NCBI GenBank assembly: GCA_965240465.1
Contig: OZ251219.1
Coordinates: 32,001 to 96,000, forward strand
Direction of reading: 5' to 3'
From: a bacterium
GTDB lineage: Bacteria; SAR324; JACQKK01
DNA length: 64,000 nt
Of this stretch, positions 1-64,000 are shown piece by piece. The position numbers were made by a program, and so were the translations under genes. The number at the start of each line of letters is the position of its first letter. Positions within the stretch are counted from its first letter, which is position 1. The notes beneath the pieces are model-generated. The model was not told the DNA's origin, searched no databases, and saw only the letters and a list, made by a program, of their open reading frames with translations.

Positions 1-359
1 CGCTCATGAGGATCTAGACGGTTATCAGCAAAGAGTACCTTCCAAATCATAATCAGTATTTCTTTTTTCTGGGATTGATCCAGGTGCTGGGAAAGAGTAT
101 GAGTGAATGGCCAAAGGTCTGATTGTTTTTCCATTTCCTGCTTGGCTTGTTGAATAATATCTTGAGCGAGTTGGGTATCAATTTGAAAATGCTGTTTTAA
201 GGATTTTAGGATAATCTGTTGTTCGGTATGAGTAATTTGCTCATCTATTTCTGCGGCTTCTAGCAAAATGGCACAAACTGCTAGGGGGAGGTTAATTTGT
301 TTTTCAGTTTGGCGGGTTATTTTTTCGGTTTTAATAATAGAGTTAATCCAGTTTTTCAT
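1..359 (-). CDS. TerB-family (tellurite resistance TerB-like) protein, runs off window start
   Basis: Not in the ORF track. Manual translation from ATG at 359: MKNWINSII...LAVCAILLEAAEIDEQITHTEQQII...SDLWPFT..L...EILIMIWKVLFADNRLDPHE, a TerB pattern. ATGA overlap with the TPR gene stop. Confidence 0.75.
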   Translation of the reverse strand, partial: MKNWINSIIKTEKITRQTEKQINLPLAVCAILLEAAEIDEQITHTEQQIILKSLKQHFQIDTQLAQDIIQQAKQEMEKQSDLWPFTHTLSQHLDQSQKKEILIMIWKVLFADNRLDPHE

Positions 360-2275
360 GATGAGCAATTTTGTTGAAGGAAGTAAAAAAAGCGGGGGCT
401 TATAACGGGAAGCTGGGGAGGAAGAAATAGTGGTCCTGGTGGTGGAGAGGGAATCAGGAGTAGCTGCGAGGGCATAGATTGTTGTAACAGGTTTTGTAGT
501 GAATTTGGCTGTTTGAGTATCCTTAATCTTTCAATAAATATTAGTTGCCAAGGAGATACTTGTGCTAGTCCTTTTTCCAGAGCGATGCGTGCTCGTTGTT
601 TTTGTCCTTGGGCAATTGCCGTTCGGCTAAGTCCTTCCAACAGCAGGGGACTATTGGGAAAGGTATTTAGGGCTCGGTTATAGATGCGTTGGGCTTCTTT
701 GACTTGTCCATTAAGATGTAGCATATCTCCTGCGAGACGGGCAGCCCATCCATTGGTAGCAGGACTACTAAGCCAAGGACGCAGAGTATTTTGTGCCGCC
801 CGAGTTTTCTTTAGAGCGTTCAGGGAAATAGCTTTTAATATCTGCACCCGCCAAGGAGAAATGCCAAACTCGGTATCCTGTGCTGATATTTGAGATACGA
901 TAGAAAGAGCTTTAGAGTATCGCTGAGTAAGGTATGCCTGTCTGGCACGGGCAAAGGCGACATGCTGAGGTGCTGCCAGTGGGCCGATAGAGTTAATAAT
1001 ATCCAAGGCTTGCTGGAAATCCTGTGCCAGAGTGGCTATATCAACCTTAAGCAGTAATGCTTGGGTGTCATGTGGTGAGTGTTCCAAGTACTTATTAAGA
1101 AGTCGCTGGGCTTCTTCTTGTCTAGATTGTTGGATCAGAACCGCAATACGCAACAAATGGGTGTGACGATGATTAGATTGAATTCTTTCAGCTTGTTCAA
1201 TCTCTACTTGGGCCAGGTCTGATCGGCTGAGAGATAGATAGACCGAAGCACGCATGCGTCGTACCCAAGGAGTTACCGCATGAGCCGAAGATAAATTAAG
1301 TACCTGCTGTAATGTTTCCAGCACTTGCTGAGGCTGATAAGCTTGCAATTGCATCTGAGCAAGTACCAAGCGGGTTTTTACATCTTTGGGATATTTTTGT
1401 TGTCGTGCTTGGAGCAGTGCTTGGGCGGATTTGGGTTGTCCTTTGCTTTGCGTTAACAAGGCTCTATAGATGTGAGAGTTAGTAAGTGAGACATCGGAAG
1501 CAAAGGAACTCTGTAGGGCTTGGGACAATTCCTGCCAGCGTGCTAGCCGCCAGAGGAAATCAATACGTTCTTCAATGAGGCATTGGCTATGAGGATATTT
1601 CTTTAATCCATCATCCAATATTTTCAGTGCCTGCTGCGACCTCCCATAAAGATGTTCCAAACGTGCCATTAGCACCCTAACCACAGGGCTCTCAGACAGA
1701 CCATTCAGGCGTGCCGAAGCCAAATACAGCTGACCGCTATCCAGAAGTATTTCTGCTAAGGCTTCATCCAGAGCAGAACGGCGGCCAGAATTAATTTCAG
1801 TTTGCTGCAAAATATTTTCCGCCTGTTGCCACTTACCTTGCTCAGCCAAAACGCTTCCTAGTAACAACCCTGTCTGCCAATCACGGGGAGAAACCACTAC
1901 CGCCTGTTCCAATATCTGTAGTGCCTGAATACTATACCCATTCGCTAACAAGGCTTGACCTAAAATAATCAAATTCTTGCCCTGTAGAGGTTGCAAACGC
2001 CAGGCAACTTCAGCCTCAGATTGGGCTTCCTGAGTATCTCCCCTTGCCAATAAAAACTGTGCCAGCTCCCTATGTGCTCTTGCACTACCAGCACGACGCT
2101 CAACCCTAGCACGCAAATTACGCTCCTCTCCCCCTACCTCAGCACCAAACTTTCCCTCCAACCCTGCAGTACCTGAACTACAACCCAGTGAACCAGCTAT
2201 CAACATCCCGAACGCTAGAAAAACACACGCCTGCCTAACTACCCAACATTTGACAATCAAAAACACACTCATCAA
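356..2275 (-). CDS. Tetratricopeptide-repeat protein, probable lipoprotein
   Basis: Repeated A/L/G helical TPR patterns; N-terminal hydrophobic segment ending SLGC. Confidence 0.75.
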   Translation of the reverse strand: MMSVFLIVKCWVVRQACVFLAFGMLIAGSLGCSSGTAGLEGKFGAEVGGEERNLRARVERRAGSARAHRELAQFLLARGDTQEAQSEAEVAWRLQPLQGKNLIILGQALLANGYSIQALQILEQAVVVSPRDWQTGLLLGSVLAEQGKWQQAENILQQTEINSGRRSALDEALAEILLDSGQLYLASARLNGLSESPVVRVLMARLEHLYGRSQQALKILDDGLKKYPHSQCLIEERIDFLWRLARWQELSQALQSSFASDVSLTNSHIYRALLTQSKGQPKSAQALLQARQQKYPKDVKTRLVLAQMQLQAYQPQQVLETLQQVLNLSSAHAVTPWVRRMRASVYLSLSRSDLAQVEIEQAERIQSNHRHTHLLRIAVLIQQSRQEEAQRLLNKYLEHSPHDTQALLLKVDIATLAQDFQQALDIINSIGPLAAPQHVAFARARQAYLTQRYSKALSIVSQISAQDTEFGISPWRVQILKAISLNALKKTRAAQNTLRPWLSSPATNGWAARLAGDMLHLNGQVKEAQRIYNRALNTFPNSPLLLEGLSRTAIAQGQKQRARIALEKGLAQVSPWQLIFIERLRILKQPNSLQNLLQQSMPSQLLLIPSPPPGPLFLPPQLPVISPRFFYFLQQNCSS

Positions 2276-3045
2276 GAACCTCTCTTCTTCTTTCTGGAAC
2301 CCAAATCCAGCCGTAATACTTTAGCTGATGGCCCCTCATTCCCTTGGTTATCCACCAATCGCAAAGTGAACTCCCTAGCTACCCGAGCATCACCAGCTAC
2401 GGGAAACCATACCCACTGTGTAGATGTCAGCGGTTCCTTGTTTAGTGGGCGTAAGGACCAATCCTCCCCTTCAGTACGACCATATATGTTGACCCTTACT
2501 CCTCCAATCAAATCATCAACTGGCTGCCAAAACAAGCGTATAGCATCCGTACCCAAACGTTTCAAACTTAAGTGCCACCTAGGAATATCCACCATCCCAA
2601 TAAATAACTTACTCTCTGTCTCAGCTCCAAATCCGCCGTTTAGCAACTTCACACTAACCCCCGCTTGCAAAGAATACTCCCGTACATCCCTCAAAAGAAC
2701 ATATCGCCAAGCACCTTCTGAACGATATTGCATCCCAGCTCCCCCCTTTGCTATCTCTACCCCATCTAATTCTCTAAACAGTTCTTCGGCTACCTTCCAA
2801 ATCTTCCGCTCTTTTGGCTCACACAGAACACATCCGCGTACTAGGTACTCCACCCTCAAACGCCACTCAGCTACTTCTGTACCAACAACCCTGCTCATTC
2901 GCCAACCTAGCCACATGTTGCCATCAATATGGCGTAACTCTACTTCCATAGGCCGTGGACGCAACAAAAAACCCGGCTGTGGTGCCAAATTAGAACCACA
3001 ACCTACCAATACTAACCACAACAATCCAAAGCCTAAATTCCTCAT
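2272..3045 (-). CDS. Hypothetical lipoprotein with a C-terminal FN3-like beta domain
   Basis: Lipobox LVGC; C-terminal LFW...VNIY...PLN..PL...VDNQGNEGPSA resembles FN3; 4-bp overlap with the next gene. Confidence 0.55.
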   Translation of the reverse strand: MRNLGFGLLWLVLVGCGSNLAPQPGFLLRPRPMEVELRHIDGNMWLGWRMSRVVGTEVAEWRLRVEYLVRGCVLCEPKERKIWKVAEELFRELDGVEIAKGGAGMQYRSEGAWRYVLLRDVREYSLQAGVSVKLLNGGFGAETESKLFIGMVDIPRWHLSLKRLGTDAIRLFWQPVDDLIGGVRVNIYGRTEGEDWSLRPLNKEPLTSTQWVWFPVAGDARVAREFTLRLVDNQGNEGPSAKVLRLDLGSRKKKRGS

Positions 3046-3067
3046 AAAAAACTCCCCAAACTATTAC

Positions 3068-3529
3068 CTAACCTTCCAATTCCAATAACTCGCGCTTAAG
3101 CCACAAACCTCCTCCATACCCACCTAACCCCCCATCCCATGATATTACCCGATGACAAGGCACTACCACAGATAATAAATTACTCCCCAACGCACCACCA
3201 ACAGCCCTAGCTCCACCATCGCAACCCAAACGACTTGCCAAGCTACCATAACTCAAGGTCTCGCCATACTTGATTTCAGCTAACTCCTTCCACACCCCAC
3301 AACGAAAATCACTCCCTTCCATCCGCAAGGGTAAATCAAACTCTCTTAGTTCTCCACTAAAGTACAAACTAAACTGACGCTCAACCGCTCTAAAAGACCT
3401 GGCATCACGCTCCCAATCATTAACCCGAGGTACCGTCATATGCTCCTTAAAACAAATACCCTCCACCTGCTTACCATCACCCCACGCCAATATTTCTCCA
3501 TAGGGACTATCAAACTGATGAAACAACAT
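3068..3529 (-). CDS. ogt: Methylated-DNA--protein-cysteine methyltransferase
   Basis: PCHRV active site, YGET.SY, ARAVG, GYGGG..K..LL.LE. Confidence 0.95.
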   Translation of the reverse strand: MLFHQFDSPYGEILAWGDGKQVEGICFKEHMTVPRVNDWERDARSFRAVERQFSLYFSGELREFDLPLRMEGSDFRCGVWKELAEIKYGETLSYGSLASRLGCDGGARAVGGALGSNLLSVVVPCHRVISWDGGLGGYGGGLWLKRELLELEG

Positions 3530-3718
3530 GGCATACTCCTTTAACTACATAATTGTTTGATTATAGAAGTCTGGTGAAATTTCAGGCATAAAACAATCAT
3601 GAACCACGAATTTATTGTTGTTTGTGAAAAATAAATCAGTTTCCTTGGCTGTGCTTAGCTGTGCTTAGCTATCTAGTATCAAGGAATATATGCTAGTAAC
3701 GATGCTCGGGGAGGGAGT

Positions 3719-5389
3719 GTGCATTTGCTGAGGCCAGAGATGGAAGCATCATTAGAGCAGAGATTATGCAAGCATTTTGCTCAAAGACGGCCCGTAGTGC
3801 TGATTATATTAGACGGCTGGGGCTTGGGAGATGGAGGATCGGGCGATGCCATACATCTTGCACGTACAACAGCCACTGATGGCTTAACTGAGCAATATCC
3901 GTACACTCAGTTATGGACGCATGGGCCTTATGTAGGCTTACCTACAGAGGGCGATTTGGGTGGATCTGAAGTTGGTCACATAACTTTGGGAGCAGGGAGA
4001 ATTATCCATCAGGGAGCTACACGCATCAAGCAAGCCTTAGCCGAGGGGGAATTTTTTGCTACCGATGCTGCAAAGCATATTTTTGTCAATTGCATAAAGC
4101 ATGATAGTGCTCTTCATTTATTGGGATTGCTATCGGACGGGAATGTTCATAGTCATATTGAGCATTTCATGGCTTTTGTGGATGAGGCTTCCAAGCGAGG
4201 AATCAGGCGATTATATGTACATGCCCTGCTTGATGGTCGTGATGTTCCATATCAATCGGCATTGAAATATATACAAATGATGGAGGATAAACTGCGGCGG
4301 GTCAGCGGCGAGAATAAAGATTACGCCATTGCCAGTGGTGGAGGGAGGGAACAAATCACGATGGATAGAGACAAGATTTGGTCACGAGTAGAGCTGGGCT
4401 GGCAGACACACGTGCATGGTCAGGCGAAATTACGCGTATCCTGTGCTGAGGAGGCAATTTTAGTTGCACGGAAGCAGCATCCAAAAATGATAGACCAAGA
4501 TTTACCTCCCTTTGTGGTGGTACGTAATGGCGAGCCCTTAGGAGCAATGCAAGATGGCGATTCAGTAGTGTTTATGAATTTTCGCAGCGATAGAGCAATC
4601 GAGTTCACCACCGCCATGTTGGCAGATGACTTTAACGGCTTTCAACGGGGAAAACGTCCCAAGGTGGTGTTCGGCGGCATGACCACCTATGATGAAGACC
4701 TTAACCTTCCTCCTCTTAACATGCAACCTCCTGTGAAGGTCAATAACCCGCTGGGAGACCGCCTCAGGAAGTTAGGACTAAGGCAGTTTCGGTTAGCAGA
4801 GACCCAAAAATTTCCTCATGTCACCTTCTTTTTTAATGGCGGTCGTCGGGAAGCATATCCTGATGAAACCTACACCCTCATCCCCTCTGACAAGCTAACT
4901 TCATTTATCCAAGCTCCCAAAATGCAAGCAGCCAAGATAGCCCAAGCTGCAACCTCGCTAATCGCCAGTGGGGAATATCAATTTGGGCTCGTCAATTTTG
5001 CCAATCCAGATATGGTCGGGCATACAGGCGATATATCTGCCGTCAAGCAAGCCGTCCAAGCTACCGATAATGCCCTCGGGCAAGTCCTGCAAGCCATTGA
5101 AAAAGCTGGTGGAACAGCCATCGTTACCGCAGACCACGGCAATGCTGATGAAATGCTGGTGATAAACCCTCGCACCCACCAACCAGAACCTAGCACCAAG
5201 CACTCGCTAAACCCTGTTCCTCTGTGGCTTTTTGATCCTATTACCAAAAATTCTCAGCGTCCTTATCAGCTACGACCCTGCCCGCCCGACAACCCCAATA
5301 CACTGGCTAATATCGCGGCAACTATTTTTATTATGCTAGCTGAAATGCCACCCAATGATCTGCATAACCACCTTTTCATCCTTAATTGA
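3719..5389 (+). CDS. gpmI: 2,3-bisphosphoglycerate-independent phosphoglycerate mutase
   Basis: IILDGWG, SEVGH, SDGNVHSH, LDGRD, AETQKFPHVTFFFNGG, NPDMVGHTG, TADHGNA. Confidence 0.97.
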   Translation: MHLLRPEMEASLEQRLCKHFAQRRPVVLIILDGWGLGDGGSGDAIHLARTTATDGLTEQYPYTQLWTHGPYVGLPTEGDLGGSEVGHITLGAGRIIHQGATRIKQALAEGEFFATDAAKHIFVNCIKHDSALHLLGLLSDGNVHSHIEHFMAFVDEASKRGIRRLYVHALLDGRDVPYQSALKYIQMMEDKLRRVSGENKDYAIASGGGREQITMDRDKIWSRVELGWQTHVHGQAKLRVSCAEEAILVARKQHPKMIDQDLPPFVVVRNGEPLGAMQDGDSVVFMNFRSDRAIEFTTAMLADDFNGFQRGKRPKVVFGGMTTYDEDLNLPPLNMQPPVKVNNPLGDRLRKLGLRQFRLAETQKFPHVTFFFNGGRREAYPDETYTLIPSDKLTSFIQAPKMQAAKIAQAATSLIASGEYQFGLVNFANPDMVGHTGDISAVKQAVQATDNALGQVLQAIEKAGGTAIVTADHGNADEMLVINPRTHQPEPSTKHSLNPVPLWLFDPITKNSQRPYQLRPCPPDNPNTLANIAATIFIMLAEMPPNDLHNHLFILN

Positions 5390-5408
5390 TAAAATAGGAG
5401 GCGTATAC

Positions 5409-6188
5409 ATGAATATCCTTGCTGGATTCTCACCGTTGTTTCTTAAGAATTCTTCCCTTACTCATATCACCCCTAAAAAACCCATCCACCTTGATTTTAC
5501 CGAAACACTCTTCAACCAACAACAAAACCTCTCCAATCTGTCCCATGGCTACCTGGGCAGAGGCATCGTACAGGGGCTGGCTACCGATGGACAACATGCC
5601 CTCCAAGTTTATTGGCTGATGGGTCGCAGCCCCAGTAGTAAGGCACGTCGTCTGATAATTGAAAAAAATAAGCTGCTTATCCAAGCAACAGGCAAAGCCG
5701 AACTCAAAAACCCCGAACTATTGCTTTATACCGCCATGAATAGCTGTAAAAAACACTGGATTGTTTCCAACGGTCAGCACACGGAATTACTCGTCCAAGC
5801 GGCACAGAAAAATACTCACCCCCTCACCGCCATCTACACCCTACAGCCCGAACCCGATGAACATCTCACCCCACGCATCGCCGCAGGCATAACCCCAGAA
5901 AAATCATGCTGGCTTGCTATCGTCCAGCAAGGAAAACACCGCACCTTCACTTATCCTCTACAACCCCAATCTGCATTCGGAATCCACACCTATCAACCTC
6001 CAACTACTCAACCCCTGACCCCTTTCTCCAAACTGCCACTACCCTTGCCTCTCCTAAATCCCCAAGAGACCGCCAATTCATACTGGCAACACCTTAACCC
6101 GAAAACACGCATTGCTCTCGCAGTACGTAGCATTAACCTTGAAAAACAAACCTGCCAATTCTACCTCCCAACTGATACCCAACCTTGA
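5409..6188 (+). CDS. PurO-like (archaeal-type) IMP cyclohydrolase family protein
   Basis: YLGRGI...YWLMGRS.SS..R, LLLYTA, IVSNGQHT, PEPD...TPRI, IHTY. Start chosen after AGGAGG at 5396. Confidence 0.75.
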   Translation: MNILAGFSPLFLKNSSLTHITPKKPIHLDFTETLFNQQQNLSNLSHGYLGRGIVQGLATDGQHALQVYWLMGRSPSSKARRLIIEKNKLLIQATGKAELKNPELLLYTAMNSCKKHWIVSNGQHTELLVQAAQKNTHPLTAIYTLQPEPDEHLTPRIAAGITPEKSCWLAIVQQGKHRTFTYPLQPQSAFGIHTYQPPTTQPLTPFSKLPLPLPLLNPQETANSYWQHLNPKTRIALAVRSINLEKQTCQFYLPTDTQP

Positions 6189-6248
6189 CAAAACCTTGAC
6201 AACAATGGTGAATATTGTTAGCATCCAGAAAAATCCTCAGTGGAGAGT

Positions 6249-6719
6249 ATGGGACAAAAAGCATCAAAAAATCACTCTAAGCCTTCGCTCTGGAGGCTAT
6301 CGGGAAGAAGAGTCCGACTGTCTTATTTGGGATGGAGCTTCTTAATCGGACTGGTTGCGGTCTTGATTGCTTTTTCGCTTGATGCCCTTTTTTTCCTCTT
6401 AATTGGTGGTCGGGCATTAGACTTTGCTGTGCTAATAGGCGAAGACCCTAGTATTTTCTTTAAGCTACTACTTGTTCCATCTTATTGGCTACAAATTTGC
6501 GTTTCGGCTCAGCGTTGCCAAGACATTGGTTGGCACAAAAAGTGGGCGTTCTTGCATTTGCCTTACTATGTTACTTACACCTTCGGTATCAGCCAGATTG
6601 CCGCTACCATCTTCAGTATTGTTGGTTTAATCCTTTGGCTAATTCTGATTTTCAAAGCTGGTGATAAAAGCAACAATCGTTATGGACCTCCGCCAGCAAA
6701 GCTGAGGAAAGCAGAATAA
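6249..6719 (+). CDS. DUF805 family membrane protein
   Basis: GRRVRLSY, QRCQDIGW, G....NRYGPPP; several hydrophobic helices. Confidence 0.8.
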   Translation: MGQKASKNHSKPSLWRLSGRRVRLSYLGWSFLIGLVAVLIAFSLDALFFLLIGGRALDFAVLIGEDPSIFFKLLLVPSYWLQICVSAQRCQDIGWHKKWAFLHLPYYVTYTFGISQIAATIFSIVGLILWLILIFKAGDKSNNRYGPPPAKLRKAE

Positions 6720-6749
6720 GCAAGGTTCACACCTAGCAGATTAGCGGTC

Positions 6750-6816
6750 ACTAATTAGGAGTACTATTAGGAATTACTAATTAGGAATTACTTATTAGGA
6801 ATTACTAATTAGGATT
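6750..6816. repeat. Degenerate 13-14 bp tandem repeat (ACTAATTAGGAATT, ~5 copies) overlapping the lon stop
   Basis: actaattaggagt actattaggaatt actaattaggaatt acttattaggaatt actaattaggatt read directly. Confidence 0.85.
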
Positions 6817-9267
6817 GGCAGGCACAGCTGTGTAAGGCTTAGATTGCTTGATTTGCTCTAATTTTTGCAGATCTAGTGCTATCTCTGTAGAACTGAGGGA
6901 CTGTGGCTGGCGTGTAAGGGCTATTGGTATAAGTTCGTCAAAGCGTTGGATGGGGATGATATTGATGTCATCTGTAATTTCTGCGGGGATGTCTTGCAAG
7001 TCTTTTTTGTTGTCGGCAGGGATGATAACGGTTTTGATATGGCTACGCTTGGCTGCCAATAGTTTATTTTTAATGCCTCCTACTTGGAGAATATTTCCTC
7101 GCAGAGTCATTTCGCCTGTCATGGCGACATCGTGTTTAACCGGTATTTTAGTCAGTGCACTCAACAGAGATGTCACTAGGGTAATGCCAGCAGAAGGGCC
7201 GTCTTTGGGAATGGCACCTTCGGGCAAATGGATGTGGAGGTCTGATTCTTTGAGGTACGAGCTCCAGATTCCAAATCTGTCAGCATAAGCCCGGATGTAG
7301 CTGATGGCGATTTCGGCAGATTCTTTCATCACATCACCCAGTTGCCCGGTGATGCGTCTTTTTCCAGATCCTGGCATCAGCTTGACTTCAGTGAGTATTA
7401 TCTCTCCACCGTCTGGAGTAACACCTAGGCCATTGGTGATACCCACTTCGTTTTTGCGGTCGCGATTGGCAGCGCGATACTTGGGGACACCGAGGTGCTT
7501 ATGTAAGTTTTTAGAAGTGATAGGAGCGATTTTATTGCTGTCTGTTTTAACAATACGGGTCACTATTTTGCGGAATATTTTTGACATTTCTCGTTCTAGG
7601 TTTCTTACTCCTGCTTCACGAGTGTAGTCGCGGACAACACTAAGGATGGCATCTTTGCTGAGTTGGATGTGTTCATCTTTAAGGCCGTGCGAAATAAGTA
7701 GTTTATTTTCCAGATGATTTTTAGCGATTTGGACTTTTTCAAGTTCGGTATATCCAGAGAACTTAACTACTTCCATGCGGTCTAACAGGGGAGCAACAAC
7801 GGTTTGAGTAGTATTGGCGGTGCAGATGAACAAAATTTGGGAGAGGTCATATTCCAGTTCAATGTAATGGTCCACGAATGATTGATTTTGTTCAGGGTCT
7901 AGTACTTCCAGTAGGGCGGATGAGGGATCCCCCATGATGCTGGAATAGAGTTTATCTATCTCATCTAGCAGAATGACTGCATTTTTGCTACCTGCCTTTT
8001 TCACTGCTTGTATAATTTTTCCAGGCATAGCACCAATGTAAGTACGGCGGTGACCACGAATCTCAGCCTCATCACGAATACCGCCCAGACTCATCCTCAC
8101 AAATTTTCTTCCCAAGGCACGAGCAATGGAACATCCCATAGAGGTCTTCCCCACCCCCGGAGGACCCACAAAGCAAAGGATGGGACCCTTTATTTTGCCT
8201 CGCAATTTGTTCACAGCCATGTATTCCAGCACGCGTTCTTTCACTTTTTCCAGTCCGTAGTGATCAGCTTCCAGTATTTCTTGAGATGCTTGCAGATCAA
8301 ATTTCTGCTTGCTTCGTGGTAATTGCCAGGGCAAAGATACCAGCCAATCTAAGTAATTTCGCACCACGCTAGCCTCTGCAGACAAGGGGGGCATCAAGCG
8401 TAGTTTCCGTAATTCGCGTTCGGCTGTTTCGCGGATGCTTTTGGACATCTTAGCAGCTTTGATTTGTTCTCCTATTTCCTCAAAATCTTCTTGCACTTCA
8501 GATCCATGTCCTAATTCGTTCTGAATGTTGCGTAGCTGTTCATTCAAGAATTCATTCTTTTGCTTTTTACCAATGTTATCGCGTACCTGACTGCGTAGCT
8601 TCTTTTGCATTTCAAGCACTATAGATTCTTGCTTTACAGCTTTAAGCACCATCTGCAAACGATTATAAACATCGTTCTCCTTAAGAATTTGCTGCTTTAG
8701 ATCCTGATCACACACCAACAAAGGTGCTAGTCTATCCGCCAGCTGGGCAGGGGGATAATCCAACAATAAATCTATATCAATCTCTTTGTTACTGCGATTG
8801 GCATCTAAATAGCGTCGTGCTACCTCCTTAGTCTCCACTGCCAGCTTTTCCAGAGCCTTCTCATCCCTGATAACCTCCTTTAACAAACGTACTTCTGCGT
8901 GATAACTATCACCATCAGAATCCATCCTCACCAATCCTGCCCGCTGATGAGCTTCAAACAAGGCTTTTAAATTTTTATTAGGCAGACGCATCACCTGCAA
9001 TACCACCCCTACCACGCCCACAGAAAATAAATCCTCCCGACGAGGATTATCATTGGTAGCATCGTTTTGGGTCACTACAAATATTCGCTTGTCGCCAGAT
9101 AGTGCTTCTTCCACAGCTTCTATAGAAAGCTTACGCCCAATATAAAAAGGGGCATTCGTACCAGGATAAATCACATCCTTACGCACGGGTAGCATGGGCA
9201 TACGCAGAATTTCTTTGCTGATACTCTCTTTGCTCATTAGATCTCTAGATCGTAGCCCGATGTGCAT
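6805..9267 (-). CDS. lon: ATP-dependent Lon protease
   Basis: GPPGVGKTS, LLDEIDK, HLPEGAIPKDGPSAG. True start may be the second Met (MSKES). Confidence 0.98.
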   Translation of the reverse strand: MHIGLRSRDLMSKESISKEILRMPMLPVRKDVIYPGTNAPFYIGRKLSIEAVEEALSGDKRIFVVTQNDATNDNPRREDLFSVGVVGVVLQVMRLPNKNLKALFEAHQRAGLVRMDSDGDSYHAEVRLLKEVIRDEKALEKLAVETKEVARRYLDANRSNKEIDIDLLLDYPPAQLADRLAPLLVCDQDLKQQILKENDVYNRLQMVLKAVKQESIVLEMQKKLRSQVRDNIGKKQKNEFLNEQLRNIQNELGHGSEVQEDFEEIGEQIKAAKMSKSIRETAERELRKLRLMPPLSAEASVVRNYLDWLVSLPWQLPRSKQKFDLQASQEILEADHYGLEKVKERVLEYMAVNKLRGKIKGPILCFVGPPGVGKTSMGCSIARALGRKFVRMSLGGIRDEAEIRGHRRTYIGAMPGKIIQAVKKAGSKNAVILLDEIDKLYSSIMGDPSSALLEVLDPEQNQSFVDHYIELEYDLSQILFICTANTTQTVVAPLLDRMEVVKFSGYTELEKVQIAKNHLENKLLISHGLKDEHIQLSKDAILSVVRDYTREAGVRNLEREMSKIFRKIVTRIVKTDSNKIAPITSKNLHKHLGVPKYRAANRDRKNEVGITNGLGVTPDGGEIILTEVKLMPGSGKRRITGQLGDVMKESAEIAISYIRAYADRFGIWSSYLKESDLHIHLPEGAIPKDGPSAGITLVTSLLSALTKIPVKHDVAMTGEMTLRGNILQVGGIKNKLLAAKRSHIKTVIIPADNKKDLQDIPAEITDDINIIPIQRFDELIPIALTRQPQSLSSTEIALDLQKLEQIKQSKPYTAVPANPN

Positions 9268-9565
9268 AATCAGCTAGATGGATTACCATCTCGCTGGCTA
9301 TATTTATACAAAGCCTCCGCCTTTATTAGACCCTAAATTCTGCTATATGGCAAGGCATATCAACATTTGTCTTGCATATGGTTAGAAACACCCCCATTCT
9401 GAGAGATTTTTTCAATAAAGCCTTATTTAACTCAAACGGTATGGCAAAGGAGTAGATAGAGTGGCATACTAGCAGTAAAAATTAACCGAGGATTCTCATC
9501 CACCGAATACCATCGGTCCCATTAAAGTAACCCCACGTATTCTGATCACCAGACTGATAATTGCA

Positions 9566-10480
9566 ATGCCTACCAAAAATACCCGCCGAAAAAGTAAAAT
9601 ACAAAAAAACACGCTAAAAAAAACCGAGTCCAAAGGTAGAGTAACCTCTAAAAAAGTACCCTCTAAACCCACTACCCCAAAAAAATCACTCAAGAAAAAT
9701 ACTGCCCCTCCCGTGGGCATCATTGCCGATAAATCACTCAAGAAAAATACTGCCCCTCCCGTGGGCATAATTGCTGATGCTGCCAAGCAGTTACTACCCA
9801 AGGCCAAAGCAGGTGATACCCAGGCACAACATGATTTAGGTATTCTTTACTATTTGGGAGAAGGAGGACTATTTAAAGACCCGCGTCAGGCTGCAAAATG
9901 GCTACGACAAGCTGCCGAACAGGGACATGTTAGTGCTCAACAAAAGATGGGGCTGCTTCACGACAGCGGACAGGGAGTCCCCTTAGACCGCAAACAAGCC
10001 GTTTTCTGGTACGAAAAAGCCGCCGCTCAGGGAGAAACTTCAGCCCAAATTCGCTTGGGCATGTTGCGTCACAACGATCGCGATGTTCCTCCCGATCATA
10101 AAGCAGCTGTTGCCCTTTATCAAGCAGCCGCAGAGCAAAACGTACCTGAAGCACAATTCAACCTGGGACTACTACATGAGCAAGGAATCGGCGTTCCTCA
10201 AAGTTATTCCACAGCTGCAAAATGGTATCTTCACTCAGCCCTACAGGGATTTCCCCTTGCTCAACACAATCTGGGTGCCATGTTCTTTGAAGGCCGAGGA
10301 GTAATAAAAAATAACACCCAAGCCTTCGTTTGGTTGGAACTCGCCGCCGCTCAAAAAGATGACAAATCCATCTGGCTAAAAAACGTTCTACTTAAAGTAA
10401 TCACTGATGAAGAACTCGCTGAAGCACAAAACCTGATCAAAAAAATGCTGTCTAGCCCAAAACATACCGATAAACAATAA
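9566..10480 (+). CDS. Sel1-like repeat protein with Lys-rich N-terminus
   Basis: About five AQ..LG..Y..G.GV..D...A..W...AA.QG repeats. Confidence 0.9.
   Translation: MPTKNTRRKSKIQKNTLKKTESKGRVTSKKVPSKPTTPKKSLKKNTAPPVGIIADKSLKKNTAPPVGIIADAAKQLLPKAKAGDTQAQHDLGILYYLGEGGLFKDPRQAAKWLRQAAEQGHVSAQQKMGLLHDSGQGVPLDRKQAVFWYEKAAAQGETSAQIRLGMLRHNDRDVPPDHKAAVALYQAAAEQNVPEAQFNLGLLHEQGIGVPQSYSTAAKWYLHSALQGFPLAQHNLGAMFFEGRGVIKNNTQAFVWLELAAAQKDDKSIWLKNVLLKVITDEELAEAQNLIKKMLSSPKHTDKQ
9683..9778 (+). repeat. 48-bp in-frame tandem duplication (KSLKKNTAPPVGIIAD x2)
   Basis: 9683-9730 vs 9731-9778 differ at two synonymous positions. Confidence 0.95.
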
Positions 10481-10583
10481 TAAGCCACTATTATTTTTTC
10501 CACATTTCGTGTATAGTTAACATGGGGGTAAGTACAGCGGATTTTTCCTTTCCGTGATTCTGATTTAGCTTTATGACTACAAA

Positions 10584-11834
10584 ATGAAAGTATCTTTCGG
10601 ACTGCAATTTGTGTTTTTGGCTGTTGGTTGTTTGGCTCTGGTATCCTGTGATTCAGCTCCTAAAGAAGATGAGAACATTATATCTATTGAGGTAGTTCCT
10701 CCTGACGTTACCAATAGTTACCTAAAGGATGTTTCCGATATTTCTGTTGGCAATAGCCATAGCTGTGCAATATCAGACGGAAAGTTATTTTGCTGGGGTC
10801 TGGGTAATGATGGTCAATTGGGTAAAAAAAACAACCTCAGTAGCAAAAAACCTACCCACGTAAAGTGGGACGTAAATAATATAGAAGTAAATTTTGTCAA
10901 TGCCAGTGCCATAGAAGCTGCAGGATCCAGTAGCTGTGCTTTGCGAAACGGTGTTGCCTTCTGCTGGGGTAGTAATAATGACAGCCAATTGGGAGATGGT
11001 TCCGTTGACAACCACAATACACCAACCATGGTTGGCGGACTGACCACAGGAATTACTAACATCACTATCGGAAGGCAACATGGATGTGCCATAGAAAATG
11101 GTGGTGTTAAATGCTGGGGCAGTAACACTTATTCTCAAATTGGAGACGGCACTTCTAGTAGACGTAGCACCCCAGTAAGTGTTACTGATACTAACCTCGG
11201 CAATGCTGTTATGATCTCCGCAGGATACTTGCACACCTGTGCCATCTCAAATGGAAGGATATATTGCTGGGGACGCGGTCAAGAAGGCCAGCTGGGTGAT
11301 GGCACTATTAATGACCGCTCCTTCCCAGTGAGTGTTAGTGGTAACGGATCTTTTAGCCTAGTTTCCGCAGGAGAAAAGCACACCTGTGCTATTAAAAATG
11401 GAGGTGCTTATTGCTGGGGAAACGGTACAAAAGGACGTCTGGGAGACAACAATAATGAAGCCTCTTCACCCTCACCTGTAGAAGTCAGCGACTCAGAAGA
11501 AGATATAAATATGCAGAGCGGAATCACTCATATTTCTGCCAGCAAAGAATATTCCTGTGCTGTCGCATCTGGTGCCCTCCTCTGCTGGGGACGAGGTACA
11601 GAAGGTCAGTTGGGAAATAATTCCACCGAAAATAGCCTGATTCCGGTAAAAGTATTGGGACTAAACACGGGTGTAACAGCCGTAGCAACAGGTGATAACA
11701 GTGCCTGTGCTGTCAAGATGGGATATGTCTGGTGCTGGGGTGCGGGTGCCCAAGGACAACTGGGTAATAACCTTAAAAGAAATTCTCTCATCCCAGTGGC
11801 AGTGATTACCCCTACCAACGATATTTTGCCGTAA
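10584..11834 (+). CDS. RCC1/BLIP-II-type beta-propeller repeat lipoprotein
   Basis: Seven G..H.CA...G...CWG.G..GQLG repeats; lipobox LVSC. Confidence 0.9.
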   Translation: MKVSFGLQFVFLAVGCLALVSCDSAPKEDENIISIEVVPPDVTNSYLKDVSDISVGNSHSCAISDGKLFCWGLGNDGQLGKKNNLSSKKPTHVKWDVNNIEVNFVNASAIEAAGSSSCALRNGVAFCWGSNNDSQLGDGSVDNHNTPTMVGGLTTGITNITIGRQHGCAIENGGVKCWGSNTYSQIGDGTSSRRSTPVSVTDTNLGNAVMISAGYLHTCAISNGRIYCWGRGQEGQLGDGTINDRSFPVSVSGNGSFSLVSAGEKHTCAIKNGGAYCWGNGTKGRLGDNNNEASSPSPVEVSDSEEDINMQSGITHISASKEYSCAVASGALLCWGRGTEGQLGNNSTENSLIPVKVLGLNTGVTAVATGDNSACAVKMGYVWCWGAGAQGQLGNNLKRNSLIPVAVITPTNDILP

Positions 11835-12063
11835 TACTTCGCTTTTTCTGGGTTTCAAAAAGATGTTAACCCTTGATGAAAGCCGTAGATAAAGCAAAAT
11901 TCCCTCTTCATCAATAATCATCATTTGCTAGGAACAGCCTCTTTCTGTAGGCACTACCATTTTTAGCAAACAATTCACTGAAATTGCTCTTGTAAAAAGG
12001 GTTCGGGATGAGGTAACTTTGGTCTGGTTGGGTAGTTGAGTTTATTTATTAAGGAGCTGTTAA

Positions 12064-12483
12064 ATGTTGCGTGTATTATTGGCATGCCTTTGTTGGGGAT
12101 TATTCTTAGAAGATGCCCACGCCTTATTAGGTTCTGGAACAGGTGGTGGCGGTGCATTGGCACAGTTTATCCCGCTTATACTAATTTTCGGGATATTTTG
12201 GTTTTTGATTATCCGTCCTCAGCAAAAACGCTTGCGTGAACATAGACGCTTAGTAGACGAACTGAAGATAGGCGACAGAATTTGGACTGATGGCGGCATT
12301 CAGGGTGTAATAAAACAAATATCTGCAGATGAGATGACCTTGGAGATTGCTCCTAAGGTATTGGTAAAAATGAAGCGGGGTCGTGCCTCGGAACGGTTGG
12401 GAGCATCTAAGACAGCAAGCAAGCAAGAAGTTACTAAAAGTACTGCTAAAACTACCAAAAAGAAGGTTTCTAAGAGGAAATGA
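12064..12483 (+). CDS. yajC: Preprotein translocase subunit YajC
   Basis: FWFLIIRPQQKR, L..GD.I.T.GGI.G; precedes secD. Confidence 0.95.
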   Translation: MLRVLLACLCWGLFLEDAHALLGSGTGGGGALAQFIPLILIFGIFWFLIIRPQQKRLREHRRLVDELKIGDRIWTDGGIQGVIKQISADEMTLEIAPKVLVKMKRGRASERLGASKTASKQEVTKSTAKTTKKKVSKRK

Positions 12484-12529
12484 TAAAGCCCGCGATAAAC
12501 ATCCATGAACGGCATACGAGGGCTTAGTA

Positions 12530-14095
12530 ATGAGCTTGAGATTGAGGGGGGGAATAATAATTGGTGTCCTGCTGGCGAGTGCTCTTGCGTTGTGGCCTAG
12601 TGTGCGTGCTTATCTGCTGGAAGAGGATGCTTCCAAGATAAAGAATCGGGTCGTTCTCGGCTTGGATTTGCAGGGGGGTATGTTCTTGGATTTAGAGGTA
12701 GATTCAGATAGTGCAGTAGAAAGAACCTTAGACAGGCTCGCGGTAGAGTTGGAAGATTTACTGCTGGATGGGTTGGTAGACTATGTCTCTTTGGACAGGG
12801 TGCCTTTTGGAGTTGAGGTAACCTTGGAAAAAGGAGAAGTAGTAGATTTAGAAGAAGAACAATTGTCACGCCTGTTATCAGAATATGAGGTGGATAAGGT
12901 TAATGAACGGATAATAGTAAAAATAAAACCTGAAGACGCAGAGAGAATAAAGAAGGTAGCTGCTGAGCAAGCCCTGGAGGTACTGCGTAATCGGATTGAC
13001 TCATTGGGAGTGACTGAGCCATCACTGCGAAGCCATGGCAAACAAGGACTAATCGTACAGCTGCCCGGCCTAAAAGATAGAGATGCTGCTCTGAATGCGA
13101 TCGGTGCCCAAGCTGTTTTGGAATTTCATTTGGTGGAAAGCCGAGTTTCCACAGAGTACGCAAATGAAAGCCTCCATTTGGTGAAGGAGCTGGTTATAAA
13201 AAATTCCCGCGGGGAGGAAGTAAGCAAAGAACAACTAGTACTACAAAAGCGTCCAATCTTATCAGGAGAAACAATCCGCGATGCACGCGTACAAATAAGC
13301 ACTCTGGATAATCAACCTTATGTGTCCATTTCCTTTGATGACGAAGGAAGACGCCGTTTTAGCAAGGTGACTGGTAGCAATATCGGTCGCCGTTTGGCTA
13401 TTGTCTTGGATGACAAAATACAATCCGCACCCTCCATCAGAGAAGCCATCACTGGTGGTGAAGCCCAAATCACCGGCAATTTCACCCTGCCAGAAGCTAC
13501 CAACCTCGCTATTGTACTACGCTCAGGAGCATTACCTGCCCCGCTTTCTATCAGTGAGGAACGCACCGTGGGAGCATCTCTGGGCGAAGACTCCGTCCGT
13601 CAGGGACTAACTGCCCTTGCTATCGGCATGCTACTGATGGTTGGATTTATGTGCTTCTACTATCGCCAAGCGGGAATATTTGCCTCGCTGGCGTTGGTAT
13701 TTAATCTGATATTGCTACTGGCAGCCTTAGCCTTATTTCAAGCTACCCTCACCCTACCAGGAATTGCCGGAATTGTGCTTACCATGGGCATGTCGGTGGA
13801 TGCCAATGTACTGATTTTTGAACGCATAAGGGAAGAACTTCCACAAGCTCGTAGCATCCACGCCGCAGTGAGAAAAGGCTTCGCAACCGCGTTCTGGACT
13901 ATCTTTGATGCCAACATTACTACTCTAATAGCCGCTTTGGCTTTACTCACTTTCGGCACCGGACCAATTAAAGGCTTCGCGGTAACTATCTCTGCTGGCA
14001 TTCTGGCTAGCATGTTCACAGCTGTCTTCTTTACCCGTTTTCTGTTTGAACTGGTTCAATTACGCTCTGCCAAAATAACAAAATTATCCATCTAA
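12530..14095 (+). CDS. secD: Protein translocase subunit SecD
   Basis: LGLDLQGG, RIDSLGVTEP, LRSGALPAP, GMSVDANVLIFERIREE. Confidence 0.97.
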   Translation: MSLRLRGGIIIGVLLASALALWPSVRAYLLEEDASKIKNRVVLGLDLQGGMFLDLEVDSDSAVERTLDRLAVELEDLLLDGLVDYVSLDRVPFGVEVTLEKGEVVDLEEEQLSRLLSEYEVDKVNERIIVKIKPEDAERIKKVAAEQALEVLRNRIDSLGVTEPSLRSHGKQGLIVQLPGLKDRDAALNAIGAQAVLEFHLVESRVSTEYANESLHLVKELVIKNSRGEEVSKEQLVLQKRPILSGETIRDARVQISTLDNQPYVSISFDDEGRRRFSKVTGSNIGRRLAIVLDDKIQSAPSIREAITGGEAQITGNFTLPEATNLAIVLRSGALPAPLSISEERTVGASLGEDSVRQGLTALAIGMLLMVGFMCFYYRQAGIFASLALVFNLILLLAALALFQATLTLPGIAGIVLTMGMSVDANVLIFERIREELPQARSIHAAVRKGFATAFWTIFDANITTLIAALALLTFGTGPIKGFAVTISAGILASMFTAVFFTRFLFELVQLRSAKITKLSI

Positions 14096-14155
14096 CTTGA
14101 ACCCAAACCTTCTTTTAAGTCCTCGCTCGGCAAATCCTAATCTCTACCTACTGCC

Positions 14156-15145
14156 ATGATACAAATTATCAAATCTGGGGTGCTTGTCAACTTAATGCGA
14201 TGGCGATACTACTGCTTCGCACTCTCTGCTCTCCTACTGATAGCAGGTACCACCGCCGCCATAACACAAGGCGGACTAAACTACGGCATTGATTTTAAGG
14301 GCGGCTCCCTCCTGCAAGTAAAATTGCCTGCTGCCAACATCGCTGATGTCCGTAAAGCACTGGAAAACTCTTCCATAGGCTCTTTCTCGCTCCAAAGTCT
14401 TGGCTCAAACCAAAGCGAATACCTAATCCTGCTGGCAAAAAGCGAGCAATCCAGTCTGAACCTGCAAACTAGTGCCACCAAAGACGCACAACAAATCTTG
14501 TTAACAGCATTCCCAAAAATGGAAGTGCGACGCATAGAAAGCGTCGGACCCAAGGTAGGCAATGAACTCAGGCTCGCAGCCACCCGTGCCGTCTTATTCT
14601 CACTGGTTGCCATCCTACTCTACATATGGTTGCGATTCCAATGGCGATTTAGCATCGCAGCCGTCCTCGCACTATTCCATGACGTATTCATCGTGTTGAC
14701 ATTCTTTGCCATCACCCAGCGTGAAATCAATCTCGCCGTAGTGGCTGCCATCCTCACTATTGCTGGCTACTCCATCAATGATACCATCGTTATCTTTGAT
14801 CGCATCCGCGAAAAATTCCGAGTCCAATCCAAATCAAACTCCATCACCCTATTTAATCAAGCCCTCAGTGAAACTCTCAACCGAACAATACTTACTTCCG
14901 TCACTACAACGCTGGTCGTACTTACCTTGCTCATAGCTGGGGGAAACATCGTCCGAAACTTTGCCATCGCCCTTCTGTTGGGCATAATTTCTGGCACCTA
15001 CTCTTCCATATTTATTGCCTCGCCCATCGTGCTGATACTCTCCAAATCCAAAAAAAACCAAGCATCAAAAAACCAAGCATCAGGAAACCAATTGCCAAGC
15101 ACAAACAAAAAAAATAAAGCCCAGCAACCCAAATCTAAAAAATAA
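14156..15145 (+). CDS. secF: Protein translocase subunit SecF
   Basis: GIDFKGG, VGPKVG, GYSINDTIVIFDRIRE, GTYSSIFIA. Confidence 0.97.
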   Translation: MIQIIKSGVLVNLMRWRYYCFALSALLLIAGTTAAITQGGLNYGIDFKGGSLLQVKLPAANIADVRKALENSSIGSFSLQSLGSNQSEYLILLAKSEQSSLNLQTSATKDAQQILLTAFPKMEVRRIESVGPKVGNELRLAATRAVLFSLVAILLYIWLRFQWRFSIAAVLALFHDVFIVLTFFAITQREINLAVVAAILTIAGYSINDTIVIFDRIREKFRVQSKSNSITLFNQALSETLNRTILTSVTTTLVVLTLLIAGGNIVRNFAIALLLGIISGTYSSIFIASPIVLILSKSKKNQASKNQASGNQLPSTNKKNKAQQPKSKK

Positions 15146-15372
15146 TGCTGCCTGAACTGGGTAAATGGCTCTTCCTGCTGGGATGTCTGTTGATAATTAT
15201 CGGCATCTTCTTTTGGCTTGGCGGAAAATTGCCCCCCTGGTTATCCTATATCGGACAGCTGCCCGGTGATATCCGCATCCAAAGACCAAATTTTTCCTTC
15301 TTCTTTCCCCTTACCACTAGCATCCTGCTTTCCATCATTTTATCTTTGCTCTTATGGCTACTAAGGAAATAG
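15145..15372 (+). CDS. DUF2905 family small membrane protein
   Basis: G.LPGDI.I...NF.F.FPLTTSILLS pattern. Confidence 0.85.
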   Translation: MLPELGKWLFLLGCLLIIIGIFFWLGGKLPPWLSYIGQLPGDIRIQRPNFSFFFPLTTSILLSIILSLLLWLLRK

Positions 15373-15418
15373 ACTTCGCCCTTAACTTACCTACCCCATA
15401 ACTGCTAAAACCAACTAA

Positions 15419-15505
15419 GGAGAGGTGGCCGAGTGGTCGAAGGCGGTGGACTCGAAATCCATTATGCGGGCAACTGCATCGGGGGTTCGAATCCCTCCCT
15501 CTCCG
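15419..15505 (+). tRNA. tRNA-Ser (anticodon CGA)
   Basis: GGAGAGG acceptor stem paired with CCTCTCC; D-loop GAGTGG; anticodon arm GTGGA-CT-CGA-AA-TCCAT; long variable arm; GGTTCGAATCC; no encoded CCA. Confidence 0.97.
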
Positions 15506-15550
15506 TTTGCCTAAACCTATTTACAACCGCAGATAAGTTAAAATCGCTAG
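15465..15550 (+). repeat. 86-bp direct repeat, copy 1 (tRNA-Ser 3' 41 nt plus 45 nt downstream; attL-like)
   Basis: Identical to 16213-16298 except one C/T difference. Confidence 0.95.
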
Positions 15551-15750
15551 GATTAAACGGGATCCCATTCAGCATTCCATGTCGGTGTCAATATAATATA
15601 GTTGACATAATCAAAAAGATTATGATTGAATCAAGGACTGGGGATTAGCCCTGTTGTACGTCTAGGCGTTCTGTTTGTATGGGTTGAATTTTCGCAGTAA
15701 TGACCGTATATAATGCGGGGTTAAAAATCACTAAATGAAAGGATTCTCAA

Positions 15751-16002
15751 ATGGCAGAAAAACGAGACACAGTTACTTATGATCTGAAAAAGGGCAATAA
15801 GGTTGTTTACACTGGAACCACTAACGATCCGAAACGACGTGAGCAAGGTCACAGAGATGACGGCAAAAAATTCGACCGCATGGATGTTACGTCAAGACGT
15901 ATGACTAAGGACGGAGCCACTAAGAAAGAAACTGATAGGCTTGCTACATACCGTAAGAATCAGGGCGAAAACCCAAAGTACAATAAGGATCTTAACGGCT
16001 AG
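15751..16002 (+). CDS. Stand-alone minimal GIY-YIG nuclease family protein
   Basis: TY...VYTGTTND..RR...H, later E and PKYN; RBS AAAGGA upstream. Confidence 0.8.
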   Translation: MAEKRDTVTYDLKKGNKVVYTGTTNDPKRREQGHRDDGKKFDRMDVTSRRMTKDGATKKETDRLATYRKNQGENPKYNKDLNG

Positions 16003-16012
16003 TATATTACTT

Positions 16013-16212
16013 CTATTGGCTACCGTTGTTGACGAGTGATTGGGTGGATTCGGCCAGATGCTGTTCTTCATAGGCCAAGACATCTTTCTCACGGTAAACC
16101 GCCCGACCACCCATTTTTAGAAGTAGCGGTCCCCAGCCAATGGCATGCCAGCGTTCAAATGTGCGTTGTGAGATGCACCAGTGCTCAGCCAGTTGCTTCT
16201 GATTGATATGGT
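16013..16212 (-). pseudogene. 5'-truncated excisionase-like helix-turn-helix (HTH_17/AlpA-type) gene
   Basis: Manual translation HINQKQLAEHWCISQRTFERWHAIGWGPLLLKMGGRAVYREKDVLAYEEQHLAESTQ...*. No ATG/GTG/TTG before an in-frame stop inside the tRNA repeat. Confidence 0.75.
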
Positions 16213-16298
16213 TGCGGGCAACTGCATCGGGGGTTCGAATCCCTCCCTCTCCGTTTGCCTAAACCTATTTACAACCGCAGATAAGTTAAAATTGCTAG
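16213..16298 (+). repeat. 86-bp direct repeat, copy 2 (attR-like tRNA-Ser fragment)
   Basis: TGCGGGCAACTGCATCGGGGGTTCGAATCCCTCCCTCTCCGTTTGCC...GCTAG matches copy 1. Confidence 0.95.
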
Positions 16299-17254
16299 AC
16301 CTTGTAACCCCATGCACCTTCTATGTTTAGGTCGCCTCCTTTGAAGAAAGATGTTATCAATTTAATATATTCTCTAAAATCAGGGTTTATTTTTGCTAGC
16401 TGATCGGCAGCATTCCAATCAACTTGCGGGCGTTCTCTAGCGGGAATCACAATTTGGCTCTTACGGGGTTCTTCCTCGTTTAAGAGAATAAAACCAATAC
16501 CATGCAGACTGGATAATACCCGTAACACTGGTTTAGCTGAGATGGCTAATTCGCCAGCAGCCAGATAACCAAGATTTGCCCAAGACGAATTACTGACAGC
16601 TTGAAAGAATGATTCTCTAACATTACCTATATCAATTTTCTCTTTCACCTCAGAAGACCACAGTCTTGCCTTTGCACCGCTATCTTTTACACATTCTTTG
16701 ATTTTATCATCCCAACCTTTACTCAAATCTTCTATCCCCACCAGATCCGGGTGGAGCCACTCACTTGCTCCTTTTTTCTTGCTTGTAGAGCGTCTTTCAT
16801 TAATTCTCTTGCTACGAACGTTTTCTGTCTCTAAAAATTTACTTAATACGGGATAAAACCTCTCTTCTCCCTTTAATGTGCTGTTAACCTTCGGTTTTGT
16901 AGTAAAATAGTGCCTTTGGGGATTCTTACCAGCTACCTTATTTGATGACTGTTGTTCTTTTGTTTCATCTTCATCCGATATTCCAGCAAAATAGAACTTC
17001 CTTGGACGATCAGTAGTTACTACAATCCTCGGTTCCTTCTTTACCATTGAATCACTATTAGCTGATATACTAGATCGTACCTGCTCCTTGAGATCTTTAT
17101 CCTCATTAAGCCGCCCACCACGAGCTTTTCTTCGCATCTCAAGACATTTTTCAGGGTAGGTTTTATAGTACCATTCTGCAATTTCTCTAGGGGTATATCT
17201 TTTTCCCTCGTTTTTCTTGAGGTATTCTATAACAATATCAATCTTACTAGCCAT
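16295..17254 (-). CDS. COG2958/HrgA-like protein (N-terminal HTH plus PD-(D/E)xK-type nuclease)
   Basis: EWLHPDLVG, S.EVK, RESFFQAVSNSSWAN.GYL, L...HGIG.I.L; AT-rich relative to neighbours. Confidence 0.8.
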   Translation of the reverse strand: MASKIDIVIEYLKKNEGKRYTPREIAEWYYKTYPEKCLEMRRKARGGRLNEDKDLKEQVRSSISANSDSMVKKEPRIVVTTDRPRKFYFAGISDEDETKEQQSSNKVAGKNPQRHYFTTKPKVNSTLKGEERFYPVLSKFLETENVRSKRINERRSTSKKKGASEWLHPDLVGIEDLSKGWDDKIKECVKDSGAKARLWSSEVKEKIDIGNVRESFFQAVSNSSWANLGYLAAGELAISAKPVLRVLSSLHGIGFILLNEEEPRKSQIVIPARERPQVDWNAADQLAKINPDFREYIKLITSFFKGGDLNIEGAWGYKV

Positions 17255-17382
17255 CTGTAGTCTCCTTTATTCGTTAATTTTCATACCAATCTAAGCGATA
17301 TTTGTCCTCGCTTAACTAAAGATACAATACTCTATTCACTTGTTCAAGCCATCCTTGCTACATTAGCTCTTAAAGGAGAGAC

Positions 17383-18822
17383 ATGATGCTAATACCAGTA
17401 ATATTAAGTGGAGGGGTTGGTTCTCGGCTGTGGCCGCTGTCTCGTGAACAGGAACCAAAGTTGTTCATGCGTCTAGCTGACAATGAAAGCCTAGTACAGA
17501 AAGCATTCTTGCGGGGTAGTCTATTGCCTGAGGTACGGGATGTGCTAACGGTTTGCTCGCAACATTTTTGGCGACAGATTGACCGCGAATATCAGGAGGT
17601 TGCCGAGCCTCGCAAGTTGGCTGTTAAAAACCATTTTATGTTGGAGCCTTGTAGTCGTAACACCGCAGCAGCTATCGCGATGGCTACCCTGTGGGTAAGT
17701 CGTACCTTTGGCGAGGACACCCAGCTACTGGTTTTGCCCAGCGACCACTTAATCACTCCGCAATCCTTGTTTAATGAAGCTGTTGAGCGGGCAATCGCTC
17801 TGGCGGAAACGGGAAAGATAACTCTGTTTGGTATTAAACCTACCCGCCCAGATACGGGCTATGGCTACTTAGAGAATCGTGCGGATGAGATAATTCGCTT
17901 CGTGGAAAAGCCCGATGCTAAACGAGCAGAGGAATTCTATAAAAGCGGTGATTTTCTTTGGAATGCTGGAATGTTTTGTTTTCAGGCACGAGTGATGCTC
18001 AAAGAAATGCAGCAGCATTGTGCCGAAATCTTAGTGGCGGCTGAAAAAACAGCTGAGAAAACAATGACAGAGCAACAAGGAGGACGCACCTTGATTAAGA
18101 TTAGTCCTGAGAATTTTCAAGCCATTCCTCAAGAATCCATTGATTACGCGGTTATTGAGAAAACCACCTCTGCTGCGGTGGTGTCCAGTAAATTTGACTG
18201 GAATGATATTGGTAATTGGGATACTTGGGGAGAACTGAAGCCTGCCGATGAGAAGGGCAACCATATCCAAGGGCCGGTCGCCATCATTGATTCGCACGAT
18301 AACATTATTTTCAGCCACCGCGTTCTGGGAGTACTGGGAATCGACAATGCCGTAATTGTTGACACTGAAGACGCCCTGCTGGTCGCCAATCGAAAAAATA
18401 TTCAACAGGTGCGAGAAATATATGCTCAGCTGAAAAAGAACTATCCTCAGGTGGTGGAATATCATAAAACCATTCAATGCCCTTGGGGATCCTACACTGT
18501 GCTGGATGAAGGAGTAAATTTTAAGGTGAAACGCATTGAAGTACATCCCAATGGTCAATTAAGCCTGCAATCACACAAACACCGCTCAGAACATTGGACC
18601 GTAGTCAGTGGAGAGGCAACCACTACCATTGATGGTAAAATAATGGTCTTGAAACCAAATCAGTCTTGCTATATCAATTGCGGAGAAATTCATCGGCTGG
18701 AAAACAAAGGGACCAAGAAGATGATCCTGATAGAAGTCCAAAGCGGTGCTTATCTGGAAGAAGATGACATCATTCGCTATGAAGACGCTTATGGACGGTC
18801 TACAGAAGATGAAACAAAATAG
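17383..18822 (+). CDS. manC: Mannose-1-phosphate guanylyltransferase / mannose-6-phosphate isomerase
   Basis: ILSGGVGSRLWPLSR, RNTA, FVEKP, SIDYAV.EK, PWG, cupin LSLQSHKHRSEHW. Confidence 0.95.
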   Translation: MMLIPVILSGGVGSRLWPLSREQEPKLFMRLADNESLVQKAFLRGSLLPEVRDVLTVCSQHFWRQIDREYQEVAEPRKLAVKNHFMLEPCSRNTAAAIAMATLWVSRTFGEDTQLLVLPSDHLITPQSLFNEAVERAIALAETGKITLFGIKPTRPDTGYGYLENRADEIIRFVEKPDAKRAEEFYKSGDFLWNAGMFCFQARVMLKEMQQHCAEILVAAEKTAEKTMTEQQGGRTLIKISPENFQAIPQESIDYAVIEKTTSAAVVSSKFDWNDIGNWDTWGELKPADEKGNHIQGPVAIIDSHDNIIFSHRVLGVLGIDNAVIVDTEDALLVANRKNIQQVREIYAQLKKNYPQVVEYHKTIQCPWGSYTVLDEGVNFKVKRIEVHPNGQLSLQSHKHRSEHWTVVSGEATTTIDGKIMVLKPNQSCYINCGEIHRLENKGTKKMILIEVQSGAYLEEDDIIRYEDAYGRSTEDETK

Positions 18823-18841
18823 CCCGAGAGAATGGTGGTAC

Positions 18842-20065
18842 TTAAGCTCTCCGATAAAGACTGTTTTCGTCGCAATATATCCTGCCTGAAAGTTCCAACT
18901 CCAGCAGTATCCCCAGCAAGCGTTCCATGGGGATCTCAGCCGAGCGACAAATATCATCGGGATGCATTGATTGACGGGCCAAGAAGTTCATCACACAAGT
19001 TTGCTCTTTGCTGAGAGATTTGTCATTAGCAGCAGTTGATGAATCAGATGAGGTAGTAGGCTCGGGAGTATTTTGGTGAACAAAGGCAGGGAAATCCGTG
19101 ATGATTTGGGGGATTTCGTTGGTAGAAGAATCAGCAGTAGAAGAAGTAGCTGGGATCTCAGCGAGATTGTACGAATCGGGAGCATAACTTAAAACAGCCG
19201 CGGTAATTTCTTCTGTATCTAGGAGCATGCGTGCTTGTCCACTTTTCAGCAGATAATTGGTCCCCTGGCTACAAGGACGGTTAACATCGCCGGGCAAGCA
19301 GAAGACTTGGCGGTTGTAGTTTTGGGAAAATCCTGCCGTAATCAAGGCTCCGCTTTTTAAGCCTGCCTCCGTCACTGCCAGTGCACCACCCAGCCCGCTG
19401 ATAATCCTATTGCGATGAGGAAAATTATAAGCATGAGCAGGAGTACCCATCGGTTGTTCGCTTATCACTATCCCCTGGCTGTAAATACGATTTGTTAATG
19501 ATCTATGCTGAGGAGGATAAATTACATCCACACCACATCCCAGTACAGCCACAGTACGCAAGCCAAGCTTTAGAGCACACTCATGAGCTATACTATCCAC
19601 TCCCAGTGCTAGACCACTAACTACGATCAGCTGAGGAATTCGCTTAGTCATCTCACCCAACAGCAGTTCAATCTGCTGTGTAGAGTAAGTGGTACATTGG
19701 CGGCTACCTACGATGCTCAACATTGGTCCTTCAGGGAAGGGCTGTTGGCCGCGGCAATAAAGTACCGCAGGCGGATTAGGCAAGCATTCCAGTAAAGTAG
19801 GATAATCGTCATCACCCAGACAAAGCAAACGTGCTCCAGCACGGCGTATACTCTCACACTGAGCTACGATATCCACCGTATCCGAGGCGTGCAAAATGCT
19901 TTCTATCTGGTGTGTAGAGAAATTACAAAATTCCGATAATTCTTCAGGAGAAGCCTCCAGTGCCTGCTGAGGATGCTGGTATTGACTAATTATTGTTCCA
20001 AGTGCACCAGGCCCAATCCCCTTTAACAAGCTGAGTAATAATAAACTGCGTTGACGATCATCCAT
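18842..20065 (-). CDS. dprA: DNA-processing protein DprA
   Basis: IVGSR, VSGLALGVD..AH, FPHRNRIISGL, SGALITA, C-terminal LLELELSG winged helix. Confidence 0.95.
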   Translation of the reverse strand: MDDRQRSLLLLSLLKGIGPGALGTIISQYQHPQQALEASPEELSEFCNFSTHQIESILHASDTVDIVAQCESIRRAGARLLCLGDDDYPTLLECLPNPPAVLYCRGQQPFPEGPMLSIVGSRQCTTYSTQQIELLLGEMTKRIPQLIVVSGLALGVDSIAHECALKLGLRTVAVLGCGVDVIYPPQHRSLTNRIYSQGIVISEQPMGTPAHAYNFPHRNRIISGLGGALAVTEAGLKSGALITAGFSQNYNRQVFCLPGDVNRPCSQGTNYLLKSGQARMLLDTEEITAAVLSYAPDSYNLAEIPATSSTADSSTNEIPQIITDFPAFVHQNTPEPTTSSDSSTAANDKSLSKEQTCVMNFLARQSMHPDDICRSAEIPMERLLGILLELELSGRIYCDENSLYRRA

Positions 20066-20134
20066 AGAACGTATTTCTTTATATTTATTCTAATAAATTA
20101 TTTTTGTTTAGCATAAATTTCCATAAGAAATTGG

Positions 20135-20941
20135 CTATGATTTAGCATTAGCTGCCGAAATTTTTAACCTCTTTAGTACGGGTTCCCATTCTTTGGCTCT
20201 ATGTTCCTGTTGCCCAAGTTGATATGAGTTTATCAATTTGGCCAGCACTTTGCGTTTTTGGGGATATTCAGGATAGTTTTTCAGCAAAAACAAGTAGCGA
20301 TTTGCGGCAGCCGCGTATTGATGACGCTTAAAATAAAAATCTGCTACCAGTTGTTCATGTCCTGCCAAGATGTGCCGAGCTCTATTATAGTAGTCCGTGA
20401 CACTTCCTTGGTAGCTGCTGTTGGGGTAGATAAGAAAGAATCTTTCTGCATCTTGGACAATATTTTTATATGGTTTTATGTTGCGGCTTACATTTGTTTT
20501 TCGTCTGAAAAACCCCGCCAAGGTTTGCTCGTATTGTACCCGTATCAGGTTGTAATAGATCAAGTGGCTTCGTTCACCATAGGGTTGCAAAATGGTGACC
20601 CGCCGATAGTTGATCTCTGCTTCATCCCATTTTTCTAGCTTTTCGTTAGCTTGGGCTAGTCGTAGATGAGCATACACTGCTTGCAAGGTGCTGGGTTCTT
20701 TATCCACCACAATGGTGTATTTGCGAATGGCATCAAGGTAAAATCCGTCGTCAAACAAGCGATTAGCTTCTAGATAAAGATGGCGTGTGTTTTTGTTTTT
20801 ATCTGCAGTTACTTCTCCTTCTGGTTCCAGCTGCGATTTGGTAGCTCCTTCCGTGGGTTGTGCCCACAATGGCTGTGTCCACAATAGTTGTGTCACTAGC
20901 AAGCAGGAAAGCAATAATAGACCACCGACAATTCTACTCAT
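20135..20941 (-). CDS. bamD: Outer membrane protein assembly factor BamD
   Basis: TPR helices; YPNSSY, LAGHE..VADFYFKR..Y.AAANRY..LL..YP. Confidence 0.85.
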   Translation of the reverse strand: MSRIVGGLLLLSCLLVTQLLWTQPLWAQPTEGATKSQLEPEGEVTADKNKNTRHLYLEANRLFDDGFYLDAIRKYTIVVDKEPSTLQAVYAHLRLAQANEKLEKWDEAEINYRRVTILQPYGERSHLIYYNLIRVQYEQTLAGFFRRKTNVSRNIKPYKNIVQDAERFFLIYPNSSYQGSVTDYYNRARHILAGHEQLVADFYFKRHQYAAAANRYLFLLKNYPEYPQKRKVLAKLINSYQLGQQEHRAKEWEPVLKRLKISAANAKS

Positions 20942-21041
20942 TAAAAGATCTCGTTGTTATTCTTATTGACGAATTTTGGTTCACCATTTTAGCTTGACTA
21001 GCCTTGGGTTAAAATTGTCATTGCTGGTAGAAAGCACTATG

Positions 21042-22199
21042 CTAGCCCCTCCTACGGGTGAAAGTACTAGCGGTGGGAGGTGAAAAATCACGCACTTTCT
21101 TGAGCTTCAAAAATCCATCTTGTTCCGAGGAACAGCGGACACGAAACACGTTTCCTCGCATATCAAGGGTACTTCCTCCCCGAATAGAACCAGACAGAGT
21201 GTGTACATCAGCATGGATAATGGCCTCAGTGTTATTATCTAGGTCAACTTGCAGGCGTCCAATTTGGCCATTGAGCACTAGTTTGCACTGTCCGCGTGCG
21301 TGTACTTCGGCATTACCGCTCAATTCTATCACACGAGCATAAGCCTGCTGCATGCGAAGCGTTAGTCCACAGAGTTCAGCGGCTACCAGCTGACCGCCAG
21401 GGAGTAAATTGGCACTTAATTGACTATTCAGATCACCAATGGTTAGTGGTCTACTGAGGTCACACACTTCTACTGCAATTCCTGAAGGTACAGTGATTAG
21501 AAGGTTAACGGGCAATTGATTGCATTCTAGCAAGAATTTTTCGGCACTGGGAAGGTTGTTTTGCGACCCCATTCTTTCTAAAGTCCGTCCCAATAGGCCT
21601 GCCCCAGTAAACTCTCTGCCACTAGAAAAAGAATTCTTTGGGACAGGGGATAAACGCTTCAAATAATGTTGCGGACCTTCCATTTCCAGCTGCACAATGT
21701 GTCTGGCGATCTGCTGAGAATGAACACCTTGTAGCTTAGCCAAGGTACTGTTCCACAACCGTAGTGCCTCCGTGGGATTGATGACAGTCTCGCCTCCTGG
21801 GGCACTCAGTACAAATACCCCATTGCGCGGCAATGCCAAGGCACTGATATGCACCATATCTTTACCACTACTCGCGGTAGATTTTGTTGCTGTCCTTGTG
21901 CCTTCTTTTCCACTGGTATTCCGCGACCATTCTGATTTGTGAACAAAACCAGTACTAGAGCCAAAGCCTGCTGTCCCCCTTACTCCTCCTTCGTTATGAA
22001 AATTGAGCACTGTTTCATCATAAGCACGGCGTTTATCGGCATCCTGCAAAGTTTCATAGGCCTGCTGTACTAGACCAAACAACACCGCGTCTCCACCCGC
22101 ATCAGGGTGCAACTTCTTGGCTAAATTACGCCAAGCGGACTGAATCTCATCTGCCGAAGCCGAAGTAGATACCTGTAACAATTGATAATAATTATTCAC
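21042..22199 (-). CDS. J-domain protein with C-terminal beta-solenoid-like region
   Basis: NYY.LL.V...AS..EI..A.R.LA..LHPD..G...AYETL.D..KR..YD at the N-terminus. Confidence 0.8.
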   Translation of the reverse strand: MNNYYQLLQVSTSASADEIQSAWRNLAKKLHPDAGGDAVLFGLVQQAYETLQDADKRRAYDETVLNFHNEGGVRGTAGFGSSTGFVHKSEWSRNTSGKEGTRTATKSTASSGKDMVHISALALPRNGVFVLSAPGGETVINPTEALRLWNSTLAKLQGVHSQQIARHIVQLEMEGPQHYLKRLSPVPKNSFSSGREFTGAGLLGRTLERMGSQNNLPSAEKFLLECNQLPVNLLITVPSGIAVEVCDLSRPLTIGDLNSQLSANLLPGGQLVAAELCGLTLRMQQAYARVIELSGNAEVHARGQCKLVLNGQIGRLQVDLDNNTEAIIHADVHTLSGSIRGGSTLDMRGNVFRVRCSSEQDGFLKLKKVRDFSPPTASTFTRRRG

Positions 22200-22266
22200 C
22201 GTATTTTCTCATCAATATTTTCCGCCAGAAATACCTATGATCAGTTATAGGATACACACTATTCTA

Positions 22267-23379
22267 CTAATCATCCAAATCATGTTGTTGCCGTAATCTA
22301 CTAAAAGCCCACTGCGGTTCCTGACGCAACCAGTGGTCAATTAAAACCAAATTCACCATCGCTTCCACTACCGGTACCGCACGAGGTAGCACGCAGGGAT
22401 CATGGCGTCCTTGCCCTCGCAATAACACCTTTTCTCCTTTGCGATTAACTGTCTGCTGTTCTTTAGCGATGGTAGAAGTAGGCTTGAAAGCTACCCGCAA
22501 CAGGATCGGTTCTCCATTGCTAATTCCCCCCTGTATTCCCCCAGAACGATTGCTTGCAGTGCCAATTCCCGCAGGCTTTTTCACATACACATCGTTGTGT
22601 TCTGAGCCTAGTTGAGTAGTTGCCGCAAATCCCAGACCAAATTCCACTCCACGGGTGGCAGGTAGAGACATTAAACCCTTAGCTAAATCCGCCGTTAGCT
22701 TGTCAAAAACGGGTTCTCCCAGCCCCGCAGGACAGCCGCGTACAACCACTTCTATAACACCACCAACGCTATCACCCTGCTTTTTTACCTCCATAATATA
22801 AGCCTCCATCTCCCGTGCAGCCTTGGCATCGGGACACCTCACCACGTTGCTTTCAATTTGCTCACCCGAAACTCGTTCCACATCTACCCGGCTTCGCAAC
22901 TTATGAACCTCTGAAACCCAAGCTAAGGTCTCCACTCCGTGCAAACTTAATAGTTTCTTAGCCACCGCACCAGCAGCTACCCGAGCAACAGTCTCACGTG
23001 CACTAGCTCTACCTCCACCCTGCCAATTGTGTATTCCATATTTTTGCTCATAACTAAAATCGGCATGGCTAGGACGATACCGTTCCCTAAAAATCTTATA
23101 ATCCTGTTGCCGAGCATCGCCATTGCGTACCAACATAGCCAAAGACGTCCCGAGCGTGTGCCCTTCAAACACTCCGCTGACAATCTCCACCTGATCCTGC
23201 TCGGAACGCTGAGTGGTTATCTGACTCTGGGACGGACGCCGCCGCTTCAACTGCTGCTGAATATCATTTTCAGTTAAGGGCAAGCCCGCTGGGCAACCTT
23301 CTACCACCACCCCGACCGCAACCCCATGGGACTCCCCCCAGCTGGTAATCTTGAAAAATTTGCCAAAAGTATCACCCAC
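22267..23379 (-). CDS. aroC: Chorismate synthase
   Basis: [45 protein letters not shown]. Confidence 0.98.
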
Positions 23380-23568
23380 TTTTACCCCCTATTAATGCTA
23401 TACTGCGGTTTATATTTTGCATGATAAGGCACAAAATCATTTCTCAATCCAACCATGTTCCCAACAGATAATCTCCAATCTCATTCTAACCCGATGCACG
23501 ACTACTAACCAATCCTTACAACCAAACACCTGCCTTGCAACTTGCCCAAAGTTATACAGGAGTTCGTT

Positions 23569-24339
23569 ATGTTTATGCCACTGATGCCAACCACAAAATT
23601 TATTCTGCGTATCCCCCGATGGACAGCCATTTTGCTCCTGCTTGCCCTAGCCCTACTGATAAGTGCGACACTCTGGTGGCTGCTGGAAAATGAAGCCTTA
23701 AACACGCTTGCTTATTTTAATACTTGGCTCGCCGATAGTGTAATTAAGCGTTTCGGTTACTGGGGAGTATTTTTGCTAATGACCGTGGAGTCATCCTTTG
23801 TGCCATTCCCTTCTGAATTGGTAATACTTCCAGCTGGCGACTTAGCTCGTCGGCTACCCGATTGGACTCTCACTGGTGTTATAATCTCGGGTACACTTGG
23901 CTCGTTAGCTGGGGCAATCATAAATTATGGTCTAGCACGCTGGTTGGGGCGTCTATTGACACTCAGGTTGCTGGAGATAAGTGGCCGCTGGTTACGTATT
24001 TCTGTGGCTTCTTACCAGCGTACTGAGCAAATATTTTTGAAATATGGCTATATCTCTACCTTTTGCGGTCGTTTGTTACCCGTCATTCGTCAGTTAATTT
24101 CCCTACCTGCCGGTCTAGCACGCATGCCTATTCTGCCATTTGCTGTGCTGACTACCATAGGTGCAGGAATTTGGGTATCTTTACTAGCTTGGCTAGGATT
24201 TCGCTTTGGCCAAGACCATCAAGTGCTTACCCAGCAACTAAAACAAAACAGTCTCTGGGTGATTATAGCCGTACTAACTCTGCTTATAGCTTGGATAGCT
24301 TGGAGGCTACGCCAAGAAAGGCGTTCATCCCGTTCTTAA
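23569..24339 (+). CDS. DedA family membrane protein
   Basis: ESSFVPFPSELVILPAG, GRLLPVIRQLISLPAG; start after AGGAG. Confidence 0.92.
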   Translation: MFMPLMPTTKFILRIPRWTAILLLLALALLISATLWWLLENEALNTLAYFNTWLADSVIKRFGYWGVFLLMTVESSFVPFPSELVILPAGDLARRLPDWTLTGVIISGTLGSLAGAIINYGLARWLGRLLTLRLLEISGRWLRISVASYQRTEQIFLKYGYISTFCGRLLPVIRQLISLPAGLARMPILPFAVLTTIGAGIWVSLLAWLGFRFGQDHQVLTQQLKQNSLWVIIAVLTLLIAWIAWRLRQERRSSRS

Positions 24340-24362
24340 ACACCTTACTCGGAAAATACCCC

Positions 24363-24683
24363 ATGACGACTATATATTCTTCTTCTGAATCTGATGTTTC
24401 TTCTAACAAGAAATGTGTGTACATAGTTGTTTATGGCAGGGTGCAGGGTGTAGGTTATCGGGAATTTGTGTGTAAGGTTGCCAAACATTTTCAATTGACA
24501 GGATGGGTACACAACATGCCTGATGGACGCGTAGAGGCAGTGGTACGCATAAGTCATCAAATACTTCCTAAATTAGTTACCTTCCTAAAACAAGGAACTC
24601 CCTCTTCTAAAGTTATTCGGGTATCAACCAAAGAAATTTCATCCCTCAGTTGCCCGATCCGCGGCTTTGATATTATTACCTAA
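24363..24683 (+). CDS. acyP: Acylphosphatase
   Basis: GRVQGVGYR, LTGWV.N..DG.VE; start reassigned to ATG 24363. Confidence 0.9.
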   Translation: MTTIYSSSESDVSSNKKCVYIVVYGRVQGVGYREFVCKVAKHFQLTGWVHNMPDGRVEAVVRISHQILPKLVTFLKQGTPSSKVIRVSTKEISSLSCPIRGFDIIT

Positions 24684-25804
24684 CCCGTCTTGGCCCGAAA
24701 TCTGGTTGCAGAAAAAGGTTTGATTACCGAGGGACATTCATTATCCAACATCAGGCTTACCAAGCTGTGGGCGGTGATGGGTGCATTCAGGATACCATTC
24801 CGATAATGACCCGTTGCCACAAAAAAACCAGGGGCAATCCGACCCACAATAGGAGCATTATCCCGACTACCAGGTCTTAACCCTGCCCAAACTTCTTCCA
24901 GTGGCCACTCATCTACCCTGGGGAAAATTCTCCGTGCCTCCCGAAGCAAATCAAACAACACTCCCGCACTGGACTGTTTATCAAAGCCTCGTTCTTCCAC
25001 TGAAGCCCCTATCAATACCCTGCCATCCTCCCGCGGCACCAAGCAGTACCCATACCTAACCCCATGCAGTACACGCTTAGGAATCTCGTGCTGGGGTGCT
25101 CGCAAACACAACATCTGCCCCTTGATAGGCCGCACTGGCAAATCCACCAAAGAATCTACCCCCTTAATCATTCTACTCCAACAACCTGCTGCCAATAGCA
25201 CCTGTTTTCCTAGTAATACCTCGCCTTCCACCTGAACTGCAGGGGCTTCATCTCCCTGAGGTAATAGCTCCTGAACCTCACAATGCTCCCGTAATTCTCC
25301 TCCAGCCGATAAGAATGCTCGCCTTAAAGTAGCCATCAAACGCCTATTGTCCACCTGATAATCATCCACCTTTATCCCCGCTACCACCCGAGGGGACAAC
25401 CCATCCTCGCACATCTGTGCCTCCTCTCCTGATAACCATCGCACCTGATCTCGCTGCCCCTGCTGACGCTTAAATATCCGCTCCAGTTGCTGACGCTCAT
25501 CGGCATCCAATGCCACTTGCAACGTTCCCTCATTGCGAAACCCTACCCGTTCTCCGCTGGCAGCCTCTAACTCGCGCACGAAATCTGGGTACAACCTCAA
25601 ACTAGCCAGACCCAATTGATAAACCTCTTCTCCGTCCACCTCCAGCTCACATAGCGGCGACAACATTCCCGCCGCCGCCCACGAGGACTCCTGCCCCGTC
25701 CCACCCCGCTCTAATATCAATACCCGCTCCTTACGCCGTGCCAACAACCATCCCACCGACAGCCCAATTATTCCCCCTCCTATTATCAAGACGCCCCGAT
25801 TCAT
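24680..25804 (-). CDS. thiO: Glycine oxidase ThiO
   Basis: GGGIIG FAD motif, SWAAAGML, RPIKGQ, WAGLRP, TGHYRNGIL.AP. Confidence 0.88.
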   Translation of the reverse strand: MNRGVLIIGGGIIGLSVGWLLARRKERVLILERGGTGQESSWAAAGMLSPLCELEVDGEEVYQLGLASLRLYPDFVRELEAASGERVGFRNEGTLQVALDADERQQLERIFKRQQGQRDQVRWLSGEEAQMCEDGLSPRVVAGIKVDDYQVDNRRLMATLRRAFLSAGGELREHCEVQELLPQGDEAPAVQVEGEVLLGKQVLLAAGCWSRMIKGVDSLVDLPVRPIKGQMLCLRAPQHEIPKRVLHGVRYGYCLVPREDGRVLIGASVEERGFDKQSSAGVLFDLLREARRIFPRVDEWPLEEVWAGLRPGSRDNAPIVGRIAPGFFVATGHYRNGILNAPITAHSLVSLMLDNECPSVIKPFSATRFRAKTG

Positions 25805-25865
25805 GCTCTGTTACTCAGCTAGATAAAGCCTCTGCCCGTTACCAGATATATCCTACACCAGAAAG

Positions 25866-27089
25866 CTATTCAAATAGCCAATACCAACCGTAAGCCAACA
25901 AAACAGCTGGAACAGCACTATAAACAGTCGCCACCAGAGAGGCTTTAGGAGCCACTGCCAAGGCAGGGAAGAGGGCATCACCATCATTGCAGATGGCGTT
26001 TCCCAGTTGAGCTGAGAACGGTATCAAACCATTGACATACAGGGTAGTCACTACCACTTGCGGTCCGCAACCCGGTATAAAGCCTAAGACAATTCCCATC
26101 AAAGGCACCAGCGGCGCCCACAAACTAAAGAACTGTTCCAATTGAACTCCGCTGAAAAACAAAGCTAGTTCATAGAGTAAAAACGCCAAAACTATCCACT
26201 TGGTAACAAAATTGGTATCATTTGCAATTCTACTAATAGTAGATCCATATTTCCATTTAACTACTAATTCTCTATGAGCATGGCAACAATGTGGCTCACT
26301 AGGAGTTTTTTGCAGGGGCAAGATATCCCACATCATAAGACTCAAACTAGCCCCAAAAACACCCACCACTAAACGAGGAGAAAAGCCCTCAATTCCCAGC
26401 AGGGCATCAGCATCTAGCTGAAAGGCATCGGCTAAGCCCAGCACTACGCCTGGTATCAATATTAACATCCAAGCCCAGCCAAACAGAGACATCGGGGCTA
26501 CTAAATTTCTATGTTTATGGCAAAGCAACTTTCCCGTTTTCTTGCTACGTAGAAAATCAGGCCCATGGATGGCATCCACCAGCATGCCACTGATACTCCC
26601 CACCACAATGCTACCTGCAAATAATCCTAATGCCACCAACGGTTTGCGTGCCAACAGCAAAAATGCAGCATCTCCCATAGTAGATATTAACACTGCCACC
26701 AAAGCCCCAAAACTAATGCCACCCTTCACATATTGAGTCACCACCACAATCGCCCCGCCACAGCCAGGCAAAGCCCCCGCCACCGCCGCAATCACAGGCT
26801 GAACCCGACTGTACCGCTGCAGTAAACCAGCAACGTCCAAGCCTAGCCAATCCTCCAAAATGTAAAACAACGCCAAAGTGGCTGCCACAAACACCACCAC
26901 CGACAAATAGGCATCCCTAAGCACCCACATCAACAAGATACGAGTCTGAGGGTTAACCAATAAACCCACCATAATCACGTACAACAGCCACTTTCCCCAA
27001 TTTACTGACTTTACGGCAACCAGAACCCCCTCGAACAAGCATAGCAACCTCGTCCAAGGTATTTTTAATTTCAGAATCAATTCGGTCAC
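25866..27089 (-). CDS. Putative manganese/metal transporter (DUF2899 family)
   Basis: Duplicated LPGCGG..V / IPGCGPQ.V, TMGDAAF / NDGDALFP; His/Cys-rich loops. Confidence 0.85.
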   Translation of the reverse strand: MTELILKLKIPWTRLLCLFEGVLVAVKSVNWGKWLLYVIMVGLLVNPQTRILLMWVLRDAYLSVVVFVAATLALFYILEDWLGLDVAGLLQRYSRVQPVIAAVAGALPGCGGAIVVVTQYVKGGISFGALVAVLISTMGDAAFLLLARKPLVALGLFAGSIVVGSISGMLVDAIHGPDFLRSKKTGKLLCHKHRNLVAPMSLFGWAWMLILIPGVVLGLADAFQLDADALLGIEGFSPRLVVGVFGASLSLMMWDILPLQKTPSEPHCCHAHRELVVKWKYGSTISRIANDTNFVTKWIVLAFLLYELALFFSGVQLEQFFSLWAPLVPLMGIVLGFIPGCGPQVVVTTLYVNGLIPFSAQLGNAICNDGDALFPALAVAPKASLVATVYSAVPAVLLAYGWYWLFE

Positions 27090-27228
27090 GACTATCTGCT
27101 TATCTGTCTTTTAATCCATCTACAATATCACTAGTACTTAGACTTAATCTTTCAGGTTTGTAGAACTAACAGCATCTCAAGGCTATACCAAACTACAAAT
27201 CAATCTAATAGAACATCAGTCTAAATAA

Positions 27229-27249
27229 TAATGAATATCATTCTCATTA
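27229..27249. promoter_or_regulatory. Fur-family operator (Fur/Mur-type box)
   Basis: TAATGAATATCATTCTCATTA, an imperfect palindrome upstream of the metal transporter and downstream of a minus-strand TTGACA (27281-27286). Confidence 0.7.
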
Positions 27250-27364
27250 CCGTCCCATTGTCTACCACGCCTTACCTACTTGTCAATAAGGATCACAAAA
27301 TTATTTTTGAAAACAACTTTTAACAGTCGCTAGAAAAAGCAGACTCTTATCCAAAGGCCAACGC

Positions 27365-28465
27365 CTAACCACCATACATTAGTCTCTGACGCTTAAAATG
27401 ACGTAGTGTACCGCGTTCTCGTACATCACCAGCTTTAAGAATCACAGCATCAGTAGCACTCTTGCCATCTGGGCTGACCAGCGTACCTCCCACCGCTAAA
27501 CGCCAAGCAGGAATCACGGGTATCTGATATTCAACCCCATTAACTTCCAAAAGTAGCGGCGGCAAAACTTGCCCGCTAGCTTCGTCGTATATTTTCTTTC
27601 CCAAAGCCATAACCACGCCACTAGCAAGCACTGCACCTTCCTGTACAATCCCTGCCACTTCACACATGGCTCCAATCCGTACTTTGTTTTCAACTATGGT
27701 TGGCATGCGTCCTGAAGGCTCTAACACCCCTTCTAATCCTGTACCCGCACCCAATTTCACCCCCAGACCTACCTGAGTTGCAGAAGCCACCCGTACTCCC
27801 GTATCTACCATTACTCCGTCGCCGCCAATCCAAGCCCCTATGTTTATAAATGCCTGACTCATGACCACTGTCCCTGCCCCCAACCAAGCCCCCCGCCGTA
27901 CCACCGAACCAGGCAAATAACGAACCCCACCTTCACGAAAACGAGTAGCATCCCAGCATGCAGTCTTCAAAGGAATCTTGTCCCAATAGCCACCCTCCAT
28001 ACGGGTATTCTCATGAGTAGAAAAATAATTCAGTACCCCTTGCATCACCCATACTTGAGGTTGCCACTCCCCATCTACCTTCTCTGCACAACGAACCCGA
28101 CCATCATCCATTAAATCAATTAAATCTTCTGTATCCCCCGCCGAACCCTCAAGCTTATTCAACCTCTCCACCACTCCCTCACTCCCCTCTACCATCTCTA
28201 CTTGCACACCCTTAAAAATCTCTTCTGAAATCAACAAACTCGCTATCGCGTCCTCCTTTTCTAAACACCTCCGCTCAGCCGACCCCAAGTCACCCAATAG
28301 TGACCAATTCAAGCTACACTCTCCATCATCACCCTCCACTGATAGCAACGACAATATTCTTAACACCTCGCCATTATCACCCAAATTAGGCAACACCGCG
28401 TGCGTTTCATCACCGATTCTCAGACGCATTAACACAATCTGTTTCCAATTTTTAAACTTTGCCAT
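27365..28465 (-). CDS. dapD: Tetrahydrodipicolinate N-succinyltransferase with N-terminal extension
   Basis: G.VR.AE...W....W, DKIPLK, VRRGA, FINIGA, MVDT, GVLEP...PTIVE. Confidence 0.8.
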   Translation of the reverse strand: MAKFKNWKQIVLMRLRIGDETHAVLPNLGDNGEVLRILSLLSVEGDDGECSLNWSLLGDLGSAERRCLEKEDAIASLLISEEIFKGVQVEMVEGSEGVVERLNKLEGSAGDTEDLIDLMDDGRVRCAEKVDGEWQPQVWVMQGVLNYFSTHENTRMEGGYWDKIPLKTACWDATRFREGGVRYLPGSVVRRGAWLGAGTVVMSQAFINIGAWIGGDGVMVDTGVRVASATQVGLGVKLGAGTGLEGVLEPSGRMPTIVENKVRIGAMCEVAGIVQEGAVLASGVVMALGKKIYDEASGQVLPPLLLEVNGVEYQIPVIPAWRLAVGGTLVSPDGKSATDAVILKAGDVRERGTLRHFKRQRLMYGG

Positions 28466-28546
28466 TTAACTTTATGTACCTATTTTACTATCCAAAAGAA
28501 AGATTGAAATATTTCTTACAGAAACACTTTCCCTGCATGAAACTGT

Positions 28547-29434
28547 TTAGGCAATACCCATAAAAATAGTTTTTGAGCTGGGGGTAATTTGGAATTGGTG
28601 CTGAGGTGGGATTGCTTCGCCATCCAATTGGGCTGCCAAGGGAGTTTCTGAGTTGATAGTACAGTAATTTCCCAGTTGATATTGGGAAAATTTGGTAGTG
28701 TTTTGTTTGAGGGGTACAAAGATTTTCAGTAGCATAGCAGTAAGATGTCCTAAAGGGGCAGCTACAAATACCAATTGGGGTTTAAGCAATCCTGCTTGGG
28801 AATGGATAATAAAAGGACCGGCGTATCGTTTAGCACGGCAAGCTATCAACCAGACAGATTGTCGTTGTGGAGAAGGGGGGCTGGAAGGCTGGGCTGATTT
28901 TGTGTGAACCTGCCAAGAAAATGATATCTTGGGAGACAAAAATTCTCGTAAACCCTGCAAGACATAGCTACCCACTCCCAGCCATTGTTTTTGCCATCTC
29001 CTTGTAGCATGCACTACGCGGGCATCGTATCCGAAGCTAGCCATCAGTAAAAAGGCACGCCCGTTCAGGCTACCAGGACGCACCTTAATAACCCTCATAC
29101 GAGCAACGGCGGGAGCTATTTTTCGGGTCTGTAAGGGAATGTTTAGTTCTCGTGCCAGAACATTTGCTGTTCCTCCGGGCAAACATATCAGCGGAAGTTG
29201 ACGCCCCAGCAGTCCATTGGCAGCTTCATTGAATGAGCCATCTCCCCCCATCACCGCCACCCTGGTTACACCCCTGACCTGTTGTACCAACTCCCTCAAG
29301 TGCCCTGGATATTTGCTTTCCTGCACCCGAGTCTGAATCCCTTCCGCATGTAGTCCTCTCAAGATGGCTTCTAGACGTGCAGAAGAATACCTCCCCGCTT
29401 TTGGATTATACAGTACCGCCCAGTTCTCCATCAT
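28547..29434 (-). CDS. Diacylglycerol/lipid kinase family protein (YegS/BmrU-like)
   Basis: NPKAG, GGDGSFNE, LPGGTANV.AREL, QLDGE. Confidence 0.92.
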   Translation of the reverse strand: MMENWAVLYNPKAGRYSSARLEAILRGLHAEGIQTRVQESKYPGHLRELVQQVRGVTRVAVMGGDGSFNEAANGLLGRQLPLICLPGGTANVLARELNIPLQTRKIAPAVARMRVIKVRPGSLNGRAFLLMASFGYDARVVHATRRWQKQWLGVGSYVLQGLREFLSPKISFSWQVHTKSAQPSSPPSPQRQSVWLIACRAKRYAGPFIIHSQAGLLKPQLVFVAAPLGHLTAMLLKIFVPLKQNTTKFSQYQLGNYCTINSETPLAAQLDGEAIPPQHQFQITPSSKTIFMGIA

Positions 29435-29648
29435 TTCCCTAAAACTTAGTGATAGCCCTTACAAAACATACCCGTGCTCTTCGTAATTTATGGATATGTC
29501 TACTCAGACTTCTCAACCCTATTTAGCCTAGCATGTATCATTTAGTGCTGAATAATGGTAGAGTTCGCTTTACTTTCGGTTGCTTGTTCTAATTTTTTTG
29601 CTGTTTTTTGGTTTCTTTTTTTGGCAATTTCCGTTTTGCTATTTAATC

Positions 29649-30608
29649 ATGCCCGATGCTCTAGCATCTCAATTTGTTCAACCTAAGTATGCGTCTACTG
29701 TTGCCAAGGAACAGGCACGGGTTTTATTTTTGTGTCAGCAACAGATTGTGTTGGCCCTGGAAGGTATTGACGGAAGTCGTTTTAAGCAAGATTTTTGGCA
29801 ACGGAGTGGTAGCACAAGCGGGAGTGGTCTCAGTTGTGTGTTGGAGGAGGGGGAAATTTTTGAAAAGGGAGCCGTGTTGTTTTCATCTGTACAGGGTGAG
29901 AAGCTACCTAAGACAGCTTTAACAGGCTCAAGTGGACAGAGTACATTGGAAGAGAGTCCTTTTTTTGCGACTGGATTATCGTTGATTCTTCACCCTCACA
30001 ACCCTTATGTACCCGCGGTTCATCTGAATGTTCGTTACTTTGAGACAAGCAATTATTGGTGGTTTGGCGGAGGCATGGATCTAACTCCTTTTTATCCTTT
30101 CACCGAAGATTGCATTGAATTTCATCAGGCAGCCAAATGTGCCTGCGATAAATTTGATCCTAACTGGTATGCTCGTTTTAAGGCTTGGTGCGATGAATAT
30201 TTTTATCTTCCTCATCGCAAAGAATGCCGAGGAATAGGCGGTATTTTTTTTAATCATCTTCGTCCCCGTAGTCAGGAGCTGGGCTTAGAATTTTTACAGT
30301 CTGTCATCAAAGCATTTTTGCGTGCTTATCCTGCCATTGTGAAGAGGAGATCTCCCCTTTCTTATGGCCAGTGTGAACGCGATTTTCTGACATACCGTCG
30401 CGGGCGTTACGTGGAATTCAACCTTCTATATGACCAAGGTACTTTGTTTGGGCTACAATCTGATGGGCGAGTAGAATCAATCTTCATGTCCATGCCCCCG
30501 CAAGTCAGCTGGCGTTACAACTGGCAACCACCACCAAACAGCCCTGAGGCTAAACTCACCAAGCATTTTCTGCAGCCTCAGGACTGGGCTAATCAAAAAC
30601 TGCCCTAA
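29649..30608 (+). CDS. hemF: Oxygen-dependent coproporphyrinogen III oxidase
   Basis: HP.NPYVP.VH.NVRYF, WFGGGMDLTP, RGIGGIFF, RRGRYVEFNL.YD.GT.FGLQS; start reassigned to ATG 29649. Confidence 0.96.
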   Translation: MPDALASQFVQPKYASTVAKEQARVLFLCQQQIVLALEGIDGSRFKQDFWQRSGSTSGSGLSCVLEEGEIFEKGAVLFSSVQGEKLPKTALTGSSGQSTLEESPFFATGLSLILHPHNPYVPAVHLNVRYFETSNYWWFGGGMDLTPFYPFTEDCIEFHQAAKCACDKFDPNWYARFKAWCDEYFYLPHRKECRGIGGIFFNHLRPRSQELGLEFLQSVIKAFLRAYPAIVKRRSPLSYGQCERDFLTYRRGRYVEFNLLYDQGTLFGLQSDGRVESIFMSMPPQVSWRYNWQPPPNSPEAKLTKHFLQPQDWANQKLP

Positions 30609-30863
30609 TATTCTGAACCTTTTTTGTGCAAACATTGCTCTTAGAACACCTTAAAACGAATTATAAATGTCTTTTTATAACAATGTATTATGAAATAAAA
30701 TTTTGGAAAGCAGTGAATTTATATGGACGGCTTGCAAATTTCTTGTATCATGCTGGTGATGGCGGAGAGGTGCGACTTTGTTTCACCCTTTGTTTGCCAT
30801 GTGATACGAATCCATGGGCTAAAAGCTGAGTAATTGTAAGTTATCATTTAGAATTGAAGATTG

Positions 30864-30928
30864 AAAAGTATCGGATCCTGGGCTCCCCCCTTCCCCCCCA
30901 ATCCCGCCCAGGGTCCGGTATTACTTTT
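30864..30928 (+). ncRNA. Candidate structured RNA: 15-bp stem with a 22-nt C-rich loop
   Basis: TATCGGATCCTGGGC (30869-83) pairs with GCCCAGGGTCCGGTA (30906-20) using two G-U pairs; outer AAAAG/CTTTT; TAGAAT at 30849. Confidence 0.4.
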
Positions 30929-31177
30929 GGGTTCAGTTGTTGCGGGTGAGGATGCCTTTCCCGTGTATTTGTCGGGCGGTACTTTGTAGCCTCAGCAGTT
31001 CTTCTCGGTCTATTGTCGAAGGGGTGGAATCTGTGCTAGGGTGAGTGCTCTAGAAGTTTGCTTTAAAAATTGCCGTATTATTTGCCCTGTCCCTGTCCCA
31101 TGTGTTAGTCACTCCAAGGAGTTCAGCAGTTTTGGTAAGCTTAATATGCTTTAAGTCCTAACGTTTGTTACCGCCGC

Positions 31178-32266
31178 TTGGATTCCTCAGTAAGAAAAAT
31201 TAGTCGCATGAAACAACACATGTCCTATCGCCAGTCTGTCTTGATTAGAACAGGATTGTTTACGGTGCTGTTAGCAGCTTTCGCTATTTGGGCGTACAAA
31301 GACGCACACTTTCTAAATACAACCCCATTAACGTCTCTGCCTCTCGCAGGTAGCAAATCTCTTAAGCTGGATGGCAACCCTTTCTCTTTGGAATCTCTCC
31401 ATAATCGTCTGCCTAAGAGCGGTTTGGACAGAGTATCTGCCAACATTCAGTATTTTTCAGGCAGGCAGCAGGGACGCATGACCCGAGGCTTAGCACGTTC
31501 CAATCGCTACATGACGCAGTATCGTAGCATTTTCCAGCAACAAGGCATCCCCGTAGAACTAACTTACCTGCCCTTGATAGAAAGCGGTTTTATGGAAACT
31601 GCCGTATCGCCAGCACAGGCAGTAGGAATGTGGCAATTTATTGCTTCTACCGGCAAAATCTTTAACTTGCACGCCAATCAATGGAGCGATAGCCGCCGTG
31701 ACCCCATCAAGAGTGCACACGCAGCAGCACGCTATCTGAAGCAATTGCATAAGCGCTTTGACAACTGGGAACTGGCACTTGCTGCCTACAATGCAGGTGC
31801 AAGAACAGTTCAAACGTCTATACGCCGCAATAAAAGAGAGGGAAAACCTACTGATTTTTGGCACCTAGATCTACCACAAGAAACCCAAAACTATGTACCC
31901 GCTTTTCTGGCTGCGGTAATCATCTCAAAAAATCCACCTGCCTATGGGCTTAACATCCGCTTTGAACCACAACTACAATTTGACATAATCCAAACCGGCC
32001 CTGGAATTCCTCTCGGACCATTGGCAAAAGTACTTGATATATCCTTAAAAACTTTGCGTGAACTTAACCCCCAATTACTTCAAGACACCGTCCCCCCAAA
32101 ATCCCTCCCCGAAAATGAAAGCTACTCGCTTCGCATTCCAAAAGGAAAAACACCCTACCTCTTAAAAAAACTCAATGCCGAATATCAATCATCATGGGTA
32201 CTCCATTACGACAATTCCAAAACCGAGTTCCCGATAAATCAGTTTGTAGTACTCAGCTCACAATAA
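31178..32266 (+). CDS. Lytic murein transglycosylase (MltD-like SLT domain, LysM-like C-terminus)
   Basis: LPLIESG, AVGMWQFI, ALAAYNAG, LPQETQNYVP, LRELNP. Real start may be ATG 31208. Confidence 0.9.
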   Translation: MDSSVRKISRMKQHMSYRQSVLIRTGLFTVLLAAFAIWAYKDAHFLNTTPLTSLPLAGSKSLKLDGNPFSLESLHNRLPKSGLDRVSANIQYFSGRQQGRMTRGLARSNRYMTQYRSIFQQQGIPVELTYLPLIESGFMETAVSPAQAVGMWQFIASTGKIFNLHANQWSDSRRDPIKSAHAAARYLKQLHKRFDNWELALAAYNAGARTVQTSIRRNKREGKPTDFWHLDLPQETQNYVPAFLAAVIISKNPPAYGLNIRFEPQLQFDIIQTGPGIPLGPLAKVLDISLKTLRELNPQLLQDTVPPKSLPENESYSLRIPKGKTPYLLKKLNAEYQSSWVLHYDNSKTEFPINQFVVLSSQ

Positions 32267-32303
32267 TAATCCCTCTTCTTTTCCAGAAATCAATGCAACG
32301 CTA

Positions 32304-33338
32304 ATGGCACAATACTTCATCAAAAGGCTACTGATAATTGCACCTACTTTCATTGGTATTTCCTTGATGACTTTCTTAGTAGTCAACCTCGCACCAGGAG
32401 GACCCATTGAGCAAACACTACGAGAAATTCGTTTTGGCAGTGCCGGAATCGGACAAGCAGGCGATACCAACAACATTGCTAATCAAGGTGTTTCTCAGGA
32501 AGTAATTGAACAGCTAAAAAAGCAATACGGTTTTGATAAACCTCTCATAGTCCGTTATTTAATATGGATCTCTAGCCTCGTTAGGCTGGATTTCGGCGAC
32601 TCATTCATTCATGATGAGTCAGTCATAAGCGTGGTTAGAAGCAAGTTTCCTGTATCTCTGATGTTTGGCGTTACTTCACTGATACTCACTTATTTGATAT
32701 GTATCCCACTAGGAGTAATTAAAGCTGTCCGCGATGGTAGCTGGTTTGATTCATCTTCTTCCGTCCTAGTTTTTGTCGGTTACGCCACTCCCTCCCTAAT
32801 GCTGGGCATCTTACTGATCGTACTATTTGGCGGTGGAACCTTCTTCAACTGGTTTCCCATCTCGGGGACCGTGTCAGACCTACACGATATCTTATCCCTC
32901 CCAGAACGCATCTGGGACCGTATCCACCATTCTATCCTGCCCCTAATAAGCTATCTAGCAGGCAATTTCGCTGCCCTTACCCTGTTGATGAAAAACTCCT
33001 ACCTTGAAGAAATCCAAAAACCGTATGTTATGACAGCTCGTTCAAAAGGACTCAGCGAAGTGGTCATTCGCTACCGTCATGCTCTTAGAAATGCACTTAT
33101 TCCCATTGTAACCGGGCTGGGAGGCTTTCTGGGGGTTTTCTTTGTAGGCAATTTGTTCATTGAGCAAATTTTTAGCCTAGACGGAATAGGCTTGCTGTTT
33201 TACAGTTCACTATTGGCACGCGACTACCCTGTTGTCCTGGGAATCTTGAGCATGACAAGCATAATACTGCTAATTGGAAATGTAATTAGTGACTTCTTTT
33301 ATACTCTAGTTGACCCCCGCATTGATTTTAACAAATAG
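32304..33338 (+). CDS. Peptide ABC transporter permease (YejB/OppB-like)
   Basis: APGGPIEQ, YGFDKP, DFGDS, TARSKGL, HALRNALIP, RDYPVV, DPRIDF. Confidence 0.93.
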   Translation: MAQYFIKRLLIIAPTFIGISLMTFLVVNLAPGGPIEQTLREIRFGSAGIGQAGDTNNIANQGVSQEVIEQLKKQYGFDKPLIVRYLIWISSLVRLDFGDSFIHDESVISVVRSKFPVSLMFGVTSLILTYLICIPLGVIKAVRDGSWFDSSSSVLVFVGYATPSLMLGILLIVLFGGGTFFNWFPISGTVSDLHDILSLPERIWDRIHHSILPLISYLAGNFAALTLLMKNSYLEEIQKPYVMTARSKGLSEVVIRYRHALRNALIPIVTGLGGFLGVFFVGNLFIEQIFSLDGIGLLFYSSLLARDYPVVLGILSMTSIILLIGNVISDFFYTLVDPRIDFNK

Positions 33339-33385
33339 AATTTCTGTATTATTTGTCCCGACCGTATCTTATAAGATTGCATGCT

Positions 33386-34420
33386 ATGGCTTTTAAGCTA
33401 AACCCCCTCACTCTTGCACATATCACCGCTTTTCGTAAGCGAAAGCTTTCTTGGTATTCCCTGATCGCGATTATAGCCATATTTTCATTATCTTTGGGGG
33501 CTGAATTGTTAGTGAATAACCGCCCTGTGGTGATGAATTGGCAAAGCAAATTGTATTTTCCCGTTTTCAAGCAATACAACCCCGATGAGTTTGGACAAGA
33601 AGGAACATTTGTAACCGATTATCGCGAGATTCCATTCTCTGAAGAAGATTGGGCGATTTGGCCGTTGGTACGCTGGGGACCCCTTGAATCTGATCTCAGT
33701 TTGGAATTTTTCCCTTCTCCGCCCAGTAGTAAGCACTTGCTTGGCGTAGATGACAAAGGTCGCGATTTGCTGGCCCGTCTGTTGTATGGATTTCGCATTG
33801 CCATGACATTTGCCCTGGGAGTGTGGTTGATGTCGTTTTCCATTGGCATGTTTGCTGGAGCTGTGCAGGGTTACTTTGGTGGACGAGTAGATTTCTACGG
33901 CCAACGATTATCTGAAATTTGGAGTTCAGTACCTACATTTTTTCTCCTGATCACTATCAGTTCAATCTTTACCCCTAATGTTTTTATTCTAGCCGTGTTG
34001 TTTGCCATTTTTGGCTGGACGGTCATTGCCCAATATCAACGGGCTGAGTTTCTAAATCTCCGCCGCCGCGAGTTCATAGAAGCAGCTCGCGTGGCTGGTG
34101 CAAGCCCCTGGCGAATAATATGGAGACACGTAATGCCTAATGCCATTACTCCAATTGTTACATTCACACCCTTCGCCATAGCTGGCGGAATTACCGGTAT
34201 CGCTGCTCTAGACTACCTAGGTTTCGGACTTCAACCTCCTGCTCCCAGTTGGGGCGAATTACTACGCCAAGCCCTACAACATTTTTCCACTGCCTGGTGG
34301 ATTTCCGTCTATACCGTTGGATGCATGTTCGGCGTGTTATTGCTACTTGTCTTTATCAACGAAGGTGCCCGTGAAGCATTTGACCCCCGGAAGCTTTATC
34401 ACGACAGCAATTCTTCTTAA
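33386..34420 (+). CDS. Peptide ABC transporter permease (YejE/OppC-like)
   Basis: LGVDDKGRD.LARL.YGFR, QGYFGG, EAAR..GA, LDYLGFGL, SWGELL.Q, AFDPR. Confidence 0.93.
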   Translation: MAFKLNPLTLAHITAFRKRKLSWYSLIAIIAIFSLSLGAELLVNNRPVVMNWQSKLYFPVFKQYNPDEFGQEGTFVTDYREIPFSEEDWAIWPLVRWGPLESDLSLEFFPSPPSSKHLLGVDDKGRDLLARLLYGFRIAMTFALGVWLMSFSIGMFAGAVQGYFGGRVDFYGQRLSEIWSSVPTFFLLITISSIFTPNVFILAVLFAIFGWTVIAQYQRAEFLNLRRREFIEAARVAGASPWRIIWRHVMPNAITPIVTFTPFAIAGGITGIAALDYLGFGLQPPAPSWGELLRQALQHFSTAWWISVYTVGCMFGVLLLLVFINEGAREAFDPRKLYHDSNSS

Positions 34421-34438
34421 AGCCCCCTGTTAGACCCA

Positions 34439-36364
34439 CTAAGACCTGCTACTAGCATGCGAGCGATCATCGGTGTGAGCCTCATGCCACGACTGATACG
34501 CCGCCTGCACCACTTGCTCCACCGTCAAACCTGCCTCACGCATTTGTTCTTCCAATCCGCCAAAGGGTATAAATCTATCTGGCAACCCCATGACCCTAAC
34601 GGGACGCTGGATATTCTCCCTTGCAAACAGTGCTAAAAGGGACTCACCAAAGCCCCCTTGAACAGTATTGTACTCTATGGTCAATACGGCTGCTGCTTGT
34701 TTTGCTTGAGCAAGTAGCATACCCTCATCCAAGGGTTTGATAAAGCGTGCATTCACAACCGAACAGGGAATATCTAATTCCTTAGCAACTTGACAGGCTG
34801 TACTAACTGTGGCCCCTATGCCTATCAGTAACAAGCAACCCCGCTGAGATTTTTGTAGCAGTTCTGCCTCACCAATGGGAATGGGAGTAAGTGTGGAAGG
34901 TAGAGACATGGCCAGAGTTTCGCCTCTAGGATAACGCATGGCAATGGGTCCCTGATTGTAACGGTGGGCAGAGAGCATCATGCGACGCATTTCCTGTTCG
35001 TTGCGAGGGGCCATGTGGACAAAATTAGGGATGAGGCGAAGATAACTGAGATCAAACACGCCATGATGAGTAGGTCCGTCAGAACCGACCAAGCCACCTC
35101 TATCCATCATGATACGCACCGGCAATTTTTGCAGGGCGATATCATGAATCAGCTGATCAAAGGCTCGCTGTGAGAAAGTAGAATAAATTGTAACGAACGG
35201 CTTCAGACCGCCGATGCTCATACCCGCTGCACTACAATAGGCATTAGATTCTGCGATTCCCACGTCTATCACCCGCTGAGGATACTTTTCAGCAACCTTG
35301 CCGAGCCCTGTGTTACTGAGCATGGCAGCTGTAATGGCTACTACTTTAGGGTCTTCATCCATAATAGCAAGCATGCCTTCTGTATAAATGTTGGTCCATG
35401 TCTTAGTAGCAGGGGTAGAAATAATAGGCATGTTCTTGGTTTGTTTCTGAGGAGAAACTGCGTGAGACGCGAAGGTATTTTCCACTTTTTTACCCAATCC
35501 CTTCCCCTTAACAGTTTGTACATGCAAAACCACCGTTTCAGGTAACTTCTTTACATGCCCTATAATCTCTATCAAGGCCTCAAGATTGTGTCCGTCCACA
35601 GGGCCAAAATAATGCAGTCCCATAGATTCAAACCACGCTGCTTTATCGCTAGCGTAATCTTTTACAGAGCGTTCTATGTGTTTAAGGCTTTTTAATATCT
35701 CCTCACCAAATGGAGCTTTCTTACCAAATCTTTTTATTTCCTTGCGTAGCAAATTATATGAATTAGAGATAGTAATGCGAGTAACAGTTCTGGCACAAAA
35801 TCCTACATTGCTGTCAATGCTCATTCCATTATCATTGAAAATAACCAGTAGTTTGGGCTTGAGAGCCCCAGCTAGATGCAAAGCTTCATATGCCAATCCT
35901 CCCGTCATGGCACCATCACCAATTACAGCCATCACGTGATGGTTTTGCTTCCTTAGGTCGCGCGCAATGGCCATCCCCAAGGCTGCCGAGATAGAAGTAG
36001 AAGCATGTCCCGCACCCATGTGATCGTAGGGACTTTCGCTACGCTCCAAAAACTTGCACATGCCTCCCCATTGACCATAGCGATGAAAACGATTGGCACG
36101 ACCTGTCAGCAATTTATACACATGCCCCTGATGCCCAACATCCCAAGCGATACGGTCTTGCAGGAAATCAAAGTGGCGAAACAATGATAGTGTCAATTCT
36201 ACCACACCCAAGGATGCCCCCAAGTGCCCGCCAGTCTTGTGAATAGCGTCTATCAAAAACGCGCGAGCCTCTATCACCAAAGGTCTTAATTCCTCTGAGG
36301 TCATCTGGCGCAAATTTGCAGGATCACTAAAGCTAGCGAGATGGGGGTAGATTTGTTCATCCAT
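34439..36364 (-). CDS. dxs: 1-deoxy-D-xylulose-5-phosphate synthase
   Basis: GGHLGASLG.VEL, WDVGHQ, GHASTSISA, GDGAMTGG, DVGIAE, IYSTF.QRAFDQ, DGPTHHG. Confidence 0.97.
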   Translation of the reverse strand: MDEQIYPHLASFSDPANLRQMTSEELRPLVIEARAFLIDAIHKTGGHLGASLGVVELTLSLFRHFDFLQDRIAWDVGHQGHVYKLLTGRANRFHRYGQWGGMCKFLERSESPYDHMGAGHASTSISAALGMAIARDLRKQNHHVMAVIGDGAMTGGLAYEALHLAGALKPKLLVIFNDNGMSIDSNVGFCARTVTRITISNSYNLLRKEIKRFGKKAPFGEEILKSLKHIERSVKDYASDKAAWFESMGLHYFGPVDGHNLEALIEIIGHVKKLPETVVLHVQTVKGKGLGKKVENTFASHAVSPQKQTKNMPIISTPATKTWTNIYTEGMLAIMDEDPKVVAITAAMLSNTGLGKVAEKYPQRVIDVGIAESNAYCSAAGMSIGGLKPFVTIYSTFSQRAFDQLIHDIALQKLPVRIMMDRGGLVGSDGPTHHGVFDLSYLRLIPNFVHMAPRNEQEMRRMMLSAHRYNQGPIAMRYPRGETLAMSLPSTLTPIPIGEAELLQKSQRGCLLLIGIGATVSTACQVAKELDIPCSVVNARFIKPLDEGMLLAQAKQAAAVLTIEYNTVQGGFGESLLALFARENIQRPVRVMGLPDRFIPFGGLEEQMREAGLTVEQVVQAAYQSWHEAHTDDRSHASSRS

Positions 36365-36703
36365 CAGCGATTTTATCCTAGTACAAGGCTGTACTTATTT
36401 AGACCAGCTGAGGACATATCTTGTACTTTCATCATGTCTGCATATTTGAGTTATTTTTCTAGAATATGGTCAGTGTGTTTAATTGTATCATTACTGTGGT
36501 GAGTTCAACCCTGCATGAATACCATACATAACAGTAATTCACCCATAGTTTATAACTCTAAAAAATCATGTTCTTGATGAATTTATCAAAGCGATACACT
36601 TCAAATTTTATGTTGTCCATTCATCCTTGTGGCCAGGGTCAAGAGCAACAACCTAGCATGCATTTAATTTAATTTTTGCAACAAAATTACGAAATACAAA
36701 GGT

Positions 36704-37618
36704 ATGAATCAGTTGGAGAATTTGGACAGTATTGCCCATTTGGTTGCTATGTTCTTGCACACCGAGGACGGTCTTTGGGATGTGTTACTCCACACACCTG
36801 AACAATCACAAAAATTACGGATGCTACACAGCTTTCAAGACCGCAATCATAAATTGTGCTTACCCCAAAAACCTCACGAAAAAAAATTATTAAGTTGTAT
36901 TACAGAAACGGAGCGGCCATGGGTCATAGACTCAATAGAACGTATCCGCGTTGCTCCTCCATTGTGGGTGAGCATCATTGCCCATCCCGAACCATATTTG
37001 TTCTCCCGTGCCGCTAAGGGGGATGCCGTAGCTGAGCACGCCTTTACAGACTTATTGCAGCACGATGATCTGCGTCCTGCTTATCAACTAAACCATGTAT
37101 GGTCGGTATTGATACCACTACTGAAACTATTACTGAAGCCAATGCTGAGAAGCAAACTTAAGCCAAGATTGAACTCCTTGCTAAGAGCTGATAGCACCAC
37201 TGGAATTTGGGTTCATCCCCAAGCTGTAGTGCATGCCAGTAGTCATGGTGGAATTGGTGTGCAAGTGGAACAAGGGGCATCAGTAGCTGCTAATGTGCGT
37301 TTGGATGGAGCAACCATTCTAGAACAGCACTGTCTTCCCCCTTCTTTGCTAGGACGAGAAACAACAGTAGGAGAGAATGTCCGTCTGCATGCCATCGTGG
37401 AAACAGGGGCTCGCATAAACCCTGGCATTGCCATTGGTCCTGGTAGCAATCTGATTCTTGAACACCATTCAAATGTTCACAAAAGTATCACCAGCTACTG
37501 CAATTTGCCGTGTATTCCCGCATACCATCACGCCTTTCAGGCATTTCCCCCGCTTAACGAGGGTGGATTCCACAGTCGTGTATTAGTAAAACCCTTGGCT
37601 AGCCAACAAATTTCTTAA
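36704..37618 (+). CDS. Hypothetical protein with a degenerate CysE-like left-handed beta-helix C-terminus
   Basis: TGIWVHPQAVV...GIGVQVEQGASV..NVRL...TTVGENVRL resembles serine acetyltransferase hexapeptide repeats. Confidence 0.5.
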   Translation: MNQLENLDSIAHLVAMFLHTEDGLWDVLLHTPEQSQKLRMLHSFQDRNHKLCLPQKPHEKKLLSCITETERPWVIDSIERIRVAPPLWVSIIAHPEPYLFSRAAKGDAVAEHAFTDLLQHDDLRPAYQLNHVWSVLIPLLKLLLKPMLRSKLKPRLNSLLRADSTTGIWVHPQAVVHASSHGGIGVQVEQGASVAANVRLDGATILEQHCLPPSLLGRETTVGENVRLHAIVETGARINPGIAIGPGSNLILEHHSNVHKSITSYCNLPCIPAYHHAFQAFPPLNEGGFHSRVLVKPLASQQIS

Positions 37619-37712
37619 CCTACCACCGTAAAACAATGTCCTGGAAAATATAAAAAATCCTTTATTATCATAATGATAGCCCAATTTTTGCTTTTCAAAT
37701 GATAGGAAAGAC

Positions 37713-37742
37713 TTGACATATAGAGTAATGGCTTGTTATTAT
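37713..37742 (+). promoter_or_regulatory. Sigma70-type promoter
   Basis: TTGACA (37713-18), 18-nt spacer, TATTAT (37737-42), with an extended TG. Confidence 0.7.
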
Positions 37743-37743
37743 G

Positions 37744-37770
37744 TTAGCAGTTAGTCATTTATAGTGCTAA
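37744..37770. promoter_or_regulatory. CIRCE element (HrcA operator)
   Basis: TTAGCAGTT-N9-TAGTGCTAA, 15/18 match to TTAGCACTC-N9-GAGTGCTAA, directly after the -10 box. Confidence 0.7.
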
Positions 37771-37870
37771 CGGATTGCGGGGAAGAATCCATCAACAAAA
37801 TAGTCCTAAAATAATGAATCCATCAGAATCAGACTAACGAGGTGAGTATTATAAGAAATAAGGAGAAACC

Positions 37871-38056
37871 ATGAAAACAAGAACGTATCCTATTGAAGCT
37901 GAAGTGAAAACGGCCATCAAAAAATTTATTTCCCAAGGTGGATTTATTCACCGATTGCCATTTGAAAAAAGAATCTGCCCTAATATGGTAGGGAGTCGCT
38001 TCGGCATGTACGAAAATCCACTGCATGAGCTAAACGCCAGCAATACCACGTGCTAG
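37871..38056 (+). CDS. Small protein, 61 aa, with a SutA-like motif
   Basis: RBS AAGGAG; own promoter; EVKTAIKKFISQGGFIHRLP. Confidence 0.7.
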   Translation: MKTRTYPIEAEVKTAIKKFISQGGFIHRLPFEKRICPNMVGSRFGMYENPLHELNASNTTC

Positions 38057-38113
38057 AAAGAAGCAACGCGGTAGAAATGACAGTTACAAAAAGACGTATC
38101 TTGAGAAATGTGA

Positions 38114-41100
38114 TTAAGAACAACCCAGTGAATTGCCACAATTCAAGCACCGATAACAAGCACCGTTTCTCACGGTAAGATGTCCACAGTTGTCACAGAT
38201 TGGAGCATCTCCCATAATTTCTCCCATCTGTTGATTAAGATTACTGGTAGCAGAAGAGGTATTTGACAAGGCAGATGCTTCGCTTCCTCCCATAACAACC
38301 TGAGGAATATTTTGTACAAAATCACGACGGCCTAGGTATTTAATAGCTAAAATACGGAATATAAAGTCTAAAATGGAAGTAGCATTGTGAACATCTGGGT
38401 GATCGGTAAAGCCACAGGGATCAAAGCGAGTAAAACAGAACATCTGAACATATTTTTCCAATGGCACGCCGTATTGAAGTCCCACAGAGATGGCTTGGGC
38501 AAAACTGTTCATCATGCTACGATAGGCGGCACCTTCCTTGTACATATCAATAAAAATTTCACCCAGCTTGTCATTTTCGTACTCGCCGGTTCGTAGGAAT
38601 AATTTATGTCCAGCAACTTGGGCTTCCAAAGTAGTACCCTTTCTTTCACGGGGCATTTTTCTCCGAGAACCCCAGTCGGTTTGGAGTTCCCTCAACATTT
38701 CCGAATCAGAACCATTGTTTTTTGCATCAATACCATTGGTGCTGAGAGGCTGCGAACTCTTGCTACCATCACGATAAACTGCCACAGATTTAATTCCGTA
38801 TTTCCAGGCTTGCACGTATAGATTTTCTATTTCTTCTACAGTAGTTTCATTAGGCACATTAACTGTTTTCGAGATAGCCCCAGAAATAAAAGGTTGTACA
38901 GCAGCCATCATTTTAATGTGTGCCATCGGCTTTAAGAAACGTTTGCCGTGTTTGCCGCAACGGTTAGCACAATCAAAGATAGGGATGTGATCTTCGCTGA
39001 TGTGAGGGGCAGTTTCTATGGTTTCTGAGCCATTAATACGCATCAATGCAGCTTGGATATTATCATCAGAAACTTTGCGTTCCTTAAGCGATGAGGGAGA
39101 TATATGGGGAGTGAAATCACTCCAATTATTGTTGGAAAAGATGGATTTTTCTGCTTCAGAAATTTCATCTTTTGTAAAGCCCATTTCTTGCAGCTTATCG
39201 TTACTCCAAAAGCTAGTCAGACTGGCAGTTCCCAGAACGTGAGTAATCATTTCATCAATGTGTTCTTTGGAATAACCCAGACCTTCAAGGGTACCAGAAA
39301 CACTTTGATTGACAATTTTTATATAGCCCCCTCCAGCCAATTTCTTCCATTTCACCAAAGCAAAGTCTGGTTCTATACCAGTGGTGTCACAGTCCATCAA
39401 GAGTCCGATAGTACCTGTAGGTGCCAGCACGGTCATCTGTGAATTGCGATAACCATGAGATTTCCCCATGATATCAGCTCTTTCCCATGCTTGTTGGGCT
39501 GCTTCCAGCAGCAGAGCAGGACATGTTTGAGAGTTTATCTTGTCAACCGCTTTACGATGTTTATTTATAACTTGCATCATAGGTTGACGATTATCCCGAA
39601 ATCCTTCAAAAGCCCCTCGCACAGATGCCAATTCGGCACTAACTGCATACGCTTCACCAGAGACGATGGCCGTAATAGCCGCAGCGATGCTACGGGATTC
39701 TTCGGAATCATACGATAAGCCCTGGCTCATTAACAGTGTCCCCAGATTGGCGTAGCCCAACCCCAGCGGACGATATTTATGACTATTAGTCGCAATATCT
39801 GCAGTGGGATAAGAACTAAAATCCACCAGAATTTCCATAGCCGTTGCAAACACCCGCACTGCATGCCTTAAGCCTTTGAGATCAAATTCCCCTGTTTTGG
39901 TATTATAAAAATGTAGCAAATTTATAGATGCCAAATTGCAGGCGGTGTCATCTAAGAACATGAACTCAGAACAAGGATTAGATGCATAAATGCGATCTGT
40001 TTTAGGGCAGGTGTGCCAATTGTTGATAGTGGTATCAAATTGTACCCCAGGGTCACCACAGACCCACGCAGCTTGGGCAACAGAACGCATCAACTCACGT
40101 GCTTGGTAGGTTTTGTGAATATCATCCGTGGTTCGCAGGCGAGTTTGCCAATTTTCATTTTTTTGATAGGCCTTCATGAAAGCATCATTCATACGCACTG
40201 AGTTATTGGAATTCTGACCAGAAACAGTGTGATATGCACCTCCATGAGCATCAGGGTTCATCCCCTGAGAGATAAGGATATGGGCCTTCTTTTCCTCTGC
40301 AACCTTCCAACCAATGAATTCTTCTATTTCAGGATGGTCCATATCCAAGCAGACCATCTTGGCTGCCCGACGAGTAGTACCACCAGATTTAGTAGCTCCT
40401 GCACCTTTGTCAAATACTTCCAAGAATGACAACAATCCCGATGAAGTCCCCCCCCCAGAAAGATGCTCGTGGCTACTTCTCAGCTTAGAAAAATTGGTAC
40501 CTGTTCCCGAACCAAACTTAAACACCCGAGCTTCTTTGCCGAGCAATTCAAAAATAGACCTCAGATCATCTTCCACTCGCTGAATAAAACACGCCGAACA
40601 CTGCGGATTCGCATAAGAGTCCTCTATGCAAACTGCCTCTTGTTGATATTCATCCCAGTGGTAATTACCAGGACTACCACTGATGCCATAACTATGATGT
40701 AACCCGCAGTTAAACCACACTGGAGAATTGAATGCTCCATGTTGATTTACCAATAAATAAGTGAGTTCTTCCTCAAATATGCACTCATCGTGATCAGAGT
40801 GAAATATGTCACACTGACCACCTTGCTCGGCAATGGTATGTGCCACTCTACGCACCAATTGTCTTACCGAGGTCTCTGTTCCTTCCCCCGGCACCCCCGC
40901 CTTGCAAAAATATTTAGAAACGGCAATATCGGTGGCCAGCATACTCCAAGAAGCAGGCACATCTACATCTTTCATCTCAAAAACTACCGTTCCATCAGGT
41001 TCTGTAATAACTGAACGTCGCTTCTCCCATTTCACTTCATCTAAGGGAGGTCTGCCATCAGAAGTAAAATGACGGAAAAACCTCAGCCGTTTAGGCTCTT

Positions 41101-41155
41101 TATCTTCCAGCGGCATGCGTACCACTTTTTTAGATTGCTGTGGTTTGGCACTCAC
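38114..41155 (-). CDS. nrdJ: Vitamin B12-dependent (class II) ribonucleotide reductase
   Basis: FNSPVWFN, QCSACFI, SNPCSEF, APTGTI, ISGAISKTVN, YRDGSK, C-terminal CxxC...CxxC. Confidence 0.96.
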   Translation of the reverse strand: MSAKPQQSKKVVRMPLEDKEPKRLRFFRHFTSDGRPPLDEVKWEKRRSVITEPDGTVVFEMKDVDVPASWSMLATDIAVSKYFCKAGVPGEGTETSVRQLVRRVAHTIAEQGGQCDIFHSDHDECIFEEELTYLLVNQHGAFNSPVWFNCGLHHSYGISGSPGNYHWDEYQQEAVCIEDSYANPQCSACFIQRVEDDLRSIFELLGKEARVFKFGSGTGTNFSKLRSSHEHLSGGGTSSGLLSFLEVFDKGAGATKSGGTTRRAAKMVCLDMDHPEIEEFIGWKVAEEKKAHILISQGMNPDAHGGAYHTVSGQNSNNSVRMNDAFMKAYQKNENWQTRLRTTDDIHKTYQARELMRSVAQAAWVCGDPGVQFDTTINNWHTCPKTDRIYASNPCSEFMFLDDTACNLASINLLHFYNTKTGEFDLKGLRHAVRVFATAMEILVDFSSYPTADIATNSHKYRPLGLGYANLGTLLMSQGLSYDSEESRSIAAAITAIVSGEAYAVSAELASVRGAFEGFRDNRQPMMQVINKHRKAVDKINSQTCPALLLEAAQQAWERADIMGKSHGYRNSQMTVLAPTGTIGLLMDCDTTGIEPDFALVKWKKLAGGGYIKIVNQSVSGTLEGLGYSKEHIDEMITHVLGTASLTSFWSNDKLQEMGFTKDEISEAEKSIFSNNNWSDFTPHISPSSLKERKVSDDNIQAALMRINGSETIETAPHISEDHIPIFDCANRCGKHGKRFLKPMAHIKMMAAVQPFISGAISKTVNVPNETTVEEIENLYVQAWKYGIKSVAVYRDGSKSSQPLSTNGIDAKNNGSDSEMLRELQTDWGSRRKMPRERKGTTLEAQVAGHKLFLRTGEYENDKLGEIFIDMYKEGAAYRSMMNSFAQAISVGLQYGVPLEKYVQMFCFTRFDPCGFTDHPDVHNATSILDFIFRILAIKYLGRRDFVQNIPQVVMGGSEASALSNTSSATSNLNQQMGEIMGDAPICDNCGHLTVRNGACYRCLNCGNSLGCS

Positions 41156-41355
41156 GAAAAACCTCCTTGTCTTTCAATATAATTTGCAAAAAATTAAAGA
41201 TGGACTACCACAAACCAGCTACTAAGCCAGAATTGGATGTTTAATTACAAGACTTAGTATGGATGCAAGACATCTTGTCTACCTATCACTACTCATCAAG
41301 AATGGCTGAAAAAAATATTCTGGCAGGTCCGTACTTAGAACTGAAACCCAGGGTG

Positions 41356-41417
41356 TAACAGACACCCGATACCCAAGATATAACAGGCATCCGATACCCA
41401 AGATATAACAGGCACCC
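41356..41417. repeat. 25-bp tandem repeat (~2.5 copies) between nrdJ and lpxD
   Basis: taacagacacccgatacccaagata / taacaggcatccgatacccaagata / taacaggcaccc. Confidence 0.9.
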
Positions 41418-41652
41418 AGCATAAGCAATTAAAAAAAAATCACCTGAGTTACTTAAATTTAAAGGATTAGAAACTATCTCTATAAATTCCAAGTACAACA
41501 ATGGTAACTCCCTCACATAAATAGCCATAATTCTTTGACTACCAGACCAAAAGTGCTTTTTTATTAAAAAATATGCTGGTGTATGCTACATTTTGCTACC
41601 AGTTTTATTGAGACAAAATCTGTATAAAAATGTCTTCCACTAGGAGTATTCA

Positions 41653-42744
41653 ATGCCTGAGCATTCATCTCTTATGCCTCCTTTGGCAACGAAAAGCCTG
41701 CGAGAAATTTTGGATTTCCTGGGTGGCAACACACGCTTAGAAGGAAATGATGACTGGAAGGTAAAGGGGGTCAACAGCCTAGAAGAAGCCGGGCCACAAG
41801 ATTTATCCTTTTGTGTTGGAGCAACATTTGCCAAGAAGCTAGCTACCAGTCGAGCGGGTTGTGTGATGCTACCCATCGGGATGCCTACTCCTAAGTCCTC
41901 CAATTACATACGCTGTGAGAATCCTAAAGCATCATTTGCACGGGTGTTGGGCTGGTTATATCAGCCATTACAACCAAAGGCGGGAATTCATCGGGATGCA
42001 TGGATTGATGAAAATGCGATAATTGACCCTTCGGCCAGCGTGATGGCTGGTGTATATGTAGGTGCTCACAGCGAGATTGGGGCTAATTGTATTCTATACC
42101 CTGGGGTGGTGGTAATGGAATATTGCCATCTGGGTCGTGGATGTATTCTACATCCTCGGGTAACCCTGAGAGAACAAACGGTGTTGGGAAGTAATGTTAT
42201 CTTGCATGCAGGAGTGGTACTGGGTGGCGATGGACACGGATATATACGTGAAAAGGACGGGCATCTGAAAATGCCTCAGGTGGGACGGGTAGTGATAGAA
42301 GATGGAGTAGATATCGGTTCATTAAGCAATGTTGATAGAGCTACCTTGGGAGTCACCAAAGTGGGTGCGGGTAGCAAAATAGATTCATTGGTGCATGTGG
42401 GACACAATGTTGTTTTGGGCAAGCGAGTAATGATACTTGGAAATTCAGCACTAGCAGGAGGTACAATACTTGAAGATGACGTAATCATAGGGGGATCCAG
42501 CGGTATTTTGCCAAGCTGTAGGATAGGCCAAGGTAGCATTGTGCATCCCTATACTCTGGTTACTAAAAATCTGCCTAAGAAATCAGATGTCTATGGCATT
42601 CCCGCCAGACCCCTCAAGGAAGAATTTCGTCGTCAGGCACACATAAGTCAATTGGATAAACTACAACAAAAAATTAAGGCTATGGAAAAGAAATTGTGCC
42701 GTTTATCTGCCATTATATCAAAATCCAAAATTAGCACGGACTAA
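41653..42744 (+). CDS. lpxD: UDP-3-O-acyl-glucosamine N-acyltransferase
   Basis: LEEAGP.DLSF, hexapeptide repeats, PQVGRVVIED, DRATLG.T, KIDSLVHVGHNV. Confidence 0.95.
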   Translation: MPEHSSLMPPLATKSLREILDFLGGNTRLEGNDDWKVKGVNSLEEAGPQDLSFCVGATFAKKLATSRAGCVMLPIGMPTPKSSNYIRCENPKASFARVLGWLYQPLQPKAGIHRDAWIDENAIIDPSASVMAGVYVGAHSEIGANCILYPGVVVMEYCHLGRGCILHPRVTLREQTVLGSNVILHAGVVLGGDGHGYIREKDGHLKMPQVGRVVIEDGVDIGSLSNVDRATLGVTKVGAGSKIDSLVHVGHNVVLGKRVMILGNSALAGGTILEDDVIIGGSSGILPSCRIGQGSIVHPYTLVTKNLPKKSDVYGIPARPLKEEFRRQAHISQLDKLQQKIKAMEKKLCRLSAIISKSKISTD

Positions 42745-42781
42745 GCCATATCTTGTCAACAGCCGAGCAAGTACGGCATAC

Positions 42782-43702
42782 ATGGACAGACATTTTTCTT
42801 ATGCCAAGGATAACATGGACGCCAATAGCATCACCGGTTTCGGAGTAGCCACGTTAACACCCTTCACTGCCAGCGGTGAGGTAGATATGGTTGCCCTGGA
42901 ACGTCATACCAAGTTTTTGATCAAAGGAGGAGCACAGTTTTTAGTTTCCTGCGGCACCACTGGAGAAATACCCACTTTATCTTGGGCTGAACAAGAAAAA
43001 ATCATCTCCCTCGTCCTAAAGATAGCCGATGGCCAAGTACCGGTGGTGGTAGGTTGCACCTCCAATAACACTCGCTCACTGATAATCTCTGCCAAACAAA
43101 TTGCAGATCTAGGGGTACGGTGGATAATGTCAGCTACTCCTTATTACAACAAACCTACCCAAGAGGGGATTTATCAACATTTTAAGGCCTTGCGAGAAGA
43201 AACAGGATTGGCAGTGATGGCATATAATATCCCCACCCGTACTGCAGGTGAAATCCTTCCTGATACAATCCAACGCCTCGCAGAGGATGATCTTATTTTT
43301 GCCCTCAAAGATGCCTCAGCCAATCTCACTCGGATACAAAAAACTTGCTCATTGTGTAGCAATCTGCGAGTGTTTTCCGGCGATGATGCCCTCTCTGCGG
43401 CAATTGTTGCGGTCGGGGGACAAGGAGTGGTGTCAGTAGTAGGAAATTTAGTACCACAATTGTTGCGTGCTTGGATCGATGCCCTTATGCGAGAAGATTT
43501 CTCTGCTGCTCGCAAAAAATTGCAACCCCTACTATCCCTGTTTGAAGCCTGCTTTTTGGAAAGCAGTCCCATTCCCGTAAAATTTGGTGCCGAAATACTG
43601 GGCTTAATGCACTCACGAGTACGCCTTCCGCTGACAATTGCCTCCCTTTCCACCCAAGCTAAAATGCAACAAACCCTACAGCCCTTAAAGGAAAACCTCT
43701 AA
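42782..43702 (+). CDS. dapA: 4-hydroxy-tetrahydrodipicolinate synthase
   Basis: GTTGE, PYYNKPTQEG, YNIP.RT, LKDAS, SGDD, PIPVK. Confidence 0.96.
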   Translation: MDRHFSYAKDNMDANSITGFGVATLTPFTASGEVDMVALERHTKFLIKGGAQFLVSCGTTGEIPTLSWAEQEKIISLVLKIADGQVPVVVGCTSNNTRSLIISAKQIADLGVRWIMSATPYYNKPTQEGIYQHFKALREETGLAVMAYNIPTRTAGEILPDTIQRLAEDDLIFALKDASANLTRIQKTCSLCSNLRVFSGDDALSAAIVAVGGQGVVSVVGNLVPQLLRAWIDALMREDFSAARKKLQPLLSLFEACFLESSPIPVKFGAEILGLMHSRVRLPLTIASLSTQAKMQQTLQPLKENL

Positions 43703-43759
43703 TTGGATTTTCTCCATCCCACCTACGACACTGCCCACAACCACTACCTATCTTCCTCC

Positions 43760-44578
43760 CTAACGGCGGCGGATACGCATGGAGTCGGTACGTTTTGATT
43801 TTCTAGTACGGAAACCCTTGGTAGGTTTACCCCAAGCAGTCACTGGATCCCGACCTCCAGAAGTTTTTCCCTCTCCACCACCATGGGGATGGTCTACTGG
43901 GTTCATGGCTACTCCCCGCACAGTAGGACGAATCCCTAACCAGCGTTTTCTGCCTGCTTTTCCCAAATTAATGTTGGCGTGATCTGCATTACTAACCTCA
44001 CCAATAGTAGCCATACAGCGTAACAGTATTTTCCTGATCTCTCCTGAACGCAGACGCATTTGGGCATATTTTTCACCTTTGGCAGTCAATACCGCAGATG
44101 TACCTGCTCCTCGGGCTAATTGACCTCCTTTGCCCGGCTTTAACTCCACATTGTGTACCACGGAACCAAGAGGAATATGGCTCAAAGGCAAGGCATTGCC
44201 TACCCGAATTTCTGAATCTTCGCCTGAAGTAATGGGACTTCCCACCGTCAGTCCTTTTGGAGTTAAAATATAGCGTTTATCTCCATCAGCATATGAAACC
44301 AGCGAAATATAAGCCGACCGATTGGGATCATATTCCACAGTGAGCAGCTTGGCAGGAACACCGAGCTTGTTGCGTTTGAAGTCAATGATGCGATAGCGGC
44401 GTTTATGTCCTCCTCCATGGTGGCGTACTGTAATACGCCCCGTGTTATTGCGACCGCCTGTTTTACTTAGCGGTGCTAGCAGGGGCTTGTATGGCTTATC
44501 AGTGGTTATTTCCTCAAAGGTGGAGCCACTCATGTCCCTGCGTCCTGGGGAAGTAGGATTGTAGCGGCGAATACCCAT
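43760..44578 (-). CDS. rplB: 50S ribosomal protein L2
   Basis: [38 protein letters not shown]. Confidence 0.99.
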
Positions 44579-44649
44579 GTTTTGTTTAATTAGGAATAGG
44601 ACAGCAAAAAATATAAAATATAGACACTGTGCAAAAAGAGCAACAAAGT

Positions 44650-44943
44650 TTAAGCCCCTTCAAAGTACTCAATTTTATCACCCTTTTTCATGGTGATGAC
44701 GGCTTTTTTCCAATCGGGGCGACGGCCTTTATGCCGTCCTAGACGTTTTTCCTTACCACGTACACGCAGTGTAGCCACCTTTTGCACACTGATCTTAAAT
44801 TCCTTTTCAAGAGATTTTTTAATCTCTAGTTTATTGGCATCTAGAGCCACCCGAAAAGTTACTTGGTTAAACTTTTCTTTCTGAGATAGGCCTTTCTCAG
44901 AAAGCAGGGCTGATTTGATGATACGAATTAATGGCTTTGTCAT
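44650..44943 (-). CDS. rplW: 50S ribosomal protein L23
   Basis: SEK, ANKLEIK, GKEKR, WKKAVIT. Confidence 0.96.
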
Positions 44944-45590
44944 GCTGCCAGTCTTTCTTGCAAGATTTCCATAGCTTTACGAGAAATAATAAGGTGTGGA
45001 TGCTGCATCAGTTTGACAACATTCAATCTGGCGGGGACGATAAGTTCAACCCCTGGAAGGTTGGCACTGGCACGCAGGAGGTTTTTTGAGGGGTTATCTA
45101 CTACAATAAGAGCTCTTGGTGTCTGCTGTTCTTTCAGCCAGCCTACAAAATCTTTTGTCTTATGAGATGCGGGAGAAACATCATCAATCAGGTGCAATTT
45201 TTTGCTCTCGGCACAAGCAACAAGGGCTGCACGCAATATTTGCTTACGCTCTTTTTTGTTCATTTTGATTTCATAAGAACGCGGTTTAGGACCATGAGCT
45301 ACTCCGCCTCCACGCCTATGAGGAGCTTTGCCACTACCCATACGAGCACGACCAGTACCTTTCTGCTTGTACGCCTTACGTCCTGTGCCAGAAACAGCAT
45401 TACGAGAAAGACAAGAATGCGTACCTTGACGCTCACGCACACTATGATACACCACAGCCTGCTTTAACAAATGAGGCTTTAAGGAATCTTCCAGCCAACT
45501 TGCAGGAAGCTCAACCTTGGGATCGCCAGGGGCCTTCATAGTAGTTTCTCCCGAAACTTTTGCTTTGGTATCTTCTGTTTTTACGGTCAT
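44940..45590 (-). CDS. rplD: 50S ribosomal protein L4
   Basis: RQGTH, KQKGTGRAR, RGGGVAHGPKPR, NLPGV. Confidence 0.96.
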   Translation of the reverse strand: MTVKTEDTKAKVSGETTMKAPGDPKVELPASWLEDSLKPHLLKQAVVYHSVRERQGTHSCLSRNAVSGTGRKAYKQKGTGRARMGSGKAPHRRGGGVAHGPKPRSYEIKMNKKERKQILRAALVACAESKKLHLIDDVSPASHKTKDFVGWLKEQQTPRALIVVDNPSKNLLRASANLPGVELIVPARLNVVKLMQHPHLIISRKAMEILQERLAA

Positions 45591-45629
45591 GAGAAAAAGA
45601 TCGTGTTAAAAAACCTGCAGATAGACAAC

Positions 45630-45941
45630 TTAAATTTGCGTCATGCTGATATCCACCCCAGCAGACGTTTCAAGCCGTTGCAGAGCATCCATTGTTTGTC
45701 GGTTAGGTTCAATAATAAACATTAGGCGTTTATGGGTTCGGCTTTCAAATTGTTCACGAGATTTCTTATCAACGTGGGGAGAACGCAACACGGTATAAAT
45801 GCGGCGCATGGTAGGAAGAGGTATCGGACCCTCTACTTCAGCCCCTGTACGTTTGACAGTATTCACAATTTCTTTCACTGCTTTGTCTAGCAAGGCATGG
45901 TCATAGGCTTTGAAACGCATTTTAATACGATTTATGGCCAT
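45630..45941 (-). CDS. rpsJ: 30S ribosomal protein S10
   Basis: [28 protein letters not shown]. Confidence 0.98.
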
Positions 45942-45994
45942 GTTTCACCCAATGGCAATTGTGCAGTAATCATTGTTTAATTTCTTTCAGTGTG

Positions 45995-47194
45995 TCACTC
46001 GATTACCTCAGACACCACTCCAGAACCAATAGTACGGCTACCTTCACGGATGGCAAATCGTAGCTCTTTTTCCAAAGCAATGGGTGTAATCAATTCCACT
46101 GAGACTTCCACGCTATCACCGGGCATCACCATTTCAGTTCCCTCGGGTAACTGCACCATCCCTGTGACGTCGGTAGTACGAAAATAAAACTGGGGGCGGT
46201 AGTTTTTAAAGAAAGGGGTGTGTCGTCCGCCTTCATCTTTGGTCAGCACATAAACTTGGCCTATGAATTTTGTGTGAGGAGTTACGCTCCCCGGCTTGGC
46301 AAGCACCTGTCCGCGTTCAATTTCTTCCCGCTTAGTCCCTCGCAACAGTATGCCGACATTATCACCTGCACGACCTTCATCAAGCAATTTGCGGAACATT
46401 TCTACTCCTGTTACCACAGTGCTGACGGTATCTTTAATACCCACTATTTCCACTGTTTCGCCCACTTTTACAATACCACGCTCCACCCGTCCAGTAGCCA
46501 CAGTGCCACGCCCTGAGATAGAGAACACATCTTCCACAGGTAGAAGGAAAGGTTTTTCAATATCACGCTTAGGCTCTGGAATAAAACTATCCAATTGACC
46601 CATTAAATCCAGAATGCTCTTGTATTCATCGGCATTGATGTCTTCGCTCTTAGATTCCAGAGCTTTCAAGGCAGAACCTCTTACGATAGGGATTTTATCG
46701 CCTGAGAACTCATATTTAGTGAGTAGTTCTCTTACTTCCAGCTCCACCAGGTCCAGCAATTCTTTGTCATCAACTTGATCTACCTTATTCATAAACACCA
46801 CAATGTGAGGCACACCCACTTGACGTGCCAGCAGGATGTGCTCACGGGTTTGAGGCATGGGGCCGTCCGCAGCAGAGACCACTAGGATTGCACCATCCAT
46901 TTGGGCAGCACCGGTGATCATATTCTTCACGTAGTCAGCATGTCCTGGGCAATCCACGTGTGCGTAGTGACGAATATCTGTTTGATATTCTACGTGAGAC
47001 ACAGCAATTGTGATGCCGCGTGCCTTTTCTTCTGGGGCTTTATCAATTTGTTCAAACGCAGAAAATTCAGCTAGTTTTTTAAGAGATAGCACCTTGGTAA
47101 TAGCAGCCGTGAGAGAAGTTTTCCCGTGGTCTACATGCCCGATGGTGCCAACGTTAATATGAGGTTTGGAACGATCAAACTTTTCTTTAGACAT
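45995..47194 (-). CDS. tuf: Elongation factor Tu
   Basis: [35 protein letters not shown]. Confidence 0.99.
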
Positions 47195-47413
47195 GGGTAG
47201 AGCTCTATTTTACTAAAAACAAAAAACGGTTAATGCAAACCAAAACAACGCCGATAAAGCCTCTGGATGCCAACTTACCTGATAGTAGTGTAAGAGCCAG
47301 TAGTACAAGTGGCTACGGTGTCATAGAACGTAACACAATGCAAGTGTTTATAACGCAATTTATTTCTGCTCAGCAAAAAATAATACTGAATATAAAATCT
47401 TCGATTTTACCTA

Positions 47414-49501
47414 TTAGCTAGCTTTGTACGTAGCCACCTGTTCTAGAACTGAAGTAGGCACTGGGTTATAGTGATGGAACTGCATGGTGTAATTGGCACG
47501 TCCTTGGGTCATGGAGCGTAATTGAGTGGAATAGCCAAACATTTCCCCCAGGGGGACTTCAGCCCTAATTACCTGTGCACCACTGCGTTCCTCCATTCCT
47601 TTAACCTTGCCACGGCGGCTACTGAGATCGCCCATCACATCGCCCATGTATTCTTGAGGGACAACCACCTCCACATCCATCACTGGCTCTAGAAGCACTG
47701 GTTTTGCACGCTTTACACCATTTTTAAGGGCTATAGAAGCACAAATCTTAAAAGCGATCTCTGATGAGTCCACTTCGTGAAAAGAACCATCTTTCAGTAC
47801 TACCTTCATATCTACCATGGGATATCCTGCCAGTACTCCGTTATTCATGGCTTCACGTAATCCCTTTTCCACAGCAGGAATATATTCCTTAGGTATTGCA
47901 CCTCCCACAATGCGACTTTCAAACTCAAAGCCCAAGCCAGGCTCCAATGGTTCTATACTCATCAACACATGGGCATACTGACCACGACCACCAGTCTGCT
48001 TAACATACTTGTTCTCCACTTCAGTCTCTTTAGTGATGGTTTCCCTATAAGCCACCTGAGGTTTACCCACATCGCCCTCCACTTTAAATTCACGCATTAG
48101 TCGATCAACTATGATCTCCAAATGCAACTCTCCCATACCAGATATAATAGTTTGATTAGACTCCACATCTGTTTTCACCCGAAAGGAGGGGTCTTCCTGT
48201 GCCAATTTCTGTAGGGCAACGCTCATTTTTTCATAATCGGCCTTGGTTTTAGGTTCTAGAGCTACATCAATCACGGGAGCTGGAAATTCTATTTTTTCTA
48301 GCAATATTGGTTGCTCAACCGAAGAAAGAGTATCACCAGTATTAGCACTAGAAAGACCAATGGCAGCTGCGATATCGCCTGCATATATTTCCCTTACTTC
48401 TTCTCTCTTGTTGGCGTGCATACGCATTATACGCCCTACGCGGTCTTTTTTCTGACGAGTAGAATTAAAAGTCCGCATGCCCTGCTGTAGAACCCCAGAA
48501 TAAACTCGTAAAAAAGTGAGCTGCCCCACATAAGGATCAGTCATAACCTTAAAAGCCAGGGCCGAAAGAGGGGCATCATCTTGAGGTGGGCGGTTTGCCT
48601 TTTCTCCCTTAGCATCTTCACCGACCACATCACCAACATCTATAGGAGAGGGCAAATACTTGACCACCGCATCCAGTAACATTTGCACACCCTTGTTCTT
48701 AAAGGCACTTCCGCAAAGCACTGGAGTTATCTTACCACTAAGCGTTGCCTTACGAATGGCGCGCTCAATTTCTGCAGATTCAAGAGGTTTTTCTTCCAAA
48801 ATTTTCTCAGTGAGAGCATCATCAAACTCAGAAACAGCATCCAGCATACACTCTCGGGCTTCTTCTGCTGCATCTTTGAGATCGGAAGGAACATCTTTTA
48901 CTTCAAATTTGGCACCTAAGGTATCATCAATGAAATAGATAGCCTTCATGGTGACCAAATTCACCATACCCTGAAATAAAGCTTCACTCCCAATAGGAAT
49001 CTGCAAAGCCAATGGACGAGCATTAAGACGCTCGCGAATGGTCTTGATGGAATGATCGAAATCAGAACCTACGCGATCCATCTTGTTGATAAAACAAATG
49101 CGAGGAACATTGTATTTATCAGCCTGCCGCCAGACCGTTTCCGATTGCGGCTCTACACCATTTACAGCGTCAAAAACAGCTACAGCACCATCTAGCACGC
49201 GCAAGGAACGTTCCACCTCAATGGTGAAATCTACATGGCCAGGAGTGTCAATGATATTGATATAATAATTTTCCTTATCTATTTGCCACTGACAAAAAGT
49301 AGCCGCAGAGGTAATCGTAATCCCACGCTCTTGCTCTTGCTCCATCCAATCCATGGTGGAGGCACCATCGTGGACTTCGCCCATTTTGTGGCTACGCCCG
49401 GTGTAATAAAGAATACGTTCAGTAGTGGTGGTTTTACCAGCATCAATGTGTGCCATAATGCCAATGTTGCGATAACGTTCTAAGGGATATTGTCTTGGCA
49501 C
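47414..49501 (-). CDS. fusA: Elongation factor G
   Basis: [31 protein letters not shown]; start reassigned to GTG 49501. Confidence 0.98.
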
Positions 49502-49533
49502 TGTAGTTGTTTCCTTAGAATCGAAAAGCAGGT

Positions 49534-50007
49534 CTACCAACGATAGTGGGCAAACGCTCTATTAGATTCGGCCATGCGGTGGATATCTTCTTTTTTGCGC
49601 ATAGAATTCCCACGCTTGTGGAAAGCATCCAGCAATTCAGCAGATAATTTTTCTTGCATAGAACGCCCTTTACGCTGAATTGCGTTTTGGATAATCCAGC
49701 GGATACTTAATGCTTGGCGACGTTCTGGCCTTACCTCAACAGGCACCTGATAGGTAGAACCTCCTACCCGTCGTGATTTTACTTCCACGGTGGGTTTAAC
49801 ATTCTCAACCGCGGTCTGCACCAACTCCAAAACATGAGTGCGGGATTCCTTGCGTTTTAAATCTTCCATAGCCCGATACAGAATTCCCTGTGCGACACCC
49901 TTTTTGCCATCATTCATCAAGGCATTGATGAATTTGCTGATCAATTCATCCCGATAGATAGGGTCTGGGGGGATGTTTCGTGGTTCTGTGCGTCTTCTAC
50001 GAGACAT
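49534..50007 (-). CDS. rpsG: 30S ribosomal protein S7
   Basis: [27 protein letters not shown]. Confidence 0.99.
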
Positions 50008-50079
50008 GAATAGGGCACTATAAAAAGGATAAAAATTGCTAATAAATTTTATTGAACAGGGGGAAAAGAAAAATTACCT

Positions 50080-50451
50080 CTACTTGCTACGCTTAGCACC
50101 GTATTTAGAGCGTCCTTGCTTACGATTTTCAGGGGCGGTAGTATCCAAAGTCCCCCGTACCATGTGGTAACGAACCCCTGGCAGATCCTTCACTCGTCCA
50201 CCTCTAATCAGTACCACAGAGTGCTCTTGCAGATTGTGTCCAATACCGGGGATGTAGCTATTTACTTCCATCCCATTAGTTAATCTAACCCGTGCAACCT
50301 TACGCAACGCAGAATTAGGTTTTTTTGGAGTGGTGGTATAAACTCTCACGCAAACTCCACGCTTCTGCGGACAAGATTCTAAAGCAGGAGTATCTGTCTT
50401 GGTGGGTTTGTTCTTGCGTCCTTTGCGCACCATTTGGTTTAAGGTTGGCAT
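50080..50451 (-). CDS. rpsL: 30S ribosomal protein S12
   Basis: [20 protein letters not shown]. Confidence 0.99.
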
Positions 50452-50744
50452 ACGATGATCTTTCTTGGTCTTGTTATCAATTCCTGCTTAATAATTATTG
50501 CCTAATATTTACTGTTTGGTCACCGCCATTTAATAGATCTTGCCTATATACCAATTTCTACAAATCCTTTTATGCCAAGGACAACAGCAGATGCTAGCAA
50601 ATAAATATCCTTTATGCAATGCACAAAATGCAAGAGAATTGAGCGTAAAAAACAGCTTTGATTATTGATTATGAAGCCTTCTTTCATGCAACATGATTTG
50701 AAGACATATATATTAGCCAAGATTGAAATGAGTAAATATTAAAA

Positions 50745-52694
50745 ATGGTGTTAAAAAATCAAAGGATTGAGGGATGGGGCCAAGATAAGAATTTACGTAA
50801 AGAGGGGGTGCGGTGGATGGTGTTGGTGGCATTGTTATTGGGTCTTCCGTGGTTGAGGCTACAAGATGGGAGTCAGAGTGGCGAGTTAGTATTGTATCCC
50901 TTGCACTTCCTATTAGGGGGGTTATTTTTGCTACAGGCGATATTTTTGTGGAGAAGAAACTGCCTAGGTATACCTCGTCGGGCAGTGTTATGGGCAATGG
51001 GATCATTGTTGCTACTGTTGCTGTTTATGTTAACGACACTGTTGTGGGAAAAACAGTGGGCGACAGCAGCAGTGTTGTCGACTGCAATAATAGCTAATCT
51101 GGGTTGGGGGGCAGTAGCTTTTCAGTGTGGTATGAGAACTAAGAATGGATTACAATTTGGTACGATCGCTTTTTTACTGCTTTTGGGAGGGCTTGTTTTG
51201 GGAGGGCTACAGTGGATGGGTACTCAATTGTGGCCTTGGGCTTGTAATGTGCTTCCTTGTCTAGCTGGTAGAGAGCATCTACCACGGCGTTTTATGGGAG
51301 GATTTGTCGGTGCGGACCAATATTTACTGTTTTTGGTAGTTTTGCTACCCGCGTGGGGAAATGTTTTGTTTGGTTGGTTCCGCCAATCGCTGGTAACCGG
51401 GCGTTTCTTGTTATTATTGACCTTTGTGTTGGTAGTAGGAGTGACTGTTCTGCTGGCAATGTCCTTGGTGATGGCAGTATTTTTGTTGCTGTGCTGGCTG
51501 ATATTACACTGGATATTGAAGCTGATGGGAGAATCTAGAGATGTACAGCTACTGGGAGGCATGGTTTTATTGATTTTAGCTGGAGGGCTGTGGGTTTATC
51601 AGGTAGTCCCGGGTTATGCTGATCATTTTCCTTTGGTAGAAACTACTTTGCGGCATGGACGTGAGGCAAAATTGGTGGTGCTTAATGAAGAATTTCCCTT
51701 AAAAGCAACTCGATATGGTCCCATTGAGGTAGAGCTGGAATTAACAAATACTGGCCGGCTAAACCTAGGCACCCAGGCAGAAGCTCCCGTACGAATAATG
51801 GCTAGAGTACTGGTGGAAGAACCACCCGGTAACAACCATCTTACAGAGACGATATTGTTGCAACCATTGTTGTTATCAAAGCCTCTTTTAACGGGCGAGC
51901 AGCTTAGATTGCCAGTACATGTCACACTACCAAATTGGGCGGAGCGTGGACATATGGAATTTTTACTGGATAACGGTGATGGGTCCGTGGTTCGTCTTGC
52001 CAAAGACTCAAAAACCTATATTAGCTTTGAATTACCGGGTGGAAAATCTACTCTTCTCACTAAAGAAAATAACGTAGGCACCATCATGGCACAAGCATGG
52101 CAACCATTGCGAGAAAAAGAGGTGAAAATGATGCAAAGAACAAACACTCTCACCTTAGAAACCCTAGCACGCGATACTATAGACACCATTTTATTCGCCC
52201 CTTTTTTAGGCATCGGCAGTCTTAGTAAAATCAAGCCAGTAGATGAACGAGGGCCATTTTTATTACGTTTGTTTAGGGGTTTCGGCTTAGTGGGACTAAT
52301 ACTGGCACTTTGGACACCATCCTTGCTGTTATTTTACGTATGGCAAGCCTTCCGACTTAGAGACTCAAAAAACAATGGATTGTCGCCGCTTTTAATGGGA
52401 ATTTCTGTGATAATATTGTCGGTAGCAGGATTATTTTCGGCCAGCGTGGGGAATTATCATATGCTGTGGGCACTCAGCCTGCACTTGGGGTACGTACAAG
52501 GAAGAGCTGTTGCTTCAATCCCCAACAGGGGAGCAATAAATTACTCGGAGATGTTGTTACCAAGACCATGGCAACAGGTATCTGTCCGGGTCATTAAGGG
52601 GCTGTACTCATACGTTCCATTCCTTCGCAAGAGATTCCATGTTCGCCTGTGGAAATTGCTCACTGGCCGGCAACACAACAAAAACAAGAAATAA
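50745..52694 (+). CDS. Polytopic membrane protein, O-antigen ligase/Wzy-like topology with an inserted soluble Ig-like domain
   Basis: About 10 N-terminal TM helices, R..G.F motif, VELELTNTG...PLLTGE..RL.V.V..P beta domain, APFLGIG, three C-terminal TM helices. Confidence 0.45.
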   Translation: MVLKNQRIEGWGQDKNLRKEGVRWMVLVALLLGLPWLRLQDGSQSGELVLYPLHFLLGGLFLLQAIFLWRRNCLGIPRRAVLWAMGSLLLLLLFMLTTLLWEKQWATAAVLSTAIIANLGWGAVAFQCGMRTKNGLQFGTIAFLLLLGGLVLGGLQWMGTQLWPWACNVLPCLAGREHLPRRFMGGFVGADQYLLFLVVLLPAWGNVLFGWFRQSLVTGRFLLLLTFVLVVGVTVLLAMSLVMAVFLLLCWLILHWILKLMGESRDVQLLGGMVLLILAGGLWVYQVVPGYADHFPLVETTLRHGREAKLVVLNEEFPLKATRYGPIEVELELTNTGRLNLGTQAEAPVRIMARVLVEEPPGNNHLTETILLQPLLLSKPLLTGEQLRLPVHVTLPNWAERGHMEFLLDNGDGSVVRLAKDSKTYISFELPGGKSTLLTKENNVGTIMAQAWQPLREKEVKMMQRTNTLTLETLARDTIDTILFAPFLGIGSLSKIKPVDERGPFLLRLFRGFGLVGLILALWTPSLLLFYVWQAFRLRDSKNNGLSPLLMGISVIILSVAGLFSASVGNYHMLWALSLHLGYVQGRAVASIPNRGAINYSEMLLPRPWQQVSVRVIKGLYSYVPFLRKRFHVRLWKLLTGRQHNKNKK

Positions 52695-53689
52695 TGTTCT
52701 TCAGTTTTAATAATTTTTTTATGGTCAGCTCCAAAAGTACATTCAAAAACCCCTCTGAGACTTCTATTTCTCGCCCGCATCAAAAGATGGCACACAACAA
52801 AAAAACATCCTCGCAGTCGCCTTTGGCATCATCTTCTGCACCTTCAGAATATCCAAAATCTAAGGGAAAACAGCGTCGCTGGCTACACATTTGGCTACCT
52901 AAGGCTCAAAAAGAAGCACGGCTCGGGATAGAACAGCTGGGCAAGACCAGCATCAACTGGCTGGAAGAAACTGGAGCTTTGGGCCTACAATTTATACAGA
53001 CATTCCGCTTGGCTTTTTGCCCACCATATCGCTGGAAGCTGTTGTTTAAACAAATGGAATTCATTGGTAATAAATCACTAGGAATAGTTGTACTGAGTGG
53101 TCTATTTACGGGCATGGTACTCACTTTTCAAAGTTATCGTTCGCTACGTGAATTCGGTTCAGAATCCATCGTAGGCGGACTGGTGGCTGTATCTATGGTA
53201 AGAGAACTGGGACCCGTACTATCGGCTTTGATGGTCAATGCCCGAGCTGGATCGGCCATTGCAGCCGAAGTAGCTTCCATGAGAGTGACTGAGCAAATTG
53301 ATGCCTTACTAGCCATGGCGGTTAATCCTATCCAGTACCTAATTACACCTAGGGTGCTGGCAGGCTTGATCATGATGCCAATGCTGACAGTAATTGCAGA
53401 TTTAACCGGCCTGATGGGTAGCTATCTAGTGGGAGTATTGCTACTGAAGGTGGACCCTGGAATCTTTGTTACAAAAATCAGAGATTTTCTAAGCTTTAGC
53501 GACATCTTGCAGGGATCCTTTAAGGCAGCTGTGTTTGGGATTACTTTAACTCAGGTAGGCTGTTTTAATGGCTACCATACCCATGGCGGTGCAGAAGGAG
53601 TAGGGCGGGCAACTACTAAAGCGGTGGTAGTATCATCAGTTTTGATATTGATGTTTGATTATTTAATTACTGTTTTTTGGCAATCTTAA
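52694..53689 (+). CDS. mlaE: MlaE-family lipid asymmetry ABC permease
   Basis: RELGPVL, GSAIAAE.ASMRVTEQIDAL, GGAEGVGRATT. Start uncertain. Confidence 0.93.
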   Translation: MFFSFNNFFMVSSKSTFKNPSETSISRPHQKMAHNKKTSSQSPLASSSAPSEYPKSKGKQRRWLHIWLPKAQKEARLGIEQLGKTSINWLEETGALGLQFIQTFRLAFCPPYRWKLLFKQMEFIGNKSLGIVVLSGLFTGMVLTFQSYRSLREFGSESIVGGLVAVSMVRELGPVLSALMVNARAGSAIAAEVASMRVTEQIDALLAMAVNPIQYLITPRVLAGLIMMPMLTVIADLTGLMGSYLVGVLLLKVDPGIFVTKIRDFLSFSDILQGSFKAAVFGITLTQVGCFNGYHTHGGAEGVGRATTKAVVVSSVLILMFDYLITVFWQS

Positions 53690-53819
53690 TGCATAACCAA
53701 TATTGTTACACTAATAGCACCAGTCCCTTAGGACTATTTCGCTAGTTATTTTATATTGTCTTTAGGTTAAAACGTAGACTTACCTCAGGGTAATCCAAAC
53801 AGCTAAAGGAAGCTTATTT

Positions 53820-55400
53820 GTGAATCGTTTATCTGTGGAACTCAAGGTTGGCCTACTCATCCTCTCAGGGATGTTGATAACGGTATACGCTTCTGTGGCG
53901 GTGACGGGCTGGCGTCCTGGGCAGGGAGATACTTATACATTGTTTGCCAATGTTGAAAATGCTTCTGGATTGCTACCTGGTTCGCCAGTACAGGTAGCTG
54001 GAGTACGGGTTGGAAAGGTGGACGATATTTCCTTAGACGGCAATGAAGCCCGCATGAGGCTAAATTTGTTCAGTCGCTATGTTACTTATTCTGATGCCGA
54101 AATTTCCATTAGATCATTGGGGATTTTGGGCGATAAATATGTGAACCTAAATCTGGGCAGTAAATCAGCAACTCCGTTACCTCCTGGGGGTGAAATTTCG
54201 TTGATAGGTCCCAATACGGGATTAGAAAACCTAGTGAGTAGTATTAGTAATATTGTGTCTGATGTTAGTAATGTCACCAGTGCCCTGCAGGACTCGTTCG
54301 GAAGTAAGCGCGGCCGCAAAAGATTGGAGGCAGTTATGGAAAATATTTCTTTTGCCACTGAAAACATTCACAACATAACCAAAGTTACTAACCAACAAAT
54401 AGAATACATTTTATTCAATCTGCGTGAATTCACGGATAATGTTAACCGCATTTCCAAAGATAATGAAGATGACATCCGTCGTTTAGTAAAGGGATTCGCC
54501 ACATTTGGTGAACAACTGGCCAACATCTCTTCAGCCAATCGCAAGGAAATTGACTCTATCATTCAAAATGTAGAAATATTCTCAGGTGCCCTAGCTGAAA
54601 ACGGACCCAGTATCATACGCGATCTCCGCTTGTTGCTAACCAACAATCGCCAAAAAATTGCTGAAACTGTGGATAACATTAACAACGCTTTTATTCATCT
54701 GGAGGATGCCATGGTGCATGTGGAATCCATCTCAGCTAAGCTAGACGAAGGCGAAGGCACCTTTGGGCGGTTGATTAATGATGACACCACCGTCAACAAC
54801 CTAGACTCAGCTTTGTCTGGAGCTAGCAATTTCTTTGGAAGTACTGGTCGCTTAAAACTGGATGTAGGAGGCCATGTAGAGTACCTTACCCAGGCAGGTA
54901 GCTACAAATCCTTCATTGATCTGCGCTTGAGACCTTTGAAAGACCGCTTTTATGAAATTCAGCTGGTAAAGGACCCTAGAGGCTCCAAAAGAAAGAAGAC
55001 CACTTACACCACTGAAAACGAAGTCACCACTAAAAAGGAAGAAGAAACAACCACAGAAGATATGGAGCTATCTATCAGTATAGGCCAACGCTACTATGAT
55101 ACCATCATACAAGGCGGACTAATAGAAAACTCATTCGGTATCAACCTGCAACAACTATTTGGCCGCCGAGACCAATTCAGTCTGGGAACAAGCATTTGGG
55201 ACTTAGAACGCGATGAAGGAGCTCATCTCAAGCTATATGGTATCTGGCGTGCATTATCTAATACTTTCCTAATTGCAGGGCAAGACGACGTCATCAATAA
55301 CCAACCTGACCAAGTTAATCCTTTTGTCGGGGTAGGCATCCACTTCAATGAGGACTCTCTGCGTCCTTTGGTAGGCACCATAGGGGGGCTAGGACAATAA
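53820..55400 (+). CDS. MCE/MlaD family protein with long coiled coil and C-terminal beta domain
   Basis: GL..GSPV.VAGV.VG.V, GILGDKYV.L, GEGTFGRLIND. Confidence 0.9.
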   Translation: MNRLSVELKVGLLILSGMLITVYASVAVTGWRPGQGDTYTLFANVENASGLLPGSPVQVAGVRVGKVDDISLDGNEARMRLNLFSRYVTYSDAEISIRSLGILGDKYVNLNLGSKSATPLPPGGEISLIGPNTGLENLVSSISNIVSDVSNVTSALQDSFGSKRGRKRLEAVMENISFATENIHNITKVTNQQIEYILFNLREFTDNVNRISKDNEDDIRRLVKGFATFGEQLANISSANRKEIDSIIQNVEIFSGALAENGPSIIRDLRLLLTNNRQKIAETVDNINNAFIHLEDAMVHVESISAKLDEGEGTFGRLINDDTTVNNLDSALSGASNFFGSTGRLKLDVGGHVEYLTQAGSYKSFIDLRLRPLKDRFYEIQLVKDPRGSKRKKTTYTTENEVTTKKEEETTTEDMELSISIGQRYYDTIIQGGLIENSFGINLQQLFGRRDQFSLGTSIWDLERDEGAHLKLYGIWRALSNTFLIAGQDDVINNQPDQVNPFVGVGIHFNEDSLRPLVGTIGGLGQ

Positions 55401-55482
55401 CCTTCAGCAACCATCTGCACATTTATTCCACTTTCTCACCACTATCTTCTTCAACTAAAATAGCATTTGAAAAAAGATACGG

Positions 55483-55893
55483 ATGTCATCTTCACAACAC
55501 CCACCTACGCCTATAAGTATGGTGCTAAAAACCGTGCTGGATAGTCCAGAACACTACCGTACTCTCATCTTCCAGGTAATTTGTGACCACTGGAATACCA
55601 TCGTCAACAATCCAGATATTGTACGCTCCTCTGCACCCATTAAATTAGTCAAAGGTACTCTGTTTATAGGCTCTACCAACCCCACCTGGACATATGAACT
55701 CCAGCTCATGCAACCACACCTGTCGCAAGCGATCCAAAAACTATGTGGCTCGCAGAGCATCAAAGCATTTCGCTTCCAGCACGTTTCTCAACTACCTAAA
55801 AAAACCACTTCCCTGCCCACAGCAGTTGCCATCCAGCTTTCCAACTCCGCCAAAAAACACTTTCAGCAACTCCGAGTACAACTGCGTTCATAA
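55483..55893 (+). CDS. DUF721/DciA family protein
   Basis: W..IV......S.P.....GTL.I......W..ELQL....L...I pattern. Confidence 0.75.
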   Translation: MSSSQHPPTPISMVLKTVLDSPEHYRTLIFQVICDHWNTIVNNPDIVRSSAPIKLVKGTLFIGSTNPTWTYELQLMQPHLSQAIQKLCGSQSIKAFRFQHVSQLPKKTTSLPTAVAIQLSNSAKKHFQQLRVQLRS

Positions 55894-55988
55894 CTACCAA
55901 GTCAATGGTAAATTGTAGTCAACCATATTTTTGTAGAAAAAATAATGGCAAGGCCAATTGTACAAAGCAATGAGGCATTTTTTAATGA

Positions 55989-56828
55989 TTGTTGATGTTA
56001 GATGCACACACTCACTTAATAGACCATTCCTTTGCAAATGACCTTCCCCTGGTTTTGCAAGCTTCCGCTAAGGCAGGAGTACGAGGAATCGTGGTGGTCG
56101 GACAGAATGCAGATGAAAATGAGAAGGTGTTAAATTTGGTAAAGCAACAGGCAAGCAAGAACACAAATCTTCCTTTTTTGTTGCCTTTTCTGGGTTTCCA
56201 TCCCGATTTGTTTGCTGATTCCAAGCCTCTGCCTACCAAGCAAGATTGGGAGAGGGTAATCTTGCAAATTGAACATCACGCAAATGAGATAAAAGGAAGG
56301 GGAGGAATAGGCGAGGTAGGATTAGATGATTTTGTTTGCCGCACAAGGGAAAGAAGGCATCTGCAACGTGAAGCATTTGAGCAATTAGTACACGTGGCAA
56401 TTAATCTTGGACTGCCATTGAATGTTCATTCACGAAGCTGCGGCAAGCGGACTCTGGAACTGCTACTAAGGATGGGTGCTAAACAGGTACTGATGCATGC
56501 CTTTGACGGCAAAGCAGGACACGCAATGCTAGGAGCCGAAATGGGGTACGTTTTTTCGGTACCTGCAACGGTGATACATTCTGAACAGAAGCAAAGGATG
56601 GTAAGGGCATTGCCATTGCATGCCTTAGCCTTAGAAACCGATAGCCCTGCTTTAGGACCACTAGCAGGTGAACGCAATACTCCGATGAATGTATGTATTG
56701 TCCGGGATTGCCTAGCTAAATTAAAGCATCTCACTGCAACAGAAATAACCTATGTCACCACCCAAAACATTCAGCGAGTCTTTGCCCTCTCATTCCAAGG
56801 GAAACCAGACCAGCAAGCAACAAATTGA
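55989..56828 (+). CDS. TatD family nuclease
   Basis: DAHTHL, IGEVGLD, NVHSR, LMHAF, LETDSP. Confidence 0.93.
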   Translation: MLMLDAHTHLIDHSFANDLPLVLQASAKAGVRGIVVVGQNADENEKVLNLVKQQASKNTNLPFLLPFLGFHPDLFADSKPLPTKQDWERVILQIEHHANEIKGRGGIGEVGLDDFVCRTRERRHLQREAFEQLVHVAINLGLPLNVHSRSCGKRTLELLLRMGAKQVLMHAFDGKAGHAMLGAEMGYVFSVPATVIHSEQKQRMVRALPLHALALETDSPALGPLAGERNTPMNVCIVRDCLAKLKHLTATEITYVTTQNIQRVFALSFQGKPDQQATN

Positions 56829-56913
56829 TAATCGCATTACCCAGCAAGATGCGTCTTCAACCGAAAAGAGAAAGGCGGCACTCCCCTGCATAGTAATCAA
56901 TGCTCGCGGAGGA

Positions 56914-57429
56914 ATGATATTTCGGATACGTGCGTTTGAAAGAAAAGACATAGACAGCCTCTATTTTTTAATGCATCGCTGTTGTCCACCTAAATTGATG
57001 CCGTCGTTTGAACAATTGCTTCACTTGTTATTACAGCCGAATTCAGCTGTATTGGTCGCTCAGCTGATACAGGGAGATTCATTCGGTTTGGCGGGAGGGG
57101 TACTCGTTTGCTGGGATAAAAGTGGCTCTGTGATGGAATTATGCTGGTGTGGAACACATGAACATTTTCGCCGTCGTGGATTAGGAAGAGGAATGATGAA
57201 AGTGGTAAAAGATCTGGCCATTCGCCAAGGATTGCAGGAATTGGTGAAGGGAATAGAAAAAGAAAACCAAACAGGCCAAGATTTCTTAACAGCCCTAGGT
57301 TTTCATGATAGCAACCACGAACATCCTGTGCTCTGGGGAAAAATTAAGGGACATGCATGGCGGCTAAAACTATCTGCTTCAGCTTCTTCTACGGCACAGA
57401 TTCATGATAAGAAAAAAAGCAAAGGATAA
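56914..57429 (+). CDS. GNAT family N-acetyltransferase
   Basis: FRRRGLGR.MM, N..G..F...LGF; start after GGAGGA. Confidence 0.75.
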   Translation: MIFRIRAFERKDIDSLYFLMHRCCPPKLMPSFEQLLHLLLQPNSAVLVAQLIQGDSFGLAGGVLVCWDKSGSVMELCWCGTHEHFRRRGLGRGMMKVVKDLAIRQGLQELVKGIEKENQTGQDFLTALGFHDSNHEHPVLWGKIKGHAWRLKLSASASSTAQIHDKKKSKG

Positions 57430-57432
57430 TGC

Positions 57433-58233
57433 ATGAAATCCTGTGGCATCATCACATTGACAACCGATTTTGGCGACAATGACGGCTTTGTAGGAGCCAT
57501 GCGAGGACGTTTATTACGATTAGCCCCTCAAGCACTTGTTTATGATATCAGCCATAACAATCCCCCCCAAGATATTTATGCCGCCGCTTGGTGTTTGCGT
57601 CGTGCTGCCCCTGAGTGGCCACAGGGAACTATTCATATGGCAGTAGTAGATCCAGAAGTAGGATCTGATAGGGAAGCTCTCGCTATTTGCTCACCTCAAG
57701 GATGGTTTATTGGCCCCGATAACGGGGTACTCACTCTGGCAGCAGAACACCAAGGCATCTCGCAAGTATGGGCTATAGACAGGCAAGCTTTGTCACCTAA
57801 TAATTCCAAGGAAAAAACAACCACCTTTGACGGCCTCAATCTATTTGTTCCCCTCGCAGTAAAATTACTACAAGGTACTGCTCTGAGTTCCCTTGGACAA
57901 GAAATAGAAGACTATAACCGCATTAAGCTTACTAACCCGATAAAAAGGGGTAATTGGCTAATAGGACACGCATTATTACCAGATCGCTTTGGTAACTGTA
58001 TTACGGACATAACCCGCGAAGACCTACCTCAGCTGAGGCAAATCCAAACCATTCAATGTGGTAAAAATTATGCTCGTACCTGCACTCATTACAGCGAGCT
58101 ATTAAAGAAAGATGAGGTGGGAGCTTTATTCAATAGCAGCGGATACTTAGAATTAGCTATATTCTGCAAATCTGTTTGGAAACACTGGAATCTGCATCAA
58201 GGGGCTGAAATTCAAATACAACTAGAATCCTAA
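57433..58233 (+). CDS. DUF62 / SAM hydroxide adenosyltransferase-halogenase family protein
   Basis: TLTTDFG, DISH, VVDP.VG..R, GPDNGVL, DRFGN..T.I, SSGYLELA. Confidence 0.9.
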   Translation: MKSCGIITLTTDFGDNDGFVGAMRGRLLRLAPQALVYDISHNNPPQDIYAAAWCLRRAAPEWPQGTIHMAVVDPEVGSDREALAICSPQGWFIGPDNGVLTLAAEHQGISQVWAIDRQALSPNNSKEKTTTFDGLNLFVPLAVKLLQGTALSSLGQEIEDYNRIKLTNPIKRGNWLIGHALLPDRFGNCITDITREDLPQLRQIQTIQCGKNYARTCTHYSELLKKDEVGALFNSSGYLELAIFCKSVWKHWNLHQGAEIQIQLES

Positions 58234-58252
58234 CCACAGGCAAGTTATCCAT

Positions 58253-59272
58253 ATGGCATCACCTTTATTTCCTTCAGCTATCTTTCCCGCTGTTCGCAAG
58301 CGGAGATTGCGTGAAAACCCAACCTTGCGTTGTATGGTGCGTGAAAATAATCTTCAGGCTAGCCAGCTTATTCTCCCCTTGTTTGTGGTTCATGGAAAAC
58401 AAATACGTAAAATAATTGCTTCTATGCCAGAGGTGTTTCGCCTTTCTGTCGACCAAATTGCTAAAGAAGCTACCCGGGCATGGAAGGTAGGCATCAAGTC
58501 AGTAATCTTATTCGGTGTTCCTGAGAAAAAAGATGAACAAGGACGCCATGCCACCGACCCCGAGGGACTCATTCCTCAAGCCATCAGAGCCATAAAATTG
58601 CAATTGCCTGACATGGTAGTCATCACCGATGTTTGTCTTTGTGAGTGGCTATCTCACGGACACTGCGGCTTGGTAAAACAAGAACGCGTTCTTAACGATG
58701 CTACTTTGCCTGTACTCAATAGAATGGCTTTGGCACACGCTAGAGCTGGGGCTGACATGGTAGCCCCTTCGGATATGATGGATGGACGCGTGGAAGCAAT
58801 GAGAAAGTACTTGGACAAAGAAGGGGCCTCTCACATTCCAATAATGTCCTATTCTGCAAAATTTGCGTCTTCCTTTTATGGTCCATTTCGGGATGCCGCA
58901 GGAGGCAGCCCACAATTTGGCGACCGTTCTTCTTATCAAATGGATGTCGCCAACGGACGTGAAGCTGTTCACGAAGTTTTGTTAGACGTAGCTGAAGCTG
59001 CAGACATAGTGATGATCAAGCCAGCACTGCCTTGTTTGGACGTGATCCGCTCGGTGAGAGAGCTAGTGCTACTACCTTTGGCTGCCTATCAAGTTAGCGG
59101 TGAGTACGCCATGATCTGGGCTGCCGCAGAAAAAGGCTGGTTGGATTTAGAAAAAGCAATGCTAGAAACACTACTAGCCATCCGTAGGGCGGGAGCAGAT
59201 TTAATCCTGACCTACTTTGCCATCCGTGCGGCAGTTGTACTAAATAAAGAAGGCAAGCAATCCAAACCCTAG
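58253..59272 (+). CDS. hemB: Porphobilinogen synthase
   Basis: DVCLCEW..HGHCG Zn site, APSDMMDGRV, SSFYGPFRDAA, YQVSGEYAMI. Confidence 0.98.
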   Translation: MASPLFPSAIFPAVRKRRLRENPTLRCMVRENNLQASQLILPLFVVHGKQIRKIIASMPEVFRLSVDQIAKEATRAWKVGIKSVILFGVPEKKDEQGRHATDPEGLIPQAIRAIKLQLPDMVVITDVCLCEWLSHGHCGLVKQERVLNDATLPVLNRMALAHARAGADMVAPSDMMDGRVEAMRKYLDKEGASHIPIMSYSAKFASSFYGPFRDAAGGSPQFGDRSSYQMDVANGREAVHEVLLDVAEAADIVMIKPALPCLDVIRSVRELVLLPLAAYQVSGEYAMIWAAAEKGWLDLEKAMLETLLAIRRAGADLILTYFAIRAAVVLNKEGKQSKP

Positions 59273-59317
59273 AAAGGGAGGTTCTTCACCTCTGGCAAAT
59301 AACCCCTGTCTTCCTAA

Positions 59318-59677
59318 TTAATTGCACTGAATAACAACTGCGTCATATTCCCACATCTCTCCAGAGCCATAATCTTCCAGGGCATAAATGAATAAATTTA
59401 AAGCATTCAGCCAGAATAGACTAGAAACCTTTACAGGCACCACGGTAGAAGTAGCACAACCTTTTGTACTAGTAGAAATAATTAGGTCATTACGGTTACG
59501 GGATATTTTTACATCGCCAGGGCCACTGAATGAATACCCATTCACCTTGCCCACAAAAGGCTTACCGTTAGACGAAGTAATACTGACGGTTTGCAAATTT
59601 GAATTAAATAAGGTTGCACAAGAAGAACCAAGCAACATAACAAATACAGCTACTAAAGCGGTGAGTTTTAATTTCAT
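59318..59677 (-). CDS. Hypothetical lipoprotein, paralog 2
   Basis: Lipobox-like GSSC-ATLF; 98/119 aa identical to its neighbour by manual alignment. Confidence 0.85.
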   Translation of the reverse strand: MKLKLTALVAVFVMLLGSSCATLFNSNLQTVSITSSNGKPFVGKVNGYSFSGPGDVKISRNRNDLIISTSTKGCATSTVVPVKVSSLFWLNALNLFIYALEDYGSGEMWEYDAVVIQCN

Positions 59678-59690
59678 TTATTTCTCCTAA

Positions 59691-60050
59691 TTAGTTGCAC
59701 TGAATAACAACTGCGTCATATTCCCACATCTCTCCAGAGGCATAATCATCCAGGGCAGCAATGAATAAATTTAAAGCATTCAGCCAGAATATACTAGAAA
59801 CCTTTGCAGCCACCACGGTAGAAGCAACACAACCCTTTGTACTAGTATTAATAACTAAGTCATTACGGCTACGAGACACTTTTACCTGACCAGGGCCACT
59901 GAATGAATACCCATTCACCTTGCCCACAAAAGGCTTATTGTTTGATGCAGCAATACTGACGGTTTGCAAATTTGAATTAAATAAGGTTGCACAAGAAGAA
60001 CTAAACAACATAACAAATACAGTTGTTAAAGCCGTGAGTGTTAATTTCAT
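59691..60050 (-). CDS. Hypothetical lipoprotein, paralog 1
   Basis: FSSSC-ATLF; tandem duplicate with a 373-bp period. Confidence 0.85.
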   Translation of the reverse strand: MKLTLTALTTVFVMLFSSSCATLFNSNLQTVSIAASNNKPFVGKVNGYSFSGPGQVKVSRSRNDLVINTSTKGCVASTVVAAKVSSIFWLNALNLFIAALDDYASGEMWEYDAVVIQCN

Positions 60051-60150
60051 TTTTCTGCCTACTAGATAGATAATTTAACCCCCAGCAACAGGAGGAGTAC
60101 TCTGTGACCGCTACAGCATTGCAAAAACAATGTCAATAAATACATTCTTG

Positions 60151-60369
60151 CTATTTTTCGCGATAAGTAATTCTTCCCCGGCTAAGGTCATAAGGGGAAA
60201 CCTGCACTTTTACCTTATCCCCAGGCAAAATGCGAATGTAATGCATACGCATCTTACCTGAAATATGAGCTAACAGCTTATGGCCGTTTTCCAGCTCTAC
60301 TCTGAACATAGCATTAGGCAAAGATTCTTGTACAGTTCCTGCCATTTCAACGTGGTCTTCTTTGCTCAA
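60151..60369 (-). CDS. infA: Translation initiation factor IF-1
   Basis: [38 protein letters not shown]. Confidence 0.99.
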
Positions 60370-60476
60370 ATGATGTTCCTAACTGGCAAACGAAAACGAA
60401 CCCCCACCGATCAAAGCATACCCAGCTATCAAAAAACAACCTCTAAGCCGAGTACGCTACTATGAATGACTAGAAT

Positions 60477-61130
60477 TTATGGTGAAATACCTTCAAAAAG
60501 CACTGCGATGCGTTCACTGACCTTATCCAACGAGCCATCTGCTTGAACAGTACGCAATAGTCCTTGCTGTTGATAAAACATTTTCAACGGCGAGGTGCTT
60601 TCTTGGTAAGCATCCAGACGGGTTTGCACGTTATCTGGATGATCATCTACCCTTTGGATTATGGTCGTTCGGCAAACTGGACAGGTATCTTTTTGTGGTG
60701 GAGGGTTAAATTCCACATGCCATTCGCCGTGGCCGTTGGGGCAGATCCTTCTACCAGATAATCGTTTCAACAGTAGATCTTGGTCCAGTTCAAAACTAAC
60801 CACAAAATCTAGAGATTTTTTCAGAGATGCTAATTTTTCCCCCATGGCTTCTGCTTGGGGAATTGTGCGGGGAAAGCCATCCAGAATGAATCCCAATGAA
60901 GCACTAGATTGCTGAATTCTATCTAAAATTAGATCAATCACAATTCTATCGGGTACTAGGAGGCCGCTGTCTAAAAACTTTTCTACCTCAATACCCAGAG
61001 GAGTTTTTTGTTTAATGGCTTCTCTCAAAAAATCGCCCGCAGACAATTGAGGGACACCAAAGCGCTTTTGCATACATTTGGCTTGGGTACCCTTTCCAGA
61101 TCCTGGTGGTCCTAAGAAGATCGTTCGCAT
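60477..61130 (-). CDS. adk: Adenylate kinase
   Basis: GPPGSGKGTQ, LDGFPRT, LID domain. Confidence 0.97.
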   Translation of the reverse strand: MRTIFLGPPGSGKGTQAKCMQKRFGVPQLSAGDFLREAIKQKTPLGIEVEKFLDSGLLVPDRIVIDLILDRIQQSSASLGFILDGFPRTIPQAEAMGEKLASLKKSLDFVVSFELDQDLLLKRLSGRRICPNGHGEWHVEFNPPPQKDTCPVCRTTIIQRVDDHPDNVQTRLDAYQESTSPLKMFYQQQGLLRTVQADGSLDKVSERIAVLFEGISP

Positions 61131-61178
61131 GGATTTTCAGCATATGTAAGGACAGAAAATTAACAGGCAGGAGATTAT

Positions 61179-62507
61179 TTATACCCTAAGGGTTCGCATT
61201 CCTGTTCGTTTTTTTCCTTTTTGCAGAAATCCGTCATAATTACGGTTAAGCAGGAAGGATTCCAATTGACGCATAGTATCTATGCCCACTCCAACTACAA
61301 TTAACAAAGCTGTGCCGCCAAAGAAAAAAGGAACATTAAGCAGATTAAATAGAATAACGGGCATCACACAAATGGTGGCTAAATAGATAGCACCTCCGAA
61401 AGTTATACGGGTGAGAACATGGTTGATATACTCGGCAGTTTTTTCACCAGGACGTATACCAGGGATATAGCCCCCAAAGCGTTTCATTTCATCTGATATT
61501 TTAACCGGGTTGAATTGAATAGCGGTGTAGAAATAACAGAAAAAGAAAATCATTATCACATATAGAAAATTATATAAAAAAGCGGTGGGAGAAAGTTGAG
61601 TGCTAATTTTCTGTACCCATGGGGCTTGAATAAAACTAGTGATGGTGGCAGGAAAAGCCAGTATTGAAGAAGCAAAAATAGGAGGAATAACACCCGCAGA
61701 ATTAATTTTCAGAGGGAGATGAGAGCTTTGACCTGCCATTACTTGTCTTCCTTGCTGCCTTTTGGCGTACTGGACGGTAATTTTGCGGATGGAGGTTTCC
61801 ATAAATATGATGGCAAAAACAACTGCAATCATAATCACTCCAATGGGGATAAGAATAATTGCACTGATCTCACCTGCTTGAACAAGACGTAAGGTATTCA
61901 ATATAGCAGTGGGGATAGAAGCCACAATTCCTGCAAAAATAATCATTGAAATGCCATTGCCGATTCCACGTTCGTTAATTTGCTCTCCGATCCACATTAA
62001 GAAAGCAGTGCCTGCAGTGAGAGTAATAACTGTTAGTAGTCTGAACCCCCAAATTGGCATCTCATCCAAGACAACAGGCACTCCCGTAGGAGCCGACATA
62101 CTTTGTAGCCCAACAGAAATGCCGAAGCTTTGCACTAAACTAAGCCCAATAGTGCTGTAGCGGGTGTAGCGGGTAATTTTCCTACGTCCAAGTTCTCCCT
62201 CACGGCTTAGTCTTTCTAGGTACGGAAAAACCACTGTGAATAGCTGTATGATGATAGACGCACTGATATAGGGAACGACCCCCAATGCAAATATTGTGAG
62301 TCTTTGCAAAGCACCGCCCGAGAAGAGATCAAAAAAATCAAAAATCCCTCCTGCCTGAGATTGGAAAAAAGCGGCCATGGCTTGTCTATCAATTCCTGGG
62401 GTGGGAATGTGTGCGCCAAGGCGGAAAACCATCAGCATCAAAAATACAAATATGATTCTGTTTCGCAGTTCTTCAATGCGAAGCACATCTCTAAAGGGAC
62501 CCAGCAT
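61179..62507 (-). CDS. secY: Preprotein translocase SecY
   Basis: FALGVVPYISASII, GIGNGISM, AGVIPPIFA, IPGIRPG, GGTALLIVVGV. Confidence 0.99.
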   Translation of the reverse strand: MLGPFRDVLRIEELRNRIIFVFLMLMVFRLGAHIPTPGIDRQAMAAFFQSQAGGIFDFFDLFSGGALQRLTIFALGVVPYISASIIIQLFTVVFPYLERLSREGELGRRKITRYTRYSTIGLSLVQSFGISVGLQSMSAPTGVPVVLDEMPIWGFRLLTVITLTAGTAFLMWIGEQINERGIGNGISMIIFAGIVASIPTAILNTLRLVQAGEISAIILIPIGVIMIAVVFAIIFMETSIRKITVQYAKRQQGRQVMAGQSSHLPLKINSAGVIPPIFASSILAFPATITSFIQAPWVQKISTQLSPTAFLYNFLYVIMIFFFCYFYTAIQFNPVKISDEMKRFGGYIPGIRPGEKTAEYINHVLTRITFGGAIYLATICVMPVILFNLLNVPFFFGGTALLIVVGVGIDTMRQLESFLLNRNYDGFLQKGKKRTGMRTLRV

Positions 62508-62548
62508 ACTTAATTTCTAGAAAGTAGGTTATTGGAAGAAGGATATGT

Positions 62549-63046
62549 CTATTTTTTATTAGACTCTTGTTGTAGGGATTTTTTAGTAGTTGGAAGTGCT
62601 TTTTTTATCACAATTGCTTGACCACCTGCAGCCTTAATTTTTTCTACCGCGGCACCGCTAAAATTATGAACATTGATGGTAATAGGTTGAGTGATATTCC
62701 CCATTGCCAAAAGCTTGACAGGTCGCTTGAGATTGCGGATAACACGGGCGTTTTGGAGATCTTGGGGGTGAATTTCTTTTTTGTTTACGAGATCTACATG
62801 CTGAAGGGTTCTGAGGTTGATGACCCAGTATCTAGTACGAAATAGGTGGTTATTAAAACCTCGTCTGGGGAGGCGTCTTCGCAGGGGAGTTTGTCCGCCT
62901 TCAAAGCCGGGAGCTACAGTACCTCTTGCGTGCTGGCCTTTTTGTCCTCTACCGCAGGTTTTACCGAGGGTGCTGGCACGTCCTCTACCTTTGCGTTGGG
63001 ATTTTTTTGTAGATGCGGGGGTGTTTCTTAAATTATGAAGTTCCAT
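62549..63046 (-). CDS. rplO: 50S ribosomal protein L15
   Basis: GKTCGRGQKGQ, GFEGGQTPL.RRLP.RGF. Confidence 0.97.
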   Translation of the reverse strand: MELHNLRNTPASTKKSQRKGRGRASTLGKTCGRGQKGQHARGTVAPGFEGGQTPLRRRLPRRGFNNHLFRTRYWVINLRTLQHVDLVNKKEIHPQDLQNARVIRNLKRPVKLLAMGNITQPITINVHNFSGAAVEKIKAAGGQAIVIKKALPTTKKSLQQESNKK

Positions 63047-63093
63047 GGTCTAATAAAGTATGCGGTTTAGATGTCTATGATTTTACAGATTTT

Positions 63094-63495
63094 TCACTTG
63101 TCTACTTTTGGGGTTGCCTTTGCTATTTTGGCACCAGTAGCTTGCTTGGCAGTGCCTCCCTTAGTAGTTGCCTTTTTGTTAGTCTCTTTTTCTGGAGAAC
63201 TTTTCTTAGGAGCATATTTTTTTTGATTAGATGCCCTTTGCGTTTGCATTTTTTTTAAAGTTTCCACTTTGGTAGAAACTTGTTCACTAGCAACTTTTGC
63301 ACCACTAGATACAGCTTCTCCTGTAACTTCTACCAGATGGCGTACCTTAAACAGCATCCCCTGTATTTGAGGAGTGTCCGTTATCTCTCTAATCTGATTA
63401 ATGCGATTCAATCCCAGTGATTTTAGGGTCTCTTTTTGCTGCTTGGCAAACCCGATAGCACTTTTTGTGAGCTTGATGCGAAGCTTTTTTTTCAT
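63094..63495 (-). CDS. rpmD: 50S ribosomal protein L30 with a long C-terminal extension
   Basis: KSAIG....K.T...LGL.RI......DTP...GM..KV.HLV followed by about 75 extra residues. Confidence 0.9.
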
Positions 63496-63530
63496 TGTTT
63501 GTAACTGTAATATAATGTAATAAAGGCAAC

Positions 63531-64000
63531 CTAAGTAGCAGATGTTTTAGCAGACTGTCGCAAACGATCTTCTGAAAAACCGCGTCGCTCTGCAATTTCC
63601 TTGAAAGTTTTTAATTCATAGAGTGCCCCCAGTGCGGCCTTCACGGAGTTATATGGATTGTTGCTACCCAGAGTTTTCACGCTGATATCGTGAATACCCA
63701 CCGCTTCCACTACAGCACGCAACACCCCAGATGAAATAATACCTCGCCCTGGCTGGCAAGGCTTAATTACAACCCTACTGGCACCAAAAGAAGCCCGCAC
63801 CGCATGCGGCACAGTCCGCCCATGAATGGCTACTTTTCTCATGTTGTGGGAGGCCTTTTGCACCCCTTTGCGTACGGCATCGGTGATTTCATTAGCTTTA
63901 CCTAGGGCACTCCCCACTTTCCCTTGACCATCTCCCACCACCACTAGAGCATTAAAACTAAACCGTCGCCCGCCCTTCACCACTTTAGCCACCCTATTAA
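63531..64000 (-). CDS. rpsE: 30S ribosomal protein S5, 5' end beyond window
   Basis: [29 protein letters not shown]. Confidence 0.98.

Follow-up and report, generated by a model that had tools for sequence, protein, structure and literature searches.

A GC-skew sawtooth in a SAR324 contig reflects a G-to-C ramp anchored to transcription units

The GC skew of the window analysed here, the whole 64,000-nt stretch of contig OZ251219.1, follows a sawtooth that our analysis confirms as real and that arises from a ramp anchored to transcription units: the sense strand of many operons is G-rich and C-poor early and C-rich and G-poor by the 3' end, and the ramp resets where the next gene starts on the promoter side. 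It acts on nucleotides, being present at all three codon positions, at fourfold sites, and in intra-operon spacers, and it is strong enough to shift amino-acid composition. We regard this as a strong and unusual pattern, and the literature searched yielded no bacterial precedent for an operon-anchored G-to-C ramp. It may be maintained by selection on nascent RNA composition, most plausibly read by the termination factor Rho, a reading to which we assign a probability of roughly 0.4.

The first-pass annotation had described a plus strand that repeatedly runs from G-rich to C-rich and resets abruptly; the description is correct, and its hand counts of G and C in 60-nt lines were reproduced exactly (10/10). 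The skew of 500-nt segments is highest at +0.392 (12501-13000) and +0.373 (1-500) and lowest at -0.628 (3001-3500) and -0.564 (28001-28500). When 400-nt flanks are compared at a threshold of 0.45, the window contains 9 upward (C-to-G) and 2 downward (G-to-C) jumps; the largest (0.94, at 28534) bears out the flip noticed earlier between two co-directional minus genes at 28465/28547. Twenty mononucleotide shuffles gave means of 0 upward and 0.05 downward jumps, and 71 of 80 control loci (1,288,020 nt; 9 were dropped for having <9 kb or >100 N) gave 13 and 18, or 0.65 and 0.89 per 64 kb. Among the 72 sequences, the window ranks first in skew range and all-position ramp and second in the SD of 500-nt skew (0.180; control mean 0.081) and the within-gene third-position ramp.

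Synonymous shuffling within genes was used as a further check. The third-position ramp was 0.164, against 0.037 ± 0.024 after shuffling, and the skew SD 0.180, against 0.162, with neither observed value reached in any of 200 shuffles. Within-gene shuffles retain an SD of 0.152-0.162 of the 0.180, and since most of the skew variance thus survives them, much of it lies between genes. There is no N in the window, and three of the nine resets are internal to genes that have Pfam matches on either side of the reset. The cumulative curve also has a mild negative trend over the whole window (mean skew about -0.065), which may be ordinary replichore skew.

The pattern is uneven, being strong in 1-32.4 kb and 50.6-56 kb, flat in 32.4-50.6 kb, and weak in 56-64 kb (Table 1). 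Total swing is 0.5-1.1 and changes little with tooth length between 969 nt and 6.3 kb. The tooth boundaries were drawn from the same data, so per-tooth p-values are post hoc; the slope of the flat stretch has p=0.21. The third-position ramp averages -0.064 in 13 translation-apparatus genes (positive in 5/13) versus +0.293 in the 38 other genes (positive in 29/38; Mann-Whitney p=0.0016). Exceptions to the ramp are the Sel1 gene, the RCC1 gene, and the tatD-to-ALAD operon (ALAD, delta-aminolevulinic acid dehydratase).

Table 1. Teeth, resets, and other features of the skew profile (positions in the window)
Feature	Position	Strand	Genes or content	Sense skew	Slope per kb	Remarks
Tooth 1	1..3548	-	ogt 3529-3068, lipoprotein gene 3045-2272, TPR gene 2275-356, terB-like gene 368-3	about +0.6 to about -0.3	-0.318	+ strand: first 400 nt +0.29, last 400 nt -0.52; lipoprotein gene product has lipobox-like N-terminus; terB-like gene extends beyond window edge
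Tooth 2	3548..6203	+	iPGM 3719-5389, PurO-like gene 5355-6188	+0.18 to -0.55	-0.344	Unbroken at iPGM/PurO-like junction (jump +0.08)
Candidate promoter-like site	6196..6224	+	TTGACA-17-TAGCAT, extended TG; 10/12 consensus matches			Coincides with reset at 6203 (cumulative-skew minimum), upstream of DUF805 gene
Tooth 3	6203..10530	mixed	DUF805 gene (+), convergent lon (-, 9267-6805), Sel1 gene (+)		-0.087	Sel1 gene without reset
Tooth 4	12000..15415	+	yajC-secD-secF, 75-aa membrane ORF 15145-15372	+0.37 to -0.41	-0.245	Ends at first base region of tRNA-Ser
Tooth 5	17320..23656	mixed	manC-like gene (+) converging with aroC-dnaJ-like-bamD-dprA (-)		-0.076	Smooth fall; no reset at convergent junction near 18830
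Tooth 6	23656..28559	mixed	VTT-domain gene (+) converging with dapD-arsP_2-DAO (-, from 28465)		-0.103	Partial resets at two downstream gene starts
Sharpest reset, jump 0.94	28466..28559	between minus genes	81-nt spacer, DAGK-like 3' end / dapD 5' end			Third-position jump +1.25
Tooth 7	28559..29528	-	DAGK-like gene alone	third position: +0.50 to -0.49	-1.016	Whole swing in 969 nt
Tooth 8	29528..32421	+	hemF, SLT transglycosylase gene		-0.184	Ends 117 nt into following permease gene
Flat stretch without sawtooth	32421..50624	mixed	ABC permeases, dxs, class II RNR, lpxD-dapA, rpsL-rpsG-fusA-tuf-rpsJ-rplD-rplW-rplB operon		-0.003
Tooth 9	50624..56049	+	649-aa membrane protein gene, mlaE, mlaD, dciA	+0.38 to -0.48	-0.099	Ends at reset 60 nt into tatD

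It had been proposed that the skew ignores coding strand, which proved to be a misreading. Because reverse complementation leaves a G-to-C ramp unchanged, a ramp running 5' to 3' on the sense strand produces the same plus-strand teeth in both gene orientations, all pointing one way. Read on the sense strand, G skew is higher in the first third of a gene than in the last for 19 of 25 plus-strand and 19 of 31 minus-strand genes. Nor are the anchors arbitrary sites, but transcription-unit starts: all nine resets are intergenic or no more than about 120 nt from a start codon, and no motif of at least 20 nt is repeated among them. At co-directional junctions with gaps <40 nt (n=16), the mean jump is -0.01; therefore, the ramp belongs to the unit and not to the gene. 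Convergent junctions are passed smoothly with no reset. The lack of a reset at the divergent lon/Sel1 junction, reported earlier, was found again (200-nt flanks at -0.10 and -0.38). Used as anchors, convergent junctions give an amplitude of -0.04 and an R2 of 0.016, and anchors having a 5' end an R2 of 0.09, which none of 500 random anchor sets reached. Promoter anchors placed by rule account for little of the variance (R2 0.09-0.24), with a weak term for the "unlicensed" promoter side (0.13 ± 0.06 at lambda 800).

The same ramp can be followed at sites that leave the protein unchanged. From the first to the last gene fifth (1-43 kb; 5,826 fourfold sites), G falls from 0.224 to 0.162 and C rises from 0.196 to 0.264, while A moves from 0.268 to 0.255 and T from 0.312 to 0.319. 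When sites are grouped into sextiles by local position-1+2 skew, fourfold GC skew climbs from -0.45 to +0.28, with pooled changes of 0.135 upward for G, 0.17 downward for C, 0.03 upward for T, and none for A. G/(G+C) increases in all eight fourfold codon families, and T takes over part of the lost C in six of them, so a C-to-T component is still a possibility. GC and AT skew correlate at -0.31 over all sites and at +0.17 at fourfold sites. Intra-operon spacers carry the local skew as well (14096-14155 at -0.57; 55401-55482 at -0.53).

Protein composition tracks the skew, as the first-pass annotation had noticed: compared with C-rich sense windows, G-rich ones use G, V, E, C, W, M, and R 1.8-4.2 times as often and P, T, N, Q, and H 0.31-0.53 times as often, though the windows were selected by skew and the ratios therefore show which residues carry it rather than an independent effect. 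In lon, third-position sense skew passes from +0.42 through -0.11 to -0.40. Its third-position ramp is 0.83, compared with 0.044 ± 0.124 (maximum 0.35) in 77 orthologs, and its position-1+2 ramp 0.163, compared with -0.061 ± 0.073, which suggests that the ramp is specific to this organism rather than to protein families.

Rho requires RNA that is C-rich, G-poor, and unstructured, and G-rich motifs inhibit it. The earlier idea of selection for C-rich Rho-loading tracts survives as the best explanation, though only in modified form. RNA polymerases that set out from a promoter, whichever way they go, would produce G-rich, Rho-resistant RNA, and those approaching one, by read-through from the upstream unit or by antisense transcription back into the 5' part of a unit, would produce C-rich, Rho-sensitive RNA. 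Promoters would thereby be insulated without intrinsic terminators, and densely translated operons, being shielded by ribosomes, would have no need for such composition. If this holds, message-strand composition may mark where transcripts continue or stop.

Regions where C exceeds G (C>G bubbles) of at least 300 nt number 64. Those on the sense strand lie late in genes (nucleotide-weighted mean relative position 0.63; 8,643 nt covered) and those on the antisense strand early (0.42; 19,818 nt), one example being the 2095-nt bubble at 26496-28590, antisense to dapD-arsP_2-DAO. Sense bubbles of at least 600 nt stop 54-186 nt beyond the stops of the PurO-like gene, secF, the SLT gene, and dciA. 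The accessible part of Nadiras et al. 2018 (PMC6144790) reports that Rho termination in vitro failed to occur in 28 of 32 tested regions lacking C>G bubbles, that it occurred on all tested templates with bubbles >78 bp, and that G-rich motifs correlate inversely with termination. The earlier impression that intrinsic terminators are few agrees with our scans of 1-60000, in which only 6 of 73 terminator-like hits follow a same-strand stop by no more than 150 nt, 5 of these inside the next gene and the sixth with a 5-bp stem; no convincing intrinsic terminator was found at gene ends in these scans.

We counted the missing ramp in the 13 translation-apparatus genes and its presence in others as a fit to Rho, but strong codon and protein constraint could explain the flat ribosomal-protein genes equally well. 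Other points tell against Rho. About 80 nt of C-rich RNA suffices, so a graded, kilobase ramp with a protein-level cost looks like overkill. Termination selection alone does not predict a linear gradient with a length-independent swing, a shape classically taken as the mark of a mutational polarity gradient. The small variance explained by promoter anchors, the weak "unlicensed" term, the possible C-to-T component, and the genes that depart from the ramp count against it as well. Most convergent 3' ends are not C-rich, though termination is needed there too, and the 64-kb window contains no rho gene and no direct sign of Rho action.

The main rival is a promoter-anchored mutational asymmetry, in which transcription, including divergent and antisense transcription from promoters, would expose the non-template strand or direct repair; net transcription polarity would pass from +1 to -1 between adjacent promoters, and composition would follow, as a kilobase-scale analogue of human skew N-domains. 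This is possible, although we lean against it. It accounts for the abrupt upward jumps, near-linear fall, and similar swing at any length, a shape described for N-domains in the available portion of PMC3320577, and for resets at promoter-side gene starts with none at convergent junctions. The continuation of the skew through non-coding spacers, the partial replacement of lost C by T, and the negative all-site GC/AT correlation also agree with it. The pooled fourfold change, on the other hand, exchanges purine for pyrimidine, which transition-type deamination is unable to yield, and the GC/AT correlation at those sites is not negative. Ribosomal-protein and EF genes, expected to be the most transcribed, have no ramp, and we know of no bacterial process with a strand-asymmetric G:C-to-C:G bias this large. 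Since G and C trade places at fourfold sites while pooled A and T hardly move, the strand-asymmetric mutation or repair put forward in the first-pass annotation is not favoured in a deamination form. Selection on RNA or hybrids without Rho shares the anchoring and fourfold-site evidence with the Rho reading, and an adaptive C-avoidance hypothesis has been proposed for a similar fungal gene pattern (PMC3315797, as far as the accessible text goes). Candidates would include message halves each free of local G-C pairing, long-range pairing of a G-rich 5' with a C-rich 3' half, R-loop control (G-rich RNA, C-rich template) near promoters, and RNA polymerase pacing by nucleotide supply, an idea put forward for fungi. 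Such selection predicts promoter resets and smooth convergent junctions no better than the Rho model does, canonical G-quadruplex motifs number 0 on the plus and 2 on the minus strand, and we consider it rather improbable.

A replication-type version of the site-anchored process suggested in the first-pass annotation, in which origins, or else fixed sites of priming or repair, recur at intervals of a few kb and resets are origin-like C-to-G switches, is very unlikely. Upward jumps with a linear fall are indeed the origin signature in human N-domains (PMC3320577, in the part available), and the mild overall negative trend is as in a single replichore. However, the resets sit at gene starts and not at arbitrary sites, they share no repeat, the ramp is missing from 18 kb including the ribosomal-protein operon, AT skew is uncoupled at fourfold sites, and fixed Okazaki priming would be expected to give one-strand decay to baseline, not a symmetric sign change. 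We give the least credence of all to translation- or protein-level selection (codon ramp, domain composition) or an artefact (chimeric assembly, horizontally acquired gene mosaic). The large between-gene variance left by shuffling speaks for it, and the Sel1 and RCC1 exceptions could be recent acquisitions. Against it, start codons within operons show no reset, spacers follow the ramp, synonymous sites carry it, conserved lon has it and the 77 orthologs do not, and three resets fall inside intact genes of a window free of N.

Known systems resemble the pattern only in part. Replichore skew switches once at each origin or terminus, amounts to a few percent, and goes with synonymous sites enriched in G+T; the statistic is the same and C-to-G switches resemble origins, but here there are 9 switches per 64 kb with swings of about 1.0. 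In fungal genes, as far as the accessible text describes them, skew also changes sign along the transcribed unit, affects fourfold sites, reaches beyond the coding sequence, and goes with different amino-acid use at the two gene ends, and the authors are likewise undecided between mutation and selection. The fungal polarity, however, is opposite (the coding strand favours C at the 5' end and G at the 3' end), the fungal genes are eukaryotic Pol II genes whereas bacterial operons are the unit here, and single genes here reach a far larger amplitude (third-position skew up to +0.8). Rho utilisation sites, in the same excerpt of PMC6144790, share the C-rich, G-poor sense tracts at unit 3' ends just past stops, the G-richness where termination would be harmful, and the long C-rich tracts on antisense transcripts. 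The rut regions known so far span about 80 nt and are scattered (E. coli has about 2.2 bubbles of at least 80 bp per kb), unlike the 0.6-2.1 kb bubbles and graded unit-wide ramp here.

Human N-domains, as the available text of PMC3320577 presents them, likewise have abrupt upward jumps flanking a segment that falls linearly through zero with a mostly length-independent swing, but they are megabase-sized, have jumps at replication initiation zones, are attributed to replication fork polarity, and combine TA and GC skew, whereas teeth here are 1-8 kb, with jumps at gene starts and only G/C affected at fourfold sites. Szybalski's rule, or purine loading, matches the G-rich (purine-rich) sense strand over the 5' part of units, but the classical rule, summarised with transcription-coupled asymmetry in bacteria in PMC3269016, has a single sign per gene, whereas the skew here changes sign on the way to the 3' end and is reset at the following promoter. 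As a separate observation, long antisense C>G bubbles also occur in the Firmicute control loci.

Skew, expressed as (G-C)/(G+C), rises and falls repeatedly along the + strand of the window, and all ten of the 60-nt G and C counts from which the first-pass annotation had described a kilobase-scale sawtooth were reproduced exactly. In 500-nt windows, the highest values were +0.39 and +0.37 and the lowest -0.63 and -0.56. Using 400-nt flanks and a threshold of 0.45, we found nine abrupt C-to-G jumps (here called resets) and two G-to-C jumps in 64 kb, and mononucleotide shuffles of the window gave essentially none at the same criterion.

As controls, we used 71 of 80 loci around lon orthologs from many phyla, among the matches listed; the other nine were left out because they were shorter than 9 kb or contained more than 100 N. 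Together, these 71 loci had 13 upward and 18 downward jumps in 1.29 Mb. Among the 72 sequences, the window ranks first for skew range and for the all-position ramp (the fall from G-rich to C-rich skew along a unit, 5' to 3'), and second both for the within-gene third-position ramp and for the standard deviation of skew, which is 0.180 against a control mean of 0.081. The third-position ramp also exceeds codon-shuffled controls: when synonymous codons were swapped within genes, it fell from 0.164 to 0.037 +/- 0.024, and none of 200 shuffles matched the observed value. The sawtooth is confirmed and lies far outside the control range, in a sample consisting of a single 64-kb window with the borders of the teeth (the declining + strand segments) taken from the same data. 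It is strong at 1-32 kb and 50.6-56 kb, flat at 32.4-50.6 kb, and weak at 56-64 kb.

By gene content, the window is an ordinary bacterial chromosome. ORFs were taken as the longest non-overlapping set and named using Pfam and NCBIfam, and operon and promoter positions were inferred from gene layout. The genes include ogt, iPGM, a PurO-like gene, lon, yajC-secDF, aroC, dapD, hemF, and dxs, together with a class II ribonucleotide reductase (RNR) gene, lpxD, dapA, mlaED, dciA, the rpsL-to-rplB and rpsE-to-adk ribosomal clusters, and others.

The sawtooth had been described as ignoring the coding strand, and here the first reading fails, whereas the sawtooth itself and the Rho idea offered with it are retained, the latter in modified form as our favoured explanation. 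Read along the coding strand, G skew is higher over the first third than over the last third in 19 of the 25 plus-strand genes and in 19 of the 31 minus-strand genes. A G-to-C ramp is invariant under reverse complementation; therefore, a sense-strand 5'-to-3' ramp looks identical on the + strand in either gene orientation. Coding strand entered as a constant term gives an R2 of only 0.07.

At all nine resets, the cumulative-skew minimum is either intergenic or no more than about 120 nt from a start codon; four of the nine lie at divergent junctions, four at co-directional junctions, and one at the first bases of tRNA-Ser. The reset at 6203 falls within a promoter-like site (TTGACA-17-TAGCAT). 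Tight co-directional junctions do not reset, the mean jump being -0.01 where the gap is below 40 nt (n = 16), as along ogt, the lipoprotein gene, the TPR gene, and terB, or from iPGM to the PurO-like gene; at the secD-secF junction, with a gap of 60 nt, the jump is -0.03. Convergent junctions also lack resets and, used as anchors, yield an amplitude of -0.04 and an R2 of 0.016. The unit of the ramp is the operon, not the gene.

A linear sawtooth drawn between 5'-end junctions chosen by rule (gaps of at least 50 nt) has an R2 of 0.09, which none of 500 random anchor sets exceeded. This value is low because gap size predicts promoter-bearing junctions poorly: many of the true resets occur across short gaps (37-95 nt), and many long gaps have none. 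Fixed-length decay from rule-based promoter anchors gave an own-promoter term of 0.30 +/- 0.04 (lambda 800, 1-43.7 kb), with an R2 of only 0.17-0.24. Within operons, the upstream gene is more G-skewed than the downstream one in only 10 of 16 pairs, and the mean difference at third positions is +0.116 versus +0.004 in 269 control pairs, a trend in line with an operon-wide ramp that is suggestive, not decisive. Every tooth swings by about 0.5-1.1 (slope times length, 0.48-1.13) over lengths from 969 nt to 6.3 kb (6336 nt), so that slope is inversely proportional to length. No shared repeat of at least 20 nt was found at the resets. In summary, the ramp takes promoter-side gene starts as its anchors, spans the operon, acts at the nucleotide level, and is specific to G and C. 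The Sel1-repeat and RCC1-repeat genes are its clearest exceptions and may be recent arrivals or belong to another regime.

Fourfold-degenerate sites carry the ramp as well. Within 1-43 kb, sense G falls from 0.224 in the first fifth of genes to 0.162 in the last and C rises from 0.196 to 0.264, with A and T changing by no more than 0.013. Across sextiles of neighbouring position-1+2 skew, fourfold GC skew covers the range -0.45 to +0.28, with AT skew confined to -0.05 to -0.15; computed per kb, the two correlate at +0.17. When the eight fourfold families are taken separately, G/(G+C) and G rise in all eight and T in six, and in families where a third-position G forms CpG, T takes up part of the C that is lost and is a more frequent replacement than G. 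NCG codons are rare: in C-rich surroundings they make up 0.05-0.07 of their family. A deamination signature, in which T should rise with G at fourfold sites, was considered and rejected, pooled A and T being nearly flat; the pooled change is a purine-for-pyrimidine swap, an outcome that deamination of cytosine cannot yield by itself. Intra-operon spacers carry the local skew. Protein composition follows it too, as first proposed, with G, V, E, W, and R opposed to P, T, Q, H, and N, as seen at both termini of the TPR protein, of DapD, and of the PurO-like protein.

The lon gene allows comparison with 77 orthologs. Its third-position ramp is 0.83 (orthologs 0.044 +/- 0.124, maximum 0.35) and its position-1+2 ramp 0.163 (orthologs -0.061 +/- 0.073, maximum 0.135); the ramp belongs to the organism rather than to protein families. 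The nearest lon among the matches listed, from a SAR324 MAG, is 58% identical and lies in a flat locus (absolute skew at most 0.12), where lon is the sole window gene with a syntenic match. A cluster look-up placed the nearest SecY clusters mostly in Thermodesulfobacteriota; for taxonomy, the lon and SecY matches are leads only. In the two translation-apparatus operons, the 13 genes average a third-position ramp of -0.064 (5 of 13 positive), whereas the other 38 genes of at least 450 nt average +0.293 (29 of 38 positive; Wilcoxon p=2e-6), and the two groups differ (Mann-Whitney p=0.0016).

Several known asymmetries resemble this pattern in part. Replichore GC skew keeps one sign per replichore and enriches G and T together at synonymous sites, whereas here the sign changes in every tooth (nine jumps up, two down) and GC skew varies with AT skew near constant. 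Szybalski purine loading and transcription-coupled asymmetry hold one sense-strand sign along a whole unit; in the window, sense skew is positive at the 5' side and reverses to -0.3 to -0.55 at many 3' ends. The closest match in content is the gene-end skew of fungi, which, in the portions of the source drawn on here (PMC3315797), likewise has opposite signs at the two ends and involves fourfold sites, non-coding flanks, and amino acids; that pattern, however, concerns Pol II genes, and its coding strand has a C bias at the 5' end and a G bias at the 3' end, the reverse of ours. In shape, the closest are human skew N-domains, described in the excerpted text (PMC3320577) as two upward jumps bordering a linear fall through zero, as in the window, but these are megabase-sized, about 1000 times larger than the 1-8 kb seen here, and their jumps are replication initiation zones rather than gene starts. 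Our searches of the open-access literature turned up no description of an operon-scale skew ramp in a bacterium. We rate the ramp as within a known class, transcription-linked strand asymmetry, and not as categorically new.

The explanation we favour, at a probability of roughly 0.4, is selection on nascent-RNA composition as read by Rho. According to the sections of Nadiras et al. 2018 (PMC6144790) relied on here, Rho termination needs an uninterrupted region of about 78 nt in which C exceeds G (a C>G bubble), regions lacking a bubble hardly ever terminate in vitro (28 of 32 tested gave no termination), and G-rich motifs work against it. By the bubble definition given there, the window contains 64 bubbles of at least 300 nt. 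Those in sense orientation sit in the later part of genes (mean relative position 0.63) and antisense ones in the earlier part (0.42), the latter being more than twice as extensive; the longest reaches 2.1 kb, whereas the known Rho bubbles, the nearest parallel in proposed function, are usually some 80 nt long and scattered. At four unit-final genes (the PurO-like gene, secF, the SLT gene, and dciA), sense bubbles of 618-752 nt end 54-186 nt past the stop codon; these are uninterrupted non-template C>G regions longer than the 78-80 nt or so that a Rho-dependent terminator would have upstream of or across its termination zone. Given how C-rich these tracts are, YC dimers at suitable spacing and weakly structured RNA are trivially likely within them. 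No rho gene was named by Pfam or NCBIfam within the 64-kb window. The scarcity of intrinsic terminators noticed at first sight held up: 73 weak matches occur in 1-60 kb, none convincing, and of the six within 150 nt past a same-strand stop, five are inside the next gene.

Under selection through Rho, RNA leaving a promoter would be G-rich and Rho-proof, RNA heading toward a promoter from either side would be C-rich and serve as Rho-bait, and densely translated operons, shielded by ribosomes, would need no ramp. Such a rule would produce the reverse-complement symmetry, resets only where a promoter is present with smooth passage at convergent junctions, the placement of the strongest C-rich 3' ends immediately before co-directional promoters, and the absence of the ramp from densely translated operons. 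A kilobase-long graded ramp nevertheless goes far beyond the needs of a rut site, and its linear, constant-swing shape is the classic sign of a mutational polarity gradient; both count against Rho. That shape and the graded excess make promoter-anchored, possibly bidirectional, transcription-associated mutation bias the main rival, with human N-domains, in the parts of PMC3320577 used, as a parallel. We consider it rather unlikely, given a transversion-like spectrum and the flatness of highly expressed operons. Some other selection at the RNA level is less probable again; for G-quadruplexes, the two strands of the window hold 0 and 2 G3-type motifs.

Replication initiating at the jumps would fit an N-domain-like outline, but with all nine at gene starts, such a process is very improbable. 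Even less credit goes to a translational, protein-level, or artefactual origin: a translational codon ramp would restart at each start codon and be confined to coding sequence, whereas the 16 tight junctions show no such restart (mean -0.01) and spacers share the skew. Returning to Rho, the fuller proposition is tentative and somewhat doubtful: that in this Gram-negative lineage unit boundaries may be encoded as kilobase-scale G-to-C ramps, outgoing RNA Rho-proof and incoming RNA Rho-bait, which largely replace intrinsic terminators and impose an amino-acid gradient by position in the operon.

If the ramp is genome-wide, operon boundaries and promoters could be predicted in this lineage from composition alone, and the genome would serve as a natural experiment on the extent to which coding sequence can be reshaped by termination signals or by transcription-linked mutation; even lon, though conserved, falls well beyond the range of its 77 orthologs. 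The ramp would also give bacteria a parallel to the gene-end skews of fungi, which are unexplained, and bacterial genetics, Rho inhibitors, and mutation-accumulation lines could then settle the fungal question of mutation versus selection. One should also be aware that the skew leaves long antisense open frames and low-complexity protein ends, which can lead gene callers astray, as well as tools that detect horizontal transfer or replication origins by composition.

Coordinates of individual features within the window
Feature	Position	Strand	Remarks
Lipoprotein gene	2272-3045	-	N-terminus resembles lipobox signal
Open frame, 240 aa	2366-3088	+	Antisense to lipoprotein gene
PurO-like protein	5355-6188		About 65 extra N-terminal residues beyond family model
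22-nt copies, four	6739-6814		Between convergent DUF805 and lon; register-matched, spacings 26, 14, 14 nt
Sel1-repeat and RCC1-repeat genes	9566-11834		Third-position sense skew about -0.33 to -0.35 from start to end; 48-nt tandem duplicate (96% identical) in Sel1 gene
Hydrophobic ORF, 75 aa	15145-15372	+	Begins at secF stop codon; overlooked by longest-ORF rule
Direct repeat, 86 nt, 99% identical	15465-15550 and 16213-16298		3' half of tRNA-Ser(CGA) plus 45 nt downstream
Basic ORF, 83 aa	15751-16002		In the ~660 nt between 86-nt repeat copies
ORF with acylphosphatase domain	24063-24683	+	Domain at residues 120-196; overlooked by longest-ORF rule
DapD	27365-28465		About 110 extra N-terminal residues beyond family model
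25-nt units, three	41343-41417		Non-coding spacer upstream of class II ribonucleotide reductase gene
Ribosomal-protein clusters, rearranged	43760-50451 and 60477-63998
Tandem duplication	59312-59611 / 59685-59984		91% identical, 373-nt spacing, two 119-aa ORFs
L30	63094-63495		133 aa; family model 55 residues

The 240-aa antisense frame is open because the C-rich strand lacks stop codons. An Rfam scan returned tRNA-Ser and its antisense echoes and nothing else, with no riboswitch at the 22-nt or 25-nt repeats, and the two 119-aa ORFs matched no Pfam or NCBIfam family. The 86-nt repeat pair resembles the trace that a small element would leave on integrating at tRNA-Ser. In the ribosomal clusters, rpsJ is followed directly by rplD, without rplC; the rpsL-to-rplB cluster ends after rplB beside convergent dapA, and the rpsE-rpmD-rplO-secY-adk part lies 16 kb apart from it. 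A 649-aa protein resembles O-antigen-ligase-like clusters in a cluster look-up, a lead only. Judging from the 75-aa ORF, the C-rich tract after secF is probably coding and not a 3' UTR.
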